DNA from: Candidatus Nomurabacteria bacterium
GTDB lineage: Bacteria > Patescibacteriota > Minisyncoccia > Phycocordibacterales > UBA9973
Length of the DNA: 64,000 nucleotides
NCBI GenBank assembly: GCA_026396015.1
Contig: JAPLXP010000004.1
Coordinates: 1,546-65,545, forward strand
Direction of reading: 5' to 3'
Notes under the pieces: model-generated
Told to the model about the DNA's origin: nothing
Database searches by the model: none
Seen by the model: the letters and a program-made list of their open reading frames with translations, nothing else
Made by a program: the position numbers and the translations under genes
Shown here: positions 1 through 64,000 of the stretch, in pieces
Numbering within the stretch: position 1 is the stretch's first letter
How the letters are laid out: the number at the start of each line of letters is the position of its first letter

Positions 1-366
1 CTCAGAGCGTACTTGATCCACTGGTTTACCTTCTCTATCCGCAACTCTACCAGTACGAGAATCAAAATCACAATCCAATTTTATCTTGAATGAATCAGGG
101 ACAAAGTACCAAGCCAACCGACTCTCAAAAATAAAGTTGTCATGACTCTCTCCGTATCGTTTTGTATTGTCATCCAAGTCTCTGTCGTATTTATCAGTTG
201 TCTTTGATAATACTTCAAATTCATTCAGGGTCATACCTAGATTTTTTGCGACTTCTCGGAACATGTTGCCAGTAGAAATATACTCGTACCCAAGTTTTTC
301 AGTGAGCATTTTAGCTGTAGTACTCTTGCCAGTCCCCGCCAACCCAAAAATAGTTATCTTTGCCAT
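1..366 (-). CDS. cmk: Cytidylate kinase-like P-loop kinase (archaeal-type Cmk family); 3' end runs off the window
   Basis: Not in the ORF track. Manual translation from ATG 366 gives MAKITIFGLAGTGKSTTAKML...GYEYISTGNMFRE...ESRLAW, with a Walker A motif and an open frame to position 1. Confidence 0.8.
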   Translation of the reverse strand, partial: MAKITIFGLAGTGKSTTAKMLTEKLGYEYISTGNMFREVAKNLGMTLNEFEVLSKTTDKYDRDLDDNTKRYGESHDNFIFESRLAWYFVPDSFKIKLDCDFDSRTGRVADREGKPVDQVRSE

Positions 367-413
367 ATATAGACATACTACCAAAAAAGCCATATATTTG
401 CTATATTCTAAAA

Positions 414-1715
414 ATGAAGATTCTAGCAATAGAGACATCCTGTGATGATACAGGCATAGCGATACTAGACGCGAAAAAACGCGGAAAGAAAAGTCATTGC
501 CTACACATGATGGCAAATGTAATACAATCCCAACCCATTCATACGAACTATGGAGGTGTATTCCCTATGATGGCAAAGCGCGAGCACGGCAAAAATATCG
601 TGCCTGTTTTTGAAAAGGCATTAAGAGATGCAGAATTGTTTACTCCCTCGGCCTCCGGCCACTCCCCCTTTGCAGAGCGAGAAGGACTCAAACTCAAATC
701 AAAAATTCTAAAAATCCTAGAAAGAGAGAATAATTTAGGTGAAGTATTCCTAGAGCATATAGTAAAAATTAAAAAACCAAAGATTGACGCCATAGCTGTG
801 ACAGTGGGCCCAGGCCTCGAGCCAGCACTATGGGTAGGTATCAGCTTTGCTAAAGCCTTATCACTAGCATGGGATCTACCACTACTACCAGTGAACCATA
901 TGGAGGGGCACATACTATCCATATTGATGACAGACGAAGGGAAAATACCAGAGATACAATTCCCTGCTCTTTCATTACTCGTATCTGGTGGACACACAGA
1001 ACTAGTACTCATAAAGGATTTCGGCAAATACAAAATCATCGGCCAGACCAGAGACGATGCAGCCGGTGAAGCCTTTGATAAGGTGGCCCGAATGCTAGCC
1101 CTACCATACCCCGGTGGACCAGAGATTTCAAAACTAGCAAATGCGCAACGAAGGAATATTGTTACAGGAAGCCTTGCGCAGGCTGGCGAGACGAGCAGAG
1201 AAATTTTTCAGCAGAAAAATATTCGTGCTGACGGAAATAACATGCAGAGTGGAGAACTTAAAATTTCATTACCTCGCCCAATGATACACTCTGGGGATTT
1301 TGATTTTTCGTTCTCAGGCCTCAAGACAGCTGTCCTATATCTAATCCGTGATTTAGAAAAAGAACATTCTGATATTCTCAAGAATGTCAGAATGTCGCAA
1401 GCTATTGCCTGTGAAGTGGAGGATTCGATAGTGGAGGTACTGACACACAAAACCATCAAGGCAATAGAGAAACACAAAATACAGACACTAATAGTAGGTG
1501 GTGGAGTATCTGCGAATACACATTTACAAAAAACTCTCAGAGAAAAAGTGAAGAAGACAAATCCTGACACTACTGTATACTTCCCTACAAAAAAACTTTC
1601 CACTGACAACGGTCTGATGATCGCTATCGCCGGCTACTTTAATGCACTCAAAAAACCAATAAAAAAATCCCGTTCACTCTCATCTCTGAAAGCAAACGGG
1701 AATTTAGGGTTTTAA
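414..1715 (+). CDS. tsaD: tRNA N6-adenosine threonylcarbamoyltransferase TsaD carrying two in-frame insertions
   Basis: ILAIETSCDDT, GPGL, NHMEGH, VSGGHT, DDAAGEAFDK, FSFSGLKTA, TDNGLMIA motifs. Start moved to ATG 414. Confidence 0.96.
   Translation: MKILAIETSCDDTGIAILDAKKRGKKSHCLHMMANVIQSQPIHTNYGGVFPMMAKREHGKNIVPVFEKALRDAELFTPSASGHSPFAEREGLKLKSKILKILERENNLGEVFLEHIVKIKKPKIDAIAVTVGPGLEPALWVGISFAKALSLAWDLPLLPVNHMEGHILSILMTDEGKIPEIQFPALSLLVSGGHTELVLIKDFGKYKIIGQTRDDAAGEAFDKVARMLALPYPGGPEISKLANAQRRNIVTGSLAQAGETSREIFQQKNIRADGNNMQSGELKISLPRPMIHSGDFDFSFSGLKTAVLYLIRDLEKEHSDILKNVRMSQAIACEVEDSIVEVLTHKTIKAIEKHKIQTLIVGGGVSANTHLQKTLREKVKKTNPDTTVYFPTKKLSTDNGLMIAIAGYFNALKKPIKKSRSLSSLKANGNLGF
642..686. repeat. 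Short GC-rich REP-like insertion inside tsaD (encodes TPSASGHSPFAEREG)
   Basis: GC-rich patch ctccctcggcctccggccactccccctt... with a ggcc-tcc-ggcc hairpin in an AT-rich gene. The peptide is not part of the usual TsaD motifs. Confidence 0.5.
1156..1242 (+). mobile_element. Palindromic element family A, copy 1, in frame inside tsaD
   Basis: atattgtt..ccttgcgcaggc..cgagcagag.aatttttca.cagaaaaatat.cgtg is shared with the intergenic copy at 38571, and the core is shared with the copy at 56021. Confidence 0.75.
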
Positions 1716-2312
1716 TTAATCTGTTCTTATTTTATTCAACTTTTCCTCAATATTAAACAGATAATCCATAGATTTCTTGTTATTCTCCCTAACAAAATCA
1801 GGCTTATCCAACCTGAAAGACAATGCAATTCTTGACATTTTTTTTATTTCTTTAATAGGCATATTAGATTGGTAGCATCCGAAATGGAAAATACCATCGA
1901 ATGATTCATTCAAAATAGGCAATGAGTCCAAAAAATCCTCTACATCTAAAAAACCACAACTCTTAAGACTAAAAACATCAATACGATACATAATTATACC
2001 AAAACAACCATACATATCTTCTTTAATCATTTTAAAAAGATTATGTTTTTCATCTTTAGGGTTTTCGGGTACTTCAAAAGAAAAATTATATTCAAAAAAT
2101 TTAATAAATTTTTCAGGTATTTTACTTTTTATTTCATTCAATAACGGAACAAAAGCCTCCTCCTGTTTTCTCTTTTTTAGTTTTTCAACTCTTATTTGCA
2201 GCTCCCTTGCATATGAATTATATTCATAGCACATATTTAAAGCTCTACCCAAAGAATAAGCAGAATAGGCTGATGTTTTCGAAGTATTAACTTCATCTAT
2301 CTTGTCTTCCAT
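1716..2312 (-). CDS. Hypothetical protein (very AT-rich, probably accessory)
   Basis: 198-aa ORF antisense between tsaD and valS; no recognisable motif. Confidence 0.6.
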   Translation of the reverse strand: MEDKIDEVNTSKTSAYSAYSLGRALNMCYEYNSYARELQIRVEKLKKRKQEEAFVPLLNEIKSKIPEKFIKFFEYNFSFEVPENPKDEKHNLFKMIKEDMYGCFGIIMYRIDVFSLKSCGFLDVEDFLDSLPILNESFDGIFHFGCYQSNMPIKEIKKMSRIALSFRLDKPDFVRENNKKSMDYLFNIEEKLNKIRTD

Positions 2313-2416
2313 ATTAATTTAATATTAAATTTTCTTTCAGAATACCACTTTAAAATATTAAGTCAAAGTACTTTGAAATCATTGGAAATATGGCTTGAAA
2401 ATGCTATATTTTATAG

Positions 2417-4591
2417 ATGGAATACAAGGAACCAAATATTGATAAAAAACTATTACAACCATATAATCCTGCGGAAACAGAGGATCGTATTTACAAGCAA
2501 TGGGAAGAAAGCGGATTCTTCAATCCTGATGTATGTATTGAAAAGGGTGCGACATCTCCTGATGCAAAACATTTCTCTATTATTATGCCCCCACCAAATG
2601 CAAATGGGCGTCTTCATGCTGGCCATAGTCTCGTGATGACACTACAAGACATCATGACTCGCTACCACAGAATGAAAGGTGAAAAGACTCTCTGGGTACC
2701 TGGAGCAGATCATGCTGGATTTGAGACTCAAATAGTATACGAGAGAAAACTAGAAAAAGAAGGCCGTTCACGATTTGACATGAAGCCAGAGGATCTCTAC
2801 AAAGAAATTTATGACTTTACAATTGAAAGTAAAAAATTCATGGAAGCTGACGTGCGTCGCATTGGTGCCTCTTGCGATTGGTCACGTGAAAAATTCACGC
2901 TCGATCCTAGTGTTGTAAAAACGGTACAACAAACTTTTGACAAAATGTTCAAAGACGATTTGATCTACCGAGGTGATCGTATTGTAAACTGGTGCGCAAA
3001 GCATCAGACTTCCCTTTCTGACCTAGAAACAGAATTTAAAGAAAAAGCTGATAAATTTTATTATTTCAAATATGGACCTTTTACAATAGGTACAGCTCGC
3101 CCTGAGACAAAGTTTGGAGATAAATATGTCGTTATGCATCCAGATGATAAAAGGTACGCAGAATACGAGCACGGAGATAAATTCATAGCTGAGTGGATCA
3201 ATGGACCGATAGAGGCGACTATAATAAAGGACGATAGTATCGATATGGAATTCGGAACAGGTGTGATGACTATAACACCATGGCACTCAAATGTTGACTT
3301 TGATATCGCAGAAAAATACAAATTAGACAAGGAGCAGATTATAGACTGGAAAGGAAAACTCATGCCAATAGCTGGCGAGTTTGAAGGTCAGCATATATCC
3401 AAAGCACGCGCTCAAATAGTAGAGAAATTAAAAGAAAAAGGACTACTTGTAAAAGTTGATGATGAGTACAAACACAATGTAAAGGTATGCTACAAATGTG
3501 AGACAGTCATAGAACCACAAATAAAAGACCAGTGGTTCGTAAAAATGGCACCACTTGCAAAAAGAGCACTGGAGGTAGTAGAAGCTGGAAAAATAAAATT
3601 CTACCCAAGTAACTATGAAAAGATTTTCAAATACTGGATGGAAAATACAATAGACTGGAATATTTCAAGACAAATCATCTGGGGAATTCCAATTCCTGCA
3701 AAGATTTGTGAAAAGTGCAAGAAGGGTTATTCTGATCTTGAAGATGAACTTACTACTTGTGATTGTGGTGGTAATCTACAAAAAGATACAGATACTTTTG
3801 ATACATGGTTCTCATCAGGACAGTGGACACTGCTCGCACTAGGATACCCAGATTTGAAGGATGTAAATATTTATCACCCAACTAGTGTGATGGAGACTGG
3901 TGCTGATCTAATTTTCAAATGGATTCCTCGAATGGTTATTTTTGCGCTTTATCTAAAAGATGAAATTGCTTTTCAAGATGTATACCTAAACGGAATGGTA
4001 AATGATGAAAAGAATCAAAAAATGAGCAAATCAAAAGGCAACGTAATCAGTCCGGTTGATTTGATAGATATTTACGGAGCAGATGCCCTACGTATGGCAT
4101 TGATAGTTGGCAACACACCAGGGACTGACATCGCACTATCAAAAGATAAAATCAAAGCATATAAACACTTTGCAAATAAGCTCTGGAACATCGCACGCTT
4201 TACCCTATCAGCAACAGAAGGTATCGTATGTGATCCAACATTCAATGAATACACAGACAGTGAAAAATCTTTAATTGAGGAAAGAGATAATTTAATTTCT
4301 GAAATTACAAAGGAAATGGATGAATACAAATTCTATCTAGTCGGAGAAAAGCTCTACGCATACGCATGGACACGATTCGCTGATGTGATAATCGAAGAGA
4401 GTAAATCAATACTAAATGGCGAGGATGTGAATGCAAAAATGGCTCGTGCACAATTCCTACTGAATACTCTTGAAAAGATTACGACAGTACTACACCCATT
4501 CATGCCATTCGTCACAGAAGAATTATGGTCCATTATTCATAAAGACACAGGCCTACTAATGGTAGAAAAATGGCCAAAAATAAATAACTAA
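2417..4591 (+). CDS. valS: Valine--tRNA ligase (short form lacking the C-terminal coiled coil)
   Basis: PPPNANGRLHAGH (HIGH), GADHAG, DWNISRQ, DTWFSS, KMSKS motifs. Confidence 0.96.
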   Translation: MEYKEPNIDKKLLQPYNPAETEDRIYKQWEESGFFNPDVCIEKGATSPDAKHFSIIMPPPNANGRLHAGHSLVMTLQDIMTRYHRMKGEKTLWVPGADHAGFETQIVYERKLEKEGRSRFDMKPEDLYKEIYDFTIESKKFMEADVRRIGASCDWSREKFTLDPSVVKTVQQTFDKMFKDDLIYRGDRIVNWCAKHQTSLSDLETEFKEKADKFYYFKYGPFTIGTARPETKFGDKYVVMHPDDKRYAEYEHGDKFIAEWINGPIEATIIKDDSIDMEFGTGVMTITPWHSNVDFDIAEKYKLDKEQIIDWKGKLMPIAGEFEGQHISKARAQIVEKLKEKGLLVKVDDEYKHNVKVCYKCETVIEPQIKDQWFVKMAPLAKRALEVVEAGKIKFYPSNYEKIFKYWMENTIDWNISRQIIWGIPIPAKICEKCKKGYSDLEDELTTCDCGGNLQKDTDTFDTWFSSGQWTLLALGYPDLKDVNIYHPTSVMETGADLIFKWIPRMVIFALYLKDEIAFQDVYLNGMVNDEKNQKMSKSKGNVISPVDLIDIYGADALRMALIVGNTPGTDIALSKDKIKAYKHFANKLWNIARFTLSATEGIVCDPTFNEYTDSEKSLIEERDNLISEITKEMDEYKFYLVGEKLYAYAWTRFADVIIEESKSILNGEDVNAKMARAQFLLNTLEKITTVLHPFMPFVTEELWSIIHKDTGLLMVEKWPKINN

Positions 4592-5301
4592 TGAATAATA
4601 TATTTAATGATCCTAAAACATTAATATACGCGATACTCGGAGGATTACTACCAGCGATAGCATGGCTATGGTTCTGGCTAAAAGAAGAAGATGGTGATGA
4701 CAATGAGCCCACAGGATTAATCATTATGTCGTTTATACTCGGGGGAACAATGGTACTACTGGCTATATTCCTTGAAAAATATTCTTTGAATTTTATAACA
4801 GATAAGACATGGCAGATCATAGCATGGGCGGGAATCGAGGAAATACTAAAACTATTAGGAGTAGCTCTTATACTATTCGGTAGTGGCATGGCAGATAGGC
4901 CGATAGACTACCCTATGTACTTTATCGCTGTAGCACTCGGATTCGCTGCTCTTGAAAATATTTTCTTTTTGATCAACCCACTCCAAGTCAGTGGTGCAGT
5001 CGTAGGATTGATAACTGGTAATTTAAGATTCCTTGGATCCACACTCCTACACGCAATCGCTAGCAGTATGATTGGTAGTGCACTCGGCTTAGCATTCTAT
5101 TTGAGGAATTATCGTATGACTTATTTATTCATCGGAATAATTTGCGCAGTCACCTTGCACAGTATATTTAATTTCTTTATAATGGAAGGAAGCGGTGAAA
5201 ATTTCCTCTCTGTTTTTGGTTTCCTATGGGTCGTCGCGATTATAAATATTCTTATTTTTGAAAAACTAAGAAGAATGAGTCCGCAAACTGCGGCACACTA
5301 A
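4591..5301 (+). CDS. PrsW-family intramembrane metalloprotease
   Basis: EEILK, GFAALEN, LLHA and LHSIFN motifs; multiple TM helices. Confidence 0.85.
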   Translation: MNNIFNDPKTLIYAILGGLLPAIAWLWFWLKEEDGDDNEPTGLIIMSFILGGTMVLLAIFLEKYSLNFITDKTWQIIAWAGIEEILKLLGVALILFGSGMADRPIDYPMYFIAVALGFAALENIFFLINPLQVSGAVVGLITGNLRFLGSTLLHAIASSMIGSALGLAFYLRNYRMTYLFIGIICAVTLHSIFNFFIMEGSGENFLSVFGFLWVVAIINILIFEKLRRMSPQTAAH

Positions 5302-5308
5302 AAATATT

Positions 5309-5806
5309 ATGTTAAAAAAGAAATCATTTTTTGAAAAATTAACTGGAAGTATCAAATTCGACGAAGAAGATGATTTTTTGCAAGACGATGAAAAACACGC
5401 AAAAAAATCTACTCCTGAATTAAAGAAACACATACACGAAAAGGAAGAAGAAGCTGCAGTAGTTGAAGAAGAGGAAGAAGGACAGCTAACCATAGATGTA
5501 TATCAGACAAATGGTGAGATCGTAGTTCAGAGTATGATCGCAGGAGTCCTACCAGAGAATCTTTCAATCATGATCACTCGCGACATGATCACAATCAAAG
5601 GCAAGCGCGAAGAAAATAGAACAATCAAAGAGGGAGACTACTACGTGAGAGAACTCTATTGGGGAAGCTTTTCAAGAACTATCAACCTCCCTGAAGAAGT
5701 AGATCCTGAAGAAGCCGAAGCTATCGAAAAGCATGGCCTCCTCATCATCAAACTCCCAAAGATAAATAAGAACAAGCAAACAAATCTAAAGGTGAAATCT
5801 ATATAA
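5309..5806 (+). CDS. Hsp20/alpha-crystallin small heat-shock protein
   Basis: IDVYQT...ELYWGSFSRTINLP...GLLIIKLPK. Confidence 0.9.
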   Translation: MLKKKSFFEKLTGSIKFDEEDDFLQDDEKHAKKSTPELKKHIHEKEEEAAVVEEEEEGQLTIDVYQTNGEIVVQSMIAGVLPENLSIMITRDMITIKGKREENRTIKEGDYYVRELYWGSFSRTINLPEEVDPEEAEAIEKHGLLIIKLPKINKNKQTNLKVKSI

Positions 5807-5839
5807 ATAAAAGCCTGCAATTGCAGGCTTTTATTTATA
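5802..5839. terminator. Intrinsic terminator hairpin
   Basis: ataaataaaagcctgcaa-ttgcaggcttttatttat inverted repeat at the end of the Hsp20 gene. Confidence 0.75.
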
Positions 5840-5954
5840 TATTGATAATTATCAAAAAATCTGATAATATCAATACACAGATGAATAAGGTTTTAGATAT
5901 GCCTAGATAGCTGTTTTGGTGGATAACGCCAAATAGATTATTAAGGTTAAAATT

Positions 5955-6027
5955 GCCTAGATAGCTCAGTTGGTAGAGCGCTCCCCTGAAGAGGGATAGG
6001 TCCCCAGTTCAAATCTGGGTCTAGGCA
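5955..6027 (+). tRNA. tRNA-Phe(GAA)
   Basis: Cloverleaf gcctaga...tctaggc-a, anticodon loop ctGAAga, T-loop ttcaaat. Confidence 0.93.
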
Positions 6028-6118
6028 CAAAAGTATTACATAGCATCTATAAAGTTGGAATCATTTTAATCTGAGTCTAGGAACCAATAAACAGAAATAA
6101 AACACCCATATGGGTGCT

Positions 6119-6421
6119 TTATTTCTGTAATCCGTTTAGTATTCCTTGGACGCTTTTCAAGTCTGGTACAGCACCACTGTTGAGGCCTGCTTTTTGTTGT
6201 TGTAATAATTCTGATGAACTATTATACATATCAAAAACTCCTCCGATATATGGCTGTACAAAATAGTATGCACCATACGAAGCTCCAATAATCACGATCC
6301 AATACAAAATACGGTAGATCTGAGCCATGCGCTGTGCATTGCGGATCTTTTTGAGCATCTCATTGTTCTCTCGAGAAAGCTCAAGATTTGCTTCTAACAA
6401 TTGCTTTATATCTGGTTCCAT
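6119..6421 (-). CDS. Small single-TM hypothetical protein downstream of the tRNA-Arg element
   Basis: 100-aa ORF with an N-terminal coiled coil and a hydrophobic helix; TGGTATAAT just upstream. Confidence 0.7.
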   Translation of the reverse strand: MEPDIKQLLEANLELSRENNEMLKKIRNAQRMAQIYRILYWIVIIGASYGAYYFVQPYIGGVFDMYNSSSELLQQQKAGLNSGAVPDLKSVQGILNGLQK

Positions 6422-6459
6422 TATTTTTTAATTATACCAAATATAAAAATAAAAACGAG

Positions 6460-6622
6460 TGTGCCCTCAGCGGGAATATCGAAACTTACAGTTTCAGTAC
6501 ACCGTTTCCATTCGCGAGTACGCTCATATGGAAAAGGTCTTCGATTCCCGCACGCAATCAAAGCAGTTTGATTGCTTTCGGGCACAAATTAAAAAATCCC
6601 CCTAAGGAGATTTTTTAATTTG
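6460..6622 (-). repeat. tRNA-3'-derived multi-hairpin element (Arg copy)
   Basis: Direct copy of the tRNA 3' end (6460-6477), conserved core (6481-6541), inverted tRNA 3' copy interrupted by a gcag-loop hairpin (6540-6586), and a spacer hairpin up to the tRNA. Confidence 0.85.
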
Positions 6623-6694
6623 TGCCCTCAGCGGGAATCGAACCTACATCTATCCCTTAGGACGGGACTGTTCTATCCATTGAACTATGAGGGC
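6623..6694 (-). tRNA. tRNA-Arg(CCT)
   Basis: Reverse complement gccctca...tgagggc-a, anticodon loop gtCCTaa, T-loop ttcgatt. Confidence 0.92.
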
Positions 6695-6746
6695 ATAAAA
6701 GCGCCTATATAGGCGCCTTTATAATACTATAGAAAGAATATTTTTA

Positions 6747-6986
6747 CTACTCTGCGATATTCAATAAGTCAGCAATCTTTGGCTTGTTGAAACCAACGAT
6801 TACATTATTATCAATAATTATTACAGGTACACCCATCTGACCAGTCTTGTCCACCATCTCCTTTCTCTTGCCTAGATCCATAGATACATCAAAATCTTCA
6901 AATGCTACATTATTCTCCTTGAAATAATCTTTTGCCATGTGGCAAAAATGACATGTTGGTGTGCTATATACTGTGACTTTACTCAT
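6747..6986 (-). CDS. Glutaredoxin (NrdH/YruB-like)
   Basis: YSTPTCHFC, GQMGVPV and GFN motifs. Confidence 0.92.
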   Translation of the reverse strand: MSKVTVYSTPTCHFCHMAKDYFKENNVAFEDFDVSMDLGKRKEMVDKTGQMGVPVIIIDNNVIVGFNKPKIADLLNIAE

Positions 6987-7095
6987 AAATATTTTCTTGG
7001 CCGACCTATTAGGGTTTAGGCATAATTATTAATAATAAGTTTGGAAATTTATTATATCATAAAAAATTTTCATGCAACACTTGACACAAGAGCAT

Positions 7096-7479
7096 CTAAA
7101 TCAGACCATCAAATCCCCCCTTGTACTGCACGGCCTGCACATCAGCATTATCTATCCACACATAATTCCCTCCTCTTGGTTTTCCAAATACAATCCCGTG
7201 ATATTTGAATCCGTGATTATTCAGCCATGATTCAGTCGCGTCTCTATGATCTTCTTTTCGTGAAGTAAAGAATGTAATAATATGACCATTTAAATGTAGA
7301 TTATTTACAAATTCTAATGCACCTGGTAGCTCGTATGCTGTTGCAAATCTTTCAGGCTCTTCATTAGGAATGTCTTCACACACAGTACCATCGATATCTA
7401 TCAGATAATTTTTCATCCCTACTGGCAATACAGGACTACCTTTCTTTCCATCTTCATTTTTTACTTCTTGTAGATTCAT
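7096..7479 (-). CDS. Capless HAD-superfamily phosphatase
   Basis: DIDGT motif I, FTSR, GKP and IDN motifs. Confidence 0.8.
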   Translation of the reverse strand: MNLQEVKNEDGKKGSPVLPVGMKNYLIDIDGTVCEDIPNEEPERFATAYELPGALEFVNNLHLNGHIITFFTSRKEDHRDATESWLNNHGFKYHGIVFGKPRGGNYVWIDNADVQAVQYKGGFDGLI

Positions 7480-7486
7480 ATTAAAA

Positions 7487-7870
7487 TTAACTTTTATTAA
7501 AAATATTTTTAAACCAATTCACAAAACCATGCTCTTTCAGTGATTCTGATGGGGCAGTATTTGTATCATTAGGATCGACAATGATTAGCATCTTCTCCCC
7601 TGGCTTTACTACTTGGTATTTTTCTCTAATCACATCTTCTGTGCCCTTTTCTGTTTTTAATTTTTCTATAGATGAGTTTAGAGACTTTTCTCGGTCCTCT
7701 AATCTACCCACTTTATCCAATACTAAAGATTTTGTATTAGCAGTCTCTCTTTCTTTTTTGAATAATCCAACCATATTGAAAGAAAAAATCACCAATATCA
7801 AAAATAGCACGATTAGTGATAACGGTGAGTGCCAAAATGTATTTGTACTTTTTCTCTTGAATTCTGCCAT
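7487..7870 (-). CDS. Septum formation initiator family protein (FtsB/DivIC-like)
   Basis: N-terminal TM helix, coiled coil, and IREKYQVVKPGE motif. Confidence 0.8.
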   Translation of the reverse strand: MAEFKRKSTNTFWHSPLSLIVLFLILVIFSFNMVGLFKKERETANTKSLVLDKVGRLEDREKSLNSSIEKLKTEKGTEDVIREKYQVVKPGEKMLIIVDPNDTNTAPSESLKEHGFVNWFKNIFNKS

Positions 7871-7920
7871 ATTTCTGCTATGATTATAGCATGATTTTCA
7901 GCGCGAAAGGCCAAAAGAGA

Positions 7921-7998
7921 ATGCGTACAGCTTTTTCAGTAGTAGCAATACTAGTGATCATAAGCATGATACTGCTTTATATCCCAACACTTAAATAA
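7921..7998 (+). CDS. Possible 25-aa membrane microprotein
   Basis: Manual translation MRTAFSVVAILVIISMILLYIPTLK*; fills the gap between the FtsB-like gene and lepA. Confidence 0.4.
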   Translation: MRTAFSVVAILVIISMILLYIPTLK

Positions 7999-8013
7999 TA
8001 GGAATACAGGGGA

Positions 8014-9834
8014 TTATTTATCCCCTCCACTTCTCATCATTTTCAGAAAGACATCCTGTGTGATGTTTACTTTTCCGTTGGCAGCCTGGCGAGCCTTACC
8101 TTTCTTTTGCTTTTCCAATAGTTTCTTTTTGCGACTGATATCCCCACCTCCTACAACCTTACTGCCATGCATCAGCACATCCTTACGATAAGCAGATACA
8201 GATTCAGATGCGATAATACGTCCAAGAGCTTTACCTTGAATTTTAAAAGCGAATTGATGACGAGGAATTACCTTTTTCAGACGGTCCACTTGATCACGAG
8301 CCTCCTCCTCTGCACGACGACGAGATACGACACGACAGAATGCTACTACAGGTTCATCAGCGACGATGATATCTAGCCGCACTACATCTGCCTCACGATA
8401 TTCATCCATCTCATAAGAGATAGATCCATATCCTGATGTTAGAGATTTTAAATCATCAAAGAAATTTCTCATCAATTCACGTAGTGGCATATCTACTGTA
8501 ACCTGAGTTCTGTTGTCTCCAAAATTTTCAGTCATCTTGATATCTGCCTCATGCTCAAATAGAAATGGCATCAATACACCCACATACAAGAGTGGTGCGA
8601 TGATTTTTACATGAATCCATGGCTCGAATACTTTTACTACACTACTATCATCAGGGAAAAGGTGCGGTGAATATATAGTCTCTTCTTTTCCATTTCGTAG
8701 CAATACTTTGTAAGTGATAGACGGCATCGTCACGATCAATTGAAGATCGAATTCACGAGAAAGTCTTTCTGTAATAATCTCAAGATGTAGCATACCCAGG
8801 AATCCACAACGAAAACCACGGCCCAGGGTTCCAGATGTCTCCTCTTCATATGAAAAAGCAGAATCAGAAAGACGCAGCTTGCCTAGTGCGGCTTTGAGAT
8901 TTGTAAAATCATCTGCAGATTCAGGATACACAGAAGCCCATACTACAGGACGAGGATTCATATATCCAGGCAATGCAGTCGCACCATTTTTGGAATTTGT
9001 AACTGTGTCTCCTACAGATGCGATACCAGGTTTTTTGATACCTGTGACAATATATCCGATCTCACCACTACTTAGACTTTCTTTTGGATTTTCTTCAGGA
9101 GAAAATGTACCTACTTCCAGAGCGATGAATTGCTCGTCTGATACTGCGAATTTAAGATAGTCACCTTTTTTAAATGACCCACCAAAAATACGAACATACA
9201 CGATAACTCCGCGATGGTTGTCGTATTTAAAATCAAAAACGAGAGCGCTGTTTGTATTCTTGTCAGTCAGCACTTCAAATGTCGGAGCTGGGACACGAGT
9301 CACTATTTCACTCAGTAATTCTGCTACACCCTCGCCAGTCTTTCCTGATACGAGCATGATAGTGTCTGGATCGATATCTAGGAGTATTGCTACCTCCATT
9401 TTGACCTCATCCACACGAGACAGAGGTGAGTCAATCTTGGACAATACCGGGATGATGACTAAGCCTGAATCGCGTGCCATTTGTAGTGTTGTCAGTGTTT
9501 GAGCCTGGACACCCTGAGTCGAATCTACGAGCAATATAGAGCCTTCTACAGCCTTTAAAGCACGTGATACCTCGTAAGAGAAATCTATGTGACCTGGTGT
9601 ATCAATAAGGTTTAAAATATAGTTTTCATTGTCAACTTTATGTTCCATACGGACAGGCTGCATCTTGATAGTGATACCTCGCTCGCGTTCCAATTCCATA
9701 GAATCTAGGACCTGATCCTTCATTTTACGCGCCTCGATAGTACCCGTCACTTCTAACATGCGGTCTGCAAGAGTACTCTTACCATGATCAATATGAGCGA
9801 TGATACTAAAATTTCTTATATGCTTGATATCCAT
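8014..9834 (-). CDS. lepA: Elongation factor 4 (LepA)
   Basis: IRNFSIIAHIDHGKSTLADR, DTPGH, GFRCGFLGMLH and RKKKLLEKQK motifs. Confidence 0.97.
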   Translation of the reverse strand: MDIKHIRNFSIIAHIDHGKSTLADRMLEVTGTIEARKMKDQVLDSMELERERGITIKMQPVRMEHKVDNENYILNLIDTPGHIDFSYEVSRALKAVEGSILLVDSTQGVQAQTLTTLQMARDSGLVIIPVLSKIDSPLSRVDEVKMEVAILLDIDPDTIMLVSGKTGEGVAELLSEIVTRVPAPTFEVLTDKNTNSALVFDFKYDNHRGVIVYVRIFGGSFKKGDYLKFAVSDEQFIALEVGTFSPEENPKESLSSGEIGYIVTGIKKPGIASVGDTVTNSKNGATALPGYMNPRPVVWASVYPESADDFTNLKAALGKLRLSDSAFSYEEETSGTLGRGFRCGFLGMLHLEIITERLSREFDLQLIVTMPSITYKVLLRNGKEETIYSPHLFPDDSSVVKVFEPWIHVKIIAPLLYVGVLMPFLFEHEADIKMTENFGDNRTQVTVDMPLRELMRNFFDDLKSLTSGYGSISYEMDEYREADVVRLDIIVADEPVVAFCRVVSRRRAEEEARDQVDRLKKVIPRHQFAFKIQGKALGRIIASESVSAYRKDVLMHGSKVVGGGDISRKKKLLEKQKKGKARQAANGKVNITQDVFLKMMRSGGDK

Positions 9835-9878
9835 TATTCCCCTATCCTACCAGAAAAACACTTAAATTAAAAGGAGTA

Positions 9879-11636
9879 TTATTCTATAAATCCACCGACT
9901 TGATGATTCCAAAGTTCGGCATATTTACCATTCTTATCTATTAAATCTGTATGACTTCCTTCTTCTGCTATTTTACCCCCTTCTAGTACAATAATACGGT
10001 CCATCTTTTGAATCGTTGATAGGCGGTGAGCTATCACAATAGTAGTCTTGCCTTCCATCAATTTATTAAAAGCTTCCTGAATATATTGCTCTGAAATACT
10101 ATCAAGTGAACTCGTAGCCTCATCTAGTATTAGCACAGGCGCATGCTTGAGCATCGCACGAGCGATAGCGACACGCTGGCGCTCTCCACCAGAAAGTTTT
10201 ACTCCACGTTCACCAACGAGAGTATCATATCCATATTGTAAATTTGAAATAAAGTCATGAGCATGAGCTTGCTTTGCAGCTTCAACTATTTCTTTGTTTT
10301 TTGCTTTTGGATTTGCATATGCAATATTCTCTTTAATAGTTCGATGAAAAAGGATCGGTTCCTGAGGTACGTATGATATAGCGCTACGCAAATCGTCCTG
10401 TTTTATATTTTTGATATCCTGACCATCTATCAGAATAGAACCTTTTGTTACGTCAGAGAATCTAAGTAATAATTTTGTGATTGTAGATTTACCAGATCCA
10501 GAGTGACCTACGAGACCAATGCGCTCACCAGACTTTATGTCCAGATTAAAATTAGAAAAAACTTCACGATCTTCTATATATTCGAAACATACATCCTTGA
10601 ATTCTATATGTCCATTTTTAATTTTCAATTTTTCTGGTTTTTCTGGGTCCAAAATTTCAGGAACTTGATCAAAAATATCTGTGACTTCCTTCATATCTGT
10701 AGATGCTTTAACAAATTTTGTCATTGCTTTTACTATTCCCCACAACTTATCAAAAAGGTTCACCATATATGACTGAACAAGAACAAAAACCCCTGCTGTA
10801 ACTAGTCCGTCTACCCAGCTGTGTGCCAACATATATAATATAGATATATTTATACTCACCATGAATACACCCTGAGCAGCATCCTGGATATTCCCCCAGT
10901 ACCATGCGTTACTCCTGTGCTTCTTTTCATCTTCAGTGACTTCTTTATATCTGTCTATTTCAGAGGAACGAGCAGAGAAAATCTTCATTGTTACAATATT
11001 CGAAATAACGTCTGCTAGTGAACCTCCAACTTTCGAATCTGCCTCTGCTTCTAGCAAATCGTACTTCATCTTGTATTTAACAAAGAACAAAGTAAAAATT
11101 ACATATACAACAGCCCATATCATAAATGCTACTGCAATCTTTGGAACTTCTCTAAACAGCACATAAAAGATACCAACAACAGAGAGAAACGTGACGTAAA
11201 ATTCAAAAATCAAAAGATCGTGCATTGTCTCAAACCCACGAACAAAACGCTTAGTTTTTGCAACTAATCCTCCAGCAAATTGATTTGTAAAGAAATTGTA
11301 AGAATGTTTTGTTAATTTCTCAAAAGCATAATTATGTAAATCCCGCATTACATTACTCTGGAAATATGTTGTTGCAGATCCAGTGATACGATTCATAAAA
11401 TAACCCAAAATTATTACTGCAGATAAGAGAAAAATATAATGAAATAACACAGCTGAATTCTGCATACGATCACCACCATTAGATAATAGGTCTAAAATAT
11501 TTTTTAAAATAATAGGAGGAAGGAGCACTGAAGTGAAAACTCTGACAGTCTGCGTGAAGAAAAGTAGATAGAATGAGAACTTATATTTATTTATATGAGG
11601 CCATATATGCCTAAAAATATTTTTAAATGAAAACAT
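9879..11636 (-). CDS. ABC exporter, fused permease/ATPase (MsbA/MdlB-like)
   Basis: TM domain followed by GHSGSGKST, LSGGERQR, LDEATSSLD and IAHRLST. Confidence 0.93.
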   Translation of the reverse strand: MFSFKNIFRHIWPHINKYKFSFYLLFFTQTVRVFTSVLLPPIILKNILDLLSNGGDRMQNSAVLFHYIFLLSAVIILGYFMNRITGSATTYFQSNVMRDLHNYAFEKLTKHSYNFFTNQFAGGLVAKTKRFVRGFETMHDLLIFEFYVTFLSVVGIFYVLFREVPKIAVAFMIWAVVYVIFTLFFVKYKMKYDLLEAEADSKVGGSLADVISNIVTMKIFSARSSEIDRYKEVTEDEKKHRSNAWYWGNIQDAAQGVFMVSINISILYMLAHSWVDGLVTAGVFVLVQSYMVNLFDKLWGIVKAMTKFVKASTDMKEVTDIFDQVPEILDPEKPEKLKIKNGHIEFKDVCFEYIEDREVFSNFNLDIKSGERIGLVGHSGSGKSTITKLLLRFSDVTKGSILIDGQDIKNIKQDDLRSAISYVPQEPILFHRTIKENIAYANPKAKNKEIVEAAKQAHAHDFISNLQYGYDTLVGERGVKLSGGERQRVAIARAMLKHAPVLILDEATSSLDSISEQYIQEAFNKLMEGKTTIVIAHRLSTIQKMDRIIVLEGGKIAEEGSHTDLIDKNGKYAELWNHQVGGFIE

Positions 11637-11695
11637 TATTCCATGATACCAAAAAAATGCTTATTTTAGAAGCATTTTTAAAATATCATTGAAAA

Positions 11696-13381
11696 CTATA
11701 GCTCTCCTTGCTCTGGGGCGACTGGCTTCGAATGCCAGAATTTCTTTTGTATTGCACGATATATATCTACCAATTCTTCATTTTTTACAACTACGAGAAC
11801 TGCCCCACCCACAGCTATACCGATGATTCCAGAGAAGAATCCTTGAGCAAATATTCCCAATCCTGTATGAGTAGTAAAGATATCATCAAATATATTTAGC
11901 ATCATATATGCAACTGCGCCCATAGACACAGAGGCGAAAAATGATTGCATAAAAGTCTTGAAAATTCCAGACTTAATATCTTTCAAAAAATCTCTCTTAA
12001 ACATAGTCCAGATCAAAAAGAAATTTAAAACTGATCCCAAAACAAAAGCTATAGGCAATGCAAACATTTCTGTACCTGGCACTCCATGTACGCGCATAAA
12101 TCCCTCTATCCAATACAGCAACGATGAATCATTTTTAAATAGATGAATCAAGAAAAAAGCAAATATAATAGTAGCGACAGATGAAGATATATTCACAAAT
12201 AATGGCTTCATTGTATTACCAGATGCATAGTACCCTCTCACAAATAGTAGCACTAAACTCTGAGTCACCAATGATACTACAAACAATGCTGCAGCTGCTG
12301 CCGTCAGACGAGTATCAGCCCAGGAAAAAGTATTCGTACCTAGGGCCACACGGACAATTTGCGCACGGAGGACAATCACGAGAGAGATAACAGGCAGCGA
12401 CCAGAATATAATTTGCTTTGCAGATCCCACCACATGATTGATAAATGTATCCATATCTTTTGAAGAAAATGAACGCACAAGAACAGGAAATGCAGCAACA
12501 GAATATGATATACCGATGACTCCCACAGGAACAGATTGCAAATTAAAAGCAAAATTAAATAGTGATATAGATCCAGATTTTAAAGTAGAAGCGATAGCTA
12601 TAAGAGACAAGAAGGCCAAACTACCACAGGATAATGTGAGTGTTCGTGGTAATGATATCTTTATCACAGACCATATTTCCTTCCAATTTACTTTTTTAAA
12701 TGAAGGGAAAAATCCATGAGAAAATACGACTGGGATTTGGACACATAGATGCAATAATGCACCAATCACTACACCAAAAGCTAGGCCATAAACTCCAAAT
12801 ATAGGATACAAGAAAAATATTCCGCATAGTATTCCAATATTATAAAAAATTGGGGATAATGAAAAAACAAAGAAATTCTTGAATAGCTGTGTCACTGTAC
12901 CAATCAAATTTGAAAGTCCAATAAACAATGGAGACAATAGCATCCATCTACTTGTAGTGACCAATAGAGACAACTGTTCTGAATTAAATCCTGGAGCTAT
13001 GCGCGGTGCTAAAAATGGCATCAATAAATAAATCACAACACATATCAAGACCATGAACATCATATATGCACTAAAAATATTATTTATGAATTTTTGCGCG
13101 GACAACTTGCCCTCTTTTCCATTATGAATCTTGTCCACTAAAAATGGCATCAAAACTGTAATAGATGCAAGTGACGCTATAGATACATATAGAAAATCTG
13201 GCACACGAAATGCAGCATAATACACATCAAGTACAGGCCCTGGTCCAATTACATGAGCCAACACACGATCCCTATACAGACCCAGGAGCTGTGACACAAA
13301 TGTAAATGAGCCGAGCAGTAGCGCGGCCTCATTTACACCATGAAATTCTTTATTAATTAATTTAAATAATTTCTTGACCAT
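11696..13381 (-). CDS. murJ: Lipid II flippase MurJ/MviN
   Basis: SQLLGLYRD, DVYYAAFRVPD motifs; about 14 TM helices. Confidence 0.88.
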   Translation of the reverse strand: MVKKLFKLINKEFHGVNEAALLLGSFTFVSQLLGLYRDRVLAHVIGPGPVLDVYYAAFRVPDFLYVSIASLASITVLMPFLVDKIHNGKEGKLSAQKFINNIFSAYMMFMVLICVVIYLLMPFLAPRIAPGFNSEQLSLLVTTSRWMLLSPLFIGLSNLIGTVTQLFKNFFVFSLSPIFYNIGILCGIFFLYPIFGVYGLAFGVVIGALLHLCVQIPVVFSHGFFPSFKKVNWKEIWSVIKISLPRTLTLSCGSLAFLSLIAIASTLKSGSISLFNFAFNLQSVPVGVIGISYSVAAFPVLVRSFSSKDMDTFINHVVGSAKQIIFWSLPVISLVIVLRAQIVRVALGTNTFSWADTRLTAAAAALFVVSLVTQSLVLLFVRGYYASGNTMKPLFVNISSSVATIIFAFFLIHLFKNDSSLLYWIEGFMRVHGVPGTEMFALPIAFVLGSVLNFFLIWTMFKRDFLKDIKSGIFKTFMQSFFASVSMGAVAYMMLNIFDDIFTTHTGLGIFAQGFFSGIIGIAVGGAVLVVVKNEELVDIYRAIQKKFWHSKPVAPEQGEL

Positions 13382-13395
13382 TTATATTTTAAATT

Positions 13396-15741
13396 CTATT
13401 TTTTACTTGGGATAGTTAGTTTACTATTTTTTACTGGTTTTTTTATTAGATCAACTTTTACATCAGGCGTAGTACTTGTTCCTAACATTGCATCTTGAAT
13501 ATCTTTATTATTAGGAATCATCTGATTCAAAATTTTAAATTGAGCCACTGATTCTTCATTTCTTCCAGCTTTTTGATATGATTTTGCAAGGTAGAATCTA
13601 GTGCTAGCGTCAGATAGATCTAATGTTAGAGCTCTTTCAAATGCACCTACTGCATCTTCGTATGATTGATTATTGTATCTGTACACCCCCAACTGGAAAA
13701 ACACAGAAGGAATGTTAGGGCTTGCTGTAGCTGCATTCTCAGCTTGAGATATAGCAGTATTCAAATCTCCTTCACCAGAAGCAATCTGAGCTAATGCTAG
13801 ATATGCATCTACATAATCTGACTTCATTACAACAGCTTGATTCAAATATTCTTTTGCTTTTGAGTTATTTTTATTTACAACCTCTAATTGAGCTTTTGCA
13901 AGTAAAATAGATGGATTATTTGGTGTCAATAATTGAGTCTTGTCATATGCAATATTTGCATTTTCATAAGCATTACTTACACCCAATGGAACTAGGGCAG
14001 AATATACATTTCCAAGATTCATCAAATTTAAATACTGTTTTGGATTTTGTGCCACAGCAGCTGTAGCAGCAGATTCAGCACTATTCACCAATGATTGAAT
14101 ATTTGATTTTAGGGTATCTTTTGATTCATTCTTATCTTTCAATAATGCAGCCATTTCAGCTATATAAACCTGCGACAAGGATCTGTAATAGAAATCATTC
14201 TTGTCCAGCAATATAGCCTCAGAAATTAATTTATCTGATTGGGCCAGTGAGTTTATATCTGTGTACTTAACAGCAATACCTTTTGAAAAATATATTACAG
14301 ATGTAAATTTTTCTACATAGATATAGATCATGCTGATAGAAGAAAACATCAATACAACAAGTGCAAGTATAGAGAAAAAACTACTCCTTGGATCATTCAA
14401 AAATGAAAAATTGTACACAGGTAGAATCTTTTTAGTTACTAGAACTGCCAAGAATAACCCAGTAGAAGCAAAGGTTAACATTGTTAGCAATATACTTGGC
14501 GTATACATTATCATAACTATAAAACCATACAGAGAAAAAATAAAAGAAGTAACAAAGAAATAATTTGATGTACTCTTCTGGAATACGAATTTTAAAGCTT
14601 GTGATCCACGAACTATAAACATTATTATAAACACCAACCACGCCAATACCCCCAAAATACCAGCAGTAGCAAGATATGTAGGAATAAGTCCAACACCGTT
14701 TGTAAAATCTGTATTCCAATAAATTGTATTCTTAACTGCAGCTGGCTTCCACAAACTCCAGTCTAGATTAAAAGTATTTGGACCTGTACCAAAAAATGGA
14801 TTGTGCTTTATAGCATGCCATCCTATATTCAATGTAGCTGAAGTAGAAGGTCTGATGTCTGGATTGTAAACGTTTACATATTTTGACACTAAAACACCCA
14901 ATGATCCACTACCGATCAAGAACAAAAGAGAAACAATCATAACAACCAAAGATGTTACAGGTAGCTTTCTTGGAGCATAATCTTCCTCCTTTTTAGAATG
15001 GATCTGATTAGTAGATATTGAATATACAAAAATGATAAGAGAAAAGATACCAACTAACAACCAAACCAACGGTGTGTTTATAACTATCAAAAAAAATAAT
15101 CCAACTGCGACAATGATATATAGAACTATCCTTGCAGGCAATTTGTTGTTCAAAAACTCAAGAGTAAACAACGACAATATAACCATTAATCCAAAGAATA
15201 AAACAAAGTCATTCCATGAACCAATCAGATTACCTGAAGACATACCACTAAATAGTGTCGGGGATAGCTTACTGACATCAACAAAAAGATATATGATCTG
15301 GAAAATAGAGAGAACTAATGTTCCCAAGAAAAGTGCTTTGAAAAAATGAGATATTCTTTTTTCTGATTGGAAATGTATAGAAGATAAGAACAACACTAAA
15401 AACAATACTAGCATTGAGCCAAATGTCCCAAGCTCAAATCCCCCACCAAACAAAGAAGTGTAAGGTGACGAAGAGAAAAAAGATGCAATAAGAAAAACCA
15501 AAGGGATAGACAATGCAGCAAAAATTATACGATCCTTTGGTATCAGAAATTTTCCATCAAGCAACCTTGCAATCAACCAGAAGAAAACAGACACAGCGAC
15601 CCCCACAGATACGAGGAAGCCCTTACTAGCATCTAGTGTGACAGGAATGAAAGGCACAAAAAAGAAAATTGATAAAAAGAATGTTGAGATAAGCGAATAA
15701 AAAGATATCTTATCCAAGAAACTAACTTTAGGTGAATCCAT
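13396..15741 (-). CDS. Polytopic membrane protein (O-antigen ligase/Wzy_C-like) with C-terminal TPR repeats
   Basis: About 12 TM helices, NPFFGTGPNTF periplasmic motif, TPR-pattern C-terminus. Confidence 0.7.
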   Translation of the reverse strand: MDSPKVSFLDKISFYSLISTFFLSIFFFVPFIPVTLDASKGFLVSVGVAVSVFFWLIARLLDGKFLIPKDRIIFAALSIPLVFLIASFFSSSPYTSLFGGGFELGTFGSMLVLFLVLFLSSIHFQSEKRISHFFKALFLGTLVLSIFQIIYLFVDVSKLSPTLFSGMSSGNLIGSWNDFVLFFGLMVILSLFTLEFLNNKLPARIVLYIIVAVGLFFLIVINTPLVWLLVGIFSLIIFVYSISTNQIHSKKEEDYAPRKLPVTSLVVMIVSLLFLIGSGSLGVLVSKYVNVYNPDIRPSTSATLNIGWHAIKHNPFFGTGPNTFNLDWSLWKPAAVKNTIYWNTDFTNGVGLIPTYLATAGILGVLAWLVFIIMFIVRGSQALKFVFQKSTSNYFFVTSFIFSLYGFIVMIMYTPSILLTMLTFASTGLFLAVLVTKKILPVYNFSFLNDPRSSFFSILALVVLMFSSISMIYIYVEKFTSVIYFSKGIAVKYTDINSLAQSDKLISEAILLDKNDFYYRSLSQVYIAEMAALLKDKNESKDTLKSNIQSLVNSAESAATAAVAQNPKQYLNLMNLGNVYSALVPLGVSNAYENANIAYDKTQLLTPNNPSILLAKAQLEVVNKNNSKAKEYLNQAVVMKSDYVDAYLALAQIASGEGDLNTAISQAENAATASPNIPSVFFQLGVYRYNNQSYEDAVGAFERALTLDLSDASTRFYLAKSYQKAGRNEESVAQFKILNQMIPNNKDIQDAMLGTSTTPDVKVDLIKKPVKNSKLTIPSKK

Positions 15742-15817
15742 TGTAAAAAAATAATATAAATTAATAATATTACTGCATTAGTAATTCTTATATTATATCC
15801 TATTTTAAAGTAGAAAA

Positions 15818-18295
15818 CTAGACAACAATATTCACGAGTCTACCTTTTATGTAGATAAAACGCTTTATTTCCCCGCTTGAAATCCAATTTTTAATTGATT
15901 CATTACCCAAGACCATCTCTTTTACTTTTTCTTCAGATTCTTCTGGGTTTATTTTAATTTCAGCGCGAACTTTGCCATTCACCTGGACAGCAATAGTAAT
16001 ACTATCTTCAATTATTTTTTTTGGATTATATTTTGGCCAACCAGAAACATGAATTGATTTCTTCTCCCCCATCTCATGCCATAGCTCCTCGGTAAAGTGT
16101 GGTGCAAAAGGTGCGAGAATCTGTAGGAACATTTTCAAATCACTAACAGATATAAACTCGTGCTTTTCTGCCTCATTTACGAAGATCATCATAGAGGAAA
16201 TAGCCGTATTGAAAGCAAAATTTTCTATATCTTCATTTACCTTTTTGATTGTCTTATGTAAAACCTTCTCTAGCTCAGAATTAGTTTTTTTATCCTTAGA
16301 TGACTTTGATGCCAATCGGTACACTCGCTCGATAAATCTACGTGAGCCAATAATACTCTCTGTACTCCAAGGCAGACTCTGATCAAATGGACCCATGAAC
16401 ATCTCATATACACGCAGGGTATCTGCACCATATGTTTTTACTATTTCATCTGGATTGATCACATTGCCCCAGCGCTTACTCATCTTGCGGTTATCAGATG
16501 CTAGAATCATACCCTGATTCTTCATCTTCTTGAATGGCTCCTCTGTCGCGGCTATTCCGATATCCTTTAGGAATTTATGCCAGAAACGAGAATACAAAAG
16601 GTGCCCAGTAGCATGCTCTGCTCCACCGACATACATATCTACATTTTTCCAGTAATTCATCTCTCCATCCCCCACTAGATTTTTACTATTCTTTGGATCC
16701 ATATATCGTAGGAAGTACCAAGAAGAACCAGCCCATCCAGGCATAGTATTAGTCTCATAACCTTCTTTTACCCAAGCCTTCACTCCTGCGAGTGGCCCCT
16801 CTGCCTTTCCTGTAGGCTCATATGAAGTAACCTTTGGAAGTTCAAGTGGCAACTTTTTCACAGCTGATATGATCCCATTCTTATCTCTCTTCAATGGAAT
16901 TGGTTCACCCCAGTATCTCTGACGTGCAAAAATAGCATCACGCATTTTATACTTTGTGACTATTTTTCCTCCAACAGCTTCTGTGATCTCATTTTTATCA
17001 ACCAGAGGTTTATCAACAACAGGAAGATTATATTTAAGCGCAAATTGATTATCCCTCTCGTCATACATAGGCACTGCCATCACAGCACCGGTGCCATATG
17101 AAGACAATACATAATCAGCAACCCATACAGGAACTTCTTCGTTGTTAGCAGGATTGATAGCATATACACCTTCGAGAACTACTCCTGTTTTTTCTTTTGC
17201 TGCATTGTTTCGATCCTCTTCTGGTTTATTCTTTACATCGCTTATATACTTCTCTACTTCTTTTTTGTTTTTTATTTGATCAGATAATTTTTCTATCAAA
17301 TAACTCTCTGGAGCCAGCACTACATATGTCACACCAAAAAGAGTATCAGGACGAGTAGTGAATACTTTTATCTTTTCATCATTATTTTTTAATTTAAATT
17401 CAATCTCACTTCCTGCACTTTCCCCTATCCAATTCTTCTGAATCTCCTTTATATGACTGGACCACTCAAGTGTCTCTAAGCCTTTAATCAGACGATCTGC
17501 ATAAGCAGTAATACGCATAGACCATTGCCTGATAATCATTTTTTCGACAGGGAAACCTCCGCGCTCGGAGACTTGCTTACCATCTTTGCCATCTACTATC
17601 TCATCATTGGCCAGCACTGTACCGAGACCTTCACACCAGTTCACCTCACTCTCAGCTTCGTAAGCTAGTCTGTAATTCATCAAAATTTCTTGCTTCTTTA
17701 GAGAATCAAAAGATTTCCACTCTTTTCCTGAAAAGATTATTTTACAAGTATGATATGCATTTATTTTTGCATTGCCACTTTTTTCAAAAACTTTTATTAG
17801 ATTATCTATGCTCTCTGCTTTATTTTTCTTTGTATCATAATATGAACTGAAAAGCTGAAGAAAAATCCATTGAGTCCATCGATAGTATTCTGGGTCTGTA
17901 GTATTTACCCGGCGAGACCAATCATATGAAAGACCTATGATTGAAAGCTGTTTTTCAAAAGTTTTTACATTTATATCTACAGCCTTTCTAGGATGAATCT
18001 TGTGTTCGATAGCATACTGCTCTGCAGGTAGACCAAAGGCATCATAACCCATAGGATGAAGTACATTAAATCCTTGCATTCGCTTTACTCGAGCATATAC
18101 ATCACTACCGATATATCCACGTGGATGACCTACATGAAGACCAGCACCAGATGGATATGGAAACATATCTAGAACATAAAAAGGTTTTAGTTTCTTTACC
18201 TTAGCTTTTTTTGAATCAAGAGTCTTGTATATATTGTTCTCATCCCAATCCTTCTGCCATTTCTTTTCAATTTTACTGTGATCGTATTCTTTCAT
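15818..18295 (-). CDS. leuS: Leucine--tRNA ligase
   Basis: MFPYPSGAGLHVGH, GYDAFGLPAE, FTTRPDT, GTGAVMAVP, KMSKR and VQVNGKVR motifs. Confidence 0.97.
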   Translation of the reverse strand: MKEYDHSKIEKKWQKDWDENNIYKTLDSKKAKVKKLKPFYVLDMFPYPSGAGLHVGHPRGYIGSDVYARVKRMQGFNVLHPMGYDAFGLPAEQYAIEHKIHPRKAVDINVKTFEKQLSIIGLSYDWSRRVNTTDPEYYRWTQWIFLQLFSSYYDTKKNKAESIDNLIKVFEKSGNAKINAYHTCKIIFSGKEWKSFDSLKKQEILMNYRLAYEAESEVNWCEGLGTVLANDEIVDGKDGKQVSERGGFPVEKMIIRQWSMRITAYADRLIKGLETLEWSSHIKEIQKNWIGESAGSEIEFKLKNNDEKIKVFTTRPDTLFGVTYVVLAPESYLIEKLSDQIKNKKEVEKYISDVKNKPEEDRNNAAKEKTGVVLEGVYAINPANNEEVPVWVADYVLSSYGTGAVMAVPMYDERDNQFALKYNLPVVDKPLVDKNEITEAVGGKIVTKYKMRDAIFARQRYWGEPIPLKRDKNGIISAVKKLPLELPKVTSYEPTGKAEGPLAGVKAWVKEGYETNTMPGWAGSSWYFLRYMDPKNSKNLVGDGEMNYWKNVDMYVGGAEHATGHLLYSRFWHKFLKDIGIAATEEPFKKMKNQGMILASDNRKMSKRWGNVINPDEIVKTYGADTLRVYEMFMGPFDQSLPWSTESIIGSRRFIERVYRLASKSSKDKKTNSELEKVLHKTIKKVNEDIENFAFNTAISSMMIFVNEAEKHEFISVSDLKMFLQILAPFAPHFTEELWHEMGEKKSIHVSGWPKYNPKKIIEDSITIAVQVNGKVRAEIKINPEESEEKVKEMVLGNESIKNWISSGEIKRFIYIKGRLVNIVV

Positions 18296-18333
18296 ATTTC
18301 TTGTCCGCCTAAATGTTTAATCTTTTGGCGTGA

Positions 18334-18891
18334 TTATTTATTAAATCTTTTTATTGTAATCCAGATCAGCAGACACAATGCGAGTCCGAGAATGATGAGC
18401 TTTGCCCAAGTATCAGCATCTGACCAGTAGCGCATTGATGCGATCAATAGTGACAATATTCCACTCCATGCAAAGGCGATAGATAGTAGAGATACGCCGA
18501 TAAATGATGATAATACTAGCATGAGCACACCCACAATAACTAGTGTGATAAATACATTACGATTGTATACCTTCATCGCAGCATCGTAAACTTTTTGTTT
18601 TGTATAACCTTCAAAACAAGACCCTGTGATCTCAGTCTTACCCCTTTCAATCGGAGAGATACTCTCTGTCCATTGACCACCCACCATGACACATTTTTCT
18701 TTTGAAAGAATAGGCTCCACTATTTGAGGATTGATTGCATAAGTATCGTTTACTGGTTCATTGAAAATCAGTGATACTGCATAATTAAAAAATAAATTAG
18801 ACACAATTACTATTGCGACGATAACTGCTATTTTAATAAAAGAGTGTGTTTTCTTATCGCTATTTTGCTGTGAATTGTTTATATTTTCCAT
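18334..18891 (-). CDS. Hypothetical membrane protein (4 TM, extracellular Cys pair)
   Basis: Hydrophobicity pattern; CVMVGGQW...SCF loop. Confidence 0.7.
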   Translation of the reverse strand: MENINNSQQNSDKKTHSFIKIAVIVAIVIVSNLFFNYAVSLIFNEPVNDTYAINPQIVEPILSKEKCVMVGGQWTESISPIERGKTEITGSCFEGYTKQKVYDAAMKVYNRNVFITLVIVGVLMLVLSSFIGVSLLSIAFAWSGILSLLIASMRYWSDADTWAKLIILGLALCLLIWITIKRFNK

Positions 18892-18935
18892 ATATAAATT
18901 AGATTATAGCAAAAAAATGAGTTATAATAAATACC

Positions 18936-19511
18936 ATGTTGCAACAAGTCAAAAAACGTCAGATTGACGCAATTGAGCGCTTTGCTATAAAAGCGACACA
19001 GTCAATTGGATCCACTAATTCTATACTCGTACATACAGCACTATTCATGATGTCATTCATGATGTATTTTATTGGTTTTGATTTGAACAACATATTGCTT
19101 GTACTAACGACTATCGTATCCCTCGAAGCAATATACCTTTCAATATTTATTCAAATGAGTGTGAATAGACAAGCCAGAAAACTCCATGCCGTATCCAAAG
19201 ATATCGAAGAGATTCAGGAAGACGTAGAGGAAATTCAGGAGGATGTGGAAGAGATTCAGGAAGACGTGGATGAAATCGGTAAGGACGTCGAAGAGATTCA
19301 AGAAGATGTGGATGAAATTCAAAAAGATGTGGATGAGATTCAAGAAGACGTTGACGAGATATCTGAAGATATAGAAGACCATACAGAAGAAGAAAAAACT
19401 AATGACGAAAAAATGTTATCTCAAATCGAAAAGACTCTCGGACTACTAATAACTGAGATTGCAGATCTAAAAAAGCAGCACTCTGAATTGATAAATAAAA
19501 AGAAAAAATAA
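18936..19511 (+). CDS. DUF1003-like membrane protein with an acidic heptad-repeat coiled coil
   Basis: LTTIVSLEAIYLSIFIQMSVNRQ followed by about 8 copies of (D/E)EIQEDV. Confidence 0.75.
   Translation: MLQQVKKRQIDAIERFAIKATQSIGSTNSILVHTALFMMSFMMYFIGFDLNNILLVLTTIVSLEAIYLSIFIQMSVNRQARKLHAVSKDIEEIQEDVEEIQEDVEEIQEDVDEIGKDVEEIQEDVDEIQKDVDEIQEDVDEISEDIEDHTEEEKTNDEKMLSQIEKTLGLLITEIADLKKQHSELINKKKK
19200..19379 (+). repeat. 21-bp degenerate coding tandem repeat (about 8 units)
   Basis: gaagagattcaggaagacgtg-like units encoding EEIQEDV. Confidence 0.85.
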
Positions 19512-19517
19512 AACACC

Positions 19518-20099
19518 CTATGGGTGTTTTATTTTTTCTTTACCTTGTCTTAAAATATCTATCTTGCCTTTTGATAAATCTACGAGAGTCGATGGATGCC
19601 CCTCTCTCGTGCCATAACATATATAAGTATCCACATTATCATCAAAATATTTCCTTGCCTCTTTCCTATTCCTAGCTGGTGGCAAACCCTGAGGATTTGC
19701 AGATGGAGCGATGATTGGCCCCAGCTTTTTAATCAAATCCAAAAGATGCTTATTCCTGCTGCCAATCATACGTACTGCCACTGTATTTGTTCCTCGATGT
19801 AGATATTCAAACTTTTTTAAATTACAAGGCAAAACAACACTGAGGACTGCTGGCCAATTGTTATCTAAAAACTCTTTCTGATTTTTATCCAATTTAATAC
19901 CAAGAGCTATCAGGTCACCAAAGCTAGATACTAATAGTATACATGGCTTTTTCTCATCTCTACCGCGGACAGAATACACATGCTCTACAGCTTTTTTATC
20001 CAGAGCCCTAGCCACAATACCATAAATAGTATCAGTAGGAATAACTGCGATTCCGCCATCCATCAAAACCTCTTCAACTTTTTTCCAATCAGATTTCAT
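19518..20099 (-). CDS. tsaC: L-threonylcarbamoyladenylate synthase (Sua5/YrdC/TsaC)
   Basis: PTDTIYG, RGR, VAVR, PSANPQG, PSTLVD and ILRQG motifs. Start moved to ATG 20099. Confidence 0.9.
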   Translation of the reverse strand: MKSDWKKVEEVLMDGGIAVIPTDTIYGIVARALDKKAVEHVYSVRGRDEKKPCILLVSSFGDLIALGIKLDKNQKEFLDNNWPAVLSVVLPCNLKKFEYLHRGTNTVAVRMIGSRNKHLLDLIKKLGPIIAPSANPQGLPPARNRKEARKYFDDNVDTYICYGTREGHPSTLVDLSKGKIDILRQGKEKIKHP

Positions 20100-20167
20100 A
20101 AACAGACAATAACACATATTTAGGTAAAATAAAAAGCGAGTATTCTGAGATACTCGCTTTTTTAAAT

Positions 20168-20584
20168 TTAATAACAATCACTGTGATCATTATTTGTTCT
20201 AAAATCTTTTTTTAATTTTGAAATATGAAAAGGCTTTTTTTCTGTTTTTATTATTTTTAAAACAGAGTCTTCTGGTCGTGAAGTAAAATCATGATCATCA
20301 AAAATTTTTTGATGATCAATAGTCTTTTGATTATCAATTTCTTGATAATTTACAGTAAAATCAACTGGCATATCACCCAGTTCATAATGAGTTGGATGTA
20401 GGTCACTCATTTGTTTGGTCGTATTATTTTCATCTACGACACTTTTTGATTGAAATTTTTCCGGAAAATGTCCGTGAAAATTTTTTTCAAAAATTTCAAG
20501 TGGTAAATCATGTTTTGCCACATTTTTACCAAATTCCACTTCTTCAGTAGAAGTGGTAATTTTCAAGTTGTCATTGTTTTCCAT
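20168..20584 (-). CDS. Hypothetical protein (AT-rich)
   Basis: ORF from ATG 20584 (MENNDNLK...); no recognised motif. Confidence 0.55.
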   Translation of the reverse strand: MENNDNLKITTSTEEVEFGKNVAKHDLPLEIFEKNFHGHFPEKFQSKSVVDENNTTKQMSDLHPTHYELGDMPVDFTVNYQEIDNQKTIDHQKIFDDHDFTSRPEDSVLKIIKTEKKPFHISKLKKDFRTNNDHSDCY

Positions 20585-20619
20585 GGTTTTTAGTTTTAAA
20601 GGTACAAAAATTAATGAGC

Positions 20620-20763
20620 AAAAAAAATGAGCTTCTAACACGATGTTAGAGAGCTCATTTTTTTGTTTTTTAGTAGTTTAAAAAAACACAAAAATTAACC
20701 CTCTAACTGATAATCCAGCAGGTTAATATAAATGACGTTTATATTTTTTAAACTTTGTCTCAT
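20620..20763 (-). promoter_or_regulatory. Candidate leader-peptide attenuator
   Basis: 22-aa leader ORF at 20763-20695 and terminator hairpin at 20620-20664. The leader's gttagaggg is complementary to the terminator arm ctctctaac. Confidence 0.55.
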
Positions 20764-20801
20764 ATTTTATAATATATCAAAAAATAATTTTAATTGCAAG
20801 A

Positions 20802-21911
20802 CTACACCTTAAACTCCATGACATCCCCATCTTTTACTATATATTCCTTGCCTTCTGTTCGAACTTTACCTTTTGCACGAGCATCACCGTAACTACCTGC
20901 TGCTAGCAAATCATTCCAGAATACCACCTCTGCACGTATAAATCTATCTTTAAAATCTGTATGTATAGCCATACCAGCTACTGGTGCTGTAGATCCTGTC
21001 TTAATAGTCCATGCACGAGTCTCTTCTACTCCTGTAGTAAAATACGTATCGAGCCCTAGTAGCTTGTAGCATCCACCAATCAGATCATTGATACCATCAT
21101 GCTCGCCGCCGAGTTCACGGCGGAATATCTCTTTTTCTTCGCCTTCAAAATCTTTCAACTCATCTTCAATCTTTGCATCAATCAGAATAAATTGTGACCC
21201 CCCGGCGACAATCTCATTGGTCATCTCTTTAAAATATTCCGGCTTCTCTTCATCCAGATTCACCACACCTGCTTTTTTATTTAGTCCATAGATCATAGGC
21301 TTGCTGGTGAGCAAATTTAAACTTTTTATTTTTTTGAATTCTTCTTCTGTGTACTCCAAGCTATTTGCGAGCTTACCTGCTTCTAATACTTTTTCTACTC
21401 GGCGCAAAATATCATCCTCCATTACAGCTTCTTTGTCGCCTTTCTTTACATCTTTTTGAAGATTGCTGAGTCTCTTTGTGACAGTTTCGAAGTCAGCGAG
21501 AATCAACTCTAGATTGATCACTGCAATATCTCTCATCGGATCGACATTGCCATAGACATGGGCAATTTCTTTATCTCCACCAGATAATGGGAATAGGCGT
21601 ACCATATGGAGTATGGCATCAGTCTCACGAATGTTTGCTAGGAATTTATTACCCAAACCTTCACCTTTACTTGCACCCTCTACTAGGCCTGCGATATCTA
21701 CAAATTCTACGACAGCTGGGATAGTACGATTTGTCTTTGAAAAATCAGCTAGCTTATACAGGCGATCATCAGGTACAGGAACTACACCCACAGATGGGTC
21801 AATAGTACAGAAAGGATAATTTTCTGCTGGTACACTCTTTTTAGTCAGAGCGTTGAATAATGTTGATTTTCCTACGTTTGGTAGACCTACAATTCCTATA
21901 GATAGTGACAT
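20802..21911 (-). CDS. ychF: Redox-regulated ATPase YchF
   Basis: GIVGLPNVGKSTLFN, NYPFCTIDP, DIAGLV, GEGLGNKFL and EGKEYIVKDGD motifs. Confidence 0.97.
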   Translation of the reverse strand: MSLSIGIVGLPNVGKSTLFNALTKKSVPAENYPFCTIDPSVGVVPVPDDRLYKLADFSKTNRTIPAVVEFVDIAGLVEGASKGEGLGNKFLANIRETDAILHMVRLFPLSGGDKEIAHVYGNVDPMRDIAVINLELILADFETVTKRLSNLQKDVKKGDKEAVMEDDILRRVEKVLEAGKLANSLEYTEEEFKKIKSLNLLTSKPMIYGLNKKAGVVNLDEEKPEYFKEMTNEIVAGGSQFILIDAKIEDELKDFEGEEKEIFRRELGGEHDGINDLIGGCYKLLGLDTYFTTGVEETRAWTIKTGSTAPVAGMAIHTDFKDRFIRAEVVFWNDLLAAGSYGDARAKGKVRTEGKEYIVKDGDVMEFKV

Positions 21912-21934
21912 GGAGATAATATAACAGAAATAAA

Positions 21935-24659
21935 TTATTTCACCAATTTTTTAATCTTTGCGCGAGTTTGTGGACCAAATATACCTGTAGCAGGCAGGCC
22001 ATTTTTACCCTGCCATTCTTTTAATGCAGCCTTAGTTAAATTACCAAAACTACTTGTCGCTCCATTTGATCTAAGTTCTTTTGCTTTTGGACCTTTAGCT
22101 TGTGATATTAAAAATTCTTGTAAAGTCTTTACGCTATCACCCACTACACCAGTTTCCAGAGTAATATTTATTTTCCTAATAGAAACAACAACCAAGTTAG
22201 AAAAATGTGCTAATTCTGTATTTGTGGGGTTATTAAAAGGTAATGAATTATTTACTAAAGACACTTTGATTTCTTTTTTATTATTTATATTTTCAGTAAA
22301 CGAAGAGACAACAGAGGCGGCTACATGCATAACTGGTGCAAAATTTGGATGACCGCTACTAACTACAGGGATGACTGGTGGTGATACAAACAAGCTCGGA
22401 TCAATAATATAGGCAAAAGTAGCTGTGGAAGAATTATTCAAAATATCACAAGCACGGACATATATAGTCCCCGTAGTAGACACTGTTATTGCATTTGAAT
22501 AAAGATTACCACTACTACAATCAGTAGGGATACCGGTTGTAGAATAACGAATTGAATCAGAGCCAACAGCTGTGATTAAAACGCTTCTCTCTGTTGGATA
22601 TGAACCCGCCACAGGATTTGCTATTGGTATTTCAGGTGGGGTCGTGTCTATGACATAAACAAAAGACGCAGTAGATGAATTTCCAGCTGTATCACAAGCT
22701 CTGACATATACAGTCTCTGAAATTGAAACAGAAATTGCTCCTGTATATAGAGTTCCACTACTACAATCTGTTGGTGTATTTGAAATTGAGTATTTTATCA
22801 AATCACTCCCCGTAGCAGATAAAATTACAGATTGAGTAGAGTTATATAGTCCAGCAACTGGTGATACGACAGGTGTTGATGGTGGTGTAGTATCAATAGT
22901 GTAAGTAAATGAAGTCGTCGATGAATTGCCTGCTAGATCACAAGCACGGACATATATAGTCTGTGAACTTGATACTGAAATATTTGTTGAGTATAAAGTT
23001 CCAGATGAACAGTCTGCTGGAGCACCAGATGTAGAGTATCTAATTGAATCAGAACCAGATTCACATGCGAGTGTGTAGATAGTCTGTGAAGTAGATACAG
23101 ATATTGCTCCTGTGTATAGAGTGCCACTACTACAATTTGCTGGTGTACCAGATGTTGAGTATCGAATTGAATCTGAGCCGGTAGCAGAGAGTGATACTGA
23201 TTGAGTAGAGTTGTAAAGTCCGGCAACGGGATTTGACACAGGAATACTAGGTGGCACAGTATCGATAGTATATACAAAACTTGCAGTACTTGAATTCCCA
23301 GCTAGATCACAAGCACGTACATATATTGTTTGTGTTGTGGATACAGATATAGCAGTTGAATACAAATTATCTGAAACACAAGATGCTGGTATACCAGACG
23401 TAGAATATCGAATTGAATCCGAGCCAGATGCAGATAAAGTAATAGACTGAGTACTATTGTATAAACCTGCAGGAATAGATACTGTCGGTGTTGATGGTGG
23501 TGTAGTATCAATAGTATAAGTAAATGAAGTCGTAGATGAGTTCCCTGCTAAATCACAAGCTCTGACATAAATAGTCTGTGTTGTTGATACTGAGATTGAT
23601 GTTGAATACAAAGTTCCAGATGAACAGTCCGATGGAGTACTAGATGTAGAGTAGCGGATTGAATCACTTCCACTTGCTGAGAGAGTCACTGATTGAGTTG
23701 AATTAAATAGTCCGGAATCAGGTAGAGCAGTAGCACTCGATGGTGCAATAGTATCGATAGTGTATGCAAATGAAGCAGTGGATGAATTCCCAGCTAAGTC
23801 ACAAGCACGTACATAGATTGTCTGTGAACTTGATACTGAGATATTTGTTGAATACAAAGTTCCACTTGAACAATCAGCTGGTGTACTAGATGTAGAGTAG
23901 CGAATTGAATCTGAACCGATAGCCGACAAAGATACAGATTGCGTTGAATTAAATAATCCAGCACCTGGAGAAGCTACAGGTGTAGACGGCGGCACAGTAT
24001 CAATGGTGTATGTAAATGAAGCAGTGGATGAATTCCCCGCTAGATCACAAGCGCGAACATTTATAGTATGACTAATAGAGATTGAAATATTGGTTGAGTA
24101 TAAAGTTCCACTTGAACAATCTGCGACAGCAGAATCTAGAGCATAGCGAATCAAATCAGAGCCGAGAGCAGAGAGTGATACTGATTGAGTTGAATTAAAT
24201 AATCCAGCAGTGGGTGTTGCCACAGGAGTACTCGGCGGCACAGTATCGATAGTATATGCAAAACTTGTGGTACTTGAATTACCAGCTAGGTCACATGCAC
24301 GCACATATATTGTGGATGTTGTTGATACTGAGATTGATGTTGAATACAAAGTTCCAGATGAACAGTCCGCTGGAATGCCAGATGTTGAGTAGCGGATTGA
24401 ATCACTTCCACTTGCTGAGAGAGTCACTGATTGAGTTGCATTGTAAAGTCCTGCCGAGGGTGTTGCCACAGGAGTACTCGGCGGCACAGTATCAATAGTG
24501 TATGAAAATGAAGCTGTGGATGAATTGCCTGCTAGATCACAAGCACGGACATATATAGTCTGTGAACTTGATACTGAAATATTTGTTGAGTATAAAGTTC
24601 CAGATGAACAGTCTGCTGGAGCACCAGATGTAGAGTATCTAATTGAATCAGAACCAGAT
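21935..24659 (-). CDS. C-terminal part of a giant surface protein: tandem ~82-aa chitobiase/beta-hexosaminidase-C (Fn3-associated)-like repeats plus a peptidoglycan-binding domain
   Basis: Repeated P..AGLYNSTQSVTLSA.GSDSIRYS....P.DCSSGTLY...IYVRACD.AGNSS, then VKTLQEFL...FGNLTKAALKEWQ...TGIFGPQTR. The frame extends upstream of the GTG at 24487. Confidence 0.8.
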
Positions 24660-25810
24660 AGCTAGGTCACATGCGAGTGTGTAGATAGTCTGTGAAGTAG
24701 ATACAGATATTGCTCCTGTGTATAGAGTGCCACTACTACAATTTGCTGGTGTACCAGATGTAGAGTATCGAATTGAATCTGAACCTGAAGCAGATAATGT
24801 GATTGATTGAGTTGAATTGTAATATCCAGCTATAGGACTAGCCACAGCCGCAGATGGTGGAGTCGTATCTATTGTATAAGCAAAAGAGGCAATCGTAGAA
24901 TTATTTGAAATATCACAAGCACGTACATATATTGTTTGTGAACTTGATACAGATATTGCACCATTATATAGCGTACCACTACTACAATCTGCAGGATAAC
25001 CACTATTTATTGAATACCGAATAAAACTACTACCAGTGGCAGATAATGACACAGATTGAGTTCCATTATAAATACCAGCAGGTACGGACGATACTGGATC
25101 AGGACATCCAGCCGTGTGAAAAGTATTATCTCCAGATACAGTATTATTCCCTACTAGATCACGAGATGAAATTCTATAATGATAAATAGTGCAGACAGTC
25201 AGACTAGATAAAGATGTATCATGAGTCATGACAGTAGATCCGGAGCTCAGACTTCCAGAAGAAGAACCATACGAAGAAGTCAAACCATAATCAACTAAAC
25301 TATAGGTATTCTCTTGAGTAATCCAAGTCACATCTGCTGTCGTACTAGTGGTGGTAGTATTGATGCTACTCTGAACTGGAGATTTATAATCTACACTCAC
25401 AGCAGAGCTTTGATAATAATTTCCAGTCTGACCAGAACTACTATGAGGCAAGAGCCTAAGATAAAAAGATCCTTCTTGATTTACTAAATCAGTAAGACCG
25501 TCCCATACAAAACGATGAGAAATACCAGATGGAGAAGAAGTTAACCCCGTAATGCCACTATGCGTACCGTCGCTTGATTTTGGTGTGGCAGTATGCTGTT
25601 CACCACCAAATGCTCCAGTACTGGAATATTCATAAGTAGGAAAATCTATAGTACCACTATTATCATCTTTTAAATTATAATCAAAATCTACTAAACCACT
25701 CAATTGACTCCTCAAAGAAGAAGAACTAAAAGTTAAAGACGGTTTTGCTGGTGTAACCTCACTAATATCAATCACATTTATTGGTGTAATTCTCCAAGCT
25801 GTTCCAGGTC
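24648..25810 (-). CDS. Middle segment of the giant surface protein (Ig/Fn3-like domains plus first repeats), frameshifted at both ends
   Basis: VTWITQE..SLVDYGLTSSYG...YHYRISSRD Fn3-like motif; same repeat type as the downstream segment. Confidence 0.7.
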
Positions 25811-27849
25811 ATAAATACTATTCCACTTGAATTCGGTGTCACAGAATTAAAAGTAGCAGTAGCACAAGAAGATGTACAAGCAGACCCACCTGTAGATAGT
25901 GATACATTTGCACCTACGTTATTATAGAATTGCAGTGGTCCCTGAGTAGATACAGAACCTGATCCTTGTACTGTAAAATAGCCTTGGGTCAATCCACCAT
26001 TTTGATTTTTTGTAGAACCAAATAAAATAACTTTATAATATTTTGCTGGATCTAAATGTCGAATTTCAATTTTACCAGGAGATTCAGTCCCAGAATAAAC
26101 AACTATATCTTTTGCTATTTTAGCATTTGGATACAAGCCTGTTCCATCTGTAGTAGCTTGTGCACCTTCCATAGAAGCTGAGCCTGTTTTTAAATTGTCA
26201 TTATTTGTATTTGTCGCTTGTGGCAAGGCTACAGTCAAAGATGAAGATACATTGCTAGTATCTACCAATGACTGAGAGACTTTTTCTGCAGAAAATGAAT
26301 CGTTGGTATTTACTTCATTCCAATACATTCCATTTGTGGAACTACCAGACACGCTATCTAGTGCAGTCGTAGCACTATTAACCCCGAGATTTATGAGCCA
26401 TCTCCTACCGACGGGAACAATATTATTAATACGAGAAACAAAAGCATTTTTTTCAACACTAGCCGGCAGGAAATTTGCGAAGGTTGTAGCAGTGTCGATG
26501 TCTGTTTGAGAGCGACTAGCCTCTGCTGTAGATACCACAGTCTCTACGTGTGTAAAATCATTAGAAGTAAACACAGCTCCCCAATCAACGTTAATCAATC
26601 CAGTATTCAGATTTTCACTATGTGCAGTAAATTCCCCATTTGCATAAGAGATAGATTGAATATCTGCATTTGATGTCACTTTCAAAGAAAGAGCATCTCG
26701 TCTCAATCCAGCCGGAACACTACTGGTGTCCAATGTAATAGTCAAAACATTACCAACTAGATTTGTAGATACTCCAGTATTTTGTTTTACTGCTAAATAT
26801 TCATAAACTTCTTGAGCTGGTGCAACCCATGCAGTATCATTACCAACACGTCCATATGTATTTGAAATATGATCCATTAAAGCTTTATAATCAGTCCAAT
26901 TCATACTACCACCAGTAGCAACACCAACGCGATGAGTAAAACCAATACCCCACAATTTAGTGCTACCAGTACTGTTTGTAGCGAGAGTATCAACAAAATC
27001 ATTTACCGTAGTAGCACCAGTAAAACGATCACTACTATAAAAATATCGATAAGCAAAAAGATGATTCAAATCTATATTCGAAGTCACATCCATACCAGTA
27101 GTAGAAGGATTTACTGTTCCTCCAGAATAAGTAAAGGAAGAACTTTCACTGGCAAAAAGTTTGTACCCATGATTGAAAGCAGGGTCGGCATAATTTCCAT
27201 CCCCAGCAGGAGGTACAAATTCTGATGTCGCAGGGATACTACTATTTGAAGATAACAAAGAAAGATTTTGCTCTATTTCATAATTGTAATCAATAGTACT
27301 TGCGCCATGTGGAGCAGGATATGAATATACGTAATTTGCACCTAAGGTAAGAGCTGACGCATGAGACCAACTATGGTTTGCAATATCAAAACCTTTATTA
27401 TAAATATCAGTAAGATTTGCCCATGTAAATAAATTCACCCCCGTATGAATGTCTGCATATCCATTATTATAATTTGTACTATTCCAAATCATATCACCTA
27501 AAAACGGATGACTTGAAAGTGCCGCAGATCTACCAGACCCATCAGTATAAAAAATACCGCCATAGGATTCACTACGTAAAGCGCTAGTACCACCATATAA
27601 ATATTTAAACCCGTTTTCATACTGATCATAACTACCATCATCAAACTGAAAACTGAAGGCAAAATTCTTATTATATTTAAGTGGAGTCTTTATAATAGTG
27701 GGAGATGCTGGTGTAGTAGCAAAAGTCACAGTGATAACCTTACTATTTGAAGCACCAGTTGTAGATGGCTTCTCAATAAAAAAACCACAAACAATCACAA
27801 GTGTGGCAAATATTGAAAGTATAAAAATTTGAGATAATGTTTTTTTCAT
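25768..27849 (-). CDS. N-terminal segment of the giant surface protein: signal/TM anchor plus polysaccharide deacetylase (CE4/NodB)-like domain
   Basis: FSFQFDDG and DIANHSWSH metal-binding motifs; N-terminal hydrophobic helix. Confidence 0.75.
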   Translation of the reverse strand: MKKTLSQIFILSIFATLVIVCGFFIEKPSTTGASNSKVITVTFATTPASPTIIKTPLKYNKNFAFSFQFDDGSYDQYENGFKYLYGGTSALRSESYGGIFYTDGSGRSAALSSHPFLGDMIWNSTNYNNGYADIHTGVNLFTWANLTDIYNKGFDIANHSWSHASALTLGANYVYSYPAPHGASTIDYNYEIEQNLSLLSSNSSIPATSEFVPPAGDGNYADPAFNHGYKLFASESSSFTYSGGTVNPSTTGMDVTSNIDLNHLFAYRYFYSSDRFTGATTVNDFVDTLATNSTGSTKLWGIGFTHRVGVATGGSMNWTDYKALMDHISNTYGRVGNDTAWVAPAQEVYEYLAVKQNTGVSTNLVGNVLTITLDTSSVPAGLRRDALSLKVTSNADIQSISYANGEFTAHSENLNTGLINVDWGAVFTSNDFTHVETVVSTAEASRSQTDIDTATTFANFLPASVEKNAFVSRINNIVPVGRRWLINLGVNSATTALDSVSGSSTNGMYWNEVNTNDSFSAEKVSQSLVDTSNVSSSLTVALPQATNTNNDNLKTGSASMEGAQATTDGTGLYPNAKIAKDIVVYSGTESPGKIEIRHLDPAKYYKVILFGSTKNQNGGLTQGYFTVQGSGSVSTQGPLQFYNNVGANVSLSTGGSACTSSCATATFNSVTPNSSGIVFMTWNSLENYTNKCD

Positions 27850-27945
27850 GAACAATAATATAGAACATACAAATTATAGCATATTCATAGTTTATAAAAC
27901 AAAAAAATCCTAGCGTTAAAGCTAAGATTTTTTGTTTTGTAAAGT

Positions 27946-28248
27946 TTATTTTTGCATTAATTGAAACAGTGGCATCAATGCTTCGCGATGCTTCATCACT
28001 TCGTTCTTGTATTTACCCATTACAAGAACAGCAGCATACTGTTCGTCGAGTCCTCCTTTCTTTTTTTCCTCAATCTCCTTCTGAATATTTTCAAAAAGTT
28101 CTTTCACTTCTTTATTTGATTCTAATACTTTTAAACTCTCTGCAATTTCTGGATTATTTGCGAGTTTTTCTGCTAATGCTTCAGCTTGGTCTTTTGACAC
28201 ACCCTTTGCACGAAGCGCTGTGGACATTAAAAATGATTTAATTGACAT
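27946..28248 (-). CDS. Hypothetical helical protein
   Basis: 100-aa ORF followed by a terminator hairpin at 27897-27939. Confidence 0.65.
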   Translation of the reverse strand: MSIKSFLMSTALRAKGVSKDQAEALAEKLANNPEIAESLKVLESNKEVKELFENIQKEIEEKKKGGLDEQYAAVLVMGKYKNEVMKHREALMPLFQLMQK

Positions 28249-28278
28249 ATTATGGATATTAGCATAAAAATAAGGTGT

Positions 28279-29208
28279 ATGAAAGGCAAAACTAAAATCA
28301 TCGTGATCCTAGGCCAGACTGCCACAGGCAAGAGTGATTTTGCAGTGGAAATTGCAAAAAATATTGGCGGGGAAGTCATATCTGCTGATTCACGCCAAGT
28401 ATATACAGGTATGGATATTGGTACAGGCAAAATCACTAAAAAAGAAATGCAGGGAGTGTCACATCATCTACTAGATGTCGCCTCACCTACCACAATTTTT
28501 TCTGTATCAAAATTTAAAAAGATGGCTGATAAAAAAATAATAGAAATTAGTAAAAATGGCCATATTCCAATCATCTGTGGTGGTACTGGTTTTTATATTG
28601 ATGCATTAATAGACAATGTAATCCTCCCCTCTGTAAAACCAGACAAAAAACTAAGAACTGAATTAGAAAAAAAATCTACTGATGAGTTATATTCAATACT
28701 AAAAGAGCTAGATGAAAATCGAGCAGAGAATATAGATAAAAAAAATCCGGTGCGTCTTATCCGAGCCATTGAGATAGCGAAAGTCTTAGGCTCTGTCCCC
28801 TCTATATCTAAAAATCCAGAATCAAAATACGATGTGTTAAAAATAGGGCTGGCACTGCCAGATGAAATACTAAAAGAACGCATAAACAAACGTCTACATG
28901 CTCGAATAAAGTCTGGCATGATCAAAGAGGTACAAAATCTTTATGATCAAAATATCTCATGGAGAAAATTAGAAAATTTCGGTCTTGAATACAGGTACTG
29001 TGCACAATTTTTGCAAGGAAAATTTGGAGATACCAAGAAAAAAGAATCGAAAGAAAAAATGATTGAACTACTCAATACTGAAATCTGGCATTATGCAAAG
29101 CGCCAAAAGACATGGTTCAAAAGAGATAAAGACACTATATGGATAAACCCCCTAGAAACTCATGAGAGAGCGAGAGCATTAAAAAAAGTAAAAGATTTTA
29201 TTAAATAA
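28279..29208 (+). CDS. miaA: tRNA dimethylallyltransferase
   Basis: GQTATGKS, ISADSRQVY, GTGK, CGGTGFY and YAKRQKTWF motifs. Confidence 0.96.
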   Translation: MKGKTKIIVILGQTATGKSDFAVEIAKNIGGEVISADSRQVYTGMDIGTGKITKKEMQGVSHHLLDVASPTTIFSVSKFKKMADKKIIEISKNGHIPIICGGTGFYIDALIDNVILPSVKPDKKLRTELEKKSTDELYSILKELDENRAENIDKKNPVRLIRAIEIAKVLGSVPSISKNPESKYDVLKIGLALPDEILKERINKRLHARIKSGMIKEVQNLYDQNISWRKLENFGLEYRYCAQFLQGKFGDTKKKESKEKMIELLNTEIWHYAKRQKTWFKRDKDTIWINPLETHERARALKKVKDFIK

Positions 29209-29238
29209 AAATAGCCCCGATCGGGGCTATTTTTATTT
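29204..29238. terminator. Bidirectional intrinsic terminator
   Basis: aataaaaatagcccc-gatc-ggggctatttttatt between convergent genes. Confidence 0.8.
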
Positions 29239-29243
29239 TAGAA

Positions 29244-29918
29244 TTATTTCAACAAGAAACGTAGGGTAGATACGAGGCGGATTTTCTTCCATTCTGGAGA
29301 TCCTGGATCCTTGTTTACGATATCAAATACTCCTTGATTCCCTCTGTTTACAGTACCCAATTTTGCACCAGAATTTGTGGCGAATTGTGTAGCTGTGTCC
29401 TGGGCATTTTTGATAGCTTCAGCTAACATCTCTGGCTTTACACTATTGAGATCAGAGAATTCAAAAGAGATATTGTTCTGAGTGAGTACTACGCCCTTCT
29501 TTACAAGATTTAGTGTATCATTTGAAGCTGCCTTGGCTAGGTCGACTTTCTTTGTGTACACAGATACTTGGTTTGTAGAATTATAGCGGAATGCAGCCTC
29601 CTTGTATGTATCTTGATAAAGATTTACTGGTGCGACATTGATTTCTGTATCCTCAAAACCTTTTTCCTTCAAGAAAGCTTTTATTGAAGTGATATTTTTC
29701 TCTGTATCAGAATAGAGAGAGTCAATACTGTTAGATTTTACCTCAAAAGTGAGGGCCCAGATAGCGGTATCAGATTTTACGATTTTCTCAGATAGACCTT
29801 TTACCTCGACATATGCATTTTGCTTTGAAAAATTTTGTGCAGCAAAAAAGAATAACAACCCAAAGACAACGACTGCTAGGCTAATAACCCAAAGACTGTT
29901 GTTTTTTAATGTTTCCAT
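29244..29918 (-). CDS. SIMPL (DUF541) domain protein
   Basis: VEVKGLSEKIV, KPEMLAEAIKNA, A.QFA.NSG and KKIRLVST motifs. Confidence 0.85.
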   Translation of the reverse strand: METLKNNSLWVISLAVVVFGLLFFFAAQNFSKQNAYVEVKGLSEKIVKSDTAIWALTFEVKSNSIDSLYSDTEKNITSIKAFLKEKGFEDTEINVAPVNLYQDTYKEAAFRYNSTNQVSVYTKKVDLAKAASNDTLNLVKKGVVLTQNNISFEFSDLNSVKPEMLAEAIKNAQDTATQFATNSGAKLGTVNRGNQGVFDIVNKDPGSPEWKKIRLVSTLRFLLK

Positions 29919-30013
29919 ATTTATAGTATACCACATTTTAGAGATTAATGACAGAATCCAAATTAGTATATTACGATATAAAGAAATAATAATAACCTAT
30001 CATTGATAGGTTA

Positions 30014-30313
30014 TTATTTCTCTCCTTTTAATATTATTCTCTTTTCAAATCCTCCCCTGTCTTCAAATTTTTCTTGGCGGACTTTTTCAACATCCATATA
30101 TTCGGGTAATTTACGTAGAGCCTCAATCACCTCCAATACATCAGCTAGTTCCTCCACACTACCATCAGCATTGAATTCATTTGCCTCTTCTGCGAGCTTT
30201 TTAATCAATTCAATCTTGTACTCCTTAAAATCTGCAATCCTCTTTTCATAAGGAATATTTTTTCCATCCAGCATCTCTGGTATTTTGTCTCTGACTAGCT
30301 TGTTGTATTTCAT
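30014..30313 (-). CDS. MazG-like / phosphoribosyl-ATP pyrophosphohydrolase-family NTP pyrophosphatase
   Basis: YNKLVRDKIP, KL.EE..E, EELADVLEV and RGGF motifs. Confidence 0.85.
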   Translation of the reverse strand: MKYNKLVRDKIPEMLDGKNIPYEKRIADFKEYKIELIKKLAEEANEFNADGSVEELADVLEVIEALRKLPEYMDVEKVRQEKFEDRGGFEKRIILKGEK

Positions 30314-30319
30314 ATTTTT

Positions 30320-30781
30320 TTATTTATAATTTTTTCCAATAAAATTCCAAGGTAATTTAATATAAAATTCTGGGAATTTATTTAAGACCCATTGAACATA
30401 GGTATTACTATTTGGACCTAATATAGCATATCGATGCAGATACGGATAGGTTTGCTGTGATTTTTCAATAAAATCGATCGCTTCATATGCCTTAGAATTT
30501 TCATCACCTTCTATAAGACCTTCAAGTCGAGCCCTCTGCAAAAACATCCTTGAAAAATGGAAAAATCCAATACCTAAAAATGGTGGGTAGCTATTGAAAA
30601 ACATATAGCCAGATTCTGGATTGTTCTTGTAATGAGCCACTTCAAAGCGCGAAATAACGCCCTTCTTATTTATTACAAACCAAGGATGCCGTGCAAAATT
30701 GAATGGGAAATAAGCTCCACAGCTAAATAAAAAAACTTGGTATTTATCGGACTTAATTAAATTTTGGAATTCAGGATTCAT
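30320..30781 (-). CDS. DUF3750-like / permuted papain-like protein
   Basis: FARHPWFV and YP...Y..LGPNSNTYVQWVL motifs. Confidence 0.65.
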   Translation of the reverse strand: MNPEFQNLIKSDKYQVFLFSCGAYFPFNFARHPWFVINKKGVISRFEVAHYKNNPESGYMFFNSYPPFLGIGFFHFSRMFLQRARLEGLIEGDENSKAYEAIDFIEKSQQTYPYLHRYAILGPNSNTYVQWVLNKFPEFYIKLPWNFIGKNYK

Positions 30782-31692
30782 AAATTGAGCTTTTTTAATT
30801 TATCATTGAGGGTTGGCAGGATTGGTTTTAATTTATATTCTCCAAATTTATTTATTGACTCATCTATTTTATGTCTAGCTAGATTATTCGTAAAATAACC
30901 ATTTATATGATAATCCACACCACGCTGGTATGTAGCAGCACCCAAATCAATAACACTAAAACCTTTTTGGGGATCATAAAAAAGATTTGAAATCTTAGAA
31001 GGATCAGTGCCTACACCATGTGATGCATACATATTTATCAACTGGACAAGATTGTCGTAATGATCTTGTGAAATGCCATCTATCTCATGTTGGGAATACT
31101 CGTGAACATCTTTACCTACTGCTTTATCCTGAACCACATAAGTAAAATCATTCGCAGTGAAAACGTCGTATGTCTTTATAACATTTTCACCCTCGAGATC
31201 TTTTGTGAGTTTAACCATCGGTAATTCAAATGGATAATTCCCAGCACTAACGATTTTAACTATTTTATTGTTGGGCAAATCATAGACACCTTTCTGATTA
31301 GCACCTTTGTTTGTAATAGATTCCTTGTTCGAAATAAATGACAATAATTCTTTTCGAGCATTCTCATCTCCCTCAAAAGAAAAAGCATCAATTAGTTCTT
31401 TTTGTTTGAAACTTGATAGGTCTTTAAAATTCACGACTTCATCAAGAATTTTTCTTTGGTCCAATAGTTCTGCAGTTGTAATTTTGCCACTTTTTTTAGC
31501 ATCAATAAGTTCACTAGTCTTGATATTAACCAAATAATCTAATACTTCCAGATCTCCACCTGAAGCAGATTTTATACTTTCTATATAATCGGCATCTACT
31601 AAAAAACTAGAAGATTCTTGAATTTCTCCTGTGGGGATATTTTCATTCTGTTTATCGGGTTTATTTATTAAGCTATTTATCTTATATTCCAT
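30778..31692 (-). CDS. Hypothetical protein with a C-terminal protein-kinase-like fold
   Basis: KIVKI, YVVQDKA, DPSKISNLFYD and VIDLG pattern. Start at ATG 31692 overlaps the upstream stop (TAATG). Confidence 0.5.
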   Translation of the reverse strand: MEYKINSLINKPDKQNENIPTGEIQESSSFLVDADYIESIKSASGGDLEVLDYLVNIKTSELIDAKKSGKITTAELLDQRKILDEVVNFKDLSSFKQKELIDAFSFEGDENARKELLSFISNKESITNKGANQKGVYDLPNNKIVKIVSAGNYPFELPMVKLTKDLEGENVIKTYDVFTANDFTYVVQDKAVGKDVHEYSQHEIDGISQDHYDNLVQLINMYASHGVGTDPSKISNLFYDPQKGFSVIDLGAATYQRGVDYHINGYFTNNLARHKIDESINKFGEYKLKPILPTLNDKLKKLNL

Positions 31693-32054
31693 TACTTTAT
31701 GTGAGTTCCTTGATGGAAAAACATCCTCCAATTTTCGCTCTCTTTTTTCCAAATAGAGCTTCGAAGGGATGTGGAATTCAAAACATCATTCACTATTTTT
31801 TCAGTTTTAAATGTCGCAAGAGCACAATCTTCTGATAGAATTTTAACATTAAAATCCTCTACCTTATAGACAACACTGTCTGTATTTGAAGGTAGTCTTT
31901 CGAGTATGTGCTTCTTGTCATAGACTAGGCCTGAACTTCCAAATTCAATAAAATCATCCGAGAGTAATTCGTCGAGCTTTGCAGCAGAAGATCTGACCTC
32001 GGGAGTAAGGAGTGACATTTCTAATGCATATATTTTTTGTTCGATATCGGTCAT
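31692..32054 (-). CDS. DUF4440 / NTF2-like protein
   Basis: LL.PEVR, LLSDDFIEFGSSG, LRSSIW and WRMFFHQGT motifs. Confidence 0.85.
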   Translation of the reverse strand: MTDIEQKIYALEMSLLTPEVRSSAAKLDELLSDDFIEFGSSGLVYDKKHILERLPSNTDSVVYKVEDFNVKILSEDCALATFKTEKIVNDVLNSTSLRSSIWKKESENWRMFFHQGTHIK

Positions 32055-32066
32055 AAATTGATTATA

Positions 32067-32592
32067 TCAGAATTTTAGAACTTCTAATTGTTTCAAAATA
32101 TCTTCTGGTGAATTTATTGTATTTACTACAATCTCCCCTTCCAATGGAACAATATTCAAATCACCGTAATGTTTTTCTAATTCATCCAAATTTGTGATCA
32201 ATTGATTCGGCTTGGGATCCTGACTTCTCTGATTAAATCGAGATTCCCATATTTTTCGGTCAGAACATACAACCAAAATAGAGATCAATTTTATATTATA
32301 ATCATCGCACCAAGTATAAAGATTATTAATTTCCTCTTCTTTGTTAAAAGGAAAATCAAGAATAATTTTTGAATTTAAAACTGAGTTTAATTCGAGTATT
32401 TTAAACATTGAATCATAGCTTGATTTTATTCCGAGTGGTGTGATCATTAACATAGAGTGCTGTGACATCATAAATATCATCCTTTCTCAAGATGGGAATT
32501 CCCCTCTCTATAGCAAAAGCATTTGAGATAGTGGTCTTGCCTACACCTGGACGACCCCTGAATAAAATTACTGTTGTTTGATTGTGTTGCAT
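32067..32592 (-). pseudogene. AAA_33-type P-loop kinase split by a +1 frameshift near 32420
   Basis: GRPGVGKTT...LRKDDIYD...RNKI continues as SYDSMF...IILDFPF in the next frame (atc-a-agc-tat-gat). Confidence 0.75.
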
Positions 32593-32610
32593 AAATATAT
32601 TAAGAAAACT

Positions 32611-32769
32611 AAATCTGCGGGCGATGGAGGGTAATCTTTCCTTACAGGAACAGTACACCTTTTCTAAATTCTTACAGAATCACAGAAAAGCTTTCCGATT
32701 CCTCCACGCGAGCAACGCAGGTTGCTCGCTATCGCCCGCAGTTTTTCACTGCATTCCAAACTGCGGGTA
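32611..32769 (-). repeat. tRNA-Trp-3'-derived multi-hairpin element (distal copy)
   Basis: 32611-32737 matches 34507-34633 with 3 substitutions, by manual comparison. Confidence 0.92.
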
Positions 32770-32828
32770 GTGTGGTTCGCGGTTGGAACTCAAATTAAGT
32801 TAGGTTGTTAAATAGACCTCCAATTTTT

Positions 32829-33341
32829 TTAAGGCAATTTTCTCATCGAAGTTTCATTTTGTTCATCCATCTCCATTTCACCCCACGTTTTTTTCTTTCC
32901 TTCCGGAATGAAAACCGGGTCCCAGCCAAAACCTCTATCTCCTCTTGGTTTTACTGAAATAGTTCCCTTTATTTCTCCTTCAAATACCCTAAAGTCTTTT
33001 CCATCATACAGACCAAAGCACACTTTTGCCAGTGCTGATCTATCTTCATAAGAGTCTAAAATTTTACATAATCCTTCATTATCTAGTTCTATTAGAAACC
33101 ATTTTATTAAAGGACCAGGTAATTTCCCTAAAGCATTGAAAGTTAGAGAAGTATCTTCAACAAGGACAGGCGAGTTTGTCTGCTTATATGCTTGCTCCGC
33201 TTTATATTTTGTAACTTCCTGTAGATCAAGAGATTGAATTTCGGGAATATCTAATTTGAGATGTTTAATAGGATACCCTAAGTGTCGGCTTAATTGTTCA
33301 GCCTTTGAAGAATTCCCAGTAATAAATGTTATGTCTTTCAC
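32829..33341 (-). CDS. rdgB: Non-canonical purine NTP pyrophosphatase (RdgB/Ham1); last helix frameshifted
   Basis: FITGN..K, EIQ, VEDTSL, LPGPLIKW and GFGWDPVF motifs. SMRKLP* would read SMRKIALKKL with one extra A. Confidence 0.88.
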   Translation of the reverse strand: MKDITFITGNSSKAEQLSRHLGYPIKHLKLDIPEIQSLDLQEVTKYKAEQAYKQTNSPVLVEDTSLTFNALGKLPGPLIKWFLIELDNEGLCKILDSYEDRSALAKVCFGLYDGKDFRVFEGEIKGTISVKPRGDRGFGWDPVFIPEGKKKTWGEMEMDEQNETSMRKLP

Positions 33342-33413
33342 TTTTTGATTATACCAAAGTTCTAAAGTACAGAACAGTGCATGAAAGGATGTTTACAGAA
33401 TATGGTTTAAAAA

Positions 33414-33453
33414 TGCGGGCGCGAGGCAAGGTAATCTTTCCTTACAGGAACAG
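33414..33453 (-). repeat. Truncated copy of the tRNA-Trp-derived element
   Basis: tgcgggcg...ggtaatctttcccttacaggaacag matches the element end. Confidence 0.75.
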
Positions 33454-33615
33454 AAAACAGGTAAGGTTATTTTTAACTCTTTCATTATATCAAATCGATG
33501 CATCTCGAACACTTAAAAAGTGATATGGATGATAGAGATATAAATTACACTCCTCTGTAATGTTTCCCTTAAAACTAGGAAGTTTTAAGGGATGCATATT
33601 ATGGCAGGCGAACAA

Positions 33616-34437
33616 TTATATAGAATTAGCTAAAATCTTATTCTTTGTATTTTGAGCATATTCAGCAACAGCATCTTTAGGTTTATTTATTGAACTTGGG
33701 ATTATAAGTATTTGACTGGGATTTTTTACTAATATTTCCAAAACCTCTTCAGCTTTTTTTGTAAATTCCTTATCTGGATTATTACTTTCTCCAAACACAC
33801 TATCAAATAGTGGCATTTCGGGGATATGTTTTATAAATTTTTCAGGAATAATCATCCAAATTCCTCTTCTTATAGACTCCAGCATCATACCTTTTAAAGT
33901 CCCCGCGTATCGAGGTTTTTTAGCATTCACAAATGCTGGGAATACGCTACCATGATTAGCATAACCAAAAGCACTCTTTGGAAGAGGTGTAGTGTACACT
34001 CCACTTCCAAAAGTGGTTCCTGATGCTGTTCCTCTTTTGTAGAAATCAGTATTGTAGAAATCAGAAAATGTTCTAATGTCTCTAGTAACTCCTCTGAACA
34101 AAACAAGGGGTTCTTGATTTTGGTCGATAACCTTACTTGAAGATTTAGAATCATTTTGCCAGTCCCCAAACCACTTTTTAAAACTTTCTGTTCTAGCGAT
34201 TTTCCACCATAATTCACTTTGCTTACCTAAATTAGAAACAAGACCATCAGGTGAAACCAATAATTCACCTTTTTCATTTCTATCAGATTCCCTGATTTCC
34301 AAATTCTCAGCTTCACTAAGAATAGCGACTGAAAGATTTTCCATATCTAAAGGTTGCTCGATCCTTAAATTTTTCTTCACTTCCTGATTAGAATCAATTT
34401 TATTCCTGAATAGTCCACCTTCCATTGAATTTTTCAT
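33616..34437 (-). CDS. ADP-ribosyltransferase-fold protein (ART-PolyVal-like)
   Basis: RTESFKKWFGDW...SKVIDQNQEPLVLFRG...FGSGVYTT...A.GYA...F.AFVN...E.LV pattern typical of polyvalent-protein ART domains. Confidence 0.65.
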   Translation of the reverse strand: MKNSMEGGLFRNKIDSNQEVKKNLRIEQPLDMENLSVAILSEAENLEIRESDRNEKGELLVSPDGLVSNLGKQSELWWKIARTESFKKWFGDWQNDSKSSSKVIDQNQEPLVLFRGVTRDIRTFSDFYNTDFYKRGTASGTTFGSGVYTTPLPKSAFGYANHGSVFPAFVNAKKPRYAGTLKGMMLESIRRGIWMIIPEKFIKHIPEMPLFDSVFGESNNPDKEFTKKAEEVLEILVKNPSQILIIPSSINKPKDAVAEYAQNTKNKILANSI

Positions 34438-34506
34438 ACTAACATTATACCAAAGTTCCAAAGTAAAAACAGTGTATAAAATGAAACTTATTTTATATAG
34501 CTTAAA

Positions 34507-34665
34507 AAATCTGTGGGCGATGGAGGGTAATCTTTCCTTACAGGAACAGTATACCTTTTCTAAATTCTTACAGAATTACAGAAAAGCTTTCCGATTCCTC
34601 CACGCGAGCAACGCAGGTTGCTCGCTATCGCCCAACAAAAAAACAGCCGAAGCTGTTTTTACGTG
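34507..34665 (-). repeat. tRNA-Trp-3'-derived multi-hairpin element (proximal copy)
   Basis: Spacer hairpin, inverted tRNA 3' copy with a gcgagcaac-gcag-gttgctcgc insert, conserved core, then a direct 3' copy. Confidence 0.9.
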
Positions 34666-34736
34666 CGGGCGATGGAGGAATCGGACCCCCACCAAAGGTT
34701 TTGGAGACCTTCGTTCTACCACTAAACTAATCGCCC
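34666..34736 (-). tRNA. tRNA-Trp(CCA)
   Basis: Reverse complement gggcgat...atcgccc-g, anticodon loop ctCCAaa. The T-loop is atypical (tccgatt). Confidence 0.88.
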
Positions 34737-34824
34737 GTATTGATATTTATACCCTTTTATAGTCTTTTTTACAAGTGATTAGATTTATACAAAAAAAATA
34801 AATCCCCATAGTGGGGATTTATTT

Positions 34825-34989
34825 TTAACCAGTTATTTTAGCTTCTTTGTGCTTTACGTTAGTTCGGCAAGTTTTACAAAACTTTTTAAACTCGATCTTT
34901 TTAGTAACGAGTTTCTTGTTTTTGCTGGTATAATAGTTCGCATTTTTGCAAACTGAACATTTTAATCTTAAAAGTCTATCTTGTGACAT
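34825..34989 (-). CDS. rpmG: 50S ribosomal protein L33 (zinc-binding form)
   Basis: Not in the ORF track. MSQDRLLRLKCSVCKNANYYTSKNKK...KKFCKTCRTNVKHKE. Confidence 0.92.
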   Translation of the reverse strand: MSQDRLLRLKCSVCKNANYYTSKNKKLVTKKIEFKKFCKTCRTNVKHKEAKITG

Positions 34990-35035
34990 AGTGGGTATAC
35001 TTTACTATAAAACGATAAAAATTGCAAATCAGATC

Positions 35036-36187
35036 CTAATCCCCTATTTTTCTAGGTAAAAGGGCACTGATATGGGTCGTAACCTCATAATTGATAGTAT
35101 CCATTTCTCGGGCTAGATCTTCAGCTTTAATCTCTATTCCCCCTTGTCTTCCAATGAATACAACCTCATCCCCAGATGCCACTTCAGGCAAAACAGATAC
35201 ATCTGCGACCACCATATTCATAGCTACACGGCCTAATAGCGGTACAATCTGCCCACCTATCAATACATGTCCGCGATTAGTAATAGACCTCGTAAGTCCA
35301 TCTGAGTACCCCTGTGGTATTATCGCCACAGACATTGGTCGTTTTGTGACATATGCCAATCCATATCCTATAGTGTGCCCTTTTGGAAGCTTCTTCACCT
35401 GAGCGATATGAGTCACCCATTTTAATGCTGGCTTCAATTCTATTTTATTTTTCCATTGATCTTCAAGTTCCACGCTCGGCCACATACCATAACTACCGAT
35501 ACCTACGCGCACTATACCCGCACTCTGATCTTTTTTATTTTTCTTGGCTTCATATGCTAGCACTCCAGAAGTAGCAGAGATATGCTTTTTGATATTAATG
35601 ATTCCATGCTTTTCAAAAATCTTCATTGAATCTGCATATGTATCTATCTGTTTTTGCGCATGAGAAAAATCATTTGTATCCTCGATGTTTGCAAAGTGAG
35701 AATACACACCATCCACGATTATATTTTTCATCTTCAAAATTTCTGGCAGCATCATATCCAATGTCTCTGGCATTACACCCTCGCGTCCTAGATGAGAATC
35801 CACAGCTAGATGAACTTTTACTTTCTTATCCAATTTACGTGCGATTTGATTTACTAATAGTGCATGTTCAAGATCAAACACACCGAGAGTACCCTTAAGC
35901 ATTAGAGCCTTCTCTATATCATTCTTGCCGACATATCCGAGGACTAATACTTCCTTTTTTGTCACCTTGCGTACACGATCCAATTCCTCTATGCTATTCA
36001 CCTGGAAATAATCCACATATGAATTGAGGATTTTTACTACGATAGAATCACCATGACCATACGCATTGGCCTTGACCACACAGGCCAGCCTTGTATCCGA
36101 TCCAATCAAACTTCTAAATTGCTTGATATTGTGAATCAGATTCCCTTTCGAGATTTCTATATATGACAATGATGAGTTTTTCTGCAT
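35036..36187 (-). CDS. alr: Alanine racemase
   Basis: VVKANAYGHG, YSHFA, VR.GI..YG, GYG, GYSDG and GRVAMN motifs. Confidence 0.95.
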   Translation of the reverse strand: MQKNSSLSYIEISKGNLIHNIKQFRSLIGSDTRLACVVKANAYGHGDSIVVKILNSYVDYFQVNSIEELDRVRKVTKKEVLVLGYVGKNDIEKALMLKGTLGVFDLEHALLVNQIARKLDKKVKVHLAVDSHLGREGVMPETLDMMLPEILKMKNIIVDGVYSHFANIEDTNDFSHAQKQIDTYADSMKIFEKHGIINIKKHISATSGVLAYEAKKNKKDQSAGIVRVGIGSYGMWPSVELEDQWKNKIELKPALKWVTHIAQVKKLPKGHTIGYGLAYVTKRPMSVAIIPQGYSDGLTRSITNRGHVLIGGQIVPLLGRVAMNMVVADVSVLPEVASGDEVVFIGRQGGIEIKAEDLAREMDTINYEVTTHISALLPRKIGD

Positions 36188-36290
36188 CTATCAATGATAC
36201 GCCATTTAGGGACTTTTTCAAAATTGCATTTATCCTATTTTCTGGTAGAATATCGAAACAGAGAAAAATACGTATTTATATTTTTCAATT

Positions 36291-36372
36291 GCCTGGGTGG
36301 CGGAATTGGTAGACGCGCACGACTCAAAATCGTGTCTCGAAAGGGGTGGGAGTTCGATTCTCCCCCTAGGCA
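36291..36372 (+). tRNA. tRNA-Leu(CAA)
   Basis: gcctggg...cctaggc-a, anticodon loop ctCAAaa, long variable arm. Confidence 0.94.
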
Positions 36373-36512
36373 CAAAAAAATTAATGGCTTCGGCCATTTT
36401 TTTTGTGATTAGAACGAGTGAACTGCTTCACTCGCGCGGGAGAATCGAAAGACTTTTCGCTATTCATTTTAATGAATCGAAAAGTACCAGCCGATTCTCC
36501 CCCTGGGCACAA
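36373..36512 (+). repeat. tRNA-3'-derived multi-hairpin element (Leu copy)
   Basis: Spacer hairpin, inverted 3' copy with a cgagtgaa-ctgc-ttcactcg insert, aagacttttc..gaaaagtac core, then the direct copy cgattctccccctgggcaca. Confidence 0.82.
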
Positions 36513-36666
36513 ACAGAAGCGAAGCGACTTTCAAGAGAATTAAAACCATTTAACGTTTGTTTCATATTATAGCTTGAACAGTAATTAAATTTTATACACT
36601 TTTAATACTTTAAAGAATGAGTTTTATTATATGAAATATTTGGTATAATAAGTAAATTATTTACTT

Positions 36667-37482
36667 ATGCGTGAAAATTTTGAAAATAAATATTTTGACA
36701 AACTCGTAGTAAACCCAAACAAACACGAACATTCAGAGAAAAATTTGCACGAGTCCATTATAGAAAATGTAGAAAACATCGGTGGTAAACATATCACTGA
36801 TTTCGAGGTGGCAAAAACAGCCAAAGAAATTGAAATAATCAATTTTGTCTTAGATGAGGCAGACAAAATTTTAAGTAGTTACGGTAGAGAAAAGCATATC
36901 TCCATCCCCCTTGAAAATATTCATATTTTAGTAGATGGTGGTAGTGAAAAATATACAACGGGTAATTTAAAAACAGGTGGACATTCTACAATGCAACGAA
37001 GTGTTATTATTGATAGAGTTAAATCAGATTTAGAGTTTTCAATCATTTTATTTCATGAACTTATACACTTAAAATCATATAGTGCAATTCAGGTTTTAGA
37101 TAATGGCAAGATAGAAGCATACCGTAGTGGCATATCTGTTCGTTCAAGGGATGGGGAACGAAAATATTTAAAAAATATTGAAGAAGGTATCGTTGGATTA
37201 TTAACAGAGAAATTCTACAATACCCTGATTGAAAAAGGAGCTTTTTATATAAACAGAGAAGATATTGCAAATAATAAGATAGAGATAAGTAGGAAAGAAG
37301 AAATCGCTACATTAAATAAAATAGTGGATGATATTTACGGAAAACACAGAGAGCAATTTAAGGATCGAGATCAAGTTTTGAATTTATTTATAAATGCACA
37401 AGTGAATGGAGAACTAATTAAACTCCTGAAATTAATTAAGTCCACATATAAGATTGACTCTTTGAAGGCAAAAAACAACTAG
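36667..37482 (+). CDS. Hypothetical zincin-like (HExxH) metallopeptidase
   Basis: LFHELIH motif with a downstream IEEG. Confidence 0.6.
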   Translation: MRENFENKYFDKLVVNPNKHEHSEKNLHESIIENVENIGGKHITDFEVAKTAKEIEIINFVLDEADKILSSYGREKHISIPLENIHILVDGGSEKYTTGNLKTGGHSTMQRSVIIDRVKSDLEFSIILFHELIHLKSYSAIQVLDNGKIEAYRSGISVRSRDGERKYLKNIEEGIVGLLTEKFYNTLIEKGAFYINREDIANNKIEISRKEEIATLNKIVDDIYGKHREQFKDRDQVLNLFINAQVNGELIKLLKLIKSTYKIDSLKAKNN

Positions 37483-37487
37483 TAATA

Positions 37488-38525
37488 CTAGTTGTTTTTT
37501 ATTACCTCAGGCTCTTGTTCAAGTGTAATACCAAATTTATCAAATACAATCTTAATGATCTGATCACGAGCATTTGCAAAATCCTGCCCAGTAGCCCCGC
37601 CATTGTTCACCAGCACCAGAGCATTCTTTTCATATACAGATACATTACCAAAATTGTGCCCCTTTAGGCCTGCATTCTCAATCAGCCATCCAGCTGGAAT
37701 TTTTACTTTTGAATTGTCTAATTCAAAACAAATAACATTAGGATAATTTTCTTTTATCTTTTCAAATATACTTTTATCTACAATCGGATTTTCGAAGAAT
37801 GATCCTACATTGGGAATCTGATTTGGATTTGGCAATTTAGATGCACGGATATTTATAATCGCATTGCGAATATCCACCAGACTCGGACTAGTGATATTTT
37901 TTTCATCAAAATATTTCTTCACCCCTGGATAGTTCGGCATTTCTGGTGTTTTTTTAGAAAGGCGTAGAGTCACACTCGTGATAAAATATCGTCCTTTTTC
38001 TTCTGTCTTGAAGATACTATCTCTGTATCTAAAATTGCACTCTTCTTTTAATAGAGTCTTGTATTTTAGATTAATAGTATCAAATATATCCACATATATC
38101 AGTGTATCCTTGATCTCCTGACCGTAGGCACCCACATTCTGTACAGGAGTAGCACCCACTGTACCAGGAATAGCAGACATAGCCTCTACACCTGAAAGAC
38201 CCATACTGCAGACCCTCTCTACGAATTTATCCCAATTCTCTCCAGCACCAATTTTCAAAGTTGTAGAATCGTCATCTTCAGCAAGAATATCAAAGCCAAG
38301 AATTTCATCCTTCAGTGCCAATACATTCAACACATCATCATTGAAAACAAGGTTGGACCCGCCGCCGATCGGAAGAACGCGAATATCTTTTTCATGAGCA
38401 AATACATAAACCTGCTTTAAATCAACAGGATCAGACACCCTAGCCATATAGCGAAATTTACCACCACTGTGTAATGTGCAGAAATCACGAACATCCACAT
38501 TTTCTAGTATTTCCATATATTGCAA
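37488..38525 (-). CDS. murB: UDP-N-acetylmuramate dehydrogenase
   Basis: GGGSN, IPGTVGA.PVQNVGAYG, YRDSIFK, GSFFENP, AGWLIE and EQEP motifs. Confidence 0.95.
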   Translation of the reverse strand: MQYMEILENVDVRDFCTLHSGGKFRYMARVSDPVDLKQVYVFAHEKDIRVLPIGGGSNLVFNDDVLNVLALKDEILGFDILAEDDDSTTLKIGAGENWDKFVERVCSMGLSGVEAMSAIPGTVGATPVQNVGAYGQEIKDTLIYVDIFDTINLKYKTLLKEECNFRYRDSIFKTEEKGRYFITSVTLRLSKKTPEMPNYPGVKKYFDEKNITSPSLVDIRNAIINIRASKLPNPNQIPNVGSFFENPIVDKSIFEKIKENYPNVICFELDNSKVKIPAGWLIENAGLKGHNFGNVSVYEKNALVLVNNGGATGQDFANARDQIIKIVFDKFGITLEQEPEVIKNN

Positions 38526-38570
38526 TTATATCATATATGAGATATACTGCAATACATAGTGAAGTAAAAG

Positions 38571-38657
38571 ATATTGTTTTGAGAACCCTTGCGCAGGCGG
38601 GTAGCCGAGCAGAGCAATTTTTCAACAGAAAAATATGCGTGGTGAAAAAAATAATAA
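38571..38657 (+). mobile_element. Palindromic element family A, copy 2 (intergenic, murB/murA)
   Basis: Colinear similarity to the tsaD insertion at 1156-1242. Confidence 0.75.
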
Positions 38658-38686
38658 CTTTTACGTAACGTAATCAAAAAAATATT

Positions 38687-40198
38687 ATGAAAAAACCAAA
38701 TGATACACAAAAAATTGGGTATTTTATCAAAGAACTCCGCGAGCGTCGTGGTATGACACAGGACGAACTAGCAATTGCACTATCTACCTCTCAATCAGCA
38801 GTAGCCCGTATGGAAAAGGGTGAGCAAAATTTTAGCACTGAAATACTAGGCAAAATATCTGAAGTCCTCGAGCATCAGATAGTATCTATCAACAATTCTA
38901 TAGACTTTCAGATCACGGGGGGCAAGAAGCTCCACGGATCAATCGATACAAATTTCTCAAAGAATGGATCTGTGGGATTGCTATGCGCATCCCTATTGAA
39001 TAAGGGAAGGACGACTCTCCACGGTATAGCCCGCATCGAAGAAGTGAATCGTGTGATAGAGATACTCGAGAGTATCGGAGTAGAGATCAAATGGATAGAC
39101 AAGAATTCTATCACTATCACTCCTCCAAAGACACTAAGCTTAAACAAGATAAATGTAGAATCTGCGATACGTACCAGATCTATCGTCATGCTCATGGGCC
39201 CACTACTACATTTATTCCCTGCTTTTTCACTACCTCATGCATCTGGGTGCAAGCTCGGCAAGCGTACTATCAGTGCACACACATATGCCCTCGAAGAGCT
39301 AGGAGTAAAGATCAAGACTACAAACAATAGCTACGATGTATCTGCTAAAAAATTAAAGGCGGCAGACATTGTCATGTATGAAGCCGGAGATACAGCATGT
39401 GAGAATATATTGACTGCAGCATCAAAAATAAAAGGTACGACCACTATATCATTTGCCAGTGCAAACTACATGGTCCAAGAGATCTGCTTCTTCCTCGAGA
39501 CTCTCGGTGTAAAGATTGATGGTATCGGATCATCCACCCTCGTAGTACACGGAGTACCAGATATCAACATGGATGTAGAATATACAAACAGCGAGGATCC
39601 TATCGAGTCTATGATGTTCATCTCTGCTGCTATCGCCACTGATTCCACACTACAGATAAATAGATGCCCTATCGACTTCCTATCACTCGAACTATATAAA
39701 TTAAAAAAGATGGGTTTGAAATATAAAATATTAAAAAATTATGTTTCTTACAATGGCCGTACAAAGCTCGCTGATATACAGATATTGCCATCTACTCTCA
39801 CAGCACCAGAAGACAAGATTCATGCGAATCCATACCCAGGCATAAATATGGACAACCTGCCATTCTTTGTACCGATCTGTATAAAGGCAAAAGGTACTAC
39901 ACTCATCCATGACTGGGTATATGAAAATCGTGCGATATATTTCACAGAGCTCAATCGCCTCGGAGCGAGCATCAATCTGATCGATCCTCACCGTGTGTAT
40001 GTCACAGGAGGTGCCAAGCTCAAGGCTGCCCAGGTAGTCTGCCCACCAGCACTGCGTCCATCGATGATCATACTCATCGGGATGCTAGCAGCACCAGGGG
40101 TATCAATCCTCCGTAATGTATACATGATCAAACGCGGATACGAAGAGATTGCCGAGCGTCTAAATAGCATCGGGGCAGATATTAAAATATTGAAATAA
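38687..40198 (+). CDS. murA: XRE-HTH fused to UDP-N-acetylglucosamine 1-carboxyvinyltransferase
   Basis: N-terminal LRERRGMTQDELA...QSAVARMEKG helix-turn-helix, then SKN, GCKLGKR, PYPG and RGYE MurA motifs. Confidence 0.9.
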   Translation: MKKPNDTQKIGYFIKELRERRGMTQDELAIALSTSQSAVARMEKGEQNFSTEILGKISEVLEHQIVSINNSIDFQITGGKKLHGSIDTNFSKNGSVGLLCASLLNKGRTTLHGIARIEEVNRVIEILESIGVEIKWIDKNSITITPPKTLSLNKINVESAIRTRSIVMLMGPLLHLFPAFSLPHASGCKLGKRTISAHTYALEELGVKIKTTNNSYDVSAKKLKAADIVMYEAGDTACENILTAASKIKGTTTISFASANYMVQEICFFLETLGVKIDGIGSSTLVVHGVPDINMDVEYTNSEDPIESMMFISAAIATDSTLQINRCPIDFLSLELYKLKKMGLKYKILKNYVSYNGRTKLADIQILPSTLTAPEDKIHANPYPGINMDNLPFFVPICIKAKGTTLIHDWVYENRAIYFTELNRLGASINLIDPHRVYVTGGAKLKAAQVVCPPALRPSMIILIGMLAAPGVSILRNVYMIKRGYEEIAERLNSIGADIKILK

Positions 40199-40235
40199 TA
40201 AAAAATCCTTACCGTAATGGTAAGGATTTTTTATT

Positions 40236-41018
40236 TTAAAATTTTGTAGCTTCGATACACATGAACATGGGGATCTCTTTGCGGGCGCGGTCTTCAGCAG
40301 CTGCACGAGGACCAGATTGAGATTTCTTATGAGATATCCATTCCTCTAGGTGTGTGATGGCTAGGCCATTCTTGGAAAGCAATTTTACATAATATTGGAG
40401 TGGTCGGTGGAATGATATAGTCTTGATCTTCATCCGTGGGTCACTCTCGCCTGGAGTCATATCTATAGAGAGCTTTGATTCAGACATGTATTTGTCTACG
40501 ATACGAGATTGTATCCCCTCTGCAAAATACCAGTCACTAGCCTGAGGTACACGGAATGCTGGATGATTCAATACTAGTACGATGCGTCCACCCTTCTTCA
40601 GTACACGATTACACTCGGCGAATACTTGGGATACGTTTTCGATATTCTGGATTGCTAGGACTACTACGACAGTATTTACAGATTCATCTGGCAGGAATGG
40701 TGACTTGTGCGCAGGTGATACATAAAAATCTACACTCTCAGTTCTAGCTGAAGCTTTTTCGACTAGATTGCGAGAGATGTCAGAAGCTATGATATGCACG
40801 TTCTTTTGTCTTGCAAAAAGATTTGAAAAATATCCCTGACCACAAGCCAAATCAAATACAACTTCACCTGCACGTAAATCAAGCACACGTAATAGATTCG
40901 GCGCGATGACTTTTGCTTGATAGCTGTCAGTATCCTTTTCTAGTAGCTCGTCGTACCACCCTGAAACGCGATTCCATGAAGTGTCTTTTTTATTAGTATT
41001 TTTGTCGTTATGTAACAT
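40236..41018 (-). CDS. Class I SAM-dependent methyltransferase
   Basis: VFDLACGQG, SDIS, RVLKKGG, NHP.F and FHRPL motifs. Confidence 0.88.
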   Translation of the reverse strand: MLHNDKNTNKKDTSWNRVSGWYDELLEKDTDSYQAKVIAPNLLRVLDLRAGEVVFDLACGQGYFSNLFARQKNVHIIASDISRNLVEKASARTESVDFYVSPAHKSPFLPDESVNTVVVVLAIQNIENVSQVFAECNRVLKKGGRIVLVLNHPAFRVPQASDWYFAEGIQSRIVDKYMSESKLSIDMTPGESDPRMKIKTISFHRPLQYYVKLLSKNGLAITHLEEWISHKKSQSGPRAAAEDRARKEIPMFMCIEATKF

Positions 41019-41057
41019 TATGGGAGTATTATAGCACAAAAATACCGAAAAATCAAG

Positions 41058-42533
41058 TTATTCGATTATGTCTATATCTCTTGCATTTATTGGGTTTTCT
41101 AGGCCCTCATCATGATGCTTGTGATTCTGTATATATCGGATACTGTACACAGCAGACAAGGCCACAATCATGACGGCTATCCATCCAAATACAGGCCATG
41201 ATACACGAGGACCTGCATCCCCCGCACTAGCAGCTATGTCATTTAGATTTATAACATTATTATTTTTTTCTTTTTTACCTAGTGAAATTGTGGGGAACGT
41301 TTTTTCTATATTATTATTTTCTCTTGGTGCAGATTCAATTTTATTATTTATAACTTGTGAAGGATTTTGATCTTTTGCAGGAGTAGGAATATCTATAAAT
41401 GGAAATCCTGCTATGACTTCCCCGCTCGGAGATATGATAGATATATTACTCAAATCATCAAAACTAAATTTTGTCACTCGTGGTGAAATTTTTATTTTCT
41501 TGCCGGACATGATAATAGTACCGTCAGGAATAACAAAAGAATTACTTTTGCCTCTCAAAACCCAATTCGACAATGTCGTCTCGTAGCTAGACTTATTTTC
41601 CAATTCAATATATGGATCAGTGGCCGTACCCACAGAAGATATGACGACGCTCGCAGGTATTACCTTTATGATCATCTTGTCTGTGGCATCAATATTGCTA
41701 CCATAATAATTCTGAAAATAAGATAGTGTCATAAGATACTCCCCAGGGTAGTCATATCGATACAAGAATGAGCTATTCTGATTTGGTATTTCTCGAGACA
41801 TACCATCCCCAAAATTCCAGATGAATCTACCATATGAAAGATTCTCCTTGCTGTATCCAGTAGTCTTTTGGTCAACCTTAAAATCAATCCCTGAGATTAC
41901 TACATTTTTAGATATTATCTCTGTACTTATCTTTGGTGGTGCTACCTCTTTTTTGGGAACAATTACAGAGCTACTAGAAGAACTAAATGACGAGCCACCA
42001 CCAGAACCTGAAGAAACCTGATTCTGATTTGATACATCAGGCACAGTAGCAAGTCCAGGAGTAGGTAATGAGGCAACCCACGAAGAACCTGATTTCTGTA
42101 AAGAATTTCCATCTTCACTGGCGCCGAGAGATGAAACATAAGCCACGCTATCTATTGTAGTGCCATCATTTATGAGTGACACATTGCCGCTGTCCTTATC
42201 CAATACCATCACAGTATCTATAGCTGTACCAGGAAAACTAGCATGGTCAGCCAGAAAAGTATTCTTGTCCCCCGTTAGGATAAAGTAAGACTGGGCAGGC
42301 ACAGAGAAATCAACTTTGTTGTTCAGATAGTGTGAGGCACCATCATTGAATCGCCACTTGAGCGCATCTATAGATGCAGGAGCAGATCCATTGTTGTAAA
42401 CTTCAATCCATTGATGATTCGTATTCGCACCTTTTGGGTCATACATTATCTCAGTAATCTCAAGTGAGGCCGATACTATGTATGGTACACAAAATACAAT
42501 AAACAAACCAAAACAGATTAAAATTCTTTTCAT
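41058..42533 (-). CDS. Surface protein with lamin-tail domains, a PKD-like domain and a C-terminal TM anchor
   Basis: ITEIMYDP...WIEVYN, WNFGDG and YIELEN...LSNW motifs; signal peptide. Confidence 0.8.
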   Translation of the reverse strand: MKRILICFGLFIVFCVPYIVSASLEITEIMYDPKGANTNHQWIEVYNNGSAPASIDALKWRFNDGASHYLNNKVDFSVPAQSYFILTGDKNTFLADHASFPGTAIDTVMVLDKDSGNVSLINDGTTIDSVAYVSSLGASEDGNSLQKSGSSWVASLPTPGLATVPDVSNQNQVSSGSGGGSSFSSSSSSVIVPKKEVAPPKISTEIISKNVVISGIDFKVDQKTTGYSKENLSYGRFIWNFGDGMSREIPNQNSSFLYRYDYPGEYLMTLSYFQNYYGSNIDATDKMIIKVIPASVVISSVGTATDPYIELENKSSYETTLSNWVLRGKSNSFVIPDGTIIMSGKKIKISPRVTKFSFDDLSNISIISPSGEVIAGFPFIDIPTPAKDQNPSQVINNKIESAPRENNNIEKTFPTISLGKKEKNNNVINLNDIAASAGDAGPRVSWPVFGWIAVMIVALSAVYSIRYIQNHKHHDEGLENPINARDIDIIE

Positions 42534-42574
42534 AGATTTTTATTTAACCGTAAAAATATGACGGTCTTTTTATT

Positions 42575-44938
42575 TTATTCTAATATTTTTTTCAATACTT
42601 CCTCGGGTACTTCTTTTGATGGGACACGCTTCTGCCAGGAGTCATTTTGATTCACTACAGGATCTGCACTCTGTGTATTATCCACTTCTGTTTTTTCTGG
42701 AGTACTCAAGATTGTTTCAATCTCTTTTTCTACAACAGGATTTGGAAATGCTTCTGGAATTTTTTCTATTACTTTTACTTCTTCAGTTGTAACTGGTATT
42801 TCCTTTGGAATATTTTTTACTTCCACTTCTGTTTTAATCTCTTCTACAACAGGAGCAATCAGGGCATCCACTACTTTTACTTCTGGTGCAGTATGCGCAG
42901 GCTCTACTGTAGTCTTTGTGGTTGTAGTTGTCGTAGTTGTAGTAGTCTGTGGTGTAGCCACTTTTGCAAGAAGATCTTTTAGTGCATTTTTATTTTCTTC
43001 AGATGCCTCACGGGTAAGGAGAACGGTCTTGGGCTTTATTGGTGCATTTACTACAGGATTTGAAGAGGCCACCTTGAGCGCAGAAAGAGACATGGGTTTT
43101 TGTTCCACCCGCTTTACCTCTACTACCTCCGGTACTTTTTGAGTATCTAATTTTTCAGACTTTTCATTCTTTATCTTTTCCAATAGACCTCTGAGTAACG
43201 GAGAAGGAGATCCTATTTTTTTAATGAACGGCTTTGGTGTGAATTTTGAATCTGGATTATTTGCGGGTTGACCCTTTTGGTAATTATTTTTTGGAATAAA
43301 TGGTTTACCTGGGACAACTAGTGGAGCAGAATCTTTTTGGGGAATACTCTCCCTATTTGCAGTGAATGCAGTAGTCAGACGTGATCCATCTTGGTTGAAT
43401 TCAATACCCAATGCTGCCAGTGGTGCAGAATTTACAGTATCTTGCTTGAATGCCTTTGGTGTAATGAATCCTTTTGCGGCCTCAAGATTTCCTTCTTTTA
43501 TCTTGAAAAGACACTCCTTACAATAGATTGGTTTCTTTGGGTCTGGCTCGAATGGAACCATTATTTCCTTTCCACAATTTAGACATGTAGCTTTGAATTT
43601 ACCTATAGCTTCAGGGTTGTCTGTAGCCTGGAGTGTACCACTCCAACGCATAATCTCGTTCTCTACTTCTTCACGAGGTTTTGTGTAAAGTGCACGAGAT
43701 GATTCAATGATTTTCTCTTTTACATTATCTGTCAGATCCACCTTGATTGGAGGAAGAGTACTCGCAGAAAATGGACGACTAGTCACCCCGTCGATCATCA
43801 ACTTTAGATATACGTGATAGTTTGGCAGGTTTACTAAATCCTGAGCCATGAATTCTGGCTCGAATTCTTTTTCTAGAAAATCTGCGTCATCAGCACCAAC
43901 ACGGAAGATAATCATCGTACCCACGTTGCCGAATACAGCATCACGAACTTTACTACCATCCTTGTTTTCAAGTTGGGCAGTGTACTGGTGGGCGATTATA
44001 AGATTTAAACGATATTTGCGGGCCTCAGAGAGGATGTTTGCAAATGAGTCTGTAGCAAAATTCTGGAACTCGTCGACATATAGATAAAAGTCTTTACGAT
44101 CATTCTCAGGAATACGCACACGCTCCATAGCAGCGAGCTGAATCTTGGTGATGAGCATTCCTCCGAGCAAAGCAGAGTTGTCTTCTCCGACGCGACCCTT
44201 GGACACGTTCACGAGGAATATTTTTCCTTCATTCATAATATCAAAGATATCGATTGTAGATTTTTGTTGACCGAGGACATTACGGATAATAGAAGTGGAT
44301 AGGAATTGTCCTACCTTGTTTTGAATCGGAGCTATGGCTTCATTTCTGAATTGATCACGCCACTGCTCGTATTCGTGCACCCAAAATGCCTTGACCACTG
44401 GGTCCTTTAGATTGTTCACAATCATCTGACGATAATCCTTGTCCACTAGGATACGAGGAATACCGAGTAGTGTAGTTCCAGGAGTATCGAGCAATGCGAG
44501 AATGGCATTGTTTAGAATGTACTCCATACGACTACTCCATGCATTGGCCCAAATCTTGGTAAAGATTCCCATGAGTCCTGACGCTACGAGGTGCTTGTAT
44601 TTTGGATCGTCGATCTGCAACACATTGAATCCAATATGAAAATCCGTATCAGCCGGATTGAAGTAGATAACATCTTTTACGCGATGCTCTGGGATGAGAC
44701 TGAGAATTTCCTCGACGAGCTCGCCGTGTGGATCCACCACGCAGACACCCTCGCCATTTTGAATATTCTGCACGATTAGATTCGAAAGGAGTACTGATTT
44801 ACCAGTACCAGATTTTCCCAGCACATACATATGCTGACGGCGGTCTTTTCTCTTTATACCAAAAACATTCCCGGTATTACGAAAGTTTGTCTTACCAAAA
44901 TATGTAATATCTCGATTGTGTGGGATTCCTGTATCCAT
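42575..44938 (-). CDS. TraG/VirD4/HerA-like (DUF87) P-loop ATPase with a CxxC-x17-CxxC domain and a low-complexity tail
   Basis: HMYVLGKSGTGKS, VDPHG, YVDEFQNF and SEARKY motifs; CLNC...CKEC. Confidence 0.88.
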   Translation of the reverse strand: MDTGIPHNRDITYFGKTNFRNTGNVFGIKRKDRRQHMYVLGKSGTGKSVLLSNLIVQNIQNGEGVCVVDPHGELVEEILSLIPEHRVKDVIYFNPADTDFHIGFNVLQIDDPKYKHLVASGLMGIFTKIWANAWSSRMEYILNNAILALLDTPGTTLLGIPRILVDKDYRQMIVNNLKDPVVKAFWVHEYEQWRDQFRNEAIAPIQNKVGQFLSTSIIRNVLGQQKSTIDIFDIMNEGKIFLVNVSKGRVGEDNSALLGGMLITKIQLAAMERVRIPENDRKDFYLYVDEFQNFATDSFANILSEARKYRLNLIIAHQYTAQLENKDGSKVRDAVFGNVGTMIIFRVGADDADFLEKEFEPEFMAQDLVNLPNYHVYLKLMIDGVTSRPFSASTLPPIKVDLTDNVKEKIIESSRALYTKPREEVENEIMRWSGTLQATDNPEAIGKFKATCLNCGKEIMVPFEPDPKKPIYCKECLFKIKEGNLEAAKGFITPKAFKQDTVNSAPLAALGIEFNQDGSRLTTAFTANRESIPQKDSAPLVVPGKPFIPKNNYQKGQPANNPDSKFTPKPFIKKIGSPSPLLRGLLEKIKNEKSEKLDTQKVPEVVEVKRVEQKPMSLSALKVASSNPVVNAPIKPKTVLLTREASEENKNALKDLLAKVATPQTTTTTTTTTTKTTVEPAHTAPEVKVVDALIAPVVEEIKTEVEVKNIPKEIPVTTEEVKVIEKIPEAFPNPVVEKEIETILSTPEKTEVDNTQSADPVVNQNDSWQKRVPSKEVPEEVLKKILE

Positions 44939-45054
44939 GTTGGTTTTATTATAACATATATGATAGAATCAAAACACTAAATTTATACTCTGATACATAA
45001 AGCTATATATCAGCAAAATAAACAATTTGTTCATTTAAAAAATCAATACGAAAT

Positions 45055-45219
45055 ATGAGAAAAATCATCTTAAATCCATTTAAATGGTTCGGCATCTGGG
45101 TTGTTGTCTGCTTATTAATTTTTGTATATATTCTATATTGGATTATATCAAAAATATTTAGAATCAAAACAAAAGAGCAGGCCTACACCGGTTGGGCAAA
45201 TCAAAAGTGTTTTAGTTAA
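45055..45219 (+). CDS. Possible 54-aa single-TM microprotein
   Basis: Manual translation MRKIILNPFKWFGIWVVVCLLIFVYILYWIISKIFRIK...; followed by a hairpin at 45222-45246. Confidence 0.5.
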   Translation: MRKIILNPFKWFGIWVVVCLLIFVYILYWIISKIFRIKTKEQAYTGWANQKCFS

Positions 45220-45249
45220 CTAAAAAAGGAGCATATGCTCCTTTTTATT

Positions 45250-45555
45250 TTACCCAAATAATTCTTTTTTCTTTAATTCTAATTTTGAGATTATTTCAGG
45301 GTCTGTGACTTTTGAAAATCTTTCAAAAGTTTTCCTCTCGCGCATCACTATCTCTGTAAAATTATCTAAAGATCTGACAAATACCTTCATATGACTACCC
45401 TTTAAAATATCCACTTCATAAAGTGGTTTGTAAAACAAAACTTCACAGTCTTTTTCTGCGTCAAGTCCAAATCCTTCTACCACATATGAGTGATCGTATA
45501 CATCACCCTGATCGTGTTTGAAATGATAATAAAATTCTCCTATTTGTGGTTTCAT
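45250..45555 (-). CDS. DUF1653-like small SH3-fold protein
   Basis: G.FYYHFK...Y.V...YKPLY...FVR....F...RF pattern. Confidence 0.7.
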   Translation of the reverse strand: MKPQIGEFYYHFKHDQGDVYDHSYVVEGFGLDAEKDCEVLFYKPLYEVDILKGSHMKVFVRSLDNFTEIVMRERKTFERFSKVTDPEIISKLELKKKELFG

Positions 45556-45606
45556 AATATAATTTTATCACTAATTCAAAATATAAATAAATGATACAAT
45601 ACATTA

Positions 45607-46185
45607 ATGATTCCAGACTACATATCATATATCACAATTCCAATAGGACTAATCGGAATATATTTATATATAAAAGAAATAATTCTCGGTAAAACAAGAC
45701 CAAACATAGTCACTTGGATTTTTTGGTCTATAGCACCACTAGTAGGAGTATTTATAAACTACAAAAGTGGAGTATCAATATCATTATTAGCTTCGACATT
45801 TATAGCAGGATTTGGACCACTACTAGTAGTCCTATTTTCAATATTCAATAAAAATTCCTATTACATAATTACTAAATTTGATATTCTCTGTGGTATCTTA
45901 TCTGTACTTTCAATAATACTTTGGATAACCACAAAGAATGTTATACTTTCACTTTCTTTTGCTATATTTGCAGATTTTACAGCAGGACTACCTACAATTA
46001 TTAAATCATGGACTCATAGTGATACAGAGAGTCATGCACCATACTCTATAGGAATACTAAATCAAATAATAACCTTTTTAGTTATTACAGATTTTTCTTA
46101 CATCAACACAGCCTTCCCTATTTATTTTGTAATAGCGAATGGAGTAATAATCCTAGGCATTTATCACAAAAAATTATTCAAATAA
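45607..46185 (+). CDS. Polytopic membrane protein (PQ-loop-like)
   Basis: Y...I..GKTRPN..TW..W and D...GLPTI.KSW..S.TES motifs; 6-7 TM helices. Confidence 0.65.
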   Translation: MIPDYISYITIPIGLIGIYLYIKEIILGKTRPNIVTWIFWSIAPLVGVFINYKSGVSISLLASTFIAGFGPLLVVLFSIFNKNSYYIITKFDILCGILSVLSIILWITTKNVILSLSFAIFADFTAGLPTIIKSWTHSDTESHAPYSIGILNQIITFLVITDFSYINTAFPIYFVIANGVIILGIYHKKLFK

Positions 46186-46204
46186 CACAATATTCCCAAT
46201 TACT

Positions 46205-46250
46205 AAAAATGACATTCGGACATTCTTGAGAATGTCCGAATGTCATTTTT
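46205..46250. repeat. ACATTC palindrome, site 1
   Basis: aaaaatgacattcggacattct-tg-agaatgtccgaatgtcattttt; perfect 22-bp arms. Confidence 0.9.
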
Positions 46251-46253
46251 GTT

Positions 46254-47945
46254 TTAGATTACTTCATTCTGATAACATTTTTCACAATATACGATCTCGG
46301 GTCGGTCGGGGGAATAAGATGCCTTGATATCTATTCCACATTCTGCACAATTTCGATCAAAAGATGTAGGTGGCAATGCACGAGAGAATCTTTCCCCTCT
46401 TCTGCAGTCTGAACATTTTCGAGGTATTGATAAATTTAATTTATTCAATATATCTATTTCTCCATCTACGATTTTAAAACATCGTCCGCAATCACATCTC
46501 ACAACGTAATTCAAAATAGTATTTCGATCAGATCTTTTATCTGGCAAATCTTTTGATTCTATATTGTGCACATACTCATTGGGTTGTACTTCTACCCATT
46601 TATATCCAAAATCAATAGCTTGGTCTTTTGTCTTGGGGTAATACACACTTGCAAATGTCTCATTGTATCCAAATGAAGAAGCTTGAAACGGCAAAAATTC
46701 ACCATATTTATATATCCTGCCTTTTGAATCTATATATGGATTCACCTTCATATCCTCTATTATTTTATTTTTCAAGATATCAAAATCCTCTTTTGAATAT
46801 TCTTTATTTAAAATAAAATACGATTTCCTCTTTAAATTTGCACAACCAAATACATTCTTGCAAGAAGATGCATAATAGCAATATTCATGATTCAAACAAT
46901 CAGGATATGAACCAATGGAAAACTTTATATTAGAGGACCCATGCCCAGCAATCAGTGTCTCATAGATGAGCTCTGCTCCACCGCCCCAACATGTATAGTC
47001 ATAGGCATCCTTAGTCTTTTCTACTGAAATCAATTGTACGAATCTAGAATCCTCTGTACTAGTGATCATATATGAGTCTCTGGCATTTTTTGATTCGAAA
47101 ATATATTCCCCGGAGACATTTACATTCAGACTATTCCCATACATTGATTTCACTGGATTCTTCAACCAAAAATCTCTAGCCTCTTTTTTGTAATGCTCAA
47201 AATTTGAATATGACGACAAATCTGCATTTTTAATAAATTCAAAATATTCTTCTTTTGTGTATTGCTCATTATAAATGCAATAAGATTTCTTTCTTAAATT
47301 AATACACCCAAAACAATCATTGCAACCAGAACAATTTTTAGAAAAGTATAAATTTATAGAGTTGTCACATTCATCACAAGATACACAACCAAAGCATTTA
47401 TATATACCTACGCAATCATAACACTTTTCTGATTCACGAATTCGAAAACAATCCGAGCTATCTTTTAAGGTATTCAAAAAATCACAATAAAAAGAATTTT
47501 CTGCATAGTCAGCAAAAAATAAACCATAACAATTATTTAGATGTGAAGAATAATTTGTATACGAGGTATTAATCAAAGAAGAATACAATGTATCCAATGC
47601 CATCATTGGGGTATTGTTTTTAAATTCAATATATTGCTCCAAGAAATTCCTATTTGGATCATAATCCACCCCATACTCTGTACCATCCCAATCATCCGCC
47701 CACCAACATTTTGAGCAGAAAACTTTTTTACCACTATCCTTGTGATACATGGATATTATATTTGAATTACATTTATCACATACCCCCTTGTATAGTGAAT
47801 ATATATTCATAAAAGCCAAACGTCTTTCAAATCGACATGTAGGGCAAAATGTCGGTGATGGAACTTTTATCTTTTCATAGAATGAAAAATCATCTGGTTC
47901 TATGTTGAAATCTTTTTTACAATTTTGGCAGTTACGTGTTTCCAT
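46254..47945 (-). CDS. Cys-rich zinc-ribbon / beta-helix-like protein (paralog 1)
   Basis: METRNCQNC...PTFCPTCR, many CxxC motifs, YGEFLP, VYCEKCYQNEVI. Start moved to 47945. Confidence 0.8.
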   Translation of the reverse strand: METRNCQNCKKDFNIEPDDFSFYEKIKVPSPTFCPTCRFERRLAFMNIYSLYKGVCDKCNSNIISMYHKDSGKKVFCSKCWWADDWDGTEYGVDYDPNRNFLEQYIEFKNNTPMMALDTLYSSLINTSYTNYSSHLNNCYGLFFADYAENSFYCDFLNTLKDSSDCFRIRESEKCYDCVGIYKCFGCVSCDECDNSINLYFSKNCSGCNDCFGCINLRKKSYCIYNEQYTKEEYFEFIKNADLSSYSNFEHYKKEARDFWLKNPVKSMYGNSLNVNVSGEYIFESKNARDSYMITSTEDSRFVQLISVEKTKDAYDYTCWGGGAELIYETLIAGHGSSNIKFSIGSYPDCLNHEYCYYASSCKNVFGCANLKRKSYFILNKEYSKEDFDILKNKIIEDMKVNPYIDSKGRIYKYGEFLPFQASSFGYNETFASVYYPKTKDQAIDFGYKWVEVQPNEYVHNIESKDLPDKRSDRNTILNYVVRCDCGRCFKIVDGEIDILNKLNLSIPRKCSDCRRGERFSRALPPTSFDRNCAECGIDIKASYSPDRPEIVYCEKCYQNEVI

Positions 47946-47956
47946 TTTTTTAATTT

Positions 47957-47992
47957 TGACATTCTCACATTCTGCAGAATACGAGAATGTCA
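47957..47992. repeat. ACATTC palindrome, site 2
   Basis: tgacattctcacattctgcagaatacgagaatgtca. Confidence 0.88.
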
Positions 47993-48000
47993 TTTTAATT

Positions 48001-49701
48001 TTAAATTACTTCATTTTGATAACATTTTTTACAAAAAATAACAGGTGCACTCTCTAATGTGTAATGCGTCCTAAAATTTATACCACATTTATCACACACC
48101 CTATCTTTTAATGACATATTGTCTACCCATAGATTAAACTTCTTATTTATTCTACAAAAATGACATTCTCTGGGGATTGGCAAATTCATCTTTTTCAAGA
48201 AAGAATATTCCTGCCCTATGATTCTATACCCTTTTGAACACTCTCTGCAAGATATTATCTCTTTCAAAATATCTTCACCTACTTCATTGATATCATCTTT
48301 TAAATCAGACCAATCTAGACTTATACTATGATCATTTGAGTTGTCCTTCTCAAAATTTAAACCATAATCTTTTATATCTTTTTCTGAAAGTTTATTGAAA
48401 AATTGTGCAAGTGTCTTGTTATAAGCAAACGGTGATATTTCCATTGGGAAGAATTCACCGTATTTATATACATGACCCAAACTATTGATATAAGGAACAT
48501 CATTCATCTGAATTTTTATTTTTTCCATCAACTCAAAATATTGGTCTTTACTATACTCTTTATTCAAGATGACGTACTTACCATTGCGTACAGACACTCC
48601 ACCAAAAACATACGATGATCCAAAAACTAATTTTGAATATTCGATATCCATACTCCCAATACCCGTTTCTTGAGTAAACTTTAGGTTTGAGGCATTCTCC
48701 CCAATATTATTCCCTTCATATGAAGAAGAAAGATTTCCTCCCCAGCTTGATATATCATATACATCTCGAACTGGCTTGTTGTACAACATCAAAAGGAATT
48801 TACCATTCTCTACTCCAGTCACGTCATAGCACTCCTTACAATTCTTTGAATCAAAAACATAGCTACCAGTATGATCCACTGACATATCGTCATATGCTGG
48901 CTTTGGTATTTGAGTCTTCCAAAAAATATTAGAATCTTCCTCTAATTTTTTATATCCAGACCATGTATTTATTTTTAAAGATTCTTTTATTTGTAAGTAT
49001 TCCTCTCTAGAATATTGTTGATTAAAAATACAATATTTTTTATTTTTCAAATTAGTACAGCCAATACAATCAGTACAATTATCGCAATCCCTACAGAAAA
49101 AACAATCCAAATTAAATCTAGCATTACCTCTTGTTCCTACACATCCATTACTCTTAAAAATATTCATGCAGTCATAGCATGAATCACAATTCATAACCAT
49201 GGAGCAATCGACAACGTCTTTGTTCCCAGTGACTAGTACACCATAGGCAGAATTCTCGTTGTAGCTAGTCAAAAAAGTCAGGTAACAATTTTTTAAATCT
49301 TGTGCATGATTATTATATGGTGAACCATTTGTAGTACTAGTATTAATAGAAAGACCACATAATGGAGTTGATTTCAATAAACTAGAAAACTGATCAAGGA
49401 AACTTTTTGTTTCATCAAAATCTATACCATAATCTCGCCAATCCCATTTATCACCCCACCAGCATTTTGGGCAGTACACAGTATATTCAGAATCTGGACT
49501 GTACATAGATATAAAATTTTCATTACACAAATCACACTCTCTTTTATATAAATTCAATAGATTCATCCATGCTAGTCTACGGACACGTCTGCAATCCGGG
49601 CAAAAAGTCGGAGCAGGAACACCCATCTTTTTATAAAATGAAAAATCATCAGGTTCGATGTTGAAATCTTTTTTACAATTCTGACAGTTTTTTGTTTCCA
49701 T
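48001..49701 (-). CDS. Cys-rich zinc-ribbon / beta-helix-like protein (paralog 2)
   Basis: METKNCQNC...PTFCPDCR, YGEFFP, IFCKKCYQNEVI. Confidence 0.82.
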   Translation of the reverse strand: METKNCQNCKKDFNIEPDDFSFYKKMGVPAPTFCPDCRRVRRLAWMNLLNLYKRECDLCNENFISMYSPDSEYTVYCPKCWWGDKWDWRDYGIDFDETKSFLDQFSSLLKSTPLCGLSINTSTTNGSPYNNHAQDLKNCYLTFLTSYNENSAYGVLVTGNKDVVDCSMVMNCDSCYDCMNIFKSNGCVGTRGNARFNLDCFFCRDCDNCTDCIGCTNLKNKKYCIFNQQYSREEYLQIKESLKINTWSGYKKLEEDSNIFWKTQIPKPAYDDMSVDHTGSYVFDSKNCKECYDVTGVENGKFLLMLYNKPVRDVYDISSWGGNLSSSYEGNNIGENASNLKFTQETGIGSMDIEYSKLVFGSSYVFGGVSVRNGKYVILNKEYSKDQYFELMEKIKIQMNDVPYINSLGHVYKYGEFFPMEISPFAYNKTLAQFFNKLSEKDIKDYGLNFEKDNSNDHSISLDWSDLKDDINEVGEDILKEIISCRECSKGYRIIGQEYSFLKKMNLPIPRECHFCRINKKFNLWVDNMSLKDRVCDKCGINFRTHYTLESAPVIFCKKCYQNEVI

Positions 49702-49713
49702 ATTTTAGATTTC

Positions 49714-49747
49714 GACATTCTCACATTCTTGAGAATGTCCGAATGTC
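49714..49747. repeat. ACATTC palindrome, site 3
   Basis: gacattctcacattcttgagaatgtccgaatgtc. Confidence 0.88.
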
Positions 49748-49758
49748 ATTTTTTATTT

Positions 49759-51237
49759 TTAGATTAGAGGTTCGGAGGGTTTTTGTTCTACTACATCTAC
49801 ATTACCTTCTGACCCTTCCTCGCCTTTACCTTTTCTCATAATAGCGGCCTTTTCTTGTGCTGATCGTACTATAGTATTTTCCTCCTCTTCAATCAACCTC
49901 TGGGCATCACCCATAGGAATAGCGAATTTATGTCGTGATGAAGCGATAACCTCTGCTCTATATGATGGATGTGTCGGTGGGAGCACGCGAAGAGTCTCGG
50001 CAGAAAATGGGTCATAGCTCTCGCCATCAATAGTCATCTTGATATAGAATTCTCCGACACCTAGATTGATCATGTCTTTGACGTCGAAAATCGGTGCAAA
50101 TTCAGGCTTCAATTTTACAGCATCATCACCTCCTACACGGAAAGAAATAATAGAACCCACGTTACCGAGTACTGCCTGCTGAACCTTTGGCAATAGCTGG
50201 CCTACGTATTGATGCGCCATAGTCAGATTCAGTCCGTACTTGCGAGCCTCGGAAAGAATATTTTCAAATGTATCTGTCACAATATTTTGGAACTCATCGA
50301 CGTACAGATAAAAATCCTTTCTTTCTGAATTGGGAAGTTTTGCACGGGCCATACCAGCCTGCTTGATCTTGGTGATGAACATCGCACCAAAGAATGAAGA
50401 GTTCTCCTCACCTATGCGACCCTTGGAAAGGTTAATCAAAATAATCTTCTGCCCATTCATCAATCTCTCGATATCTATTTTATTTTCTTTTTGTCCAAAA
50501 ATATTGCGGAGCATCGGATCAGACAGGAATTGTCCTAGCTTGTTCACAAGCGGGATGATAGCATCAGTGTCGAATTTTTCGGACCAGTCCGCGAATTCAA
50601 TAGCCCAGAATCTCTTGACCATGTCGTCCTCGATATATTCGACTACTTTTTGACGATAATTTCTGTCTGTCAGCATCGAGATCATCCCACGCATAGTAGC
50701 GTGCGGATAGTCGAGCAGTGCGAGTACTGTAAAGCGAAATACGTGCTCGAGACGTGGAGTCCAGTTCGCACCGAATTGCTTGCGCAATACCTCGATCAAC
50801 CCCTGAGTGAGTTGATGCTTGAAGGTCGGATCCACATTCGATAATGGATTGAATGATGCAGGATATTCTACGTCACCTGGATCTAGAATACACACATCTT
50901 CGATGCGTTCCTTGGGTACGAAATCTAAAATATCATCGATGAACTCTCCGTGCGGATCAATTACACACACACCATAGCCGTAGGCTATATCCTGGCGAAC
51001 CATGAGTTCTTGAATCTTGGACTTACCTACTCCTGATTTACCTATGATATACAGATGGCGGCGGCGATCTACACGCTTGATACCAAAGACGAATTTCTTC
51101 TCTTCCAATGATGCCACATAATTTGTACGGCCGATAAATGACACATCAAGTGGATCATCTTTACCTAGTACTGGTAGATCTGGTGGTGGTGGAGCGTATT
51201 TAACTATTTGAATTTTATTTGGCTTGTTGAAAGACAT
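49759..51237 (-). CDS. TraG/VirD4/HerA-like (DUF87) P-loop ATPase, paralog of 42575-44938
   Basis: HLYIIGKSGVGKS, IDPHG, YVDEFQN and SEARKYGL motifs. Confidence 0.88.
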   Translation of the reverse strand: MSFNKPNKIQIVKYAPPPPDLPVLGKDDPLDVSFIGRTNYVASLEEKKFVFGIKRVDRRRHLYIIGKSGVGKSKIQELMVRQDIAYGYGVCVIDPHGEFIDDILDFVPKERIEDVCILDPGDVEYPASFNPLSNVDPTFKHQLTQGLIEVLRKQFGANWTPRLEHVFRFTVLALLDYPHATMRGMISMLTDRNYRQKVVEYIEDDMVKRFWAIEFADWSEKFDTDAIIPLVNKLGQFLSDPMLRNIFGQKENKIDIERLMNGQKIILINLSKGRIGEENSSFFGAMFITKIKQAGMARAKLPNSERKDFYLYVDEFQNIVTDTFENILSEARKYGLNLTMAHQYVGQLLPKVQQAVLGNVGSIISFRVGGDDAVKLKPEFAPIFDVKDMINLGVGEFYIKMTIDGESYDPFSAETLRVLPPTHPSYRAEVIASSRHKFAIPMGDAQRLIEEEENTIVRSAQEKAAIMRKGKGEEGSEGNVDVVEQKPSEPLI

Positions 51238-51313
51238 ATATAAATATATTGTAGCAAATTAGTAATAAAAAAAGTACCCCTAATAGAGTACTTTTATTTT
51301 GAGTTTGCAAAAA

Positions 51314-51814
51314 TTACATTTTAACTACCGAAGAAAAAGGTAAAACTTTTTGAAGTCTAATCATCTGTGCTTCATTTAAAAAATCTGCATTAATTTCAAA
51401 TATATGGTAATCCCTAGAATCGAGTTCATTGTCGACACCGGAACCAAAATTTGAAATACGGAATTGACCATGATCAATGACAGCTCTTGATTTATGTGAC
51501 CCCGTCTGTTCTTGAAAATCTTCCATAAAATGACCCAGATGAGTATTGTGCTTTACAAGGATGAATCTCAAAAGTGGTGCATCGTCATCTGACAACATAA
51601 CAATAAATTCTTCTTTCAAATCACAATGATGTGAGATAGAGCTGTCTACTGTATGAAAGATTCCAGCATGAATGTTTGCAGGATAGCTCACAATTCTCAA
51701 ACCTATTCGTTTTTCAGAATTTGCGATAATTGCGTCTTTTAATTCCCTGTGTTCAGGGGTCTTGCCTTCTTTTGAAATAAAGGCAGCAGAAAGTTCAGTT
51801 TTCTTTTTTAGCAT
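51314..51814 (-). CDS. Hypothetical protein
   Basis: 166-aa ORF followed by a hairpin; no recognised motif. Confidence 0.6.
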   Translation of the reverse strand: MLKKKTELSAAFISKEGKTPEHRELKDAIIANSEKRIGLRIVSYPANIHAGIFHTVDSSISHHCDLKEEFIVMLSDDDAPLLRFILVKHNTHLGHFMEDFQEQTGSHKSRAVIDHGQFRISNFGSGVDNELDSRDYHIFEINADFLNEAQMIRLQKVLPFSSVVKM

Positions 51815-51915
51815 AATTTTAGATTTATTTATTTTTTACGAAAAAATTTCTATACAGTATACTCCAAACTCACACTATGTCAATCAATAAAAAAATAGTA
51901 TAATACCTGGTATCT

Positions 51916-53292
51916 ATGGCAAAAAAGAAAAGTATATTTGAAGATGTTCTAGAAGCTCCATCCATAGCACTCGAAAAGACTGCAGAAATGGCTGAAAAAA
52001 TAGAGCACTCAATCACAGATCAGAAAATTATTAAAGGTAGCGGAGATTATTTTAAAAAATTAGGGCCAGGCCTAGTATCTGGGGCAGCAGATGATGATCC
52101 ATCTGGTATCGCCACATATTCACAGACAGGTGCGCAATATGGCACGTCACTACTATGGCTCGCAGCTTGGACATTCCCATTGATGGCTGTAATACAAGAG
52201 ATGTGTGCACGTATTGCACTTGTGACGGGTCGTGGTTTAGCTTCTAATATCAAAAGCAATTATTCAAAGAAAATTCTCTACTTTTGTACAGCCCTCCTAT
52301 TCCTAGCAAACACTTTGAACATCGGAGCTGATCTAGGTGCTATGGCAAAGGCTATCCAGCTAATCTTGCCAATGCTGAATTTTACGTCGCTCATAATCAT
52401 CATCGGACTATTTGGATTATTACTCCAAGTATTCATCCCTTATCAAAAATACGCTGGTTATTTAAAATGGCTATCTATAGCACTGCTATCCTACGTAGCT
52501 ACAGGCATCATCATACATATGGATTGGAGTGTGCTACTGCACGATGCATTCATCCCGAATATGCACTTTGGAAAGAGTGAAATACTACTAGTAGTCGGAA
52601 TACTAGGAACTACAATATCCCCTTACCTATTCTTTTGGGAGACTGGTCAGGAGGTAGAAGAACAAATAGCCGAAGGCAAGACTACAGCACTATCACGAAA
52701 AGGTACAAATGATGAGGAGATCAAAAAAATGCGTATCGATATATGGAGTGGGATGTTCCTCTCAAATATTGTGATGTTCTTTATCATCGCAGTATGTGCT
52801 ACTACATTATTTAAAAATGGAATTACCAATATCGGCACAGCAGCAGACGCAGCGCAAGCTCTAGCACCCCTAGCAGGCCAATGGGCATTCCTATTATTTA
52901 CAATCGGAATCATCGGCACTGGAATGCTAGCAATACCGGTACTCGCAGGATCTACATCATATGCGATATCAGAATGTTTTGGATGGAAGGAGGGGTTATA
53001 CAGAAAGCTCAACGAGGCTCGTGCATTCTACGGAGTTATAATTATATCGACAATATTAGGCATAGCAATAAACTTTATAGGAATAGATCCAATCAAGGCG
53101 CTAATCTACTCTGCGATATTCAACGGAATGGTGGCTCCAGTGATACTATTCTTTATCGTCCGCCTCAGTAGTAACCACAAGATAATGGGTAAATACAAAA
53201 ACTCAAAATTATCAAGTGCTGTTGGGTGGTTCATTATGATCATCATGAAGATAGCATCAGTAGCAGCGATGATATCACTCATATTTGGATAA
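51916..53292 (+). CDS. Nramp-family divalent metal transporter
   Basis: GPGL..GAADDDPSGIATYSQ.GA and GTTISPYLFFW motifs. Confidence 0.9.
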   Translation: MAKKKSIFEDVLEAPSIALEKTAEMAEKIEHSITDQKIIKGSGDYFKKLGPGLVSGAADDDPSGIATYSQTGAQYGTSLLWLAAWTFPLMAVIQEMCARIALVTGRGLASNIKSNYSKKILYFCTALLFLANTLNIGADLGAMAKAIQLILPMLNFTSLIIIIGLFGLLLQVFIPYQKYAGYLKWLSIALLSYVATGIIIHMDWSVLLHDAFIPNMHFGKSEILLVVGILGTTISPYLFFWETGQEVEEQIAEGKTTALSRKGTNDEEIKKMRIDIWSGMFLSNIVMFFIIAVCATTLFKNGITNIGTAADAAQALAPLAGQWAFLLFTIGIIGTGMLAIPVLAGSTSYAISECFGWKEGLYRKLNEARAFYGVIIISTILGIAINFIGIDPIKALIYSAIFNGMVAPVILFFIVRLSSNHKIMGKYKNSKLSSAVGWFIMIIMKIASVAAMISLIFG

Positions 53293-53322
53293 AATAAAAA
53301 GAGATGCGTTATGCATCTCTTT

Positions 53323-53715
53323 TTATTTCTTAAAAATTTTATTTGTGAACCAAAATGCGACACTTCCGAGCATACCTGCGAAGATATCTGTCAGCGTATC
53401 ATTCAAATCTCCACCACTGAACCAATGCACAATCCATCGTGGAGCAAATAATGTCGAGCATCGCTCTGCATACTCCCAGAATACTGCGACTAAGCATGTG
53501 GCTGCCACTACTATAATAAATTTTTTGAATGAAGTCATAGATAAATCCTTTAAAGAAAAAAACATATAAAAAAACCACCCCAGAGCCACCCCTCCCATAA
53601 AATGGAAAACTTTATCTATGTGTGGGAATTTTGTATATAAATCAAAAATATCAGAGAAATAAACTCCGACGAGAAAGATAACTATTCCAAGAAAAATTGG
53701 ATACAAGTATTTCAA
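53323..53715 (-). CDS. VanZ/DUF2238-like membrane protein
   Basis: DKVFHFMGG, WEYAE and DTLTD motifs. The TTG start lies right after tRNA-Ala. Confidence 0.7.
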   Translation of the reverse strand: MKYLYPIFLGIVIFLVGVYFSDIFDLYTKFPHIDKVFHFMGGVALGWFFYMFFSLKDLSMTSFKKFIIVVAATCLVAVFWEYAERCSTLFAPRWIVHWFSGGDLNDTLTDIFAGMLGSVAFWFTNKIFKK

Positions 53716-53716
53716 G

Positions 53717-53789
53717 TGGACCGTACAGGACTCGAACCTGCCACCCCGTCATTGCAAATGACGTGCTCTACCAGATGAGCTAACGGCCC
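53717..53789 (-). tRNA. tRNA-Ala(TGC)
   Basis: Reverse complement gggccgt...acggtcc-a with the G3:U70 pair; anticodon loop ttTGCaa. Confidence 0.94.
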
Positions 53790-53970
53790 AAACTAAACAT
53801 TTACTTAAACCAATTGACTTATCTATTGCCATGCATCGCGCTACAGATGAGCTAACGGCCCATGAATATCGAGTAAAAACTCAATAGACTATATATTACC
53901 TTATTTAATAATTTTTGCAACTATTTAGGCAAAAAAATAAGAGCTGCCAAATAATGACAGCTCATAATGA

Positions 53971-54414
53971 TTACTTAAACGAATACAAAGTATTAATAGC
54001 GGTTACCCCATAACTATCGCGCAATACTGAATCCATGGCGCAGAATTCATCCATACTCAATCCGTGAATATCGTACAATTTTTGGAAATCTATACCTGTT
54101 TCAAGAGTATAGACGGTTCCCACACACCAGGTATTCACAGTGGTCATGGCATGCATCTCTGTTGGCAACTGCCCTGACCAGCACACGAATTTCTTACCAT
54201 TCAGTTTAGATTCATGAATATGGAATCCATCAAGTAAATCAGATTTACCATCTATGGAAATTATTTCAAAATCATAATGAGTATGATTTGATTCCATCCA
54301 TTTTGAATAGAATTCAGGCTCAATTTGCCTGTCTTCCTTTTTTAATGATTTATGAATATTGAAACAAAATTCATAATCTTTTTCTTTTGAACTTACATTA
54401 ACTTTTCCGTACAT
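53971..54414 (-). CDS. Hypothetical protein
   Basis: 147-aa ORF; no recognised motif. Confidence 0.6.
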   Translation of the reverse strand: MYGKVNVSSKEKDYEFCFNIHKSLKKEDRQIEPEFYSKWMESNHTHYDFEIISIDGKSDLLDGFHIHESKLNGKKFVCWSGQLPTEMHAMTTVNTWCVGTVYTLETGIDFQKLYDIHGLSMDEFCAMDSVLRDSYGVTAINTLYSFK

Positions 54415-54593
54415 AATTTATTTGGTTTAAAATATTTCATTCACAATATCATATAATATTGACAATGTCAATTAATTATGCTATTATACCTATAGTTCTT
54501 TCTGTACAGAAAGATTGTCTCACGACTCCAGGGTAATCGTTGTCCCCTGTGAAAGTACAAAGAAGTTCTTTAAATTTTAATCAACATCGTACG

Positions 54594-54932
54594 ATGTCAC
54601 AAACAATTCAAATTTTAAATGGCCCCTCAAGAGAAGAGCTATTCGATGGTTTAAGACTTTTTGCCGAAAAAAGAGAAGTTGGTTTCAATCTTGAAAGCAA
54701 TGGTAGAGAAATAACATTACCATTCATTATGCAAAGCATTGAACCAGAAGACGGTAGTGGTAATTCTTGGAATACCAAAATGAATTTACATGTTGATTCA
54801 TTAGGTAAAGATTTTTACCAGATTCCACTAGAAATTAGAAAAGCTTTTTTGGGCACACCAACAAAAAAAGTAATTCAGGTAAAAACCTACTATTCAACCA
54901 AAACTAGAAAGGGTGTAATTACACTCGAGTAA
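54594..54932 (+). CDS. Hypothetical protein
   Basis: ORF from ATG 54594 (MSQTIQILNGPSREELFD...); terminator at 54949-54976. Confidence 0.65.
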   Translation: MSQTIQILNGPSREELFDGLRLFAEKREVGFNLESNGREITLPFIMQSIEPEDGSGNSWNTKMNLHVDSLGKDFYQIPLEIRKAFLGTPTKKVIQVKTYYSTKTRKGVITLE

Positions 54933-54974
54933 AGTTTAATTTATTTTCAAAAACCCATCATTGCGATGGGTTTT

Positions 54975-55979
54975 TTATTTTCTCTCCAATGCCAATCCTA
55001 ATACATGATCTATGAATTCGGCCATATTAGACCCGATAGCATAGAGTGCACGAGGGGTTAGGGATTGATCTGTCAGACCTGGGAGAGTGTTCACTTCGAG
55101 GGCATATATCCCCCGTTCTCGTGTGACAATAAAATCACTACGTGAATAGTGTGCGAGGCCGAGCTCTTTGTGTATCAATTTTGCAAGGCGAGACAATTCA
55201 GCTTTTTCATCATGAGTAAAATTTCCAGGGCAGACCTCTTCAGACTGACCAGAATATTTTGCTTCATAGTCAAAAAAAGATTTCTTCTTTGGGATACGAA
55301 TCTCGACTGGTGGCAGACTATAGTGATCCTCTCCACGGAACCCCTCTATCACACCGACACTAGCCTCCTTACCATTTATCAATTCCTCGACAAGTAATCC
55401 CATCTTTGAATGAGCATGTTCGTGGAAGACACGTATTAGATCGTCCATGGTATGACATACATGTATGCCGATAGATGACCCAGCAGATACTGGCTTTGTG
55501 ACCCAAGATGGAGGCATATTGCGTAGTACATGCAGTGCGCATCTCTGTGCGTAAATATTTACCTCACCATCGATATCAGGCATATATACCGGAAATAACA
55601 TATGCTTTGGGGTACGAATACCAAATTGTGAAAATCGCTGCTTTGTCAGAGCTTTGTTGTAACCTACAGCAGAAGCAAAAGCACCTGATCCAGTGTATCG
55701 TACTCCAAGTTCTCCAAATAGCTGCTGTATCTTGCCATCTTCTCCGTAGTCGCCATGCAAAGCATTCCAGACTACATCGACCTTATGAATGAGCTGATGT
55801 GGATCCAGAGGCATGCCATTGATATGCCATGCACCCTCGCGATCAATCAATATATCGAGAGCTTTATATTTATCGTTTAGTTTATGTCCACGGAGATGAG
55901 ACAGGACAGAGCCACCAGTATCGAGAGATACCTTGTATTCGGGACTTATTCCACCTCGTACTACTCCGACTATTATCAT
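54975..55979 (-). CDS. ddl: D-alanine--D-alanine ligase
   Basis: GG.S.E..VSL.TG, LHGDYGEDG, GSSIG, FDYEAKY, RSDF and LEVNTLPG motifs. Confidence 0.94.
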   Translation of the reverse strand: MIIVGVVRGGISPEYKVSLDTGGSVLSHLRGHKLNDKYKALDILIDREGAWHINGMPLDPHQLIHKVDVVWNALHGDYGEDGKIQQLFGELGVRYTGSGAFASAVGYNKALTKQRFSQFGIRTPKHMLFPVYMPDIDGEVNIYAQRCALHVLRNMPPSWVTKPVSAGSSIGIHVCHTMDDLIRVFHEHAHSKMGLLVEELINGKEASVGVIEGFRGEDHYSLPPVEIRIPKKKSFFDYEAKYSGQSEEVCPGNFTHDEKAELSRLAKLIHKELGLAHYSRSDFIVTRERGIYALEVNTLPGLTDQSLTPRALYAIGSNMAEFIDHVLGLALERK

Positions 55980-56020
55980 GTATTTATTATAGCAAACAAA
56001 TAGTGAATAATAAAAAAATA

Positions 56021-56157
56021 GCAGAATAGTTCTTGAAAAAAGTCTTGCACAGGAGCTTAGAAAATAAATGAGTTTACGAATATTATTTTATTGAGCGACG
56101 AGCAGAGAAATTTTATACCAATAAAATATTCGTGCTTTTTAAGAGAAGCTATTCTGT
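56021..56157 (+). mobile_element. Palindromic element family A, copy 3 (intergenic, long form with terminal inverted repeats)
   Basis: cagaatagttcttgaaaaaag ... ctttttaagagaagctattctg ends, and the core cttgcacagg...gacgagcagagaaatttt...aaaatattcgtgct. Confidence 0.72.
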
Positions 56158-57341
56158 TATTTTTTCCTCCACAAATCCCAAACATTCTTTGCGATATTGA
56201 TATGCTCGCCTTCGAGTGAGAAATAATGAAGATCTATAAATGGCATAGAATTGCATTCTATGATTCCCCATCTCTGTTCATCTGGGTCCTTTGTAGGGTC
56301 ATCTATAATCAAATCAAATCCAGCTACAGGAATATCTACGAGCTTGCCTGCACGTTCAAAATAGCTGTGCATCTTTGGATGAACCTCGGGTAGCATCTCC
56401 CGTGTATACCCACCATAGAATCTACCAGTCTTGGCAGACAGGTTCACGACTCTATCCTTCTCTATGACACTATCTAGATTTAAATTTTGTCTTTCGAGGA
56501 ATGCTAATACATCATCATTGACCTTGATGTCAGACAATAATTCATGACGACTCTTATTCTTTATATCTATTAGTTCTTGTACAGTATGAGTACCATCACC
56601 AGTGACAGATGGAGGATCCGCTCGGAAGAATCCTACGAGCTTGCCATCTACTACAGTGGCACGATATACAGATCCAAATAAATGCTCCTCTACTACGACG
56701 ACAGGTGCTATAACATGAGCCAAGCTTAAAGCATCACGTAATTCTTTTTCAGTATTTATATTTGTAGTAGTATGACGTCCGCGTGATCCAGAGCGTGGCT
56801 TGATAATCACAGGCTTACTCAAGCTATTAAAAGCTCGCAACGCAGATCCGTATGTCATCGCTTCTTTTGTCTTTGGGGCTGGGATACCCTCTGCTATTAA
56901 TTTTTCTGACAATATAAATTTATTATCAACCCATAGATACCCGCTCCTAGGTAGGTGTAACGGAACAGGAAGACTTTCAAAATTAAAATATTTTCCATCA
57001 ATAAGGGCACGATAAGATTCAATAGGTTTACCAAAAACTAAAACTTGTTCCATCTTTATTCCTCGCTCTTCTGCTTCGTCCCAGATAAGTCGTGATCTGC
57101 CAGTGATGGCTTTTTCTTTATCTGAGCTATAACTAATTATTTTTAAAATTCGAGCGAGAGATGAAATAATTCTTTCTGAATATTTAAATAGTGGGTGAGA
57201 TTCATTTACAGCAAAAACTTTCAAAGAGTATCGACCGAGTCGACCAATAGTCTCTTCTAGTATTCCAGTAGTGAGGAGCAATCTATGACTTACATCACTA
57301 GTACCGCAAGCACTGCATTTTATTTTTCCGGTGTATTTCAT
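56157..57341 (-). CDS. ATP-grasp ligase resembling the N-terminal half of cyanophycin synthetase / GshF C-domain
   Basis: PVIIKP..GSRG, VVEE, YR, V.GDG..TV.ELI, AGFDLI and IIECNSMP motifs. Confidence 0.75.
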   Translation of the reverse strand: MKYTGKIKCSACGTSDVSHRLLLTTGILEETIGRLGRYSLKVFAVNESHPLFKYSERIISSLARILKIISYSSDKEKAITGRSRLIWDEAEERGIKMEQVLVFGKPIESYRALIDGKYFNFESLPVPLHLPRSGYLWVDNKFILSEKLIAEGIPAPKTKEAMTYGSALRAFNSLSKPVIIKPRSGSRGRHTTTNINTEKELRDALSLAHVIAPVVVVEEHLFGSVYRATVVDGKLVGFFRADPPSVTGDGTHTVQELIDIKNKSRHELLSDIKVNDDVLAFLERQNLNLDSVIEKDRVVNLSAKTGRFYGGYTREMLPEVHPKMHSYFERAGKLVDIPVAGFDLIIDDPTKDPDEQRWGIIECNSMPFIDLHYFSLEGEHINIAKNVWDLWRKK

Positions 57342-57496
57342 ATATAAACAAAAAAATCCAAAAAACAGAGATAGAAAGCTGTTTTTTGGATTTTTTCTTT
57401 TTAGTGTCCTCCGAGTATCATAATATAACTTGTAAATTAAGTACTAATGAATCGACTACGTATATTATAACATAGCGTTTTTAAATACCACAAGCC

Positions 57497-58759
57497 CTAT
57501 AGAAAAGCCTTATTCCTCTTGCTCCTATGGAACGTGATAGCAAATCTATGAGACTCAACGTTTGCCAATATTATAACCTTTTTAAATTTTACAATAATAT
57601 TTTCATCACCCAATAATGCTTTTGCTTTATGACGATCATCCTTGATCACTCCTACTACTGGGATTTCAAATTGATAACGAGAGAGCACTCTCTTTGCGGT
57701 ATTCACCTGAGCTACTCCACCATCCACTACTACCAGATCGGGCATCCCCCACTCTGTATGACGAAAACGACGAGATAAAACTTCTTCGAGTGCTCCAGTA
57801 TCATTCGCATCTTTTTGAGTCTCGATAATAAATTTCCTGTATTCACTATTCTCACTCTGACCATTCATTACCACAGTCATCACACCCACCATATTTTTCC
57901 CTGACATATGCGCTATGTCATAGGCCTCAATGCGATACGCAGACGGGAAGTGATTTTGAAAATGGTCTGGCCGAGCACCCTTCTTTTTTCCCTCGCGAGG
58001 AGATCCGAGGACCTTTTCAAAGGCACTTACTGTCGGAGATACTAAATCATCCTTGATGAGCGCAACATCATTGATATGCTCGAGAGCGAAAATCTTTTTC
58101 TTTATTTCTCCTGCGCGTTCAAATTCTTTTTTCTTTGCATAGGCCATCATGTCTTTTCGCAATCCTACGATGACCTGCTTTTTCTTTCCTTGGAAAAATA
58201 ATATTAAATTCCTAATATTTTTTTCTTGGTCTTTTTCTGGAATCAATGATAGCTGTTTGTAGAATTGGAAATTCTGCTTCTTATCTGAGTGATTGTCAAA
58301 ATAAGGGAAAATTTTTCGGACGATTCTCATCGCCTCACGAAGCTGTAATCCATTTGGGAATGGACCAAAAACCTTTTTATAATTTTTCTTGTCCAATTTT
58401 CTACCACGAACAACTAGTACCTTGGACACTTTGTCTTTTGTGAAAACAACATAATTGAAGCTCTTATTGTCTTTTTCTTTTGTATTGTATCTAGGCTGAT
58501 GTTTCTTTATCAATTCAGCTTCTAGTATCAATGCCTCCAATACACTATCAGTTCCTTGATATTCAATACGATCAGCAGATACGACCATGTCCACTAGTAG
58601 CGGTCCACGAGTAGCAATGAGGTCGCGACCAAAATAGCTCTTTACCCTATCACGTAGAGACGTAGCTTTGCCGATATACAGGATATCCTTTCCTTTGTAG
58701 AAGAAATAAACACCAGGATTGTCTGGTAGATTAAACTTTTTAAGTTCTTGACTTTTCAT
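57497..58759 (-). CDS. uvrC: Reduced UvrC (GIY-YIG + UVR + RNase H-like, no HhH) with an in-frame insertion
   Basis: LPDNPGVY, LYIGKA.SLR.RV.SY, EALILEA.LIK, RIEAYDIAH, PDLVVVDGG and ESHRFAITFHR motifs. Confidence 0.88.
   Translation of the reverse strand: MKSQELKKFNLPDNPGVYFFYKGKDILYIGKATSLRDRVKSYFGRDLIATRGPLLVDMVVSADRIEYQGTDSVLEALILEAELIKKHQPRYNTKEKDNKSFNYVVFTKDKVSKVLVVRGRKLDKKNYKKVFGPFPNGLQLREAMRIVRKIFPYFDNHSDKKQNFQFYKQLSLIPEKDQEKNIRNLILFFQGKKKQVIVGLRKDMMAYAKKKEFERAGEIKKKIFALEHINDVALIKDDLVSPTVSAFEKVLGSPREGKKKGARPDHFQNHFPSAYRIEAYDIAHMSGKNMVGVMTVVMNGQSENSEYRKFIIETQKDANDTGALEEVLSRRFRHTEWGMPDLVVVDGGVAQVNTAKRVLSRYQFEIPVVGVIKDDRHKAKALLGDENIIVKFKKVIILANVESHRFAITFHRSKRNKAFL
57942..58034. mobile_element. 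93-bp inverted-repeat element in frame inside uvrC
   Basis: gacgggaagtgattttgaaaatggtc ... gaccttttcaaaggcacttactgtc imperfect terminal inverted repeats. Confidence 0.7.
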
Positions 58760-58799
58760 AGATTTACTATATTATAAAATTAAAATAAATCAAAATAAT

Positions 58800-59243
58800 A
58801 TGAAAATAGCAGTATTAAAGCAAGTCCCTATTTTGAGTGACGAACTTAAAAAACGTATCATTGACCATGCATTGTACATGAAAAATACCCACAACATCAA
58901 CATTGATATTGATGGGGTTCATGGAATAAACAAGCATACGTATGTAGCACTCAATAATTGGATAATTGACGAGGCTCGAGTGAGAGCCTTAGGGAAAGTT
59001 TTAATTTCACAAGAAATTACTTTAATAGAGAGTAATTTAGACAAGGAAATTGAAGAAGGAAATACTGCTAGATTTAGTGGTAGCTATGAATTTTTCAAAA
59101 TTAAAGATACTGAAACACCGATGAAAGATGGTACTGAAGTTTTTTTACTCACAATTATCCTGAAGGATATGGAGTCAAAAGATTATATGGTCATCACAAA
59201 AGACGGTGAACAAATTAAGGTATTAAAACCCTGTGGTGAATAA
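58800..59243 (+). CDS. Hypothetical protein
   Basis: 147-aa ORF between uvrC and uvrA. Confidence 0.6.
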   Translation: MKIAVLKQVPILSDELKKRIIDHALYMKNTHNINIDIDGVHGINKHTYVALNNWIIDEARVRALGKVLISQEITLIESNLDKEIEEGNTARFSGSYEFFKIKDTETPMKDGTEVFLLTIILKDMESKDYMVITKDGEQIKVLKPCGE

Positions 59244-59295
59244 ATTCATCACACAAAAGCAAAAACTAGTTGATATAATTTATCAACTAGTTTTT

Positions 59296-62007
59296 TTATT
59301 TCCTCTTCAATACTTTTTTCAAATATTTACCAGTGTGAGATTTTGGATTGTTTGCAACTTCTTCGGGAGTTCCCTTTGCTACAATCTTTCCACCACCTGT
59401 ACCACCCTCGGGTCCGATATCGATAAGATAATCAGAACATTTGATAATATCCATATTGTGCTCGATCAATACTACTGTATTACCTTTGTCTACGAGCTTG
59501 TTGAGTACTTCCAATAGCTTGGCCACATCATCGTAGTGCAGTCCTACTGTAGGCTCGTCCAATAGATAGATAGTCTTCTCTAAGTGAGGACGATAAAGCT
59601 CGCTAGAAATCTTTACACGCTGAGCCTCTCCTCCTGATAGTGTCGTCGCAGATTGACCGAGAGTCAGATATCCTAGACCCACATCCATCAATGTACGAAC
59701 GCGGTCGTACACAGCAGGAATATCTTCAAAGAACACTAGAGATTCCTCGACTGTCATTTGTAATACTTCGTAAACATTTTTCTTTTTATATTTTACAGTC
59801 AGAGTCTCCTTGTCGAAGCGCTTGCCCATACATACATCACAAGTCACGTAGACCGTAGGTAGGAAGTGCATTTCTACTGCAATCTCACCATTACCCTCAC
59901 AGGCTTCACAGCGACCACCTTTTACATTGAAAGAGAATCTGTTGGACTTCCATCCACGAAGACGTGCATCCTCAGTAGCAGCAAATAGATCACGTATATG
60001 AGTGAACGCACCTGTATAGGTAGCTAGGTTTGAACGAGGTGTTCGCCCAATTGGAGATTGATCTATCAAGATCGCACGAGAAAGATATTCTGACCCAGTA
60101 AATGAGGCACAGTTATATGTCTTGGCAGTTCGGAATTTTCTATCATATTTACCCTGCAGATTCTTGTGCAATATCTCGTACATAAATGAACTCTTACCAG
60201 ATCCAGACACACCAGTGATGGTGACCATCTTGCCCAGTGGCACATCCGCATTCATATTATCAATGTTGAAAACTTTTCCACCTACGATCTTGATCATACC
60301 CTTGTCTTTACTGCGGCGCTCTTCGGGCACCTCGATGCGAGTCTCGTTTCTTAAATACGAAAGTGTACGGCTGCCTGATTTATTTTTTGGAGCGTCTAGC
60401 AATTCTTGAAGATATCCAGATACTACAACCTGCCCACCATGAACACCAGCCTTTGGACCGATATCGATAATATAGTCTGAAGCGTATATAGTATCCTCAT
60501 CGTGTTCTACTACAATAATAGTATTGCCTAGGTCACGAAGATTTTCAAGAGTTCTGATTAATTTTTCATTGTCGCGTTGATGCAGACCGATAGTAGGTTC
60601 GTCGAGCACATACAGTGCACCCACGAGGCGTGATCCTAGTTGTGATGCGAGACGAATACGCTGAGCTTCACCTCCAGACAATGTATTGGCTTTTCTATTT
60701 AGAGACAAATATTCAAGTCCTACATTCAACAAGAATTGAATACGCGCTTCGATCTCTTTGATTACTACTTTTGAGATTTCTTTTTCTTGTTCATTAAGTT
60801 CTAATTCTACAAAAAAGTCTGCGACTTTCTCAATTGAAAGTTCTGTAATATTCAAGATATTTGTTTTACCTTTTCCGAGATATACATGTAGTGCCTCGAT
60901 ACGTAGACGTGCACCGTTACACTTTTCACATTCATCGAGTGCTCCAAAATATTTTGTACCTAGACCGTTACAATCAGGACACGCACCATACGGACTATTG
61001 AAAGAGAAAAGTCTTGGTTCTATCTCAGGGAAAGAGAACCCATCATTTGAACAAGCAAATTTTGTAGACATTACGAATTCCTCATACGAATCAAGATCCT
61101 TAGAAAAATCCTTCTCTCCGTCATTCGCATTCTGGCCTGGAAGTGCAAGTTCTTTCTGTTCGTTGCGCAGATTCCTACGAGAAGATTTATTCTGCAGATC
61201 TTTAATACCGAATTGTATAGTCACCAATCCGTCAGCTTCATTGATAGCGCGCTCTACTGCCTCGGATAGTCTCATGCGAGCATCACTAGGATTATCGCGG
61301 AATTCATGTACAGCAAAACTATCCACCAATACATCTATATTGTGCGGCTTTGTTTTTGATAGATCAATTCTCTCGCGGAGATTACGAATCTCGCCATCGA
61401 GACGAATCTTTTGATAACCTTTGTTCAGCAGATCATAGAGCATCTGATAGTACTCGCCCTTTCTGCCACGGACTACTGGTGCATAGATAGATACAGGTGT
61501 CTCGTCCCATTCTACACCCATCACCTTTTGCTTCTTTGCTGTTTTTTCAAAAGTTTTTATTTTTTCTAAAATGAAATTTAAAATTTCTTCATTGGAAAGT
61601 TTTTTAATTTCAGCTCCACATTCTGGACAGTGAGGTCGTCCGATACGTGCATAGAGAACACGAAGATAGTCGTATATCTCAGTGATAGTCGCCACTGTAG
61701 AGCGAGGATTGTTTGATCGAGATTTCTGATCAATAGATATAGCTGGAGAAAGACCTGTTATCTCGTCTACATCAGGCTTTGGCATCTGATTGAGGAATTG
61801 GCGAGCGTAGGCAGAAAGAGATTCTACATATCGGCGCTGACCTTCTGCGAAGATAGTATCAAAGGCAAGTGATGATTTACCAGAACCAGACATACCAGTA
61901 ATAACCACCATCTTGTTGCGAGGCATTTCTACACTGATATTCTTTAGGTTATGAGTGCGCGCACCCTTTACTATTATTTTATCTATATTTTTATCTATTT
62001 TAGCCAT
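59296..62007 (-). CDS. uvrA: Excinuclease ABC subunit A with an in-frame insertion
   Basis: [17 protein letters not shown], two [14 protein letters not shown] and LDEPT motifs. Confidence 0.97.
61094..61201. mobile_element. 108-bp inverted-repeat element in frame inside uvrA
   Basis: agatccttagaaaaatccttctc ... gagaagatttattctgcagatct imperfect terminal inverted repeats. Confidence 0.7.
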
Positions 62008-62017
62008 AATTCAAATT

Positions 62018-62107
62018 CTCCTTACAGGAGCAGTATACCTTTTGGGTATTTTTTATTCTTCATAAAATACCCAAAAGGTCTTGCGCTTTGGGTCCCTCTC
62101 CCAAAGC
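62018..62107 (-). repeat. Stand-alone copy of the tRNA-element core in the uvrA leader
   Basis: ctccttacaggagcagtatacctttt-[hairpin]-aaaaggtctt matches the core of the Arg and Trp elements. Confidence 0.75.
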
Positions 62108-62225
62108 TCACCCGCCAACATTCTATGTGGGGGTGTATCAATATTAAACTATTTGTAGTATAGCATTTATTGAAAATTTGACAAACACTGATATTCTTAG
62201 TATATTTTTACAAATCCCAAATAAA

Positions 62226-62651
62226 ATGAAAATAATAGTAGTAGACGATTCAAAATTATTAATAGAAAGTATCAAAAGACTATTTAATACTCAAACAACC
62301 GACAAACATGAATTTTTGGATGTATTGGTATCTAATGACACACCACTATCAAATGTTATTTCTAAAATACTAGAATTCAAGTATGATATTATCTTTATGG
62401 ATGATAACCTAGCAACTTATTATACAGGTAAAGATATCACTGAAAAATTAGAACAATTAGATGAAATAAATTTCGATAAAAATAAATTTATAGGTACTTA
62501 TGGGTTGAGTAGACAGGAGTACTGTGGGCATCAATGGTACGGCAAAACAATCTGGGAAAAACCATCTGGAAAACAAGCTTCATTATTTTTATTATTTAAA
62601 ATATTAGAAAAGATAAAAGTAATAAATGACACAAACTTTTCCATACATTAA
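62226..62651 (+). CDS. Degenerate response-regulator receiver-like protein
   Basis: MKIIVVDDS...YDIIFMDDNL...G pattern. Confidence 0.6.
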   Translation: MKIIVVDDSKLLIESIKRLFNTQTTDKHEFLDVLVSNDTPLSNVISKILEFKYDIIFMDDNLATYYTGKDITEKLEQLDEINFDKNKFIGTYGLSRQEYCGHQWYGKTIWEKPSGKQASLFLLFKILEKIKVINDTNFSIH

Positions 62652-62703
62652 ACAAAAACAGCCTTCTTAGATGAAGGCTGTTTTATATTACACTTGTAAA
62701 ACA

Positions 62704-64000
62704 TTATTTTAAAATCTTCTTAATTTTATTTTTTGTCTTAGTATCGAGCACTCCTGTCACTGATATTTTATTTGCTTTTTGCCATTCGATAAGTGCCTGT
62801 TTGGTGTCATTACCAAAATAATTGGTAACTCCATTTTTTTTCAATGCTTTAGCTTTTGACCCTTTGTTTTGATCAATCAAAAACTGTTGCAATGTTTTAA
62901 CATCATTATTCTTGGAACCAACCTTTAAATCTTTTTTAATATTTTGTATTTCCGGAGTGTTGTGAACAATCTCTATATTTTTTTCAGGAATAATTTGACT
63001 GGCACCATTTGAAGAATCCATCTTAATAACATTTATAGGATTTATCATTTGCATTGGCGGATGTCCACCAGAATGAACAGGAATACTAATTACATAAGAA
63101 AATGATGAATTAGAAAAATTACCAAAACTATTACAAGCTCTTGCATAAATAGTCTGAGAAGACAGAATATCTATTGGTCCAGAATACAAAGTTCCATCCG
63201 AACAACTGCTCAATGAACCAGTAGCAGAATACCTAATATAATCACTACCAGCAGCAGACAGAGATACTTGTTGTGTCTGATGATAGACACCTTCAGGAAT
63301 AGAAGATGTAATTCCAGACTGTGCATCAGTCAATTCTAAGACGATAAAACCATAAGTATTACCATTATAATTATTATCACTTGTAGTTGATAGCATCAAA
63401 TTACCGTCAGACGGAATAATTGAAGCTGGAGTATTTATGTTTTCTGATTCAATAATTTTTACAGCCTTACCGATAAATTTAGAAGGTAATGTGGTTACAT
63501 CATTATTTGCACTTCTATGGAAATCCATATAAACTAAATCACGATTATTTTGATTATTCCAATATGCAGTTTTACCAATATCATATTGTTTTGGATCAAT
63601 CCATTGACGATACGCATATGCATCATAAGTTACATTATTGATGACACCATTATTTCCAACCATCTGAGGGTAAGTTTTTTGAGTTGTGGCTATTGTCCAA
63701 CAAGGATTTCCTGTAGTAAAACAATTTCTATTCTCAGCAGAAGTAGACCCATAAGGACCATAGCCAAAAGCAAAACCAATATCATAATTACTATCAACAT
63801 TTCTCTTTTTAAAAATAATTTCTCTATTTGGAGGATTATTTATATTATCCACATGAGTACTATCAAAATAAACAGGGCTTACTGGGGCAGAATCAAAAAG
63901 TTGTGTAGATTTAAAATCATAACCACCATTTGTTTTTGTTTTTGGTATATAAAAATAAGTATGATCATAAGCAGGAGTTATAGGTGCATTTGTCTGAATT
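62704..64000 (-). CDS. Surface protein with a chitobiase-C-like repeat and a C-terminal peptidoglycan-binding domain; 5' end off the window
   Basis: Same repeat and PG-binding tail as 21935 (VKTLQQFLI...FGNDTK.AL..WQ...TG). The frame stays open to 64000. Confidence 0.8.
   Translation of the reverse strand, partial: IQTNAPITPAYDHTYFYIPKTKTNGGYDFKSTQLFDSAPVSPVYFDSTHVDNINNPPNREIIFKKRNVDSNYDIGFAFGYGPYGSTSAENRNCFTTGNPCWTIATTQKTYPQMVGNNGVINNVTYDAYAYRQWIDPKQYDIGKTAYWNNQNNRDLVYMDFHRSANNDVTTLPSKFIGKAVKIIESENINTPASIIPSDGNLMLSTTSDNNYNGNTYGFIVLELTDAQSGITSSIPEGVYHQTQQVSLSAAGSDYIRYSATGSLSSCSDGTLYSGPIDILSSQTIYARACNSFGNFSNSSFSYVISIPVHSGGHPPMQMINPINVIKMDSSNGASQIIPEKNIEIVHNTPEIQNIKKDLKVGSKNNDVKTLQQFLIDQNKGSKAKALKKNGVTNYFGNDTKQALIEWQKANKISVTGVLDTKTKNKIKKILK

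Follow-up and report, generated by a model that had tools for sequence, protein, structure and literature searches.

A structure-conserved, tRNA-specific element with signs of mobility at many tRNA genes of an uncultured bacterial order

Anatomy of the element

A gene-free element of 130-200 nt lies 3' of tRNA-Arg, tRNA-Trp and tRNA-Leu (Table 1) in the window, the whole 64-kb stretch of DNA analysed here; the tRNA-Phe and tRNA-Ala genes of the window are without it. Read in tRNA sense, the layout is a spacer hairpin (S), an inverted arm with an inserted hairpin, a core, and a direct copy of the tRNA end that begins at nt 57. The inverted arm is the complement of tRNA nt 54-72, interrupted near nt 65/66 by a 9-bp hairpin, h1. 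Written out in full, the unit consists of the tRNA 3' copy (X-Y), S, the inverted arm (Y'-h1-X'), the core and a further hairpin, h3, and is flanked by two direct copies of tRNA nt 57-73. A direct repeat of the tRNA 3' end flanks the insert as it does in integrative islands that target tRNA genes. The h1 loop is CTGC in 138 of 169 h1 hairpins; some units have no h1, and a one-base shift is found in 12 of 78. A 2-nt bulge in the core is conserved.

The first-pass annotation had described this five-part order behind the tRNA, and every part is present in its place. The three 8-9 bp stems that it quoted do enclose CTGC (GCAG on the other strand), and the odd T-loop of tRNA-Trp is indeed kept, as TCC, in the inverted Trp arm. 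Other details needed revision. A TGTAA loop within two different stems is found at Arg and Trp, but the Leu locus lacks the TGTAA hairpin. The inverted T-arm/acceptor copy is present, but its acceptor part is imperfect at Arg (5/7) and Leu (4/7). All four loci listed are real and three stand behind a tRNA, but 32611-32769 adjoins none: it is preceded by an altered 3' copy and lies 1.9 kb downstream of tRNA-Trp; the partial copy, a fifth locus, had been missed.

Table 1. Features of the Arg, Trp and Leu loci in the window
Feature	Position	Strand	Remark
tRNA-Arg(CCT)	6622..6694	-	host gene; ARAGORN
Arg S	6584..6621	-	A/T-rich spacer hairpin; runs on into fold-back onto tRNA end
Arg Y'	6577..6583	-	inverted acceptor-strand copy, 5/7 complementary
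Arg h1	6552..6576	-	inserted hairpin: A + 9-bp stem, CTGC loop + GT
Arg X'	6540..6551	-	inverted arm, complement of tRNA nt 54-65, 12/12
Arg core and h3	6481..6539	-	core hairpin; h3 hairpin 6481-6495, TGTAA loop
Arg direct copy	6460..6480	-	tRNA-Arg 3' end, from about nt 57
tRNA-Trp(CCA)	34665..34736	-	host gene; TCC T-loop
Trp S	34634..34663	-	spacer hairpin; common to Trp elements of several genomes in genus
Trp copy 1, inverted arm	34590..34633	-	Y' 34627-34633, h1 34604-34625, X' 34590-34601
Trp copy 1, core and h3	34534..34589	-	h3 34534-34546
Trp copy 1, direct copy	34512..34532	-	tRNA 3' end
Accessory gene, 281 aa	33616..34461	-	weak ART-PolyVal match, below cut-off, E 8.5e-5
Partial element copy	33414..33453	-	h3 and diverged direct copy
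Accessory gene, 170 aa	32829..33341	-	Ham1-family
Altered tRNA-Trp 3' copy	32761..32789	-	
Trp copy 2, displaced	32616..32760	-	S, Y' 32731-32737, h1 32708-32729, X' 32694-32705, core, h3, direct copy 32616-32636
tRNA-Leu(CAA)	36291..36373	+	host gene
Leu S	36374..36405	+	spacer hairpin; terminator-like, both strands
Leu inverted arm	36406..36449	+	Y' 36406-36412, h1 36414-36435, X' 36438-36449 (12/12)
Leu core	36450..36492	+	core hairpin, without h3
Leu direct copy	36493..36511	+	from nt 57; differs from tRNA at nt 69

Distribution

Thirteen of the 41 tRNA/tmRNA genes in this genome carry the element at their 3' side, and a 14th carries a partial copy. Within the genus 89 of 93 genomes have the element, and within the order 109 of 151, compared with 1 of 149 outside the order; its host range covers 43 tRNA/tmRNA types. 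In 29 other genomes, 27 of the 29 best matches lie at most 125 nt from a tRNA. The family marks many tRNA loci across a large uncultured bacterial order. A motif pattern also found one true element (L023).

The element had not been recognised as a named family, and Rfam scans agree: no family matched it, the gathering score being reached only by tRNA, tmRNA, rRNA and one group I intron. No published description was found in the open-access literature searched, and INPHARED phages held no match. In IMG/VR, three motif patterns gave 0 matches and a fourth gave 3, one an element-like array with no tRNA in 6 kb and two chance-like. Our results support the description of the element as structure-conserved, tRNA-specific and uncatalogued, with signs of mobility.

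Structure and the probable folding strand

Changing stems had been taken as a sign of covariation, and among the 14 copies of this genome 14 of 21 pairs differ on both sides, a count equalled in 0 of 500 shuffles, although the copies are related and the shuffle result is not a probability. Folded as DNA, the Trp locus has a z of -8.9. Compared over 132 elements, arm and host tRNA agree at 3.72 of 4 T-stem and 5.82 of 7 acceptor positions, whereas 1000 host permutations reached at most 2.54 and 3.48; element copies being related, counts such as these overstate independence. The predicted folds and the permutation test agree with a fold-back that would rebuild a duplex copy of the target. As in attC sites, the structure is kept without sequence conservation and has extrahelical features.

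GNA triloops of the core number 82 in sense versus 14 in antisense, and cGNAg loops of the S hairpins 33 versus 4. UUCG and GNRA loops have no clear enrichment in the core; RNA-type GNRA (11) and UNCG (6) loops exceed shuffle level in the S hairpins. The h1 pairs comprise 1477 Watson-Crick, 29 G.T and 6 A.C. Arm mismatches are A.G in 22 of 23 cases at nt 58 and G.A in 12 of 16 at nt 57. At sites where the two direct copies differ, the arm agrees with the tRNA copy in 26 of 31 cases and with the downstream copy in 1 of 31. These results support folding of the tRNA-sense strand, with DNA-type loops, and maintenance of X' as the complement of the intact tRNA gene copy, starting at nt 54. Because of the tRNA-sense GNA triloops and the tolerated G.A mismatches we favour folded single-stranded DNA over RNA; of the two forms first suggested, a single-stranded DNA cruciform or RNA, the folding features resemble the former more. 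Two further ideas, weighed by eye against consensus motifs, were not retained: contact between the loops of h1 and h3, and a resemblance to hammerhead, hairpin or theta ribozymes.

Signs of mobility and exchange of cores

The signs of mobility that the first-pass annotation had suspected are borne out. Occupancy of orthologous loci is patchy (10 of 25 for Trp, 4 of 19 for Leu(CAA)), and one tRNA can carry different cores across them. A contig of a close strain joins tRNA-Leu to the direct copy with a 137-nt skip that omits the element, the letters between being marked as not known. The Leu site of this strain appears to be empty, but the junction could instead be a deletion between direct repeats. 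Tandem and mixed arrays occur, their unit order shuffled.

The Trp element is identical at 151 of 160 positions to that of genome G357, and the adjoining DNA is 71% identical; such high identity between distant genomes could come in part from purifying selection. The arm in G357 is of the TCC type and the local tRNA-Trp has TTC; in genome G033 both arms fit a foreign tRNA-Trp allele. Because some arms match foreign alleles, arms do not appear to be freshly recopied from the local tRNA, and the notion of an element "rebuilt from each tRNA's own 3' end" finds no support in that sense. Seven of eight core pairs with at least 90% identity are at different tRNAs. Left halves are tRNA-specific and cores interchangeable.

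No recurrent mobility-related gene was found beside 183 elements. Tyrosine recombinases were absent from the neighbours scanned and from recurring neighbour clusters, and an IS110 DEDD recombinase from all five element-rich genomes searched. None of the partner enzymes once suggested (an adjoining tyrosine recombinase, a Y1/REP transposase or a GIY-YIG nuclease) was found to be linked to the element. GIY-YIG, with a single match each in the element-rich genomes G000 (this genome), G041 and G158, lacks support as a candidate.

A proposed mechanism and its relatives

We propose, with a probability of about 0.5, that this is a non-autonomous mini integrative element of folded single-stranded DNA that uses a fold-back attachment site, comparable to CTXphi attP or integron attC, to integrate at the T-loop. 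An excised top-strand circle would fold into a dumbbell whose stem rebuilds the duplex tRNA 3' end, providing an attP-like site read by structure rather than sequence. A single strand exchange, near C56/G57 in the T-loop, and its resolution through replication would leave the element inserted and the tRNA intact. The crossover is placed at 56/57 because similarity starts there, and a rough alignment has C56 matched in only 40% of direct copies; the contigs, the sole material examined, revealed neither a circle nor an intermediate. Units might enter new species by riding on DNA acquired from relatives and gain a new tRNA specificity by swapping cores at the common T-loop sequence. The catalyst would act in trans, and the 305-aa XerC-like tyrosine recombinase encoded by this genome is one possible candidate.

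A bolder form of this proposal, which we advance only tentatively and think somewhat doubtful, is a hitherto undescribed, programmable insertion of single-stranded DNA: a conserved DNA scaffold would present an exchangeable DNA guide (12+7 bases) for pairing with the tRNA gene targeted, and one trans-acting enzyme of this order would serve more than 40 tRNA/tmRNA T-loops with specificity by base pairing alone. If a structure-recognised folded strand with an exchangeable target arm is the true state, the enzyme would be a DNA integrase programmed by base pairing, and the element would account for part of the turnover of tRNA hotspots in reduced genomes. The anatomy makes three predictions: which strand folds, that the junction lies near nt 56/57, and that a circle junction exists.

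Several known systems share parts of this design. CTXphi and other IMEX give tandem prophages as products. Like them, the element is without an integrase of its own and forms tandem products, and like the folded attP(+) of CTXphi and other XerC/D-dependent IMEX it can rebuild a duplex target copy by intra-strand pairing (PMC4246890). Unlike them, it targets the T-arm of tRNA and tmRNA genes rather than dif and has no phage genes. It resembles integron attC sites and cassettes in conserving structure despite variable sequence, in having extruded bases and branches, and in forming arrays whose unlike units change order (PMC4792948). It differs in that no integron integrase or attI was seen beside any locus, the arms are host-tRNA sequence and units are normally empty. 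The ssrA islands of Dehalococcoides, including the integrase-less, cis-mobilisable DsiB (PMC3146451), differ from it in its small size, its freedom from genes and its inverted target copy with an inserted hairpin. Unlike islands that target tRNA or tmRNA genes, it has no own or linked integrase and no link to serine recombinase content. REP/BIME sequences are modular hairpins located at gene ends. The element is similar to REP/BIME with RAYT in that respect; unlike REP/RAYT, IS200/IS605 and IS91 derivatives, it has target-derived arms, docks strictly at tRNAs, has no flanking transposase and occurs in genomes without Y1 or Y2 matches.

Alternative explanations

It is unlikely, in our judgement, that the element is a non-autonomous substrate of an HUH enzyme (rolling-circle or Y1), in which the last bases of the arm by the core hairpin would guide cleavage 3' of the T-loop GTTC/GTCC and rolling-circle synthesis would produce the tandem arrays. 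The direct copy starts at nt 57, after GTTC/GTCC, but this motif is present in every T-loop. These tetranucleotides, at tRNA nt 53-56, are with CTTG the IS91-family targets given in PMC13181058. The guide changes from GAA to GGA where the tRNA is of the TCC type, tandem units can be perfect, and the numbers of Y1 genes and elements show a weak positive trend (rho 0.22, p 0.007). However, a Y2 transposase is present in only 2 of 151 genomes, in unrelated contexts, and Y1 and element presence give a table of 71/38/20/22 (p 0.063). Among 18 element-rich genomes, five gave no match to Y1; both Y1 genes of this genome are flanked by different palindromes of their own, and Y1 genes are absent among element neighbours.

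Slightly less likely is an RNA device co-transcribed with the tRNA. Its arm would invade the precursor at the T-arm and acceptor end, the downstream copy would free it again, and the device would control processing or protect the tRNA. The tracking of the tRNA copy by the arm and the excess of G.T over A.C in sense orientation (29 versus 6) would suit it, as would the many short spacers without a T run; of the three Trp and Leu spacers scanned, only one received a terminator-like call. Yet the core is dominated by GNA triloops, and a related mini-hairpin is, according to a review, much less stable as RNA than as DNA (PMC13037366). G.T makes up 1.9% of h1 pairs versus 18/395 in host T-stems, a regulator is hard to reconcile with patchy presence and displaced copies, and an Rfam match is absent.

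An enzyme-free selfish hairpin is improbable. On incoming or lagging-strand DNA the arm would hide the upstream tRNA copy, and the looped-out element would be gained or lost by annealing or slippage between direct repeats, which agrees with the prediction of both alternative folds, the precise loss between repeats at Leu in the close strain, and searches that gave no dedicated enzyme. But the fixed hairpin lengths, linkers and loops (such as CTGC in h1), together with the kept core bulge, suggest that a protein recognises the element.

That a reverse transcriptase copies each tRNA end afresh, the mismatches clustered at nt 58 and 57 being a signature of m1A58 misreading, is very improbable and already largely refuted: arms may fit foreign alleles, five element-rich genomes gave no reverse transcriptase match, the one full and one broken reverse transcriptase of G000 are distant from elements, and no convincing TrmI-like gene was found in five genomes (best E 3e-6, partial).

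It is scarcely credible that the elements are scars left by islands that large serine recombinases inserted at tRNA genes, since these enzymes show no association with the element in 151 genomes (67/42/29/13, p 0.45), the available part of the published island description (PMC3146451) has a direct repeat only, no intact recombinase island was seen to be bounded by element halves, and where island-like ends occur they displace the element and do not form it.

The altered tRNA-Trp 3' copy behind which Trp copy 2 lies is probably the right end of a decayed island, because its opposite strand encodes a short peptide tail resembling those of tRNA-targeting serine recombinases. Altered upstream copies in gene-carrying units in general may be read as island ends, because their opposite-strand tails resemble that of a serine recombinase of this genome; this reading is preferred to selected decay for the sake of cargo, and transport of cargo is not claimed. 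The resemblance, judged by eye, is found in about half of 16 cases.

Structure of the element and of its tRNA loci

The window contains five tRNA genes, Arg(CCT), Trp(CCA), Leu(CAA), Phe and Ala. The first-pass annotation had described one multi-hairpin layout behind the first three, and that layout is indeed present there; no element was found behind tRNA-Phe or tRNA-Ala. In tRNA sense, the tRNA is followed by a spacer hairpin (S), by an inverted arm and a core hairpin, usually by a small hairpin (h3), and by a direct copy of the tRNA 3' end that starts at about nt 57. The arm consists of Y' (the complement of acceptor strand nt 66-72), a single A, a 9-bp hairpin with a CTGC loop (h1), a 2-nt linker and X' (the complement of nt 54-65, the T-loop and T-stem). 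A further Trp copy is separated from tRNA-Trp by 1.9 kb of DNA that carries a partial copy and a pair of accessory genes. As DNA, the Trp locus has a predicted fold of -51 kcal/mol (z -8.9). By prediction, the arm has two possible partners, the tRNA copy and the downstream copy.

The arms follow their hosts closely. Complementarity of X' to the host was scored in 130 parsed elements, those with 8 or more of 11 matching arm positions: it is 92-100% at nt 54-56 and 59-64 and lower at nt 57 (88%) and nt 58 (82%). The mismatches are A.G in 22 of 23 cases at nt 58 and G.A in 12 of 16 at nt 57, and together they would make a tandem sheared G.A pair. Such pairs are stable. When that threshold is lifted, 132 elements agree with the tRNA they stand behind at 3.72 of 4 T-stem and 5.82 of 7 acceptor positions, versus 2.32 and 3.18 for permuted hosts. 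In a set of 78 elements (7 rows dropped as second units, misparsed or indel-bearing), 53 have h1 inserted at 65/66, followed by a 2-nt linker, and 12 have it one position earlier, at 64/65. Y' is less strict than X', with G.A or A.G making up 38 of its 91 mismatches and G.T 13. At sites that distinguish the tRNA copy from the downstream copy, the arm sides with the tRNA 26 times, with the downstream copy once and with neither four times; drift in the downstream copy, which is not under selection, accounts for part of this bias.

Covariation, family size and distribution

The covariation proposed in the first-pass annotation was borne out: 14 of 21 pairs in a 14-copy covariance model changed on both sides, a level reached by 0 of 500 shuffles. 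When 59 matches were fitted to this model, 220 cells showed two-sided and 9 one-sided change, bearing in mind that fitted alignments lean towards structure. In the 772-kb genome containing the window (G000), a full element stands behind 13 of 41 tRNA/tmRNA genes, a partial one at tRNA-His, and two copies are displaced. The models found matches in 109 of the order's 151 genomes and in 89 of the 93 genomes examined from the genus; outside the order, one of 149 genomes in a phylum-wide draw matched (besides G000), a count that diverged kin may escape, the model having been trained on the window's order. An exact-pattern scan of GTDB returned at least 123 stretches, and for 80 of these the depositor labels are mostly Paceibacterota, Paceibacteria, Nomurabacteria or Saccharibacteria.

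A tRNA lies within 125 nt of 27 of the 29 best matches from 29 genomes; of the other two, one is the second unit of a tandem and one stands behind a tRNA interrupted by an N gap. For 81 further elements the tRNA is within 125 nt in 51 and at 126-700 nt in 10, and the 20 with no tRNA call are read as 9 contig-end or intron-split cases and 11 displaced copies. Hosts span 43 tRNA/tmRNA types. The element, which the first-pass annotation did not recognize as a named family, has no match in Rfam, and no published description was found in the main texts of the open-access literature. The family is real and uncatalogued.

Mobility and module exchange

Occupancy is patchy: at orthologous loci of the genus, an element is present in 10 of 25 tRNA-Trp loci (nine detected with the model and one, a unit lacking h1, by eye) and 4 of 19 tRNA-Leu(CAA) loci, and differing cores occur at one tRNA. 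In two filled loci the terminator known from empty sites now lies, by eye, behind the downstream copy, so S is part of the element. A contig from another study (3 differences in 763 nt) runs directly from 36354 to 36492 and leaves out 137 nt; 13 letters at the junction could belong to either side, and the letters between are marked as not known. Tandem units exist, as do arrays of unlike units in variable order.

The window's Trp element is identical to that of one relative (G357) at 151 of 160 positions and to that of another (G033) at 137 of 160, with adjoining DNA at 71% and 64%, respectively; six other occupied loci match at 88-120 of 160. G357 retains a TCC-type arm next to a TTC tRNA, and in G033 the arms and the direct copy both correspond to a foreign allele, indicating that arms travel with the element. 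Cores are swapped between loci. Among 86 scaffolds, 7 of 8 core pairs at least 90% identical are at different tRNAs, and in a third relative (G099) a Leu(TAA) arm has a Lys-type T-loop base together with a shared core. Left halves thus behave like lineages tied to particular tRNAs, and cores like modules that can be exchanged.

Serine recombinase islands use the same tRNA ends as the element (see also PMC3146451), and many displaced elements are preceded by sequence reading like serine recombinase peptide tails. Given both observations, islands of this kind are the probable source of the two accessory genes at the Trp locus.

DNA or RNA

Loops were counted in 135 element regions, which are related sequences, against a crude shuffle. 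The cGNAg mini-hairpins in S number 33 in sense, 4 in antisense and about 4 in shuffles, and GNA triloops in the core 82, 14 and about 14. Of RNA-type loops, GNRA (15) and UUCG (1) are not clearly enriched in the core; in S they are enriched (GNRA 11, UNCG 6). The h1 pairs comprise 1477 Watson-Crick, 29 G.T and 6 A.C, and host T-stems have G.T at 18 of 395 pairs. GCGNAGC-type mini-hairpins are reported to be extraordinarily stable as DNA, and the RNA form of GCGAAAGC to be much less stable (review, PMC13037366). Short of proof, loop counts and this stability together support a DNA element and favour the tRNA-sense strand as the one that folds.

Candidate enzymes and mechanism

The first-pass annotation had suggested a tyrosine recombinase, HUH/TnpA-REP or GIY-YIG partner. 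G000 encodes two tyrosine recombinases, two Y1 genes that have palindromes of their own, a full and a broken reverse transcriptase (RT), four matches to serine recombinases and one to GIY-YIG; none of these flanks an element. Pfam scans of 119 + 30 proteins, mostly neighbours, showed one serine recombinase, which ends at an adjacent tRNA, and neighbour clusters of 183 elements that span at least four tRNA types are mainly syntenic housekeeping genes. No association with serine recombinases was seen across 151 genomes (p 0.45), and Y2 occurs in 2 of the 151. Neither IS110 nor RT was found in five element-rich genomes each, nor a convincing TrmI in five genomes.

At roughly even odds (about 0.5), we read the element as non-autonomous, its excised top strand folding and being inserted at a tRNA end; CTXphi attP(+) (PMC4246890) and attC (PMC4792948) are the precedents. 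The top strand, excised as a putative circle, would fold into a dumbbell whose duplex part reproduces the tRNA end; a presumed enzyme would make one strand exchange near C56/G57, and replication would resolve the product. On this reading the element resembles a single-strand attachment site that acts in folded form and is carried by a minimal tRNA islet. Its chief competitor is HUH cleavage 3' of GTTC/GTCC, which are IS91-family targets (PMC13181058); no enzyme was found for that reading either. Across the same 151 genomes, a test of Y1 presence against the element gave p 0.063 and the counts correlated at rho 0.22, and a Y1 match is absent from 5 of 18 element-rich genomes. That the element is a new guide-programmed insertion system seems doubtful. 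For attC cassettes, IMEX, IS91, REP/RAYT, IS110 and recombinase islands alike, at least one defining feature that was tested is absent from the element.

Other core types, docking sites and neighbouring genes

Family targets are not limited to T-loops, as a unit behind a protein gene of G000 indicates (Table).

Table. Further features in the window, in G000 and at loci of other assemblies
Location	Locus	Feature
Window 33616-34461		281-aa accessory gene with an ART-PolyVal match below threshold (E 8.5e-5); upstream sequence near-identical to that of the Ham1 gene, both ending TATAAT
Window 38687-40198		N-terminal HTH domain on an EPSP synthase-family protein
G000:C4:53030-53249		Second core type without h1, behind a protein gene (presumably ribosomal protein S9, from its end); short copies of the gene's end, inverted and direct
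G000:C4:86384-86620	L010, L024	tRNA-Glu(TTC); h1-less core nested in the full element's spacer, docked at the acceptor end
G000:C6:10040-10330		tRNA-Thr(TGT); three direct 3'-end copies ending CCA behind the gene, without element; two within a 76-nt tandem repeat
G000:C6:46704		Broken RT fragment
G000:C9:1767-3746	L021	564-aa serine recombinase gene ending in antisense of tRNA-Asn; T-loop of this tRNA altered beyond nt 57; second-type core and a tRNA 5'-end copy upstream of the tRNA
G000:C14:1400-2740	L015	446-aa reverse transcriptase adjoining a DUF4238/SEC-C gene; possibly a defence module
G158:C2, G158:C1	L100, L096	Two tRNA-Arg(CCT) genes of one assembly; related elements, different cores
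	L245	Element behind a tRNA 3' end; group I intron match at the same locus
IMG/VR contig (34.7 kb, classed viral)	L318	Array of family units; no tRNA called in 6 kb
	L086, L061, L109, L111	200-240 aa protein family adjoining four tRNA loci; HTH + LAGLIDADG-like by eye; no Pfam match in the one member scanned

Follow-up and report, generated by a model that had tools for sequence, protein, structure and literature searches.

Could a bacterium stack accessory genes behind one another, as an integron does, by means of a different enzyme? This question is raised by the 3' end of the tRNA-Trp gene in a 64,000-nt stretch of DNA from a Candidatus Nomurabacteria bacterium (contig JAPLXP010000004.1), which was analysed as a whole and is called the window below. 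Few mobile elements have been recognised in the ultra-small CPR bacteria, and yet the gene content of this slot differs in nearly every species. A preliminary description of the window had proposed an integron-like cassette array, in which a repeated element and a promoter were regenerated at each addition. On balance, we favour another reading, namely that the locus is a hypervariable gene stack in which the unit carrying an rdgB-like gene is a cassette without a recombinase of its own, integrated in trans by a large serine recombinase. Mobile elements of the serine-integrase family probably brought in at least part of the stack, which would give an integron-like outcome with a different enzyme.

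All the features of the array lie on the reverse strand, and their order, strand and coordinates agree with the preliminary description. The array begins at tRNA-Trp(CCA) (34665..34736), whose 3' end is the putative attB/attL arm and whose T-loop motif lies 22 nt from that end. Next come a spacer hairpin (34634..34664) and the first full copy of a 127-nt element, which is a tRNA trailer (trailer 1, 34507..34633) composed of a hairpin-split antisense tRNA tail, a structured core and a sense tail copy. A leader with an extended -10 box (START leader 1, 34434..34512) precedes the gene for an ART-PolyVal-like protein of 273 aa (33616..34437), behind which no end site is present. The 3' fragment of an older trailer (33414..33458), with a degenerate tail copy, and START leader 2 (33339..33415) are followed by the Ham1/RdgB-family gene (32829..33341), which is broken in frame near its 3' end and closed by an end site, END (32761..32826), the only copy found in the genome. 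The rdgB-like unit is therefore START-gene-END, and the ART-like unit has START only. Behind END lie a spacer (32738..32760) unlike that of trailer 1, the END-plus-spacer junction being similar to one at another locus (L043), and trailer 3 (32611..32737).

Five distal genes follow, which carry neither delimiter nor repeat: a P-loop (AAA_33-like) gene in two frames, so that frame changes occur in both this and the rdgB-like gene (32067..32592), a DUF4440 gene (31692..32054), a kinase-like gene with a weak Pkinase match (30778..31692), a DUF3750 gene (30320..30781) and a small NTP pyrophosphohydrolase-like (PRA-PH/MazG-like) gene (30014..30313) with a terminator-like hairpin behind it. The SIMPL gene (29244..29918), common to the closest relatives, had been taken as the border of the variable zone; it is an older occupant of the same slot, which ends at the convergent miaA gene (29208). 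The Ham1/RdgB, DUF4440, DUF3750 and SIMPL labels are above the Pfam cut-offs, the ART-PolyVal, AAA_33 and Pkinase matches are below them, and the MazG-like label has language-model neighbours as its sole support. The array is not set apart by GC content. The extended -10 box was read from the sequence; the START boxes are not among the calls of a sigma-70 scan, whose total count was at shuffle level. In a possible source run, both full trailers occur as separate short contigs at about single-copy depth and without differences from the window. No single contig spans a whole element, and for the order of the parts across the repeats we therefore depend on the assembly. No joint of an excised circle or an empty site occurs among the contigs of runs X1 and X3, which is no evidence in either direction, since contigs drop rare variants.

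Comparison with relatives indicates that the slot behind tRNA-Trp is hypervariable, with 91 ORFs belonging to 72 families. With regard to a possible cis-mobilizable element (CIME), the window has both the tRNA end and END, and none of the other 76 Trp loci contains its cargo. Arrays laid out like that of the window were found behind tRNA-Gln in two genomes (G061 and G064) and behind tRNA-Trp in G012. In the closest relatives, the shared genes are distal and the private ones proximal. To this extent the earlier interpretation stands, as it does for the leader; the regeneration of the element is not supported. Gains and losses had also been expected exactly at element boundaries, but in the two closest relatives (G012 and G072) the breakpoint is at a gene start and not at a repeat. 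END is present in 6 of the 43 cargo-bearing closed Trp slots, and therefore most of the cargo has arrived otherwise or has lost its marks.

What, then, are the repeats? The 127-nt trailer also stands behind about 10 other tRNA or tmRNA genes of the same Patescibacteria-type genome. Elements 1 and 3 fold far better than shuffled sequences (z about -8), and our alignment gives the same 124/127 identity between them as had been reported. Trailer 1 is identical to a copy in G067 at 118 of 123 positions, and the same spacer is found directly behind tRNA-Trp in that genome; the truncated element together with the promoter block is 78.5% identical to the first element over 107 nt. An identity of 95-96% is already reached by trailer copies in other species, and therefore the value of 124/127 need not mean local regeneration. 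The trailers are likely separate passengers, which may land at a tRNA tail or ride in on a circle. Mobilization as REP/REPIN by a RAYT was considered and rejected: two Y1 genes are flanked by short repeats of their own, not by the trailer, START or END.

The promoter block common to the first two units is indeed a recurring leader. START follows copies of the tRNA tail in other species, precedes unrelated genes, and also occurs in other arrays, where it may come directly after END. Among 16 START sites, 5 unrelated genes are found in the configuration START-one gene-END, and 10 of the sites are not directly closed by END. START is unlike the element-side arm of the complete element in G043 (see below), and a mirrored binding motif is not seen where the spacing would place it. 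An origin of START as a copy of the recombinase P' arm was not accepted, the inverted match being just 11-14 nt.

The distal element had been said to end in a decayed tRNA remnant. This stretch is really made up of the antisense arm of the trailer and the 3' part of END, a conserved site in its own right with a length of 55-65 nt. END lies right behind cargo stop codons, and in many arrays the genes concerned are unrelated. In 28 of 39 measurable matches, a count that includes 18 training sites, the site is located 13-45 nt behind a co-oriented stop, with a mode of 22. A one-gene unit of tRNA-Trp, gene and END occurs at another locus (L047), whose Ham1 protein is 44% identical to that of the window. 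Two matches of the END pattern in metagenomes (L039 and L045) look like chance (2 of 10), and two more are duplicates. In viral sequences the strict END pattern has no match; a viral source was not supported by the looser pattern either, whose one match, inside a capsid gene, is ascribed to chance.

Read backwards, END encodes the C-terminal tail of a family of serine recombinases. The antisense peptide is RAVWLAVGT in the frame of the recombinase in G043 and RVVWFAVGT in the window. Among the 120 listed homologs, a matching tail ends 4 (P0036, P0059, P0065 and P0106), and many others end in tRNA-antisense peptides. In addition, when distances are counted from the shared tail, the TTCCA motif in END is 5 nt more remote than the T-loop motif in the tRNA; an offset of 5 is best in 21 of 29 pairs, tied in 3 and not best in 5, and the bases that the protein would read at either motif are our inference. 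Since END combines the coding sequence of the recombinase tail with an outward motif shift of 5 bp, as of attP relative to attB, it is likely an attP arm left at attR. By inspection, the mirrored motif on the P' and B' arms has a partial match in the P' arm of G043, and none in START or the spacers.

The strongest link between END and an enzyme comes from G043, in which a complete element with a serine recombinase and a rolling-circle Rep is inserted at tRNA-Trp. Its order is tRNA-Trp, an antisense recombinase, a G2P-type Rep, cargo, END (61.5 bits) and then a spacer, which is the one found directly after tRNA-Trp in relatives. The element was joined from two contigs through an exact overlap of 87 nt. 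As expected for an att site of a large serine recombinase, END bounds an element coding for a protein with Resolvase, Recombinase and zinc-ribbon domains. The recombinase gene overlaps the tRNA-Trp 3' end in G043 and in G070, the latter without an END-family motif at the far end of its element. Recombinases of this family are present in 73 of the 93 genomes of the genus, and 14 of 30 fetched recombinase loci run into a tRNA end. The tree used in the analysis was a quick one. Among 24 recombinase elements examined, several of them as short stretches, 5 have an END-family motif at the far end, strong in G043 alone. A close-range search found no viral relative of the Trp recombinase.

The window genome has no close cognate recombinase. 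Neither a recombinase nor a replication module lies within 29244-34664, and the identity of the four recombinases encoded elsewhere to the Trp enzyme of G043 does not exceed 38%. A search for an integrase in the rest of the genome had been suggested; no integron integrase in it is over the cut-off (see below). The repeats listed in the preliminary description are real, but END and the serine recombinases had been missed. The genome also has two tyrosine recombinases, neither of which adjoins a tRNA end.

These observations suggest the following scheme. A mobile element that targets tRNA genes would provide a large serine recombinase in trans, and a circle with END joined to the leader would recombine with the tRNA gene at its final bases. 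The crossover may lie near the terminal GC common to Trp, Ser and Gln tRNAs. The tRNA gene would be left intact, with trailer 3 and the five older genes pushed behind END. The ART-like unit likely came later and lost, or never had, its END. More tentatively, and with rather less confidence than in the origin of this one unit, we suggest that Patescibacteria may possess a counterpart of the integron that works with serine integrases. Circles without a recombinase, made of a conserved promoter leader and an attP arm, would capture single ORFs, each from its start codon to its stop codon. Serine recombinases that target tRNA genes, and that exchange their C-terminus when they integrate, would stack the circles in trans behind Trp, Ser and Gln tRNA genes.

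Could the same structure be left by decay? Complete recombinase elements at tRNA-Trp may have lost recombinase and Rep and left END behind, streamlining having pulled END to the last useful gene, so that small units never existed independently. Such relics would fit the full elements that end in END, the cargo without delimiters in most slots and the missing cognate recombinase, as well as the tycheposon and Dehalococcoides islands, which grow by successive integration and decay according to the available parts of the reports. However, independent deletions hardly account for the tight spacing between stop codon and END, nor for the fact that, in several species and behind three types of tRNA, one and the same START leader is joined to genes that are unrelated, and in two full elements (L118 and L119) END is not behind a co-oriented stop. 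We regard this explanation as possible but doubtful.

The model of the preliminary description, in which cassettes recombine at the trailer itself and every addition renews both trailer and promoter, seems very unlikely. Near-identical trailers do flank cargo in the window, G012 and G064, and a lake contig of another study has a DUF4440 relative directly behind a tRNA tail, trailer and spacer. However, trailers stand behind many tRNAs without cargo, END units without trailers exist, START directly after END and the bare distal genes do not fit an element that is the unit of addition, gain of a cassette without a new trailer copy is seen across species, and the similarity of copies in other species makes local regeneration needless. 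Hardly more credible, if not slightly less so, is homologous recombination anchored in the tRNA and trailer, by which DNA of relatives, linear or as a trailer-bearing circle, would add genes without a site-specific enzyme and END would be passive. It would agree with the different spacers of the two trailers, with the L043-like junction, as if END had kept the spacer of a donor, and with the many cargo genes (13 loci) that begin, unmarked, no more than 7 nt from the tRNA end, but it leaves the conservation of END, its placement at stop codons and its link to recombinase elements unexplained. Finally, a true integron or CALIN, with attC cassettes and a tyrosine integron integrase, is suggested by small co-oriented accessory genes and a site right behind a stop codon, and can be regarded as practically ruled out. 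The best TIGR02249 match in the genome scores 87 bits against a cut-off of 265, the one palindromic attC-like match of a pattern scan is inside the kinase-like gene and not between genes, and no Rfam family except tRNAs is over threshold. The earlier view that the array is not an attC/IntI integron is supported.

The locus connects three types of repeat that had lacked an explanation with a single, abundant family of enzymes. With a named enzyme (that of G043), a target (the tRNA-Trp end) and two substrate ends, gene acquisition in uncultured bacteria becomes testable, and integrases specific for tRNA ends may be of use as tools. It also poses the open integron question for a serine recombinase, that is, how one gene fits between leader and recombination site. 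A literature search, partly judged by titles and the beginnings of abstracts, did not find the trailers, such arrays or this recombinase family for Patescibacteria.

Integrons and CALINs are polar arrays in which each small accessory gene has a site immediately behind its stop codon and the unit contains no enzyme. The array described here is similar in its polarity, in the site after the stop codon (the rdgB-like unit and the END matches counted above) and in the enzyme-less unit, although the co-oriented single-gene unit with a site after its stop holds for the rdgB-like gene and not for the other genes of the array. It differs in having neither IntI nor attC hairpins, in its anchor at a tRNA end and in units with a promoter leader of their own. 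Closer in enzyme are the ssrA islands of Dehalococcoides, for which the accessible part of the report describes tandem islands behind the tRNA-like gene, some of them without an integration module and proposed to be cis-mobilizable, and a large serine recombinase, DsiB, which is encoded on the reverse strand by attL and whose gene overlaps the site at its 3' end (PMC3146451). The antisense position next to attL and the overlap are shared with our elements, and so is the tandem arrangement, with some units lacking an integration module. In contrast, those multi-gene islands are bounded by a direct repeat of 20 bp that stems from a crossover in the T-loop, as far as that part goes, whereas here usually only 4-7 tail bases are shared and the arm that codes for the C-terminus of the recombinase itself forms the boundary. 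Moreover, a unit here may consist of one gene with a conserved leader, a rolling-circle Rep is part of the full elements, and trailers lie in between. In the tycheposons of Prochlorococcus, 910 of 937 of which have tyrosine recombinases and which leave partial tRNA repeats (10.1101/2020.12.28.424599), islands at tRNA genes likewise grow in streamlined genomes, new elements pushing older ones inward to decay, but the portion of the report seen describes no conserved leader and end pair around a single gene. As for the A118 and LI large serine integrases, the excerpt available describes a zinc-domain motif whose distance from the crossover is greater by 5 bp in attP than it is in attB (PMC3783163). 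The domain set and the 5-bp shift are the same here, whereas the motif is on one arm of each site only, attP lies inside the recombinase gene, and units without a recombinase seem to be the substrate.

The gene and element order claimed in the preliminary description holds. On the minus strand, which carries the whole array, tRNA-Trp is followed by a 127-nt element, an ART-like gene, a truncated element, an rdgB-like gene, a second full element and five further genes (P-loop, DUF4440, kinase-like, DUF3750 and MazG-like). The two full elements are identical at 124 of 127 positions, and the truncated element together with its promoter block shows 78.5% identity over 107 nt. The source genome, G000, comprises 772 kb in 14 contigs, with the window lying at C7:1546-65545. 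Contigs from a sequencing run that may be its source show zero differences from the window and contain both element copies; none of them crosses an entire element. The rdgB-like and P-loop genes each carry a frame change. Elsewhere in the window (21935-27855), surface-protein-like long ORFs with 246-nt repeats are split over several frames.

The 127-nt element represents a tRNA trailer of general occurrence. Its parts are a tRNA tail copy in antisense, interrupted by a hairpin, a structured core, and a further tail copy in sense orientation; the arms of each trailer match its own tRNA. A motif scan found 11 trailer cores in the genome, 10 of which follow a tRNA or tmRNA gene at a distance of at most 160 nt, the other being the distal copy in the array. 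The proximal element is identical to copies in two other species at 118 of 123 and 118 of 124 positions, and no Rfam family fits the trailer. Four runs from a single other study contain a contig in which an 85%-identical DUF4440 gene comes straight after tRNA tail, trailer and spacer. In addition, behind tRNA-Thr(TGT) of the source genome, the 3' end of this tRNA recurs as three direct copies with 72-75-nt spacing (C6:10040-10330).

The variable zone that starts at the tRNA-Trp 3' end, termed the slot here, is hypervariable. We compared 77 tRNA-Trp loci, nearly all out of the 93-genome genus set, of which 68 are bounded by miaA or rpmG according to approximate, automatically assigned classes. 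Among these closed slots, 15 are empty, 10 contain a trailer only, 20 cargo only, 17 cargo and trailer, and 6 cargo with END, a 55-65-nt site behind cargo stop codons; the remaining loci are open at a contig end (7) or have a serine recombinase (2). The 91 cargo ORFs represent 72 families, and the slot of the window is the longest (5460 nt). None of the seven flagged array genes has a match in the other 76 loci (E 1e-6), and the older occupant SIMPL is present in five of them. The closest relatives on a quick miaA tree, G012 and G072, have SIMPL in common with the source genome; they share a 2.6-kb distal stretch and differ in tRNA-proximal content. The expectation that such breakpoints coincide with repeats is not borne out by this pair, whose breakpoint is a gene start with no repeat there.

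Some further features of the Trp loci should be mentioned. In 13 genus loci (e.g., L016, L176 and L183), the first cargo gene begins no more than 7 nt from the tRNA-Trp 3' end, which leaves no space for a promoter or ribosome site; gene and tRNA would share a transcript. In G012 (locus L012, ~2550-3120 behind tRNA-Trp), a 145-aa gene flanked by the duplicated start of the adjacent 88-aa gene is an insertion that bypassed the tRNA end. Immediately upstream of tRNA-Trp, L016, L034, L037 and L132 have a gene for a helix-turn-helix protein of 218-222 aa; the relatives concerned also carry END units or a recombinase. When the window (28252-34989) was compared with 65 genus loci, tRNA-Trp and the slot were found to face miaA in 39 relatives and rpmG in 26. 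This orientation is scattered on the quick miaA tree, with 17 changes (shuffled mean 20), at least 7 of them forced by well-supported branches, which suggests either that the segment between two palindromic terminators has inverted repeatedly or that the assemblies contain artefacts.

The sequence at 32761-32826 (minus strand), previously taken for a decayed tRNA end, is instead a conserved motif, CCTTATT ... TTCCAAC ... tRNA tail, that is, END. Its exact pattern occurs at seven places in 6 of the 93 genomes, the reversed control pattern at no place in any of the 93, and tRNA-Trp adjoins END in five of the six scanned loci. Collection scans yielded 7 stretches from genomes and 10 from metagenomes; among the latter, two seem to be chance matches and two are duplicates. 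An END profile gave 41 distinct matches of at least 15 bits among the loci examined, two of them spurious or mis-anchored. With 18 training sites included in both counts, END lies 13-45 nt past a co-oriented stop in 28 of 39 measurable matches (mode 22), and a same-strand tRNA is upstream of 29 of the 41 (Trp 8, Ser 15, Gln 6). The associated cargo is mutually unrelated (Ham1, NUDIX, NT5C, RelB-type, HIT and others). Locus L047 holds a one-gene unit, tRNA-Trp-Ham1-END, with no trailer, whose Ham1 is 44% identical to that of the window. The source genome has one END copy and its reversed control none.

The promoter block noted for the first two units does recur, and is identified as a conserved leader (START) ahead of unrelated genes; at tRNA-Ser, -Gln and -Trp, it follows either a tail copy or an END site. 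The START model reaches 33 bits or more at 15 sites in 9 of the 93 genomes, 8 of these sites being outside the training set; the window has two matches only. A tail-like motif lies ahead of 9/16 START sites versus 11/141 generic extended -10 boxes in G000, a roughly anchored comparison in which 8 of the 16 START sites come from the training set. START, one gene and END follow each other at five of the 16 sites, plus one with a broken gene, while ten lack an END that closes them directly, the ART-like unit among them. The tRNA-Gln arrays of G061 and G064 have the same layout as the window's, with START immediately after END in places. Also in G061 (L127, contig C13, near 7990 and 6890), the trailer spacer behind the tRNA is the reverse complement of the one behind END.

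END belongs to serine recombinase elements. The PF07508 family is present in 73 of the 93 genomes, and of 30 recombinase genes inspected, 14 extend in antisense orientation into the 3' end of a tRNA. The Trp element of G043, pieced from two contigs with an exact 87-nt overlap, has the order tRNA-Trp, antisense recombinase, G2P-type rolling-circle Rep, cargo (including a Shedu-domain gene), END (61.5 bits, 8 kb out) and spacer, the last being the one found directly behind tRNA-Trp in other species. At tRNA-Gln and tRNA-Glu, elements are closed by weaker END-family motifs that carry the cognate tail; such a motif occurs in 5 of 24 recombinase elements examined, and none was seen in the second Trp recombinase element (G070). 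In the recombinase frame, the END antisense reads RAVWLAVGT in G043 and RVVWFAVGT in the window; a matching C-terminal tail is found in 4 of the 120 homologs listed, and many others end in tRNA-antisense peptides. The distance to the tail end is 27 nt for TTCCA and 22 nt for the T-loop motif, and this offset of 5 is best in 21 of 29 pairs, tied in 3 and not best in 5. According to PMC3783163, the zinc-domain motif spans positions 16-24 of attP and positions 11-19 of attB. By inference, END represents the P arm of attP that remains at attR, and the crossover falls close to the terminal GC; the other arms show no evident mirrored motif.

The source genome has a large serine recombinase gene of its own (C9:1767-3521) that likewise runs antisense into a tRNA, terminating within the 3' end of tRNA-Asn; a search for its END found none. 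Three further ones are located at C14:5924-7549, C14:15193-end and C2:260898-end, two of which are near-identical and cut by contig ends, while the 3' end of the third (xRT-type tail) is repeated inverted upstream of this pair. Two stand-alone RAYT-like Y1 HUH genes (C6:40499-41176 and 79348-80055) each have their own short flanking repeat, and for one of them the flanking palindrome also occurs inside the gene.

The Trp array, which had been described as integron-like, is not an integron. The most likely reading, which we favor with some reserve, is that the rdgB-like unit (START-gene-END) entered as a recombinase-less circle, integrated by a serine recombinase acting in trans. Its entry would have pushed the distal trailer and the older genes behind END; the trailers may be separate additions at the tRNA tail or have been carried in on the circle, and the ART-like unit, with START only, would have arrived after the rdgB-like unit. 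However, most cargo in the slot is unmarked, which argues against a general cassette model, as does the fact that the four recombinases of the source genome, two of them truncated by contig ends, share no more than 38% identity with the Trp enzyme of G043. The main rival, that END is merely a relic of full elements whose recombinase was lost, appears rather unlikely, and entry of the rdgB-like unit as a circle is preferred.

A literature search found no such elements described for Patescibacteria. The Trp locus adds a case for which a complete parent element is available; it also adds the leader, and it unites the three types of repeat in a single array. As far as the available text of the sources goes, the closest published relatives are the Dehalococcoides ssrA islands (PMC3146451) and the tycheposon islands (10.1101/2020.12.28.424599). 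In the former, the serine recombinase DsiB overlaps attL, and tandem arrays include recombinase-less members.
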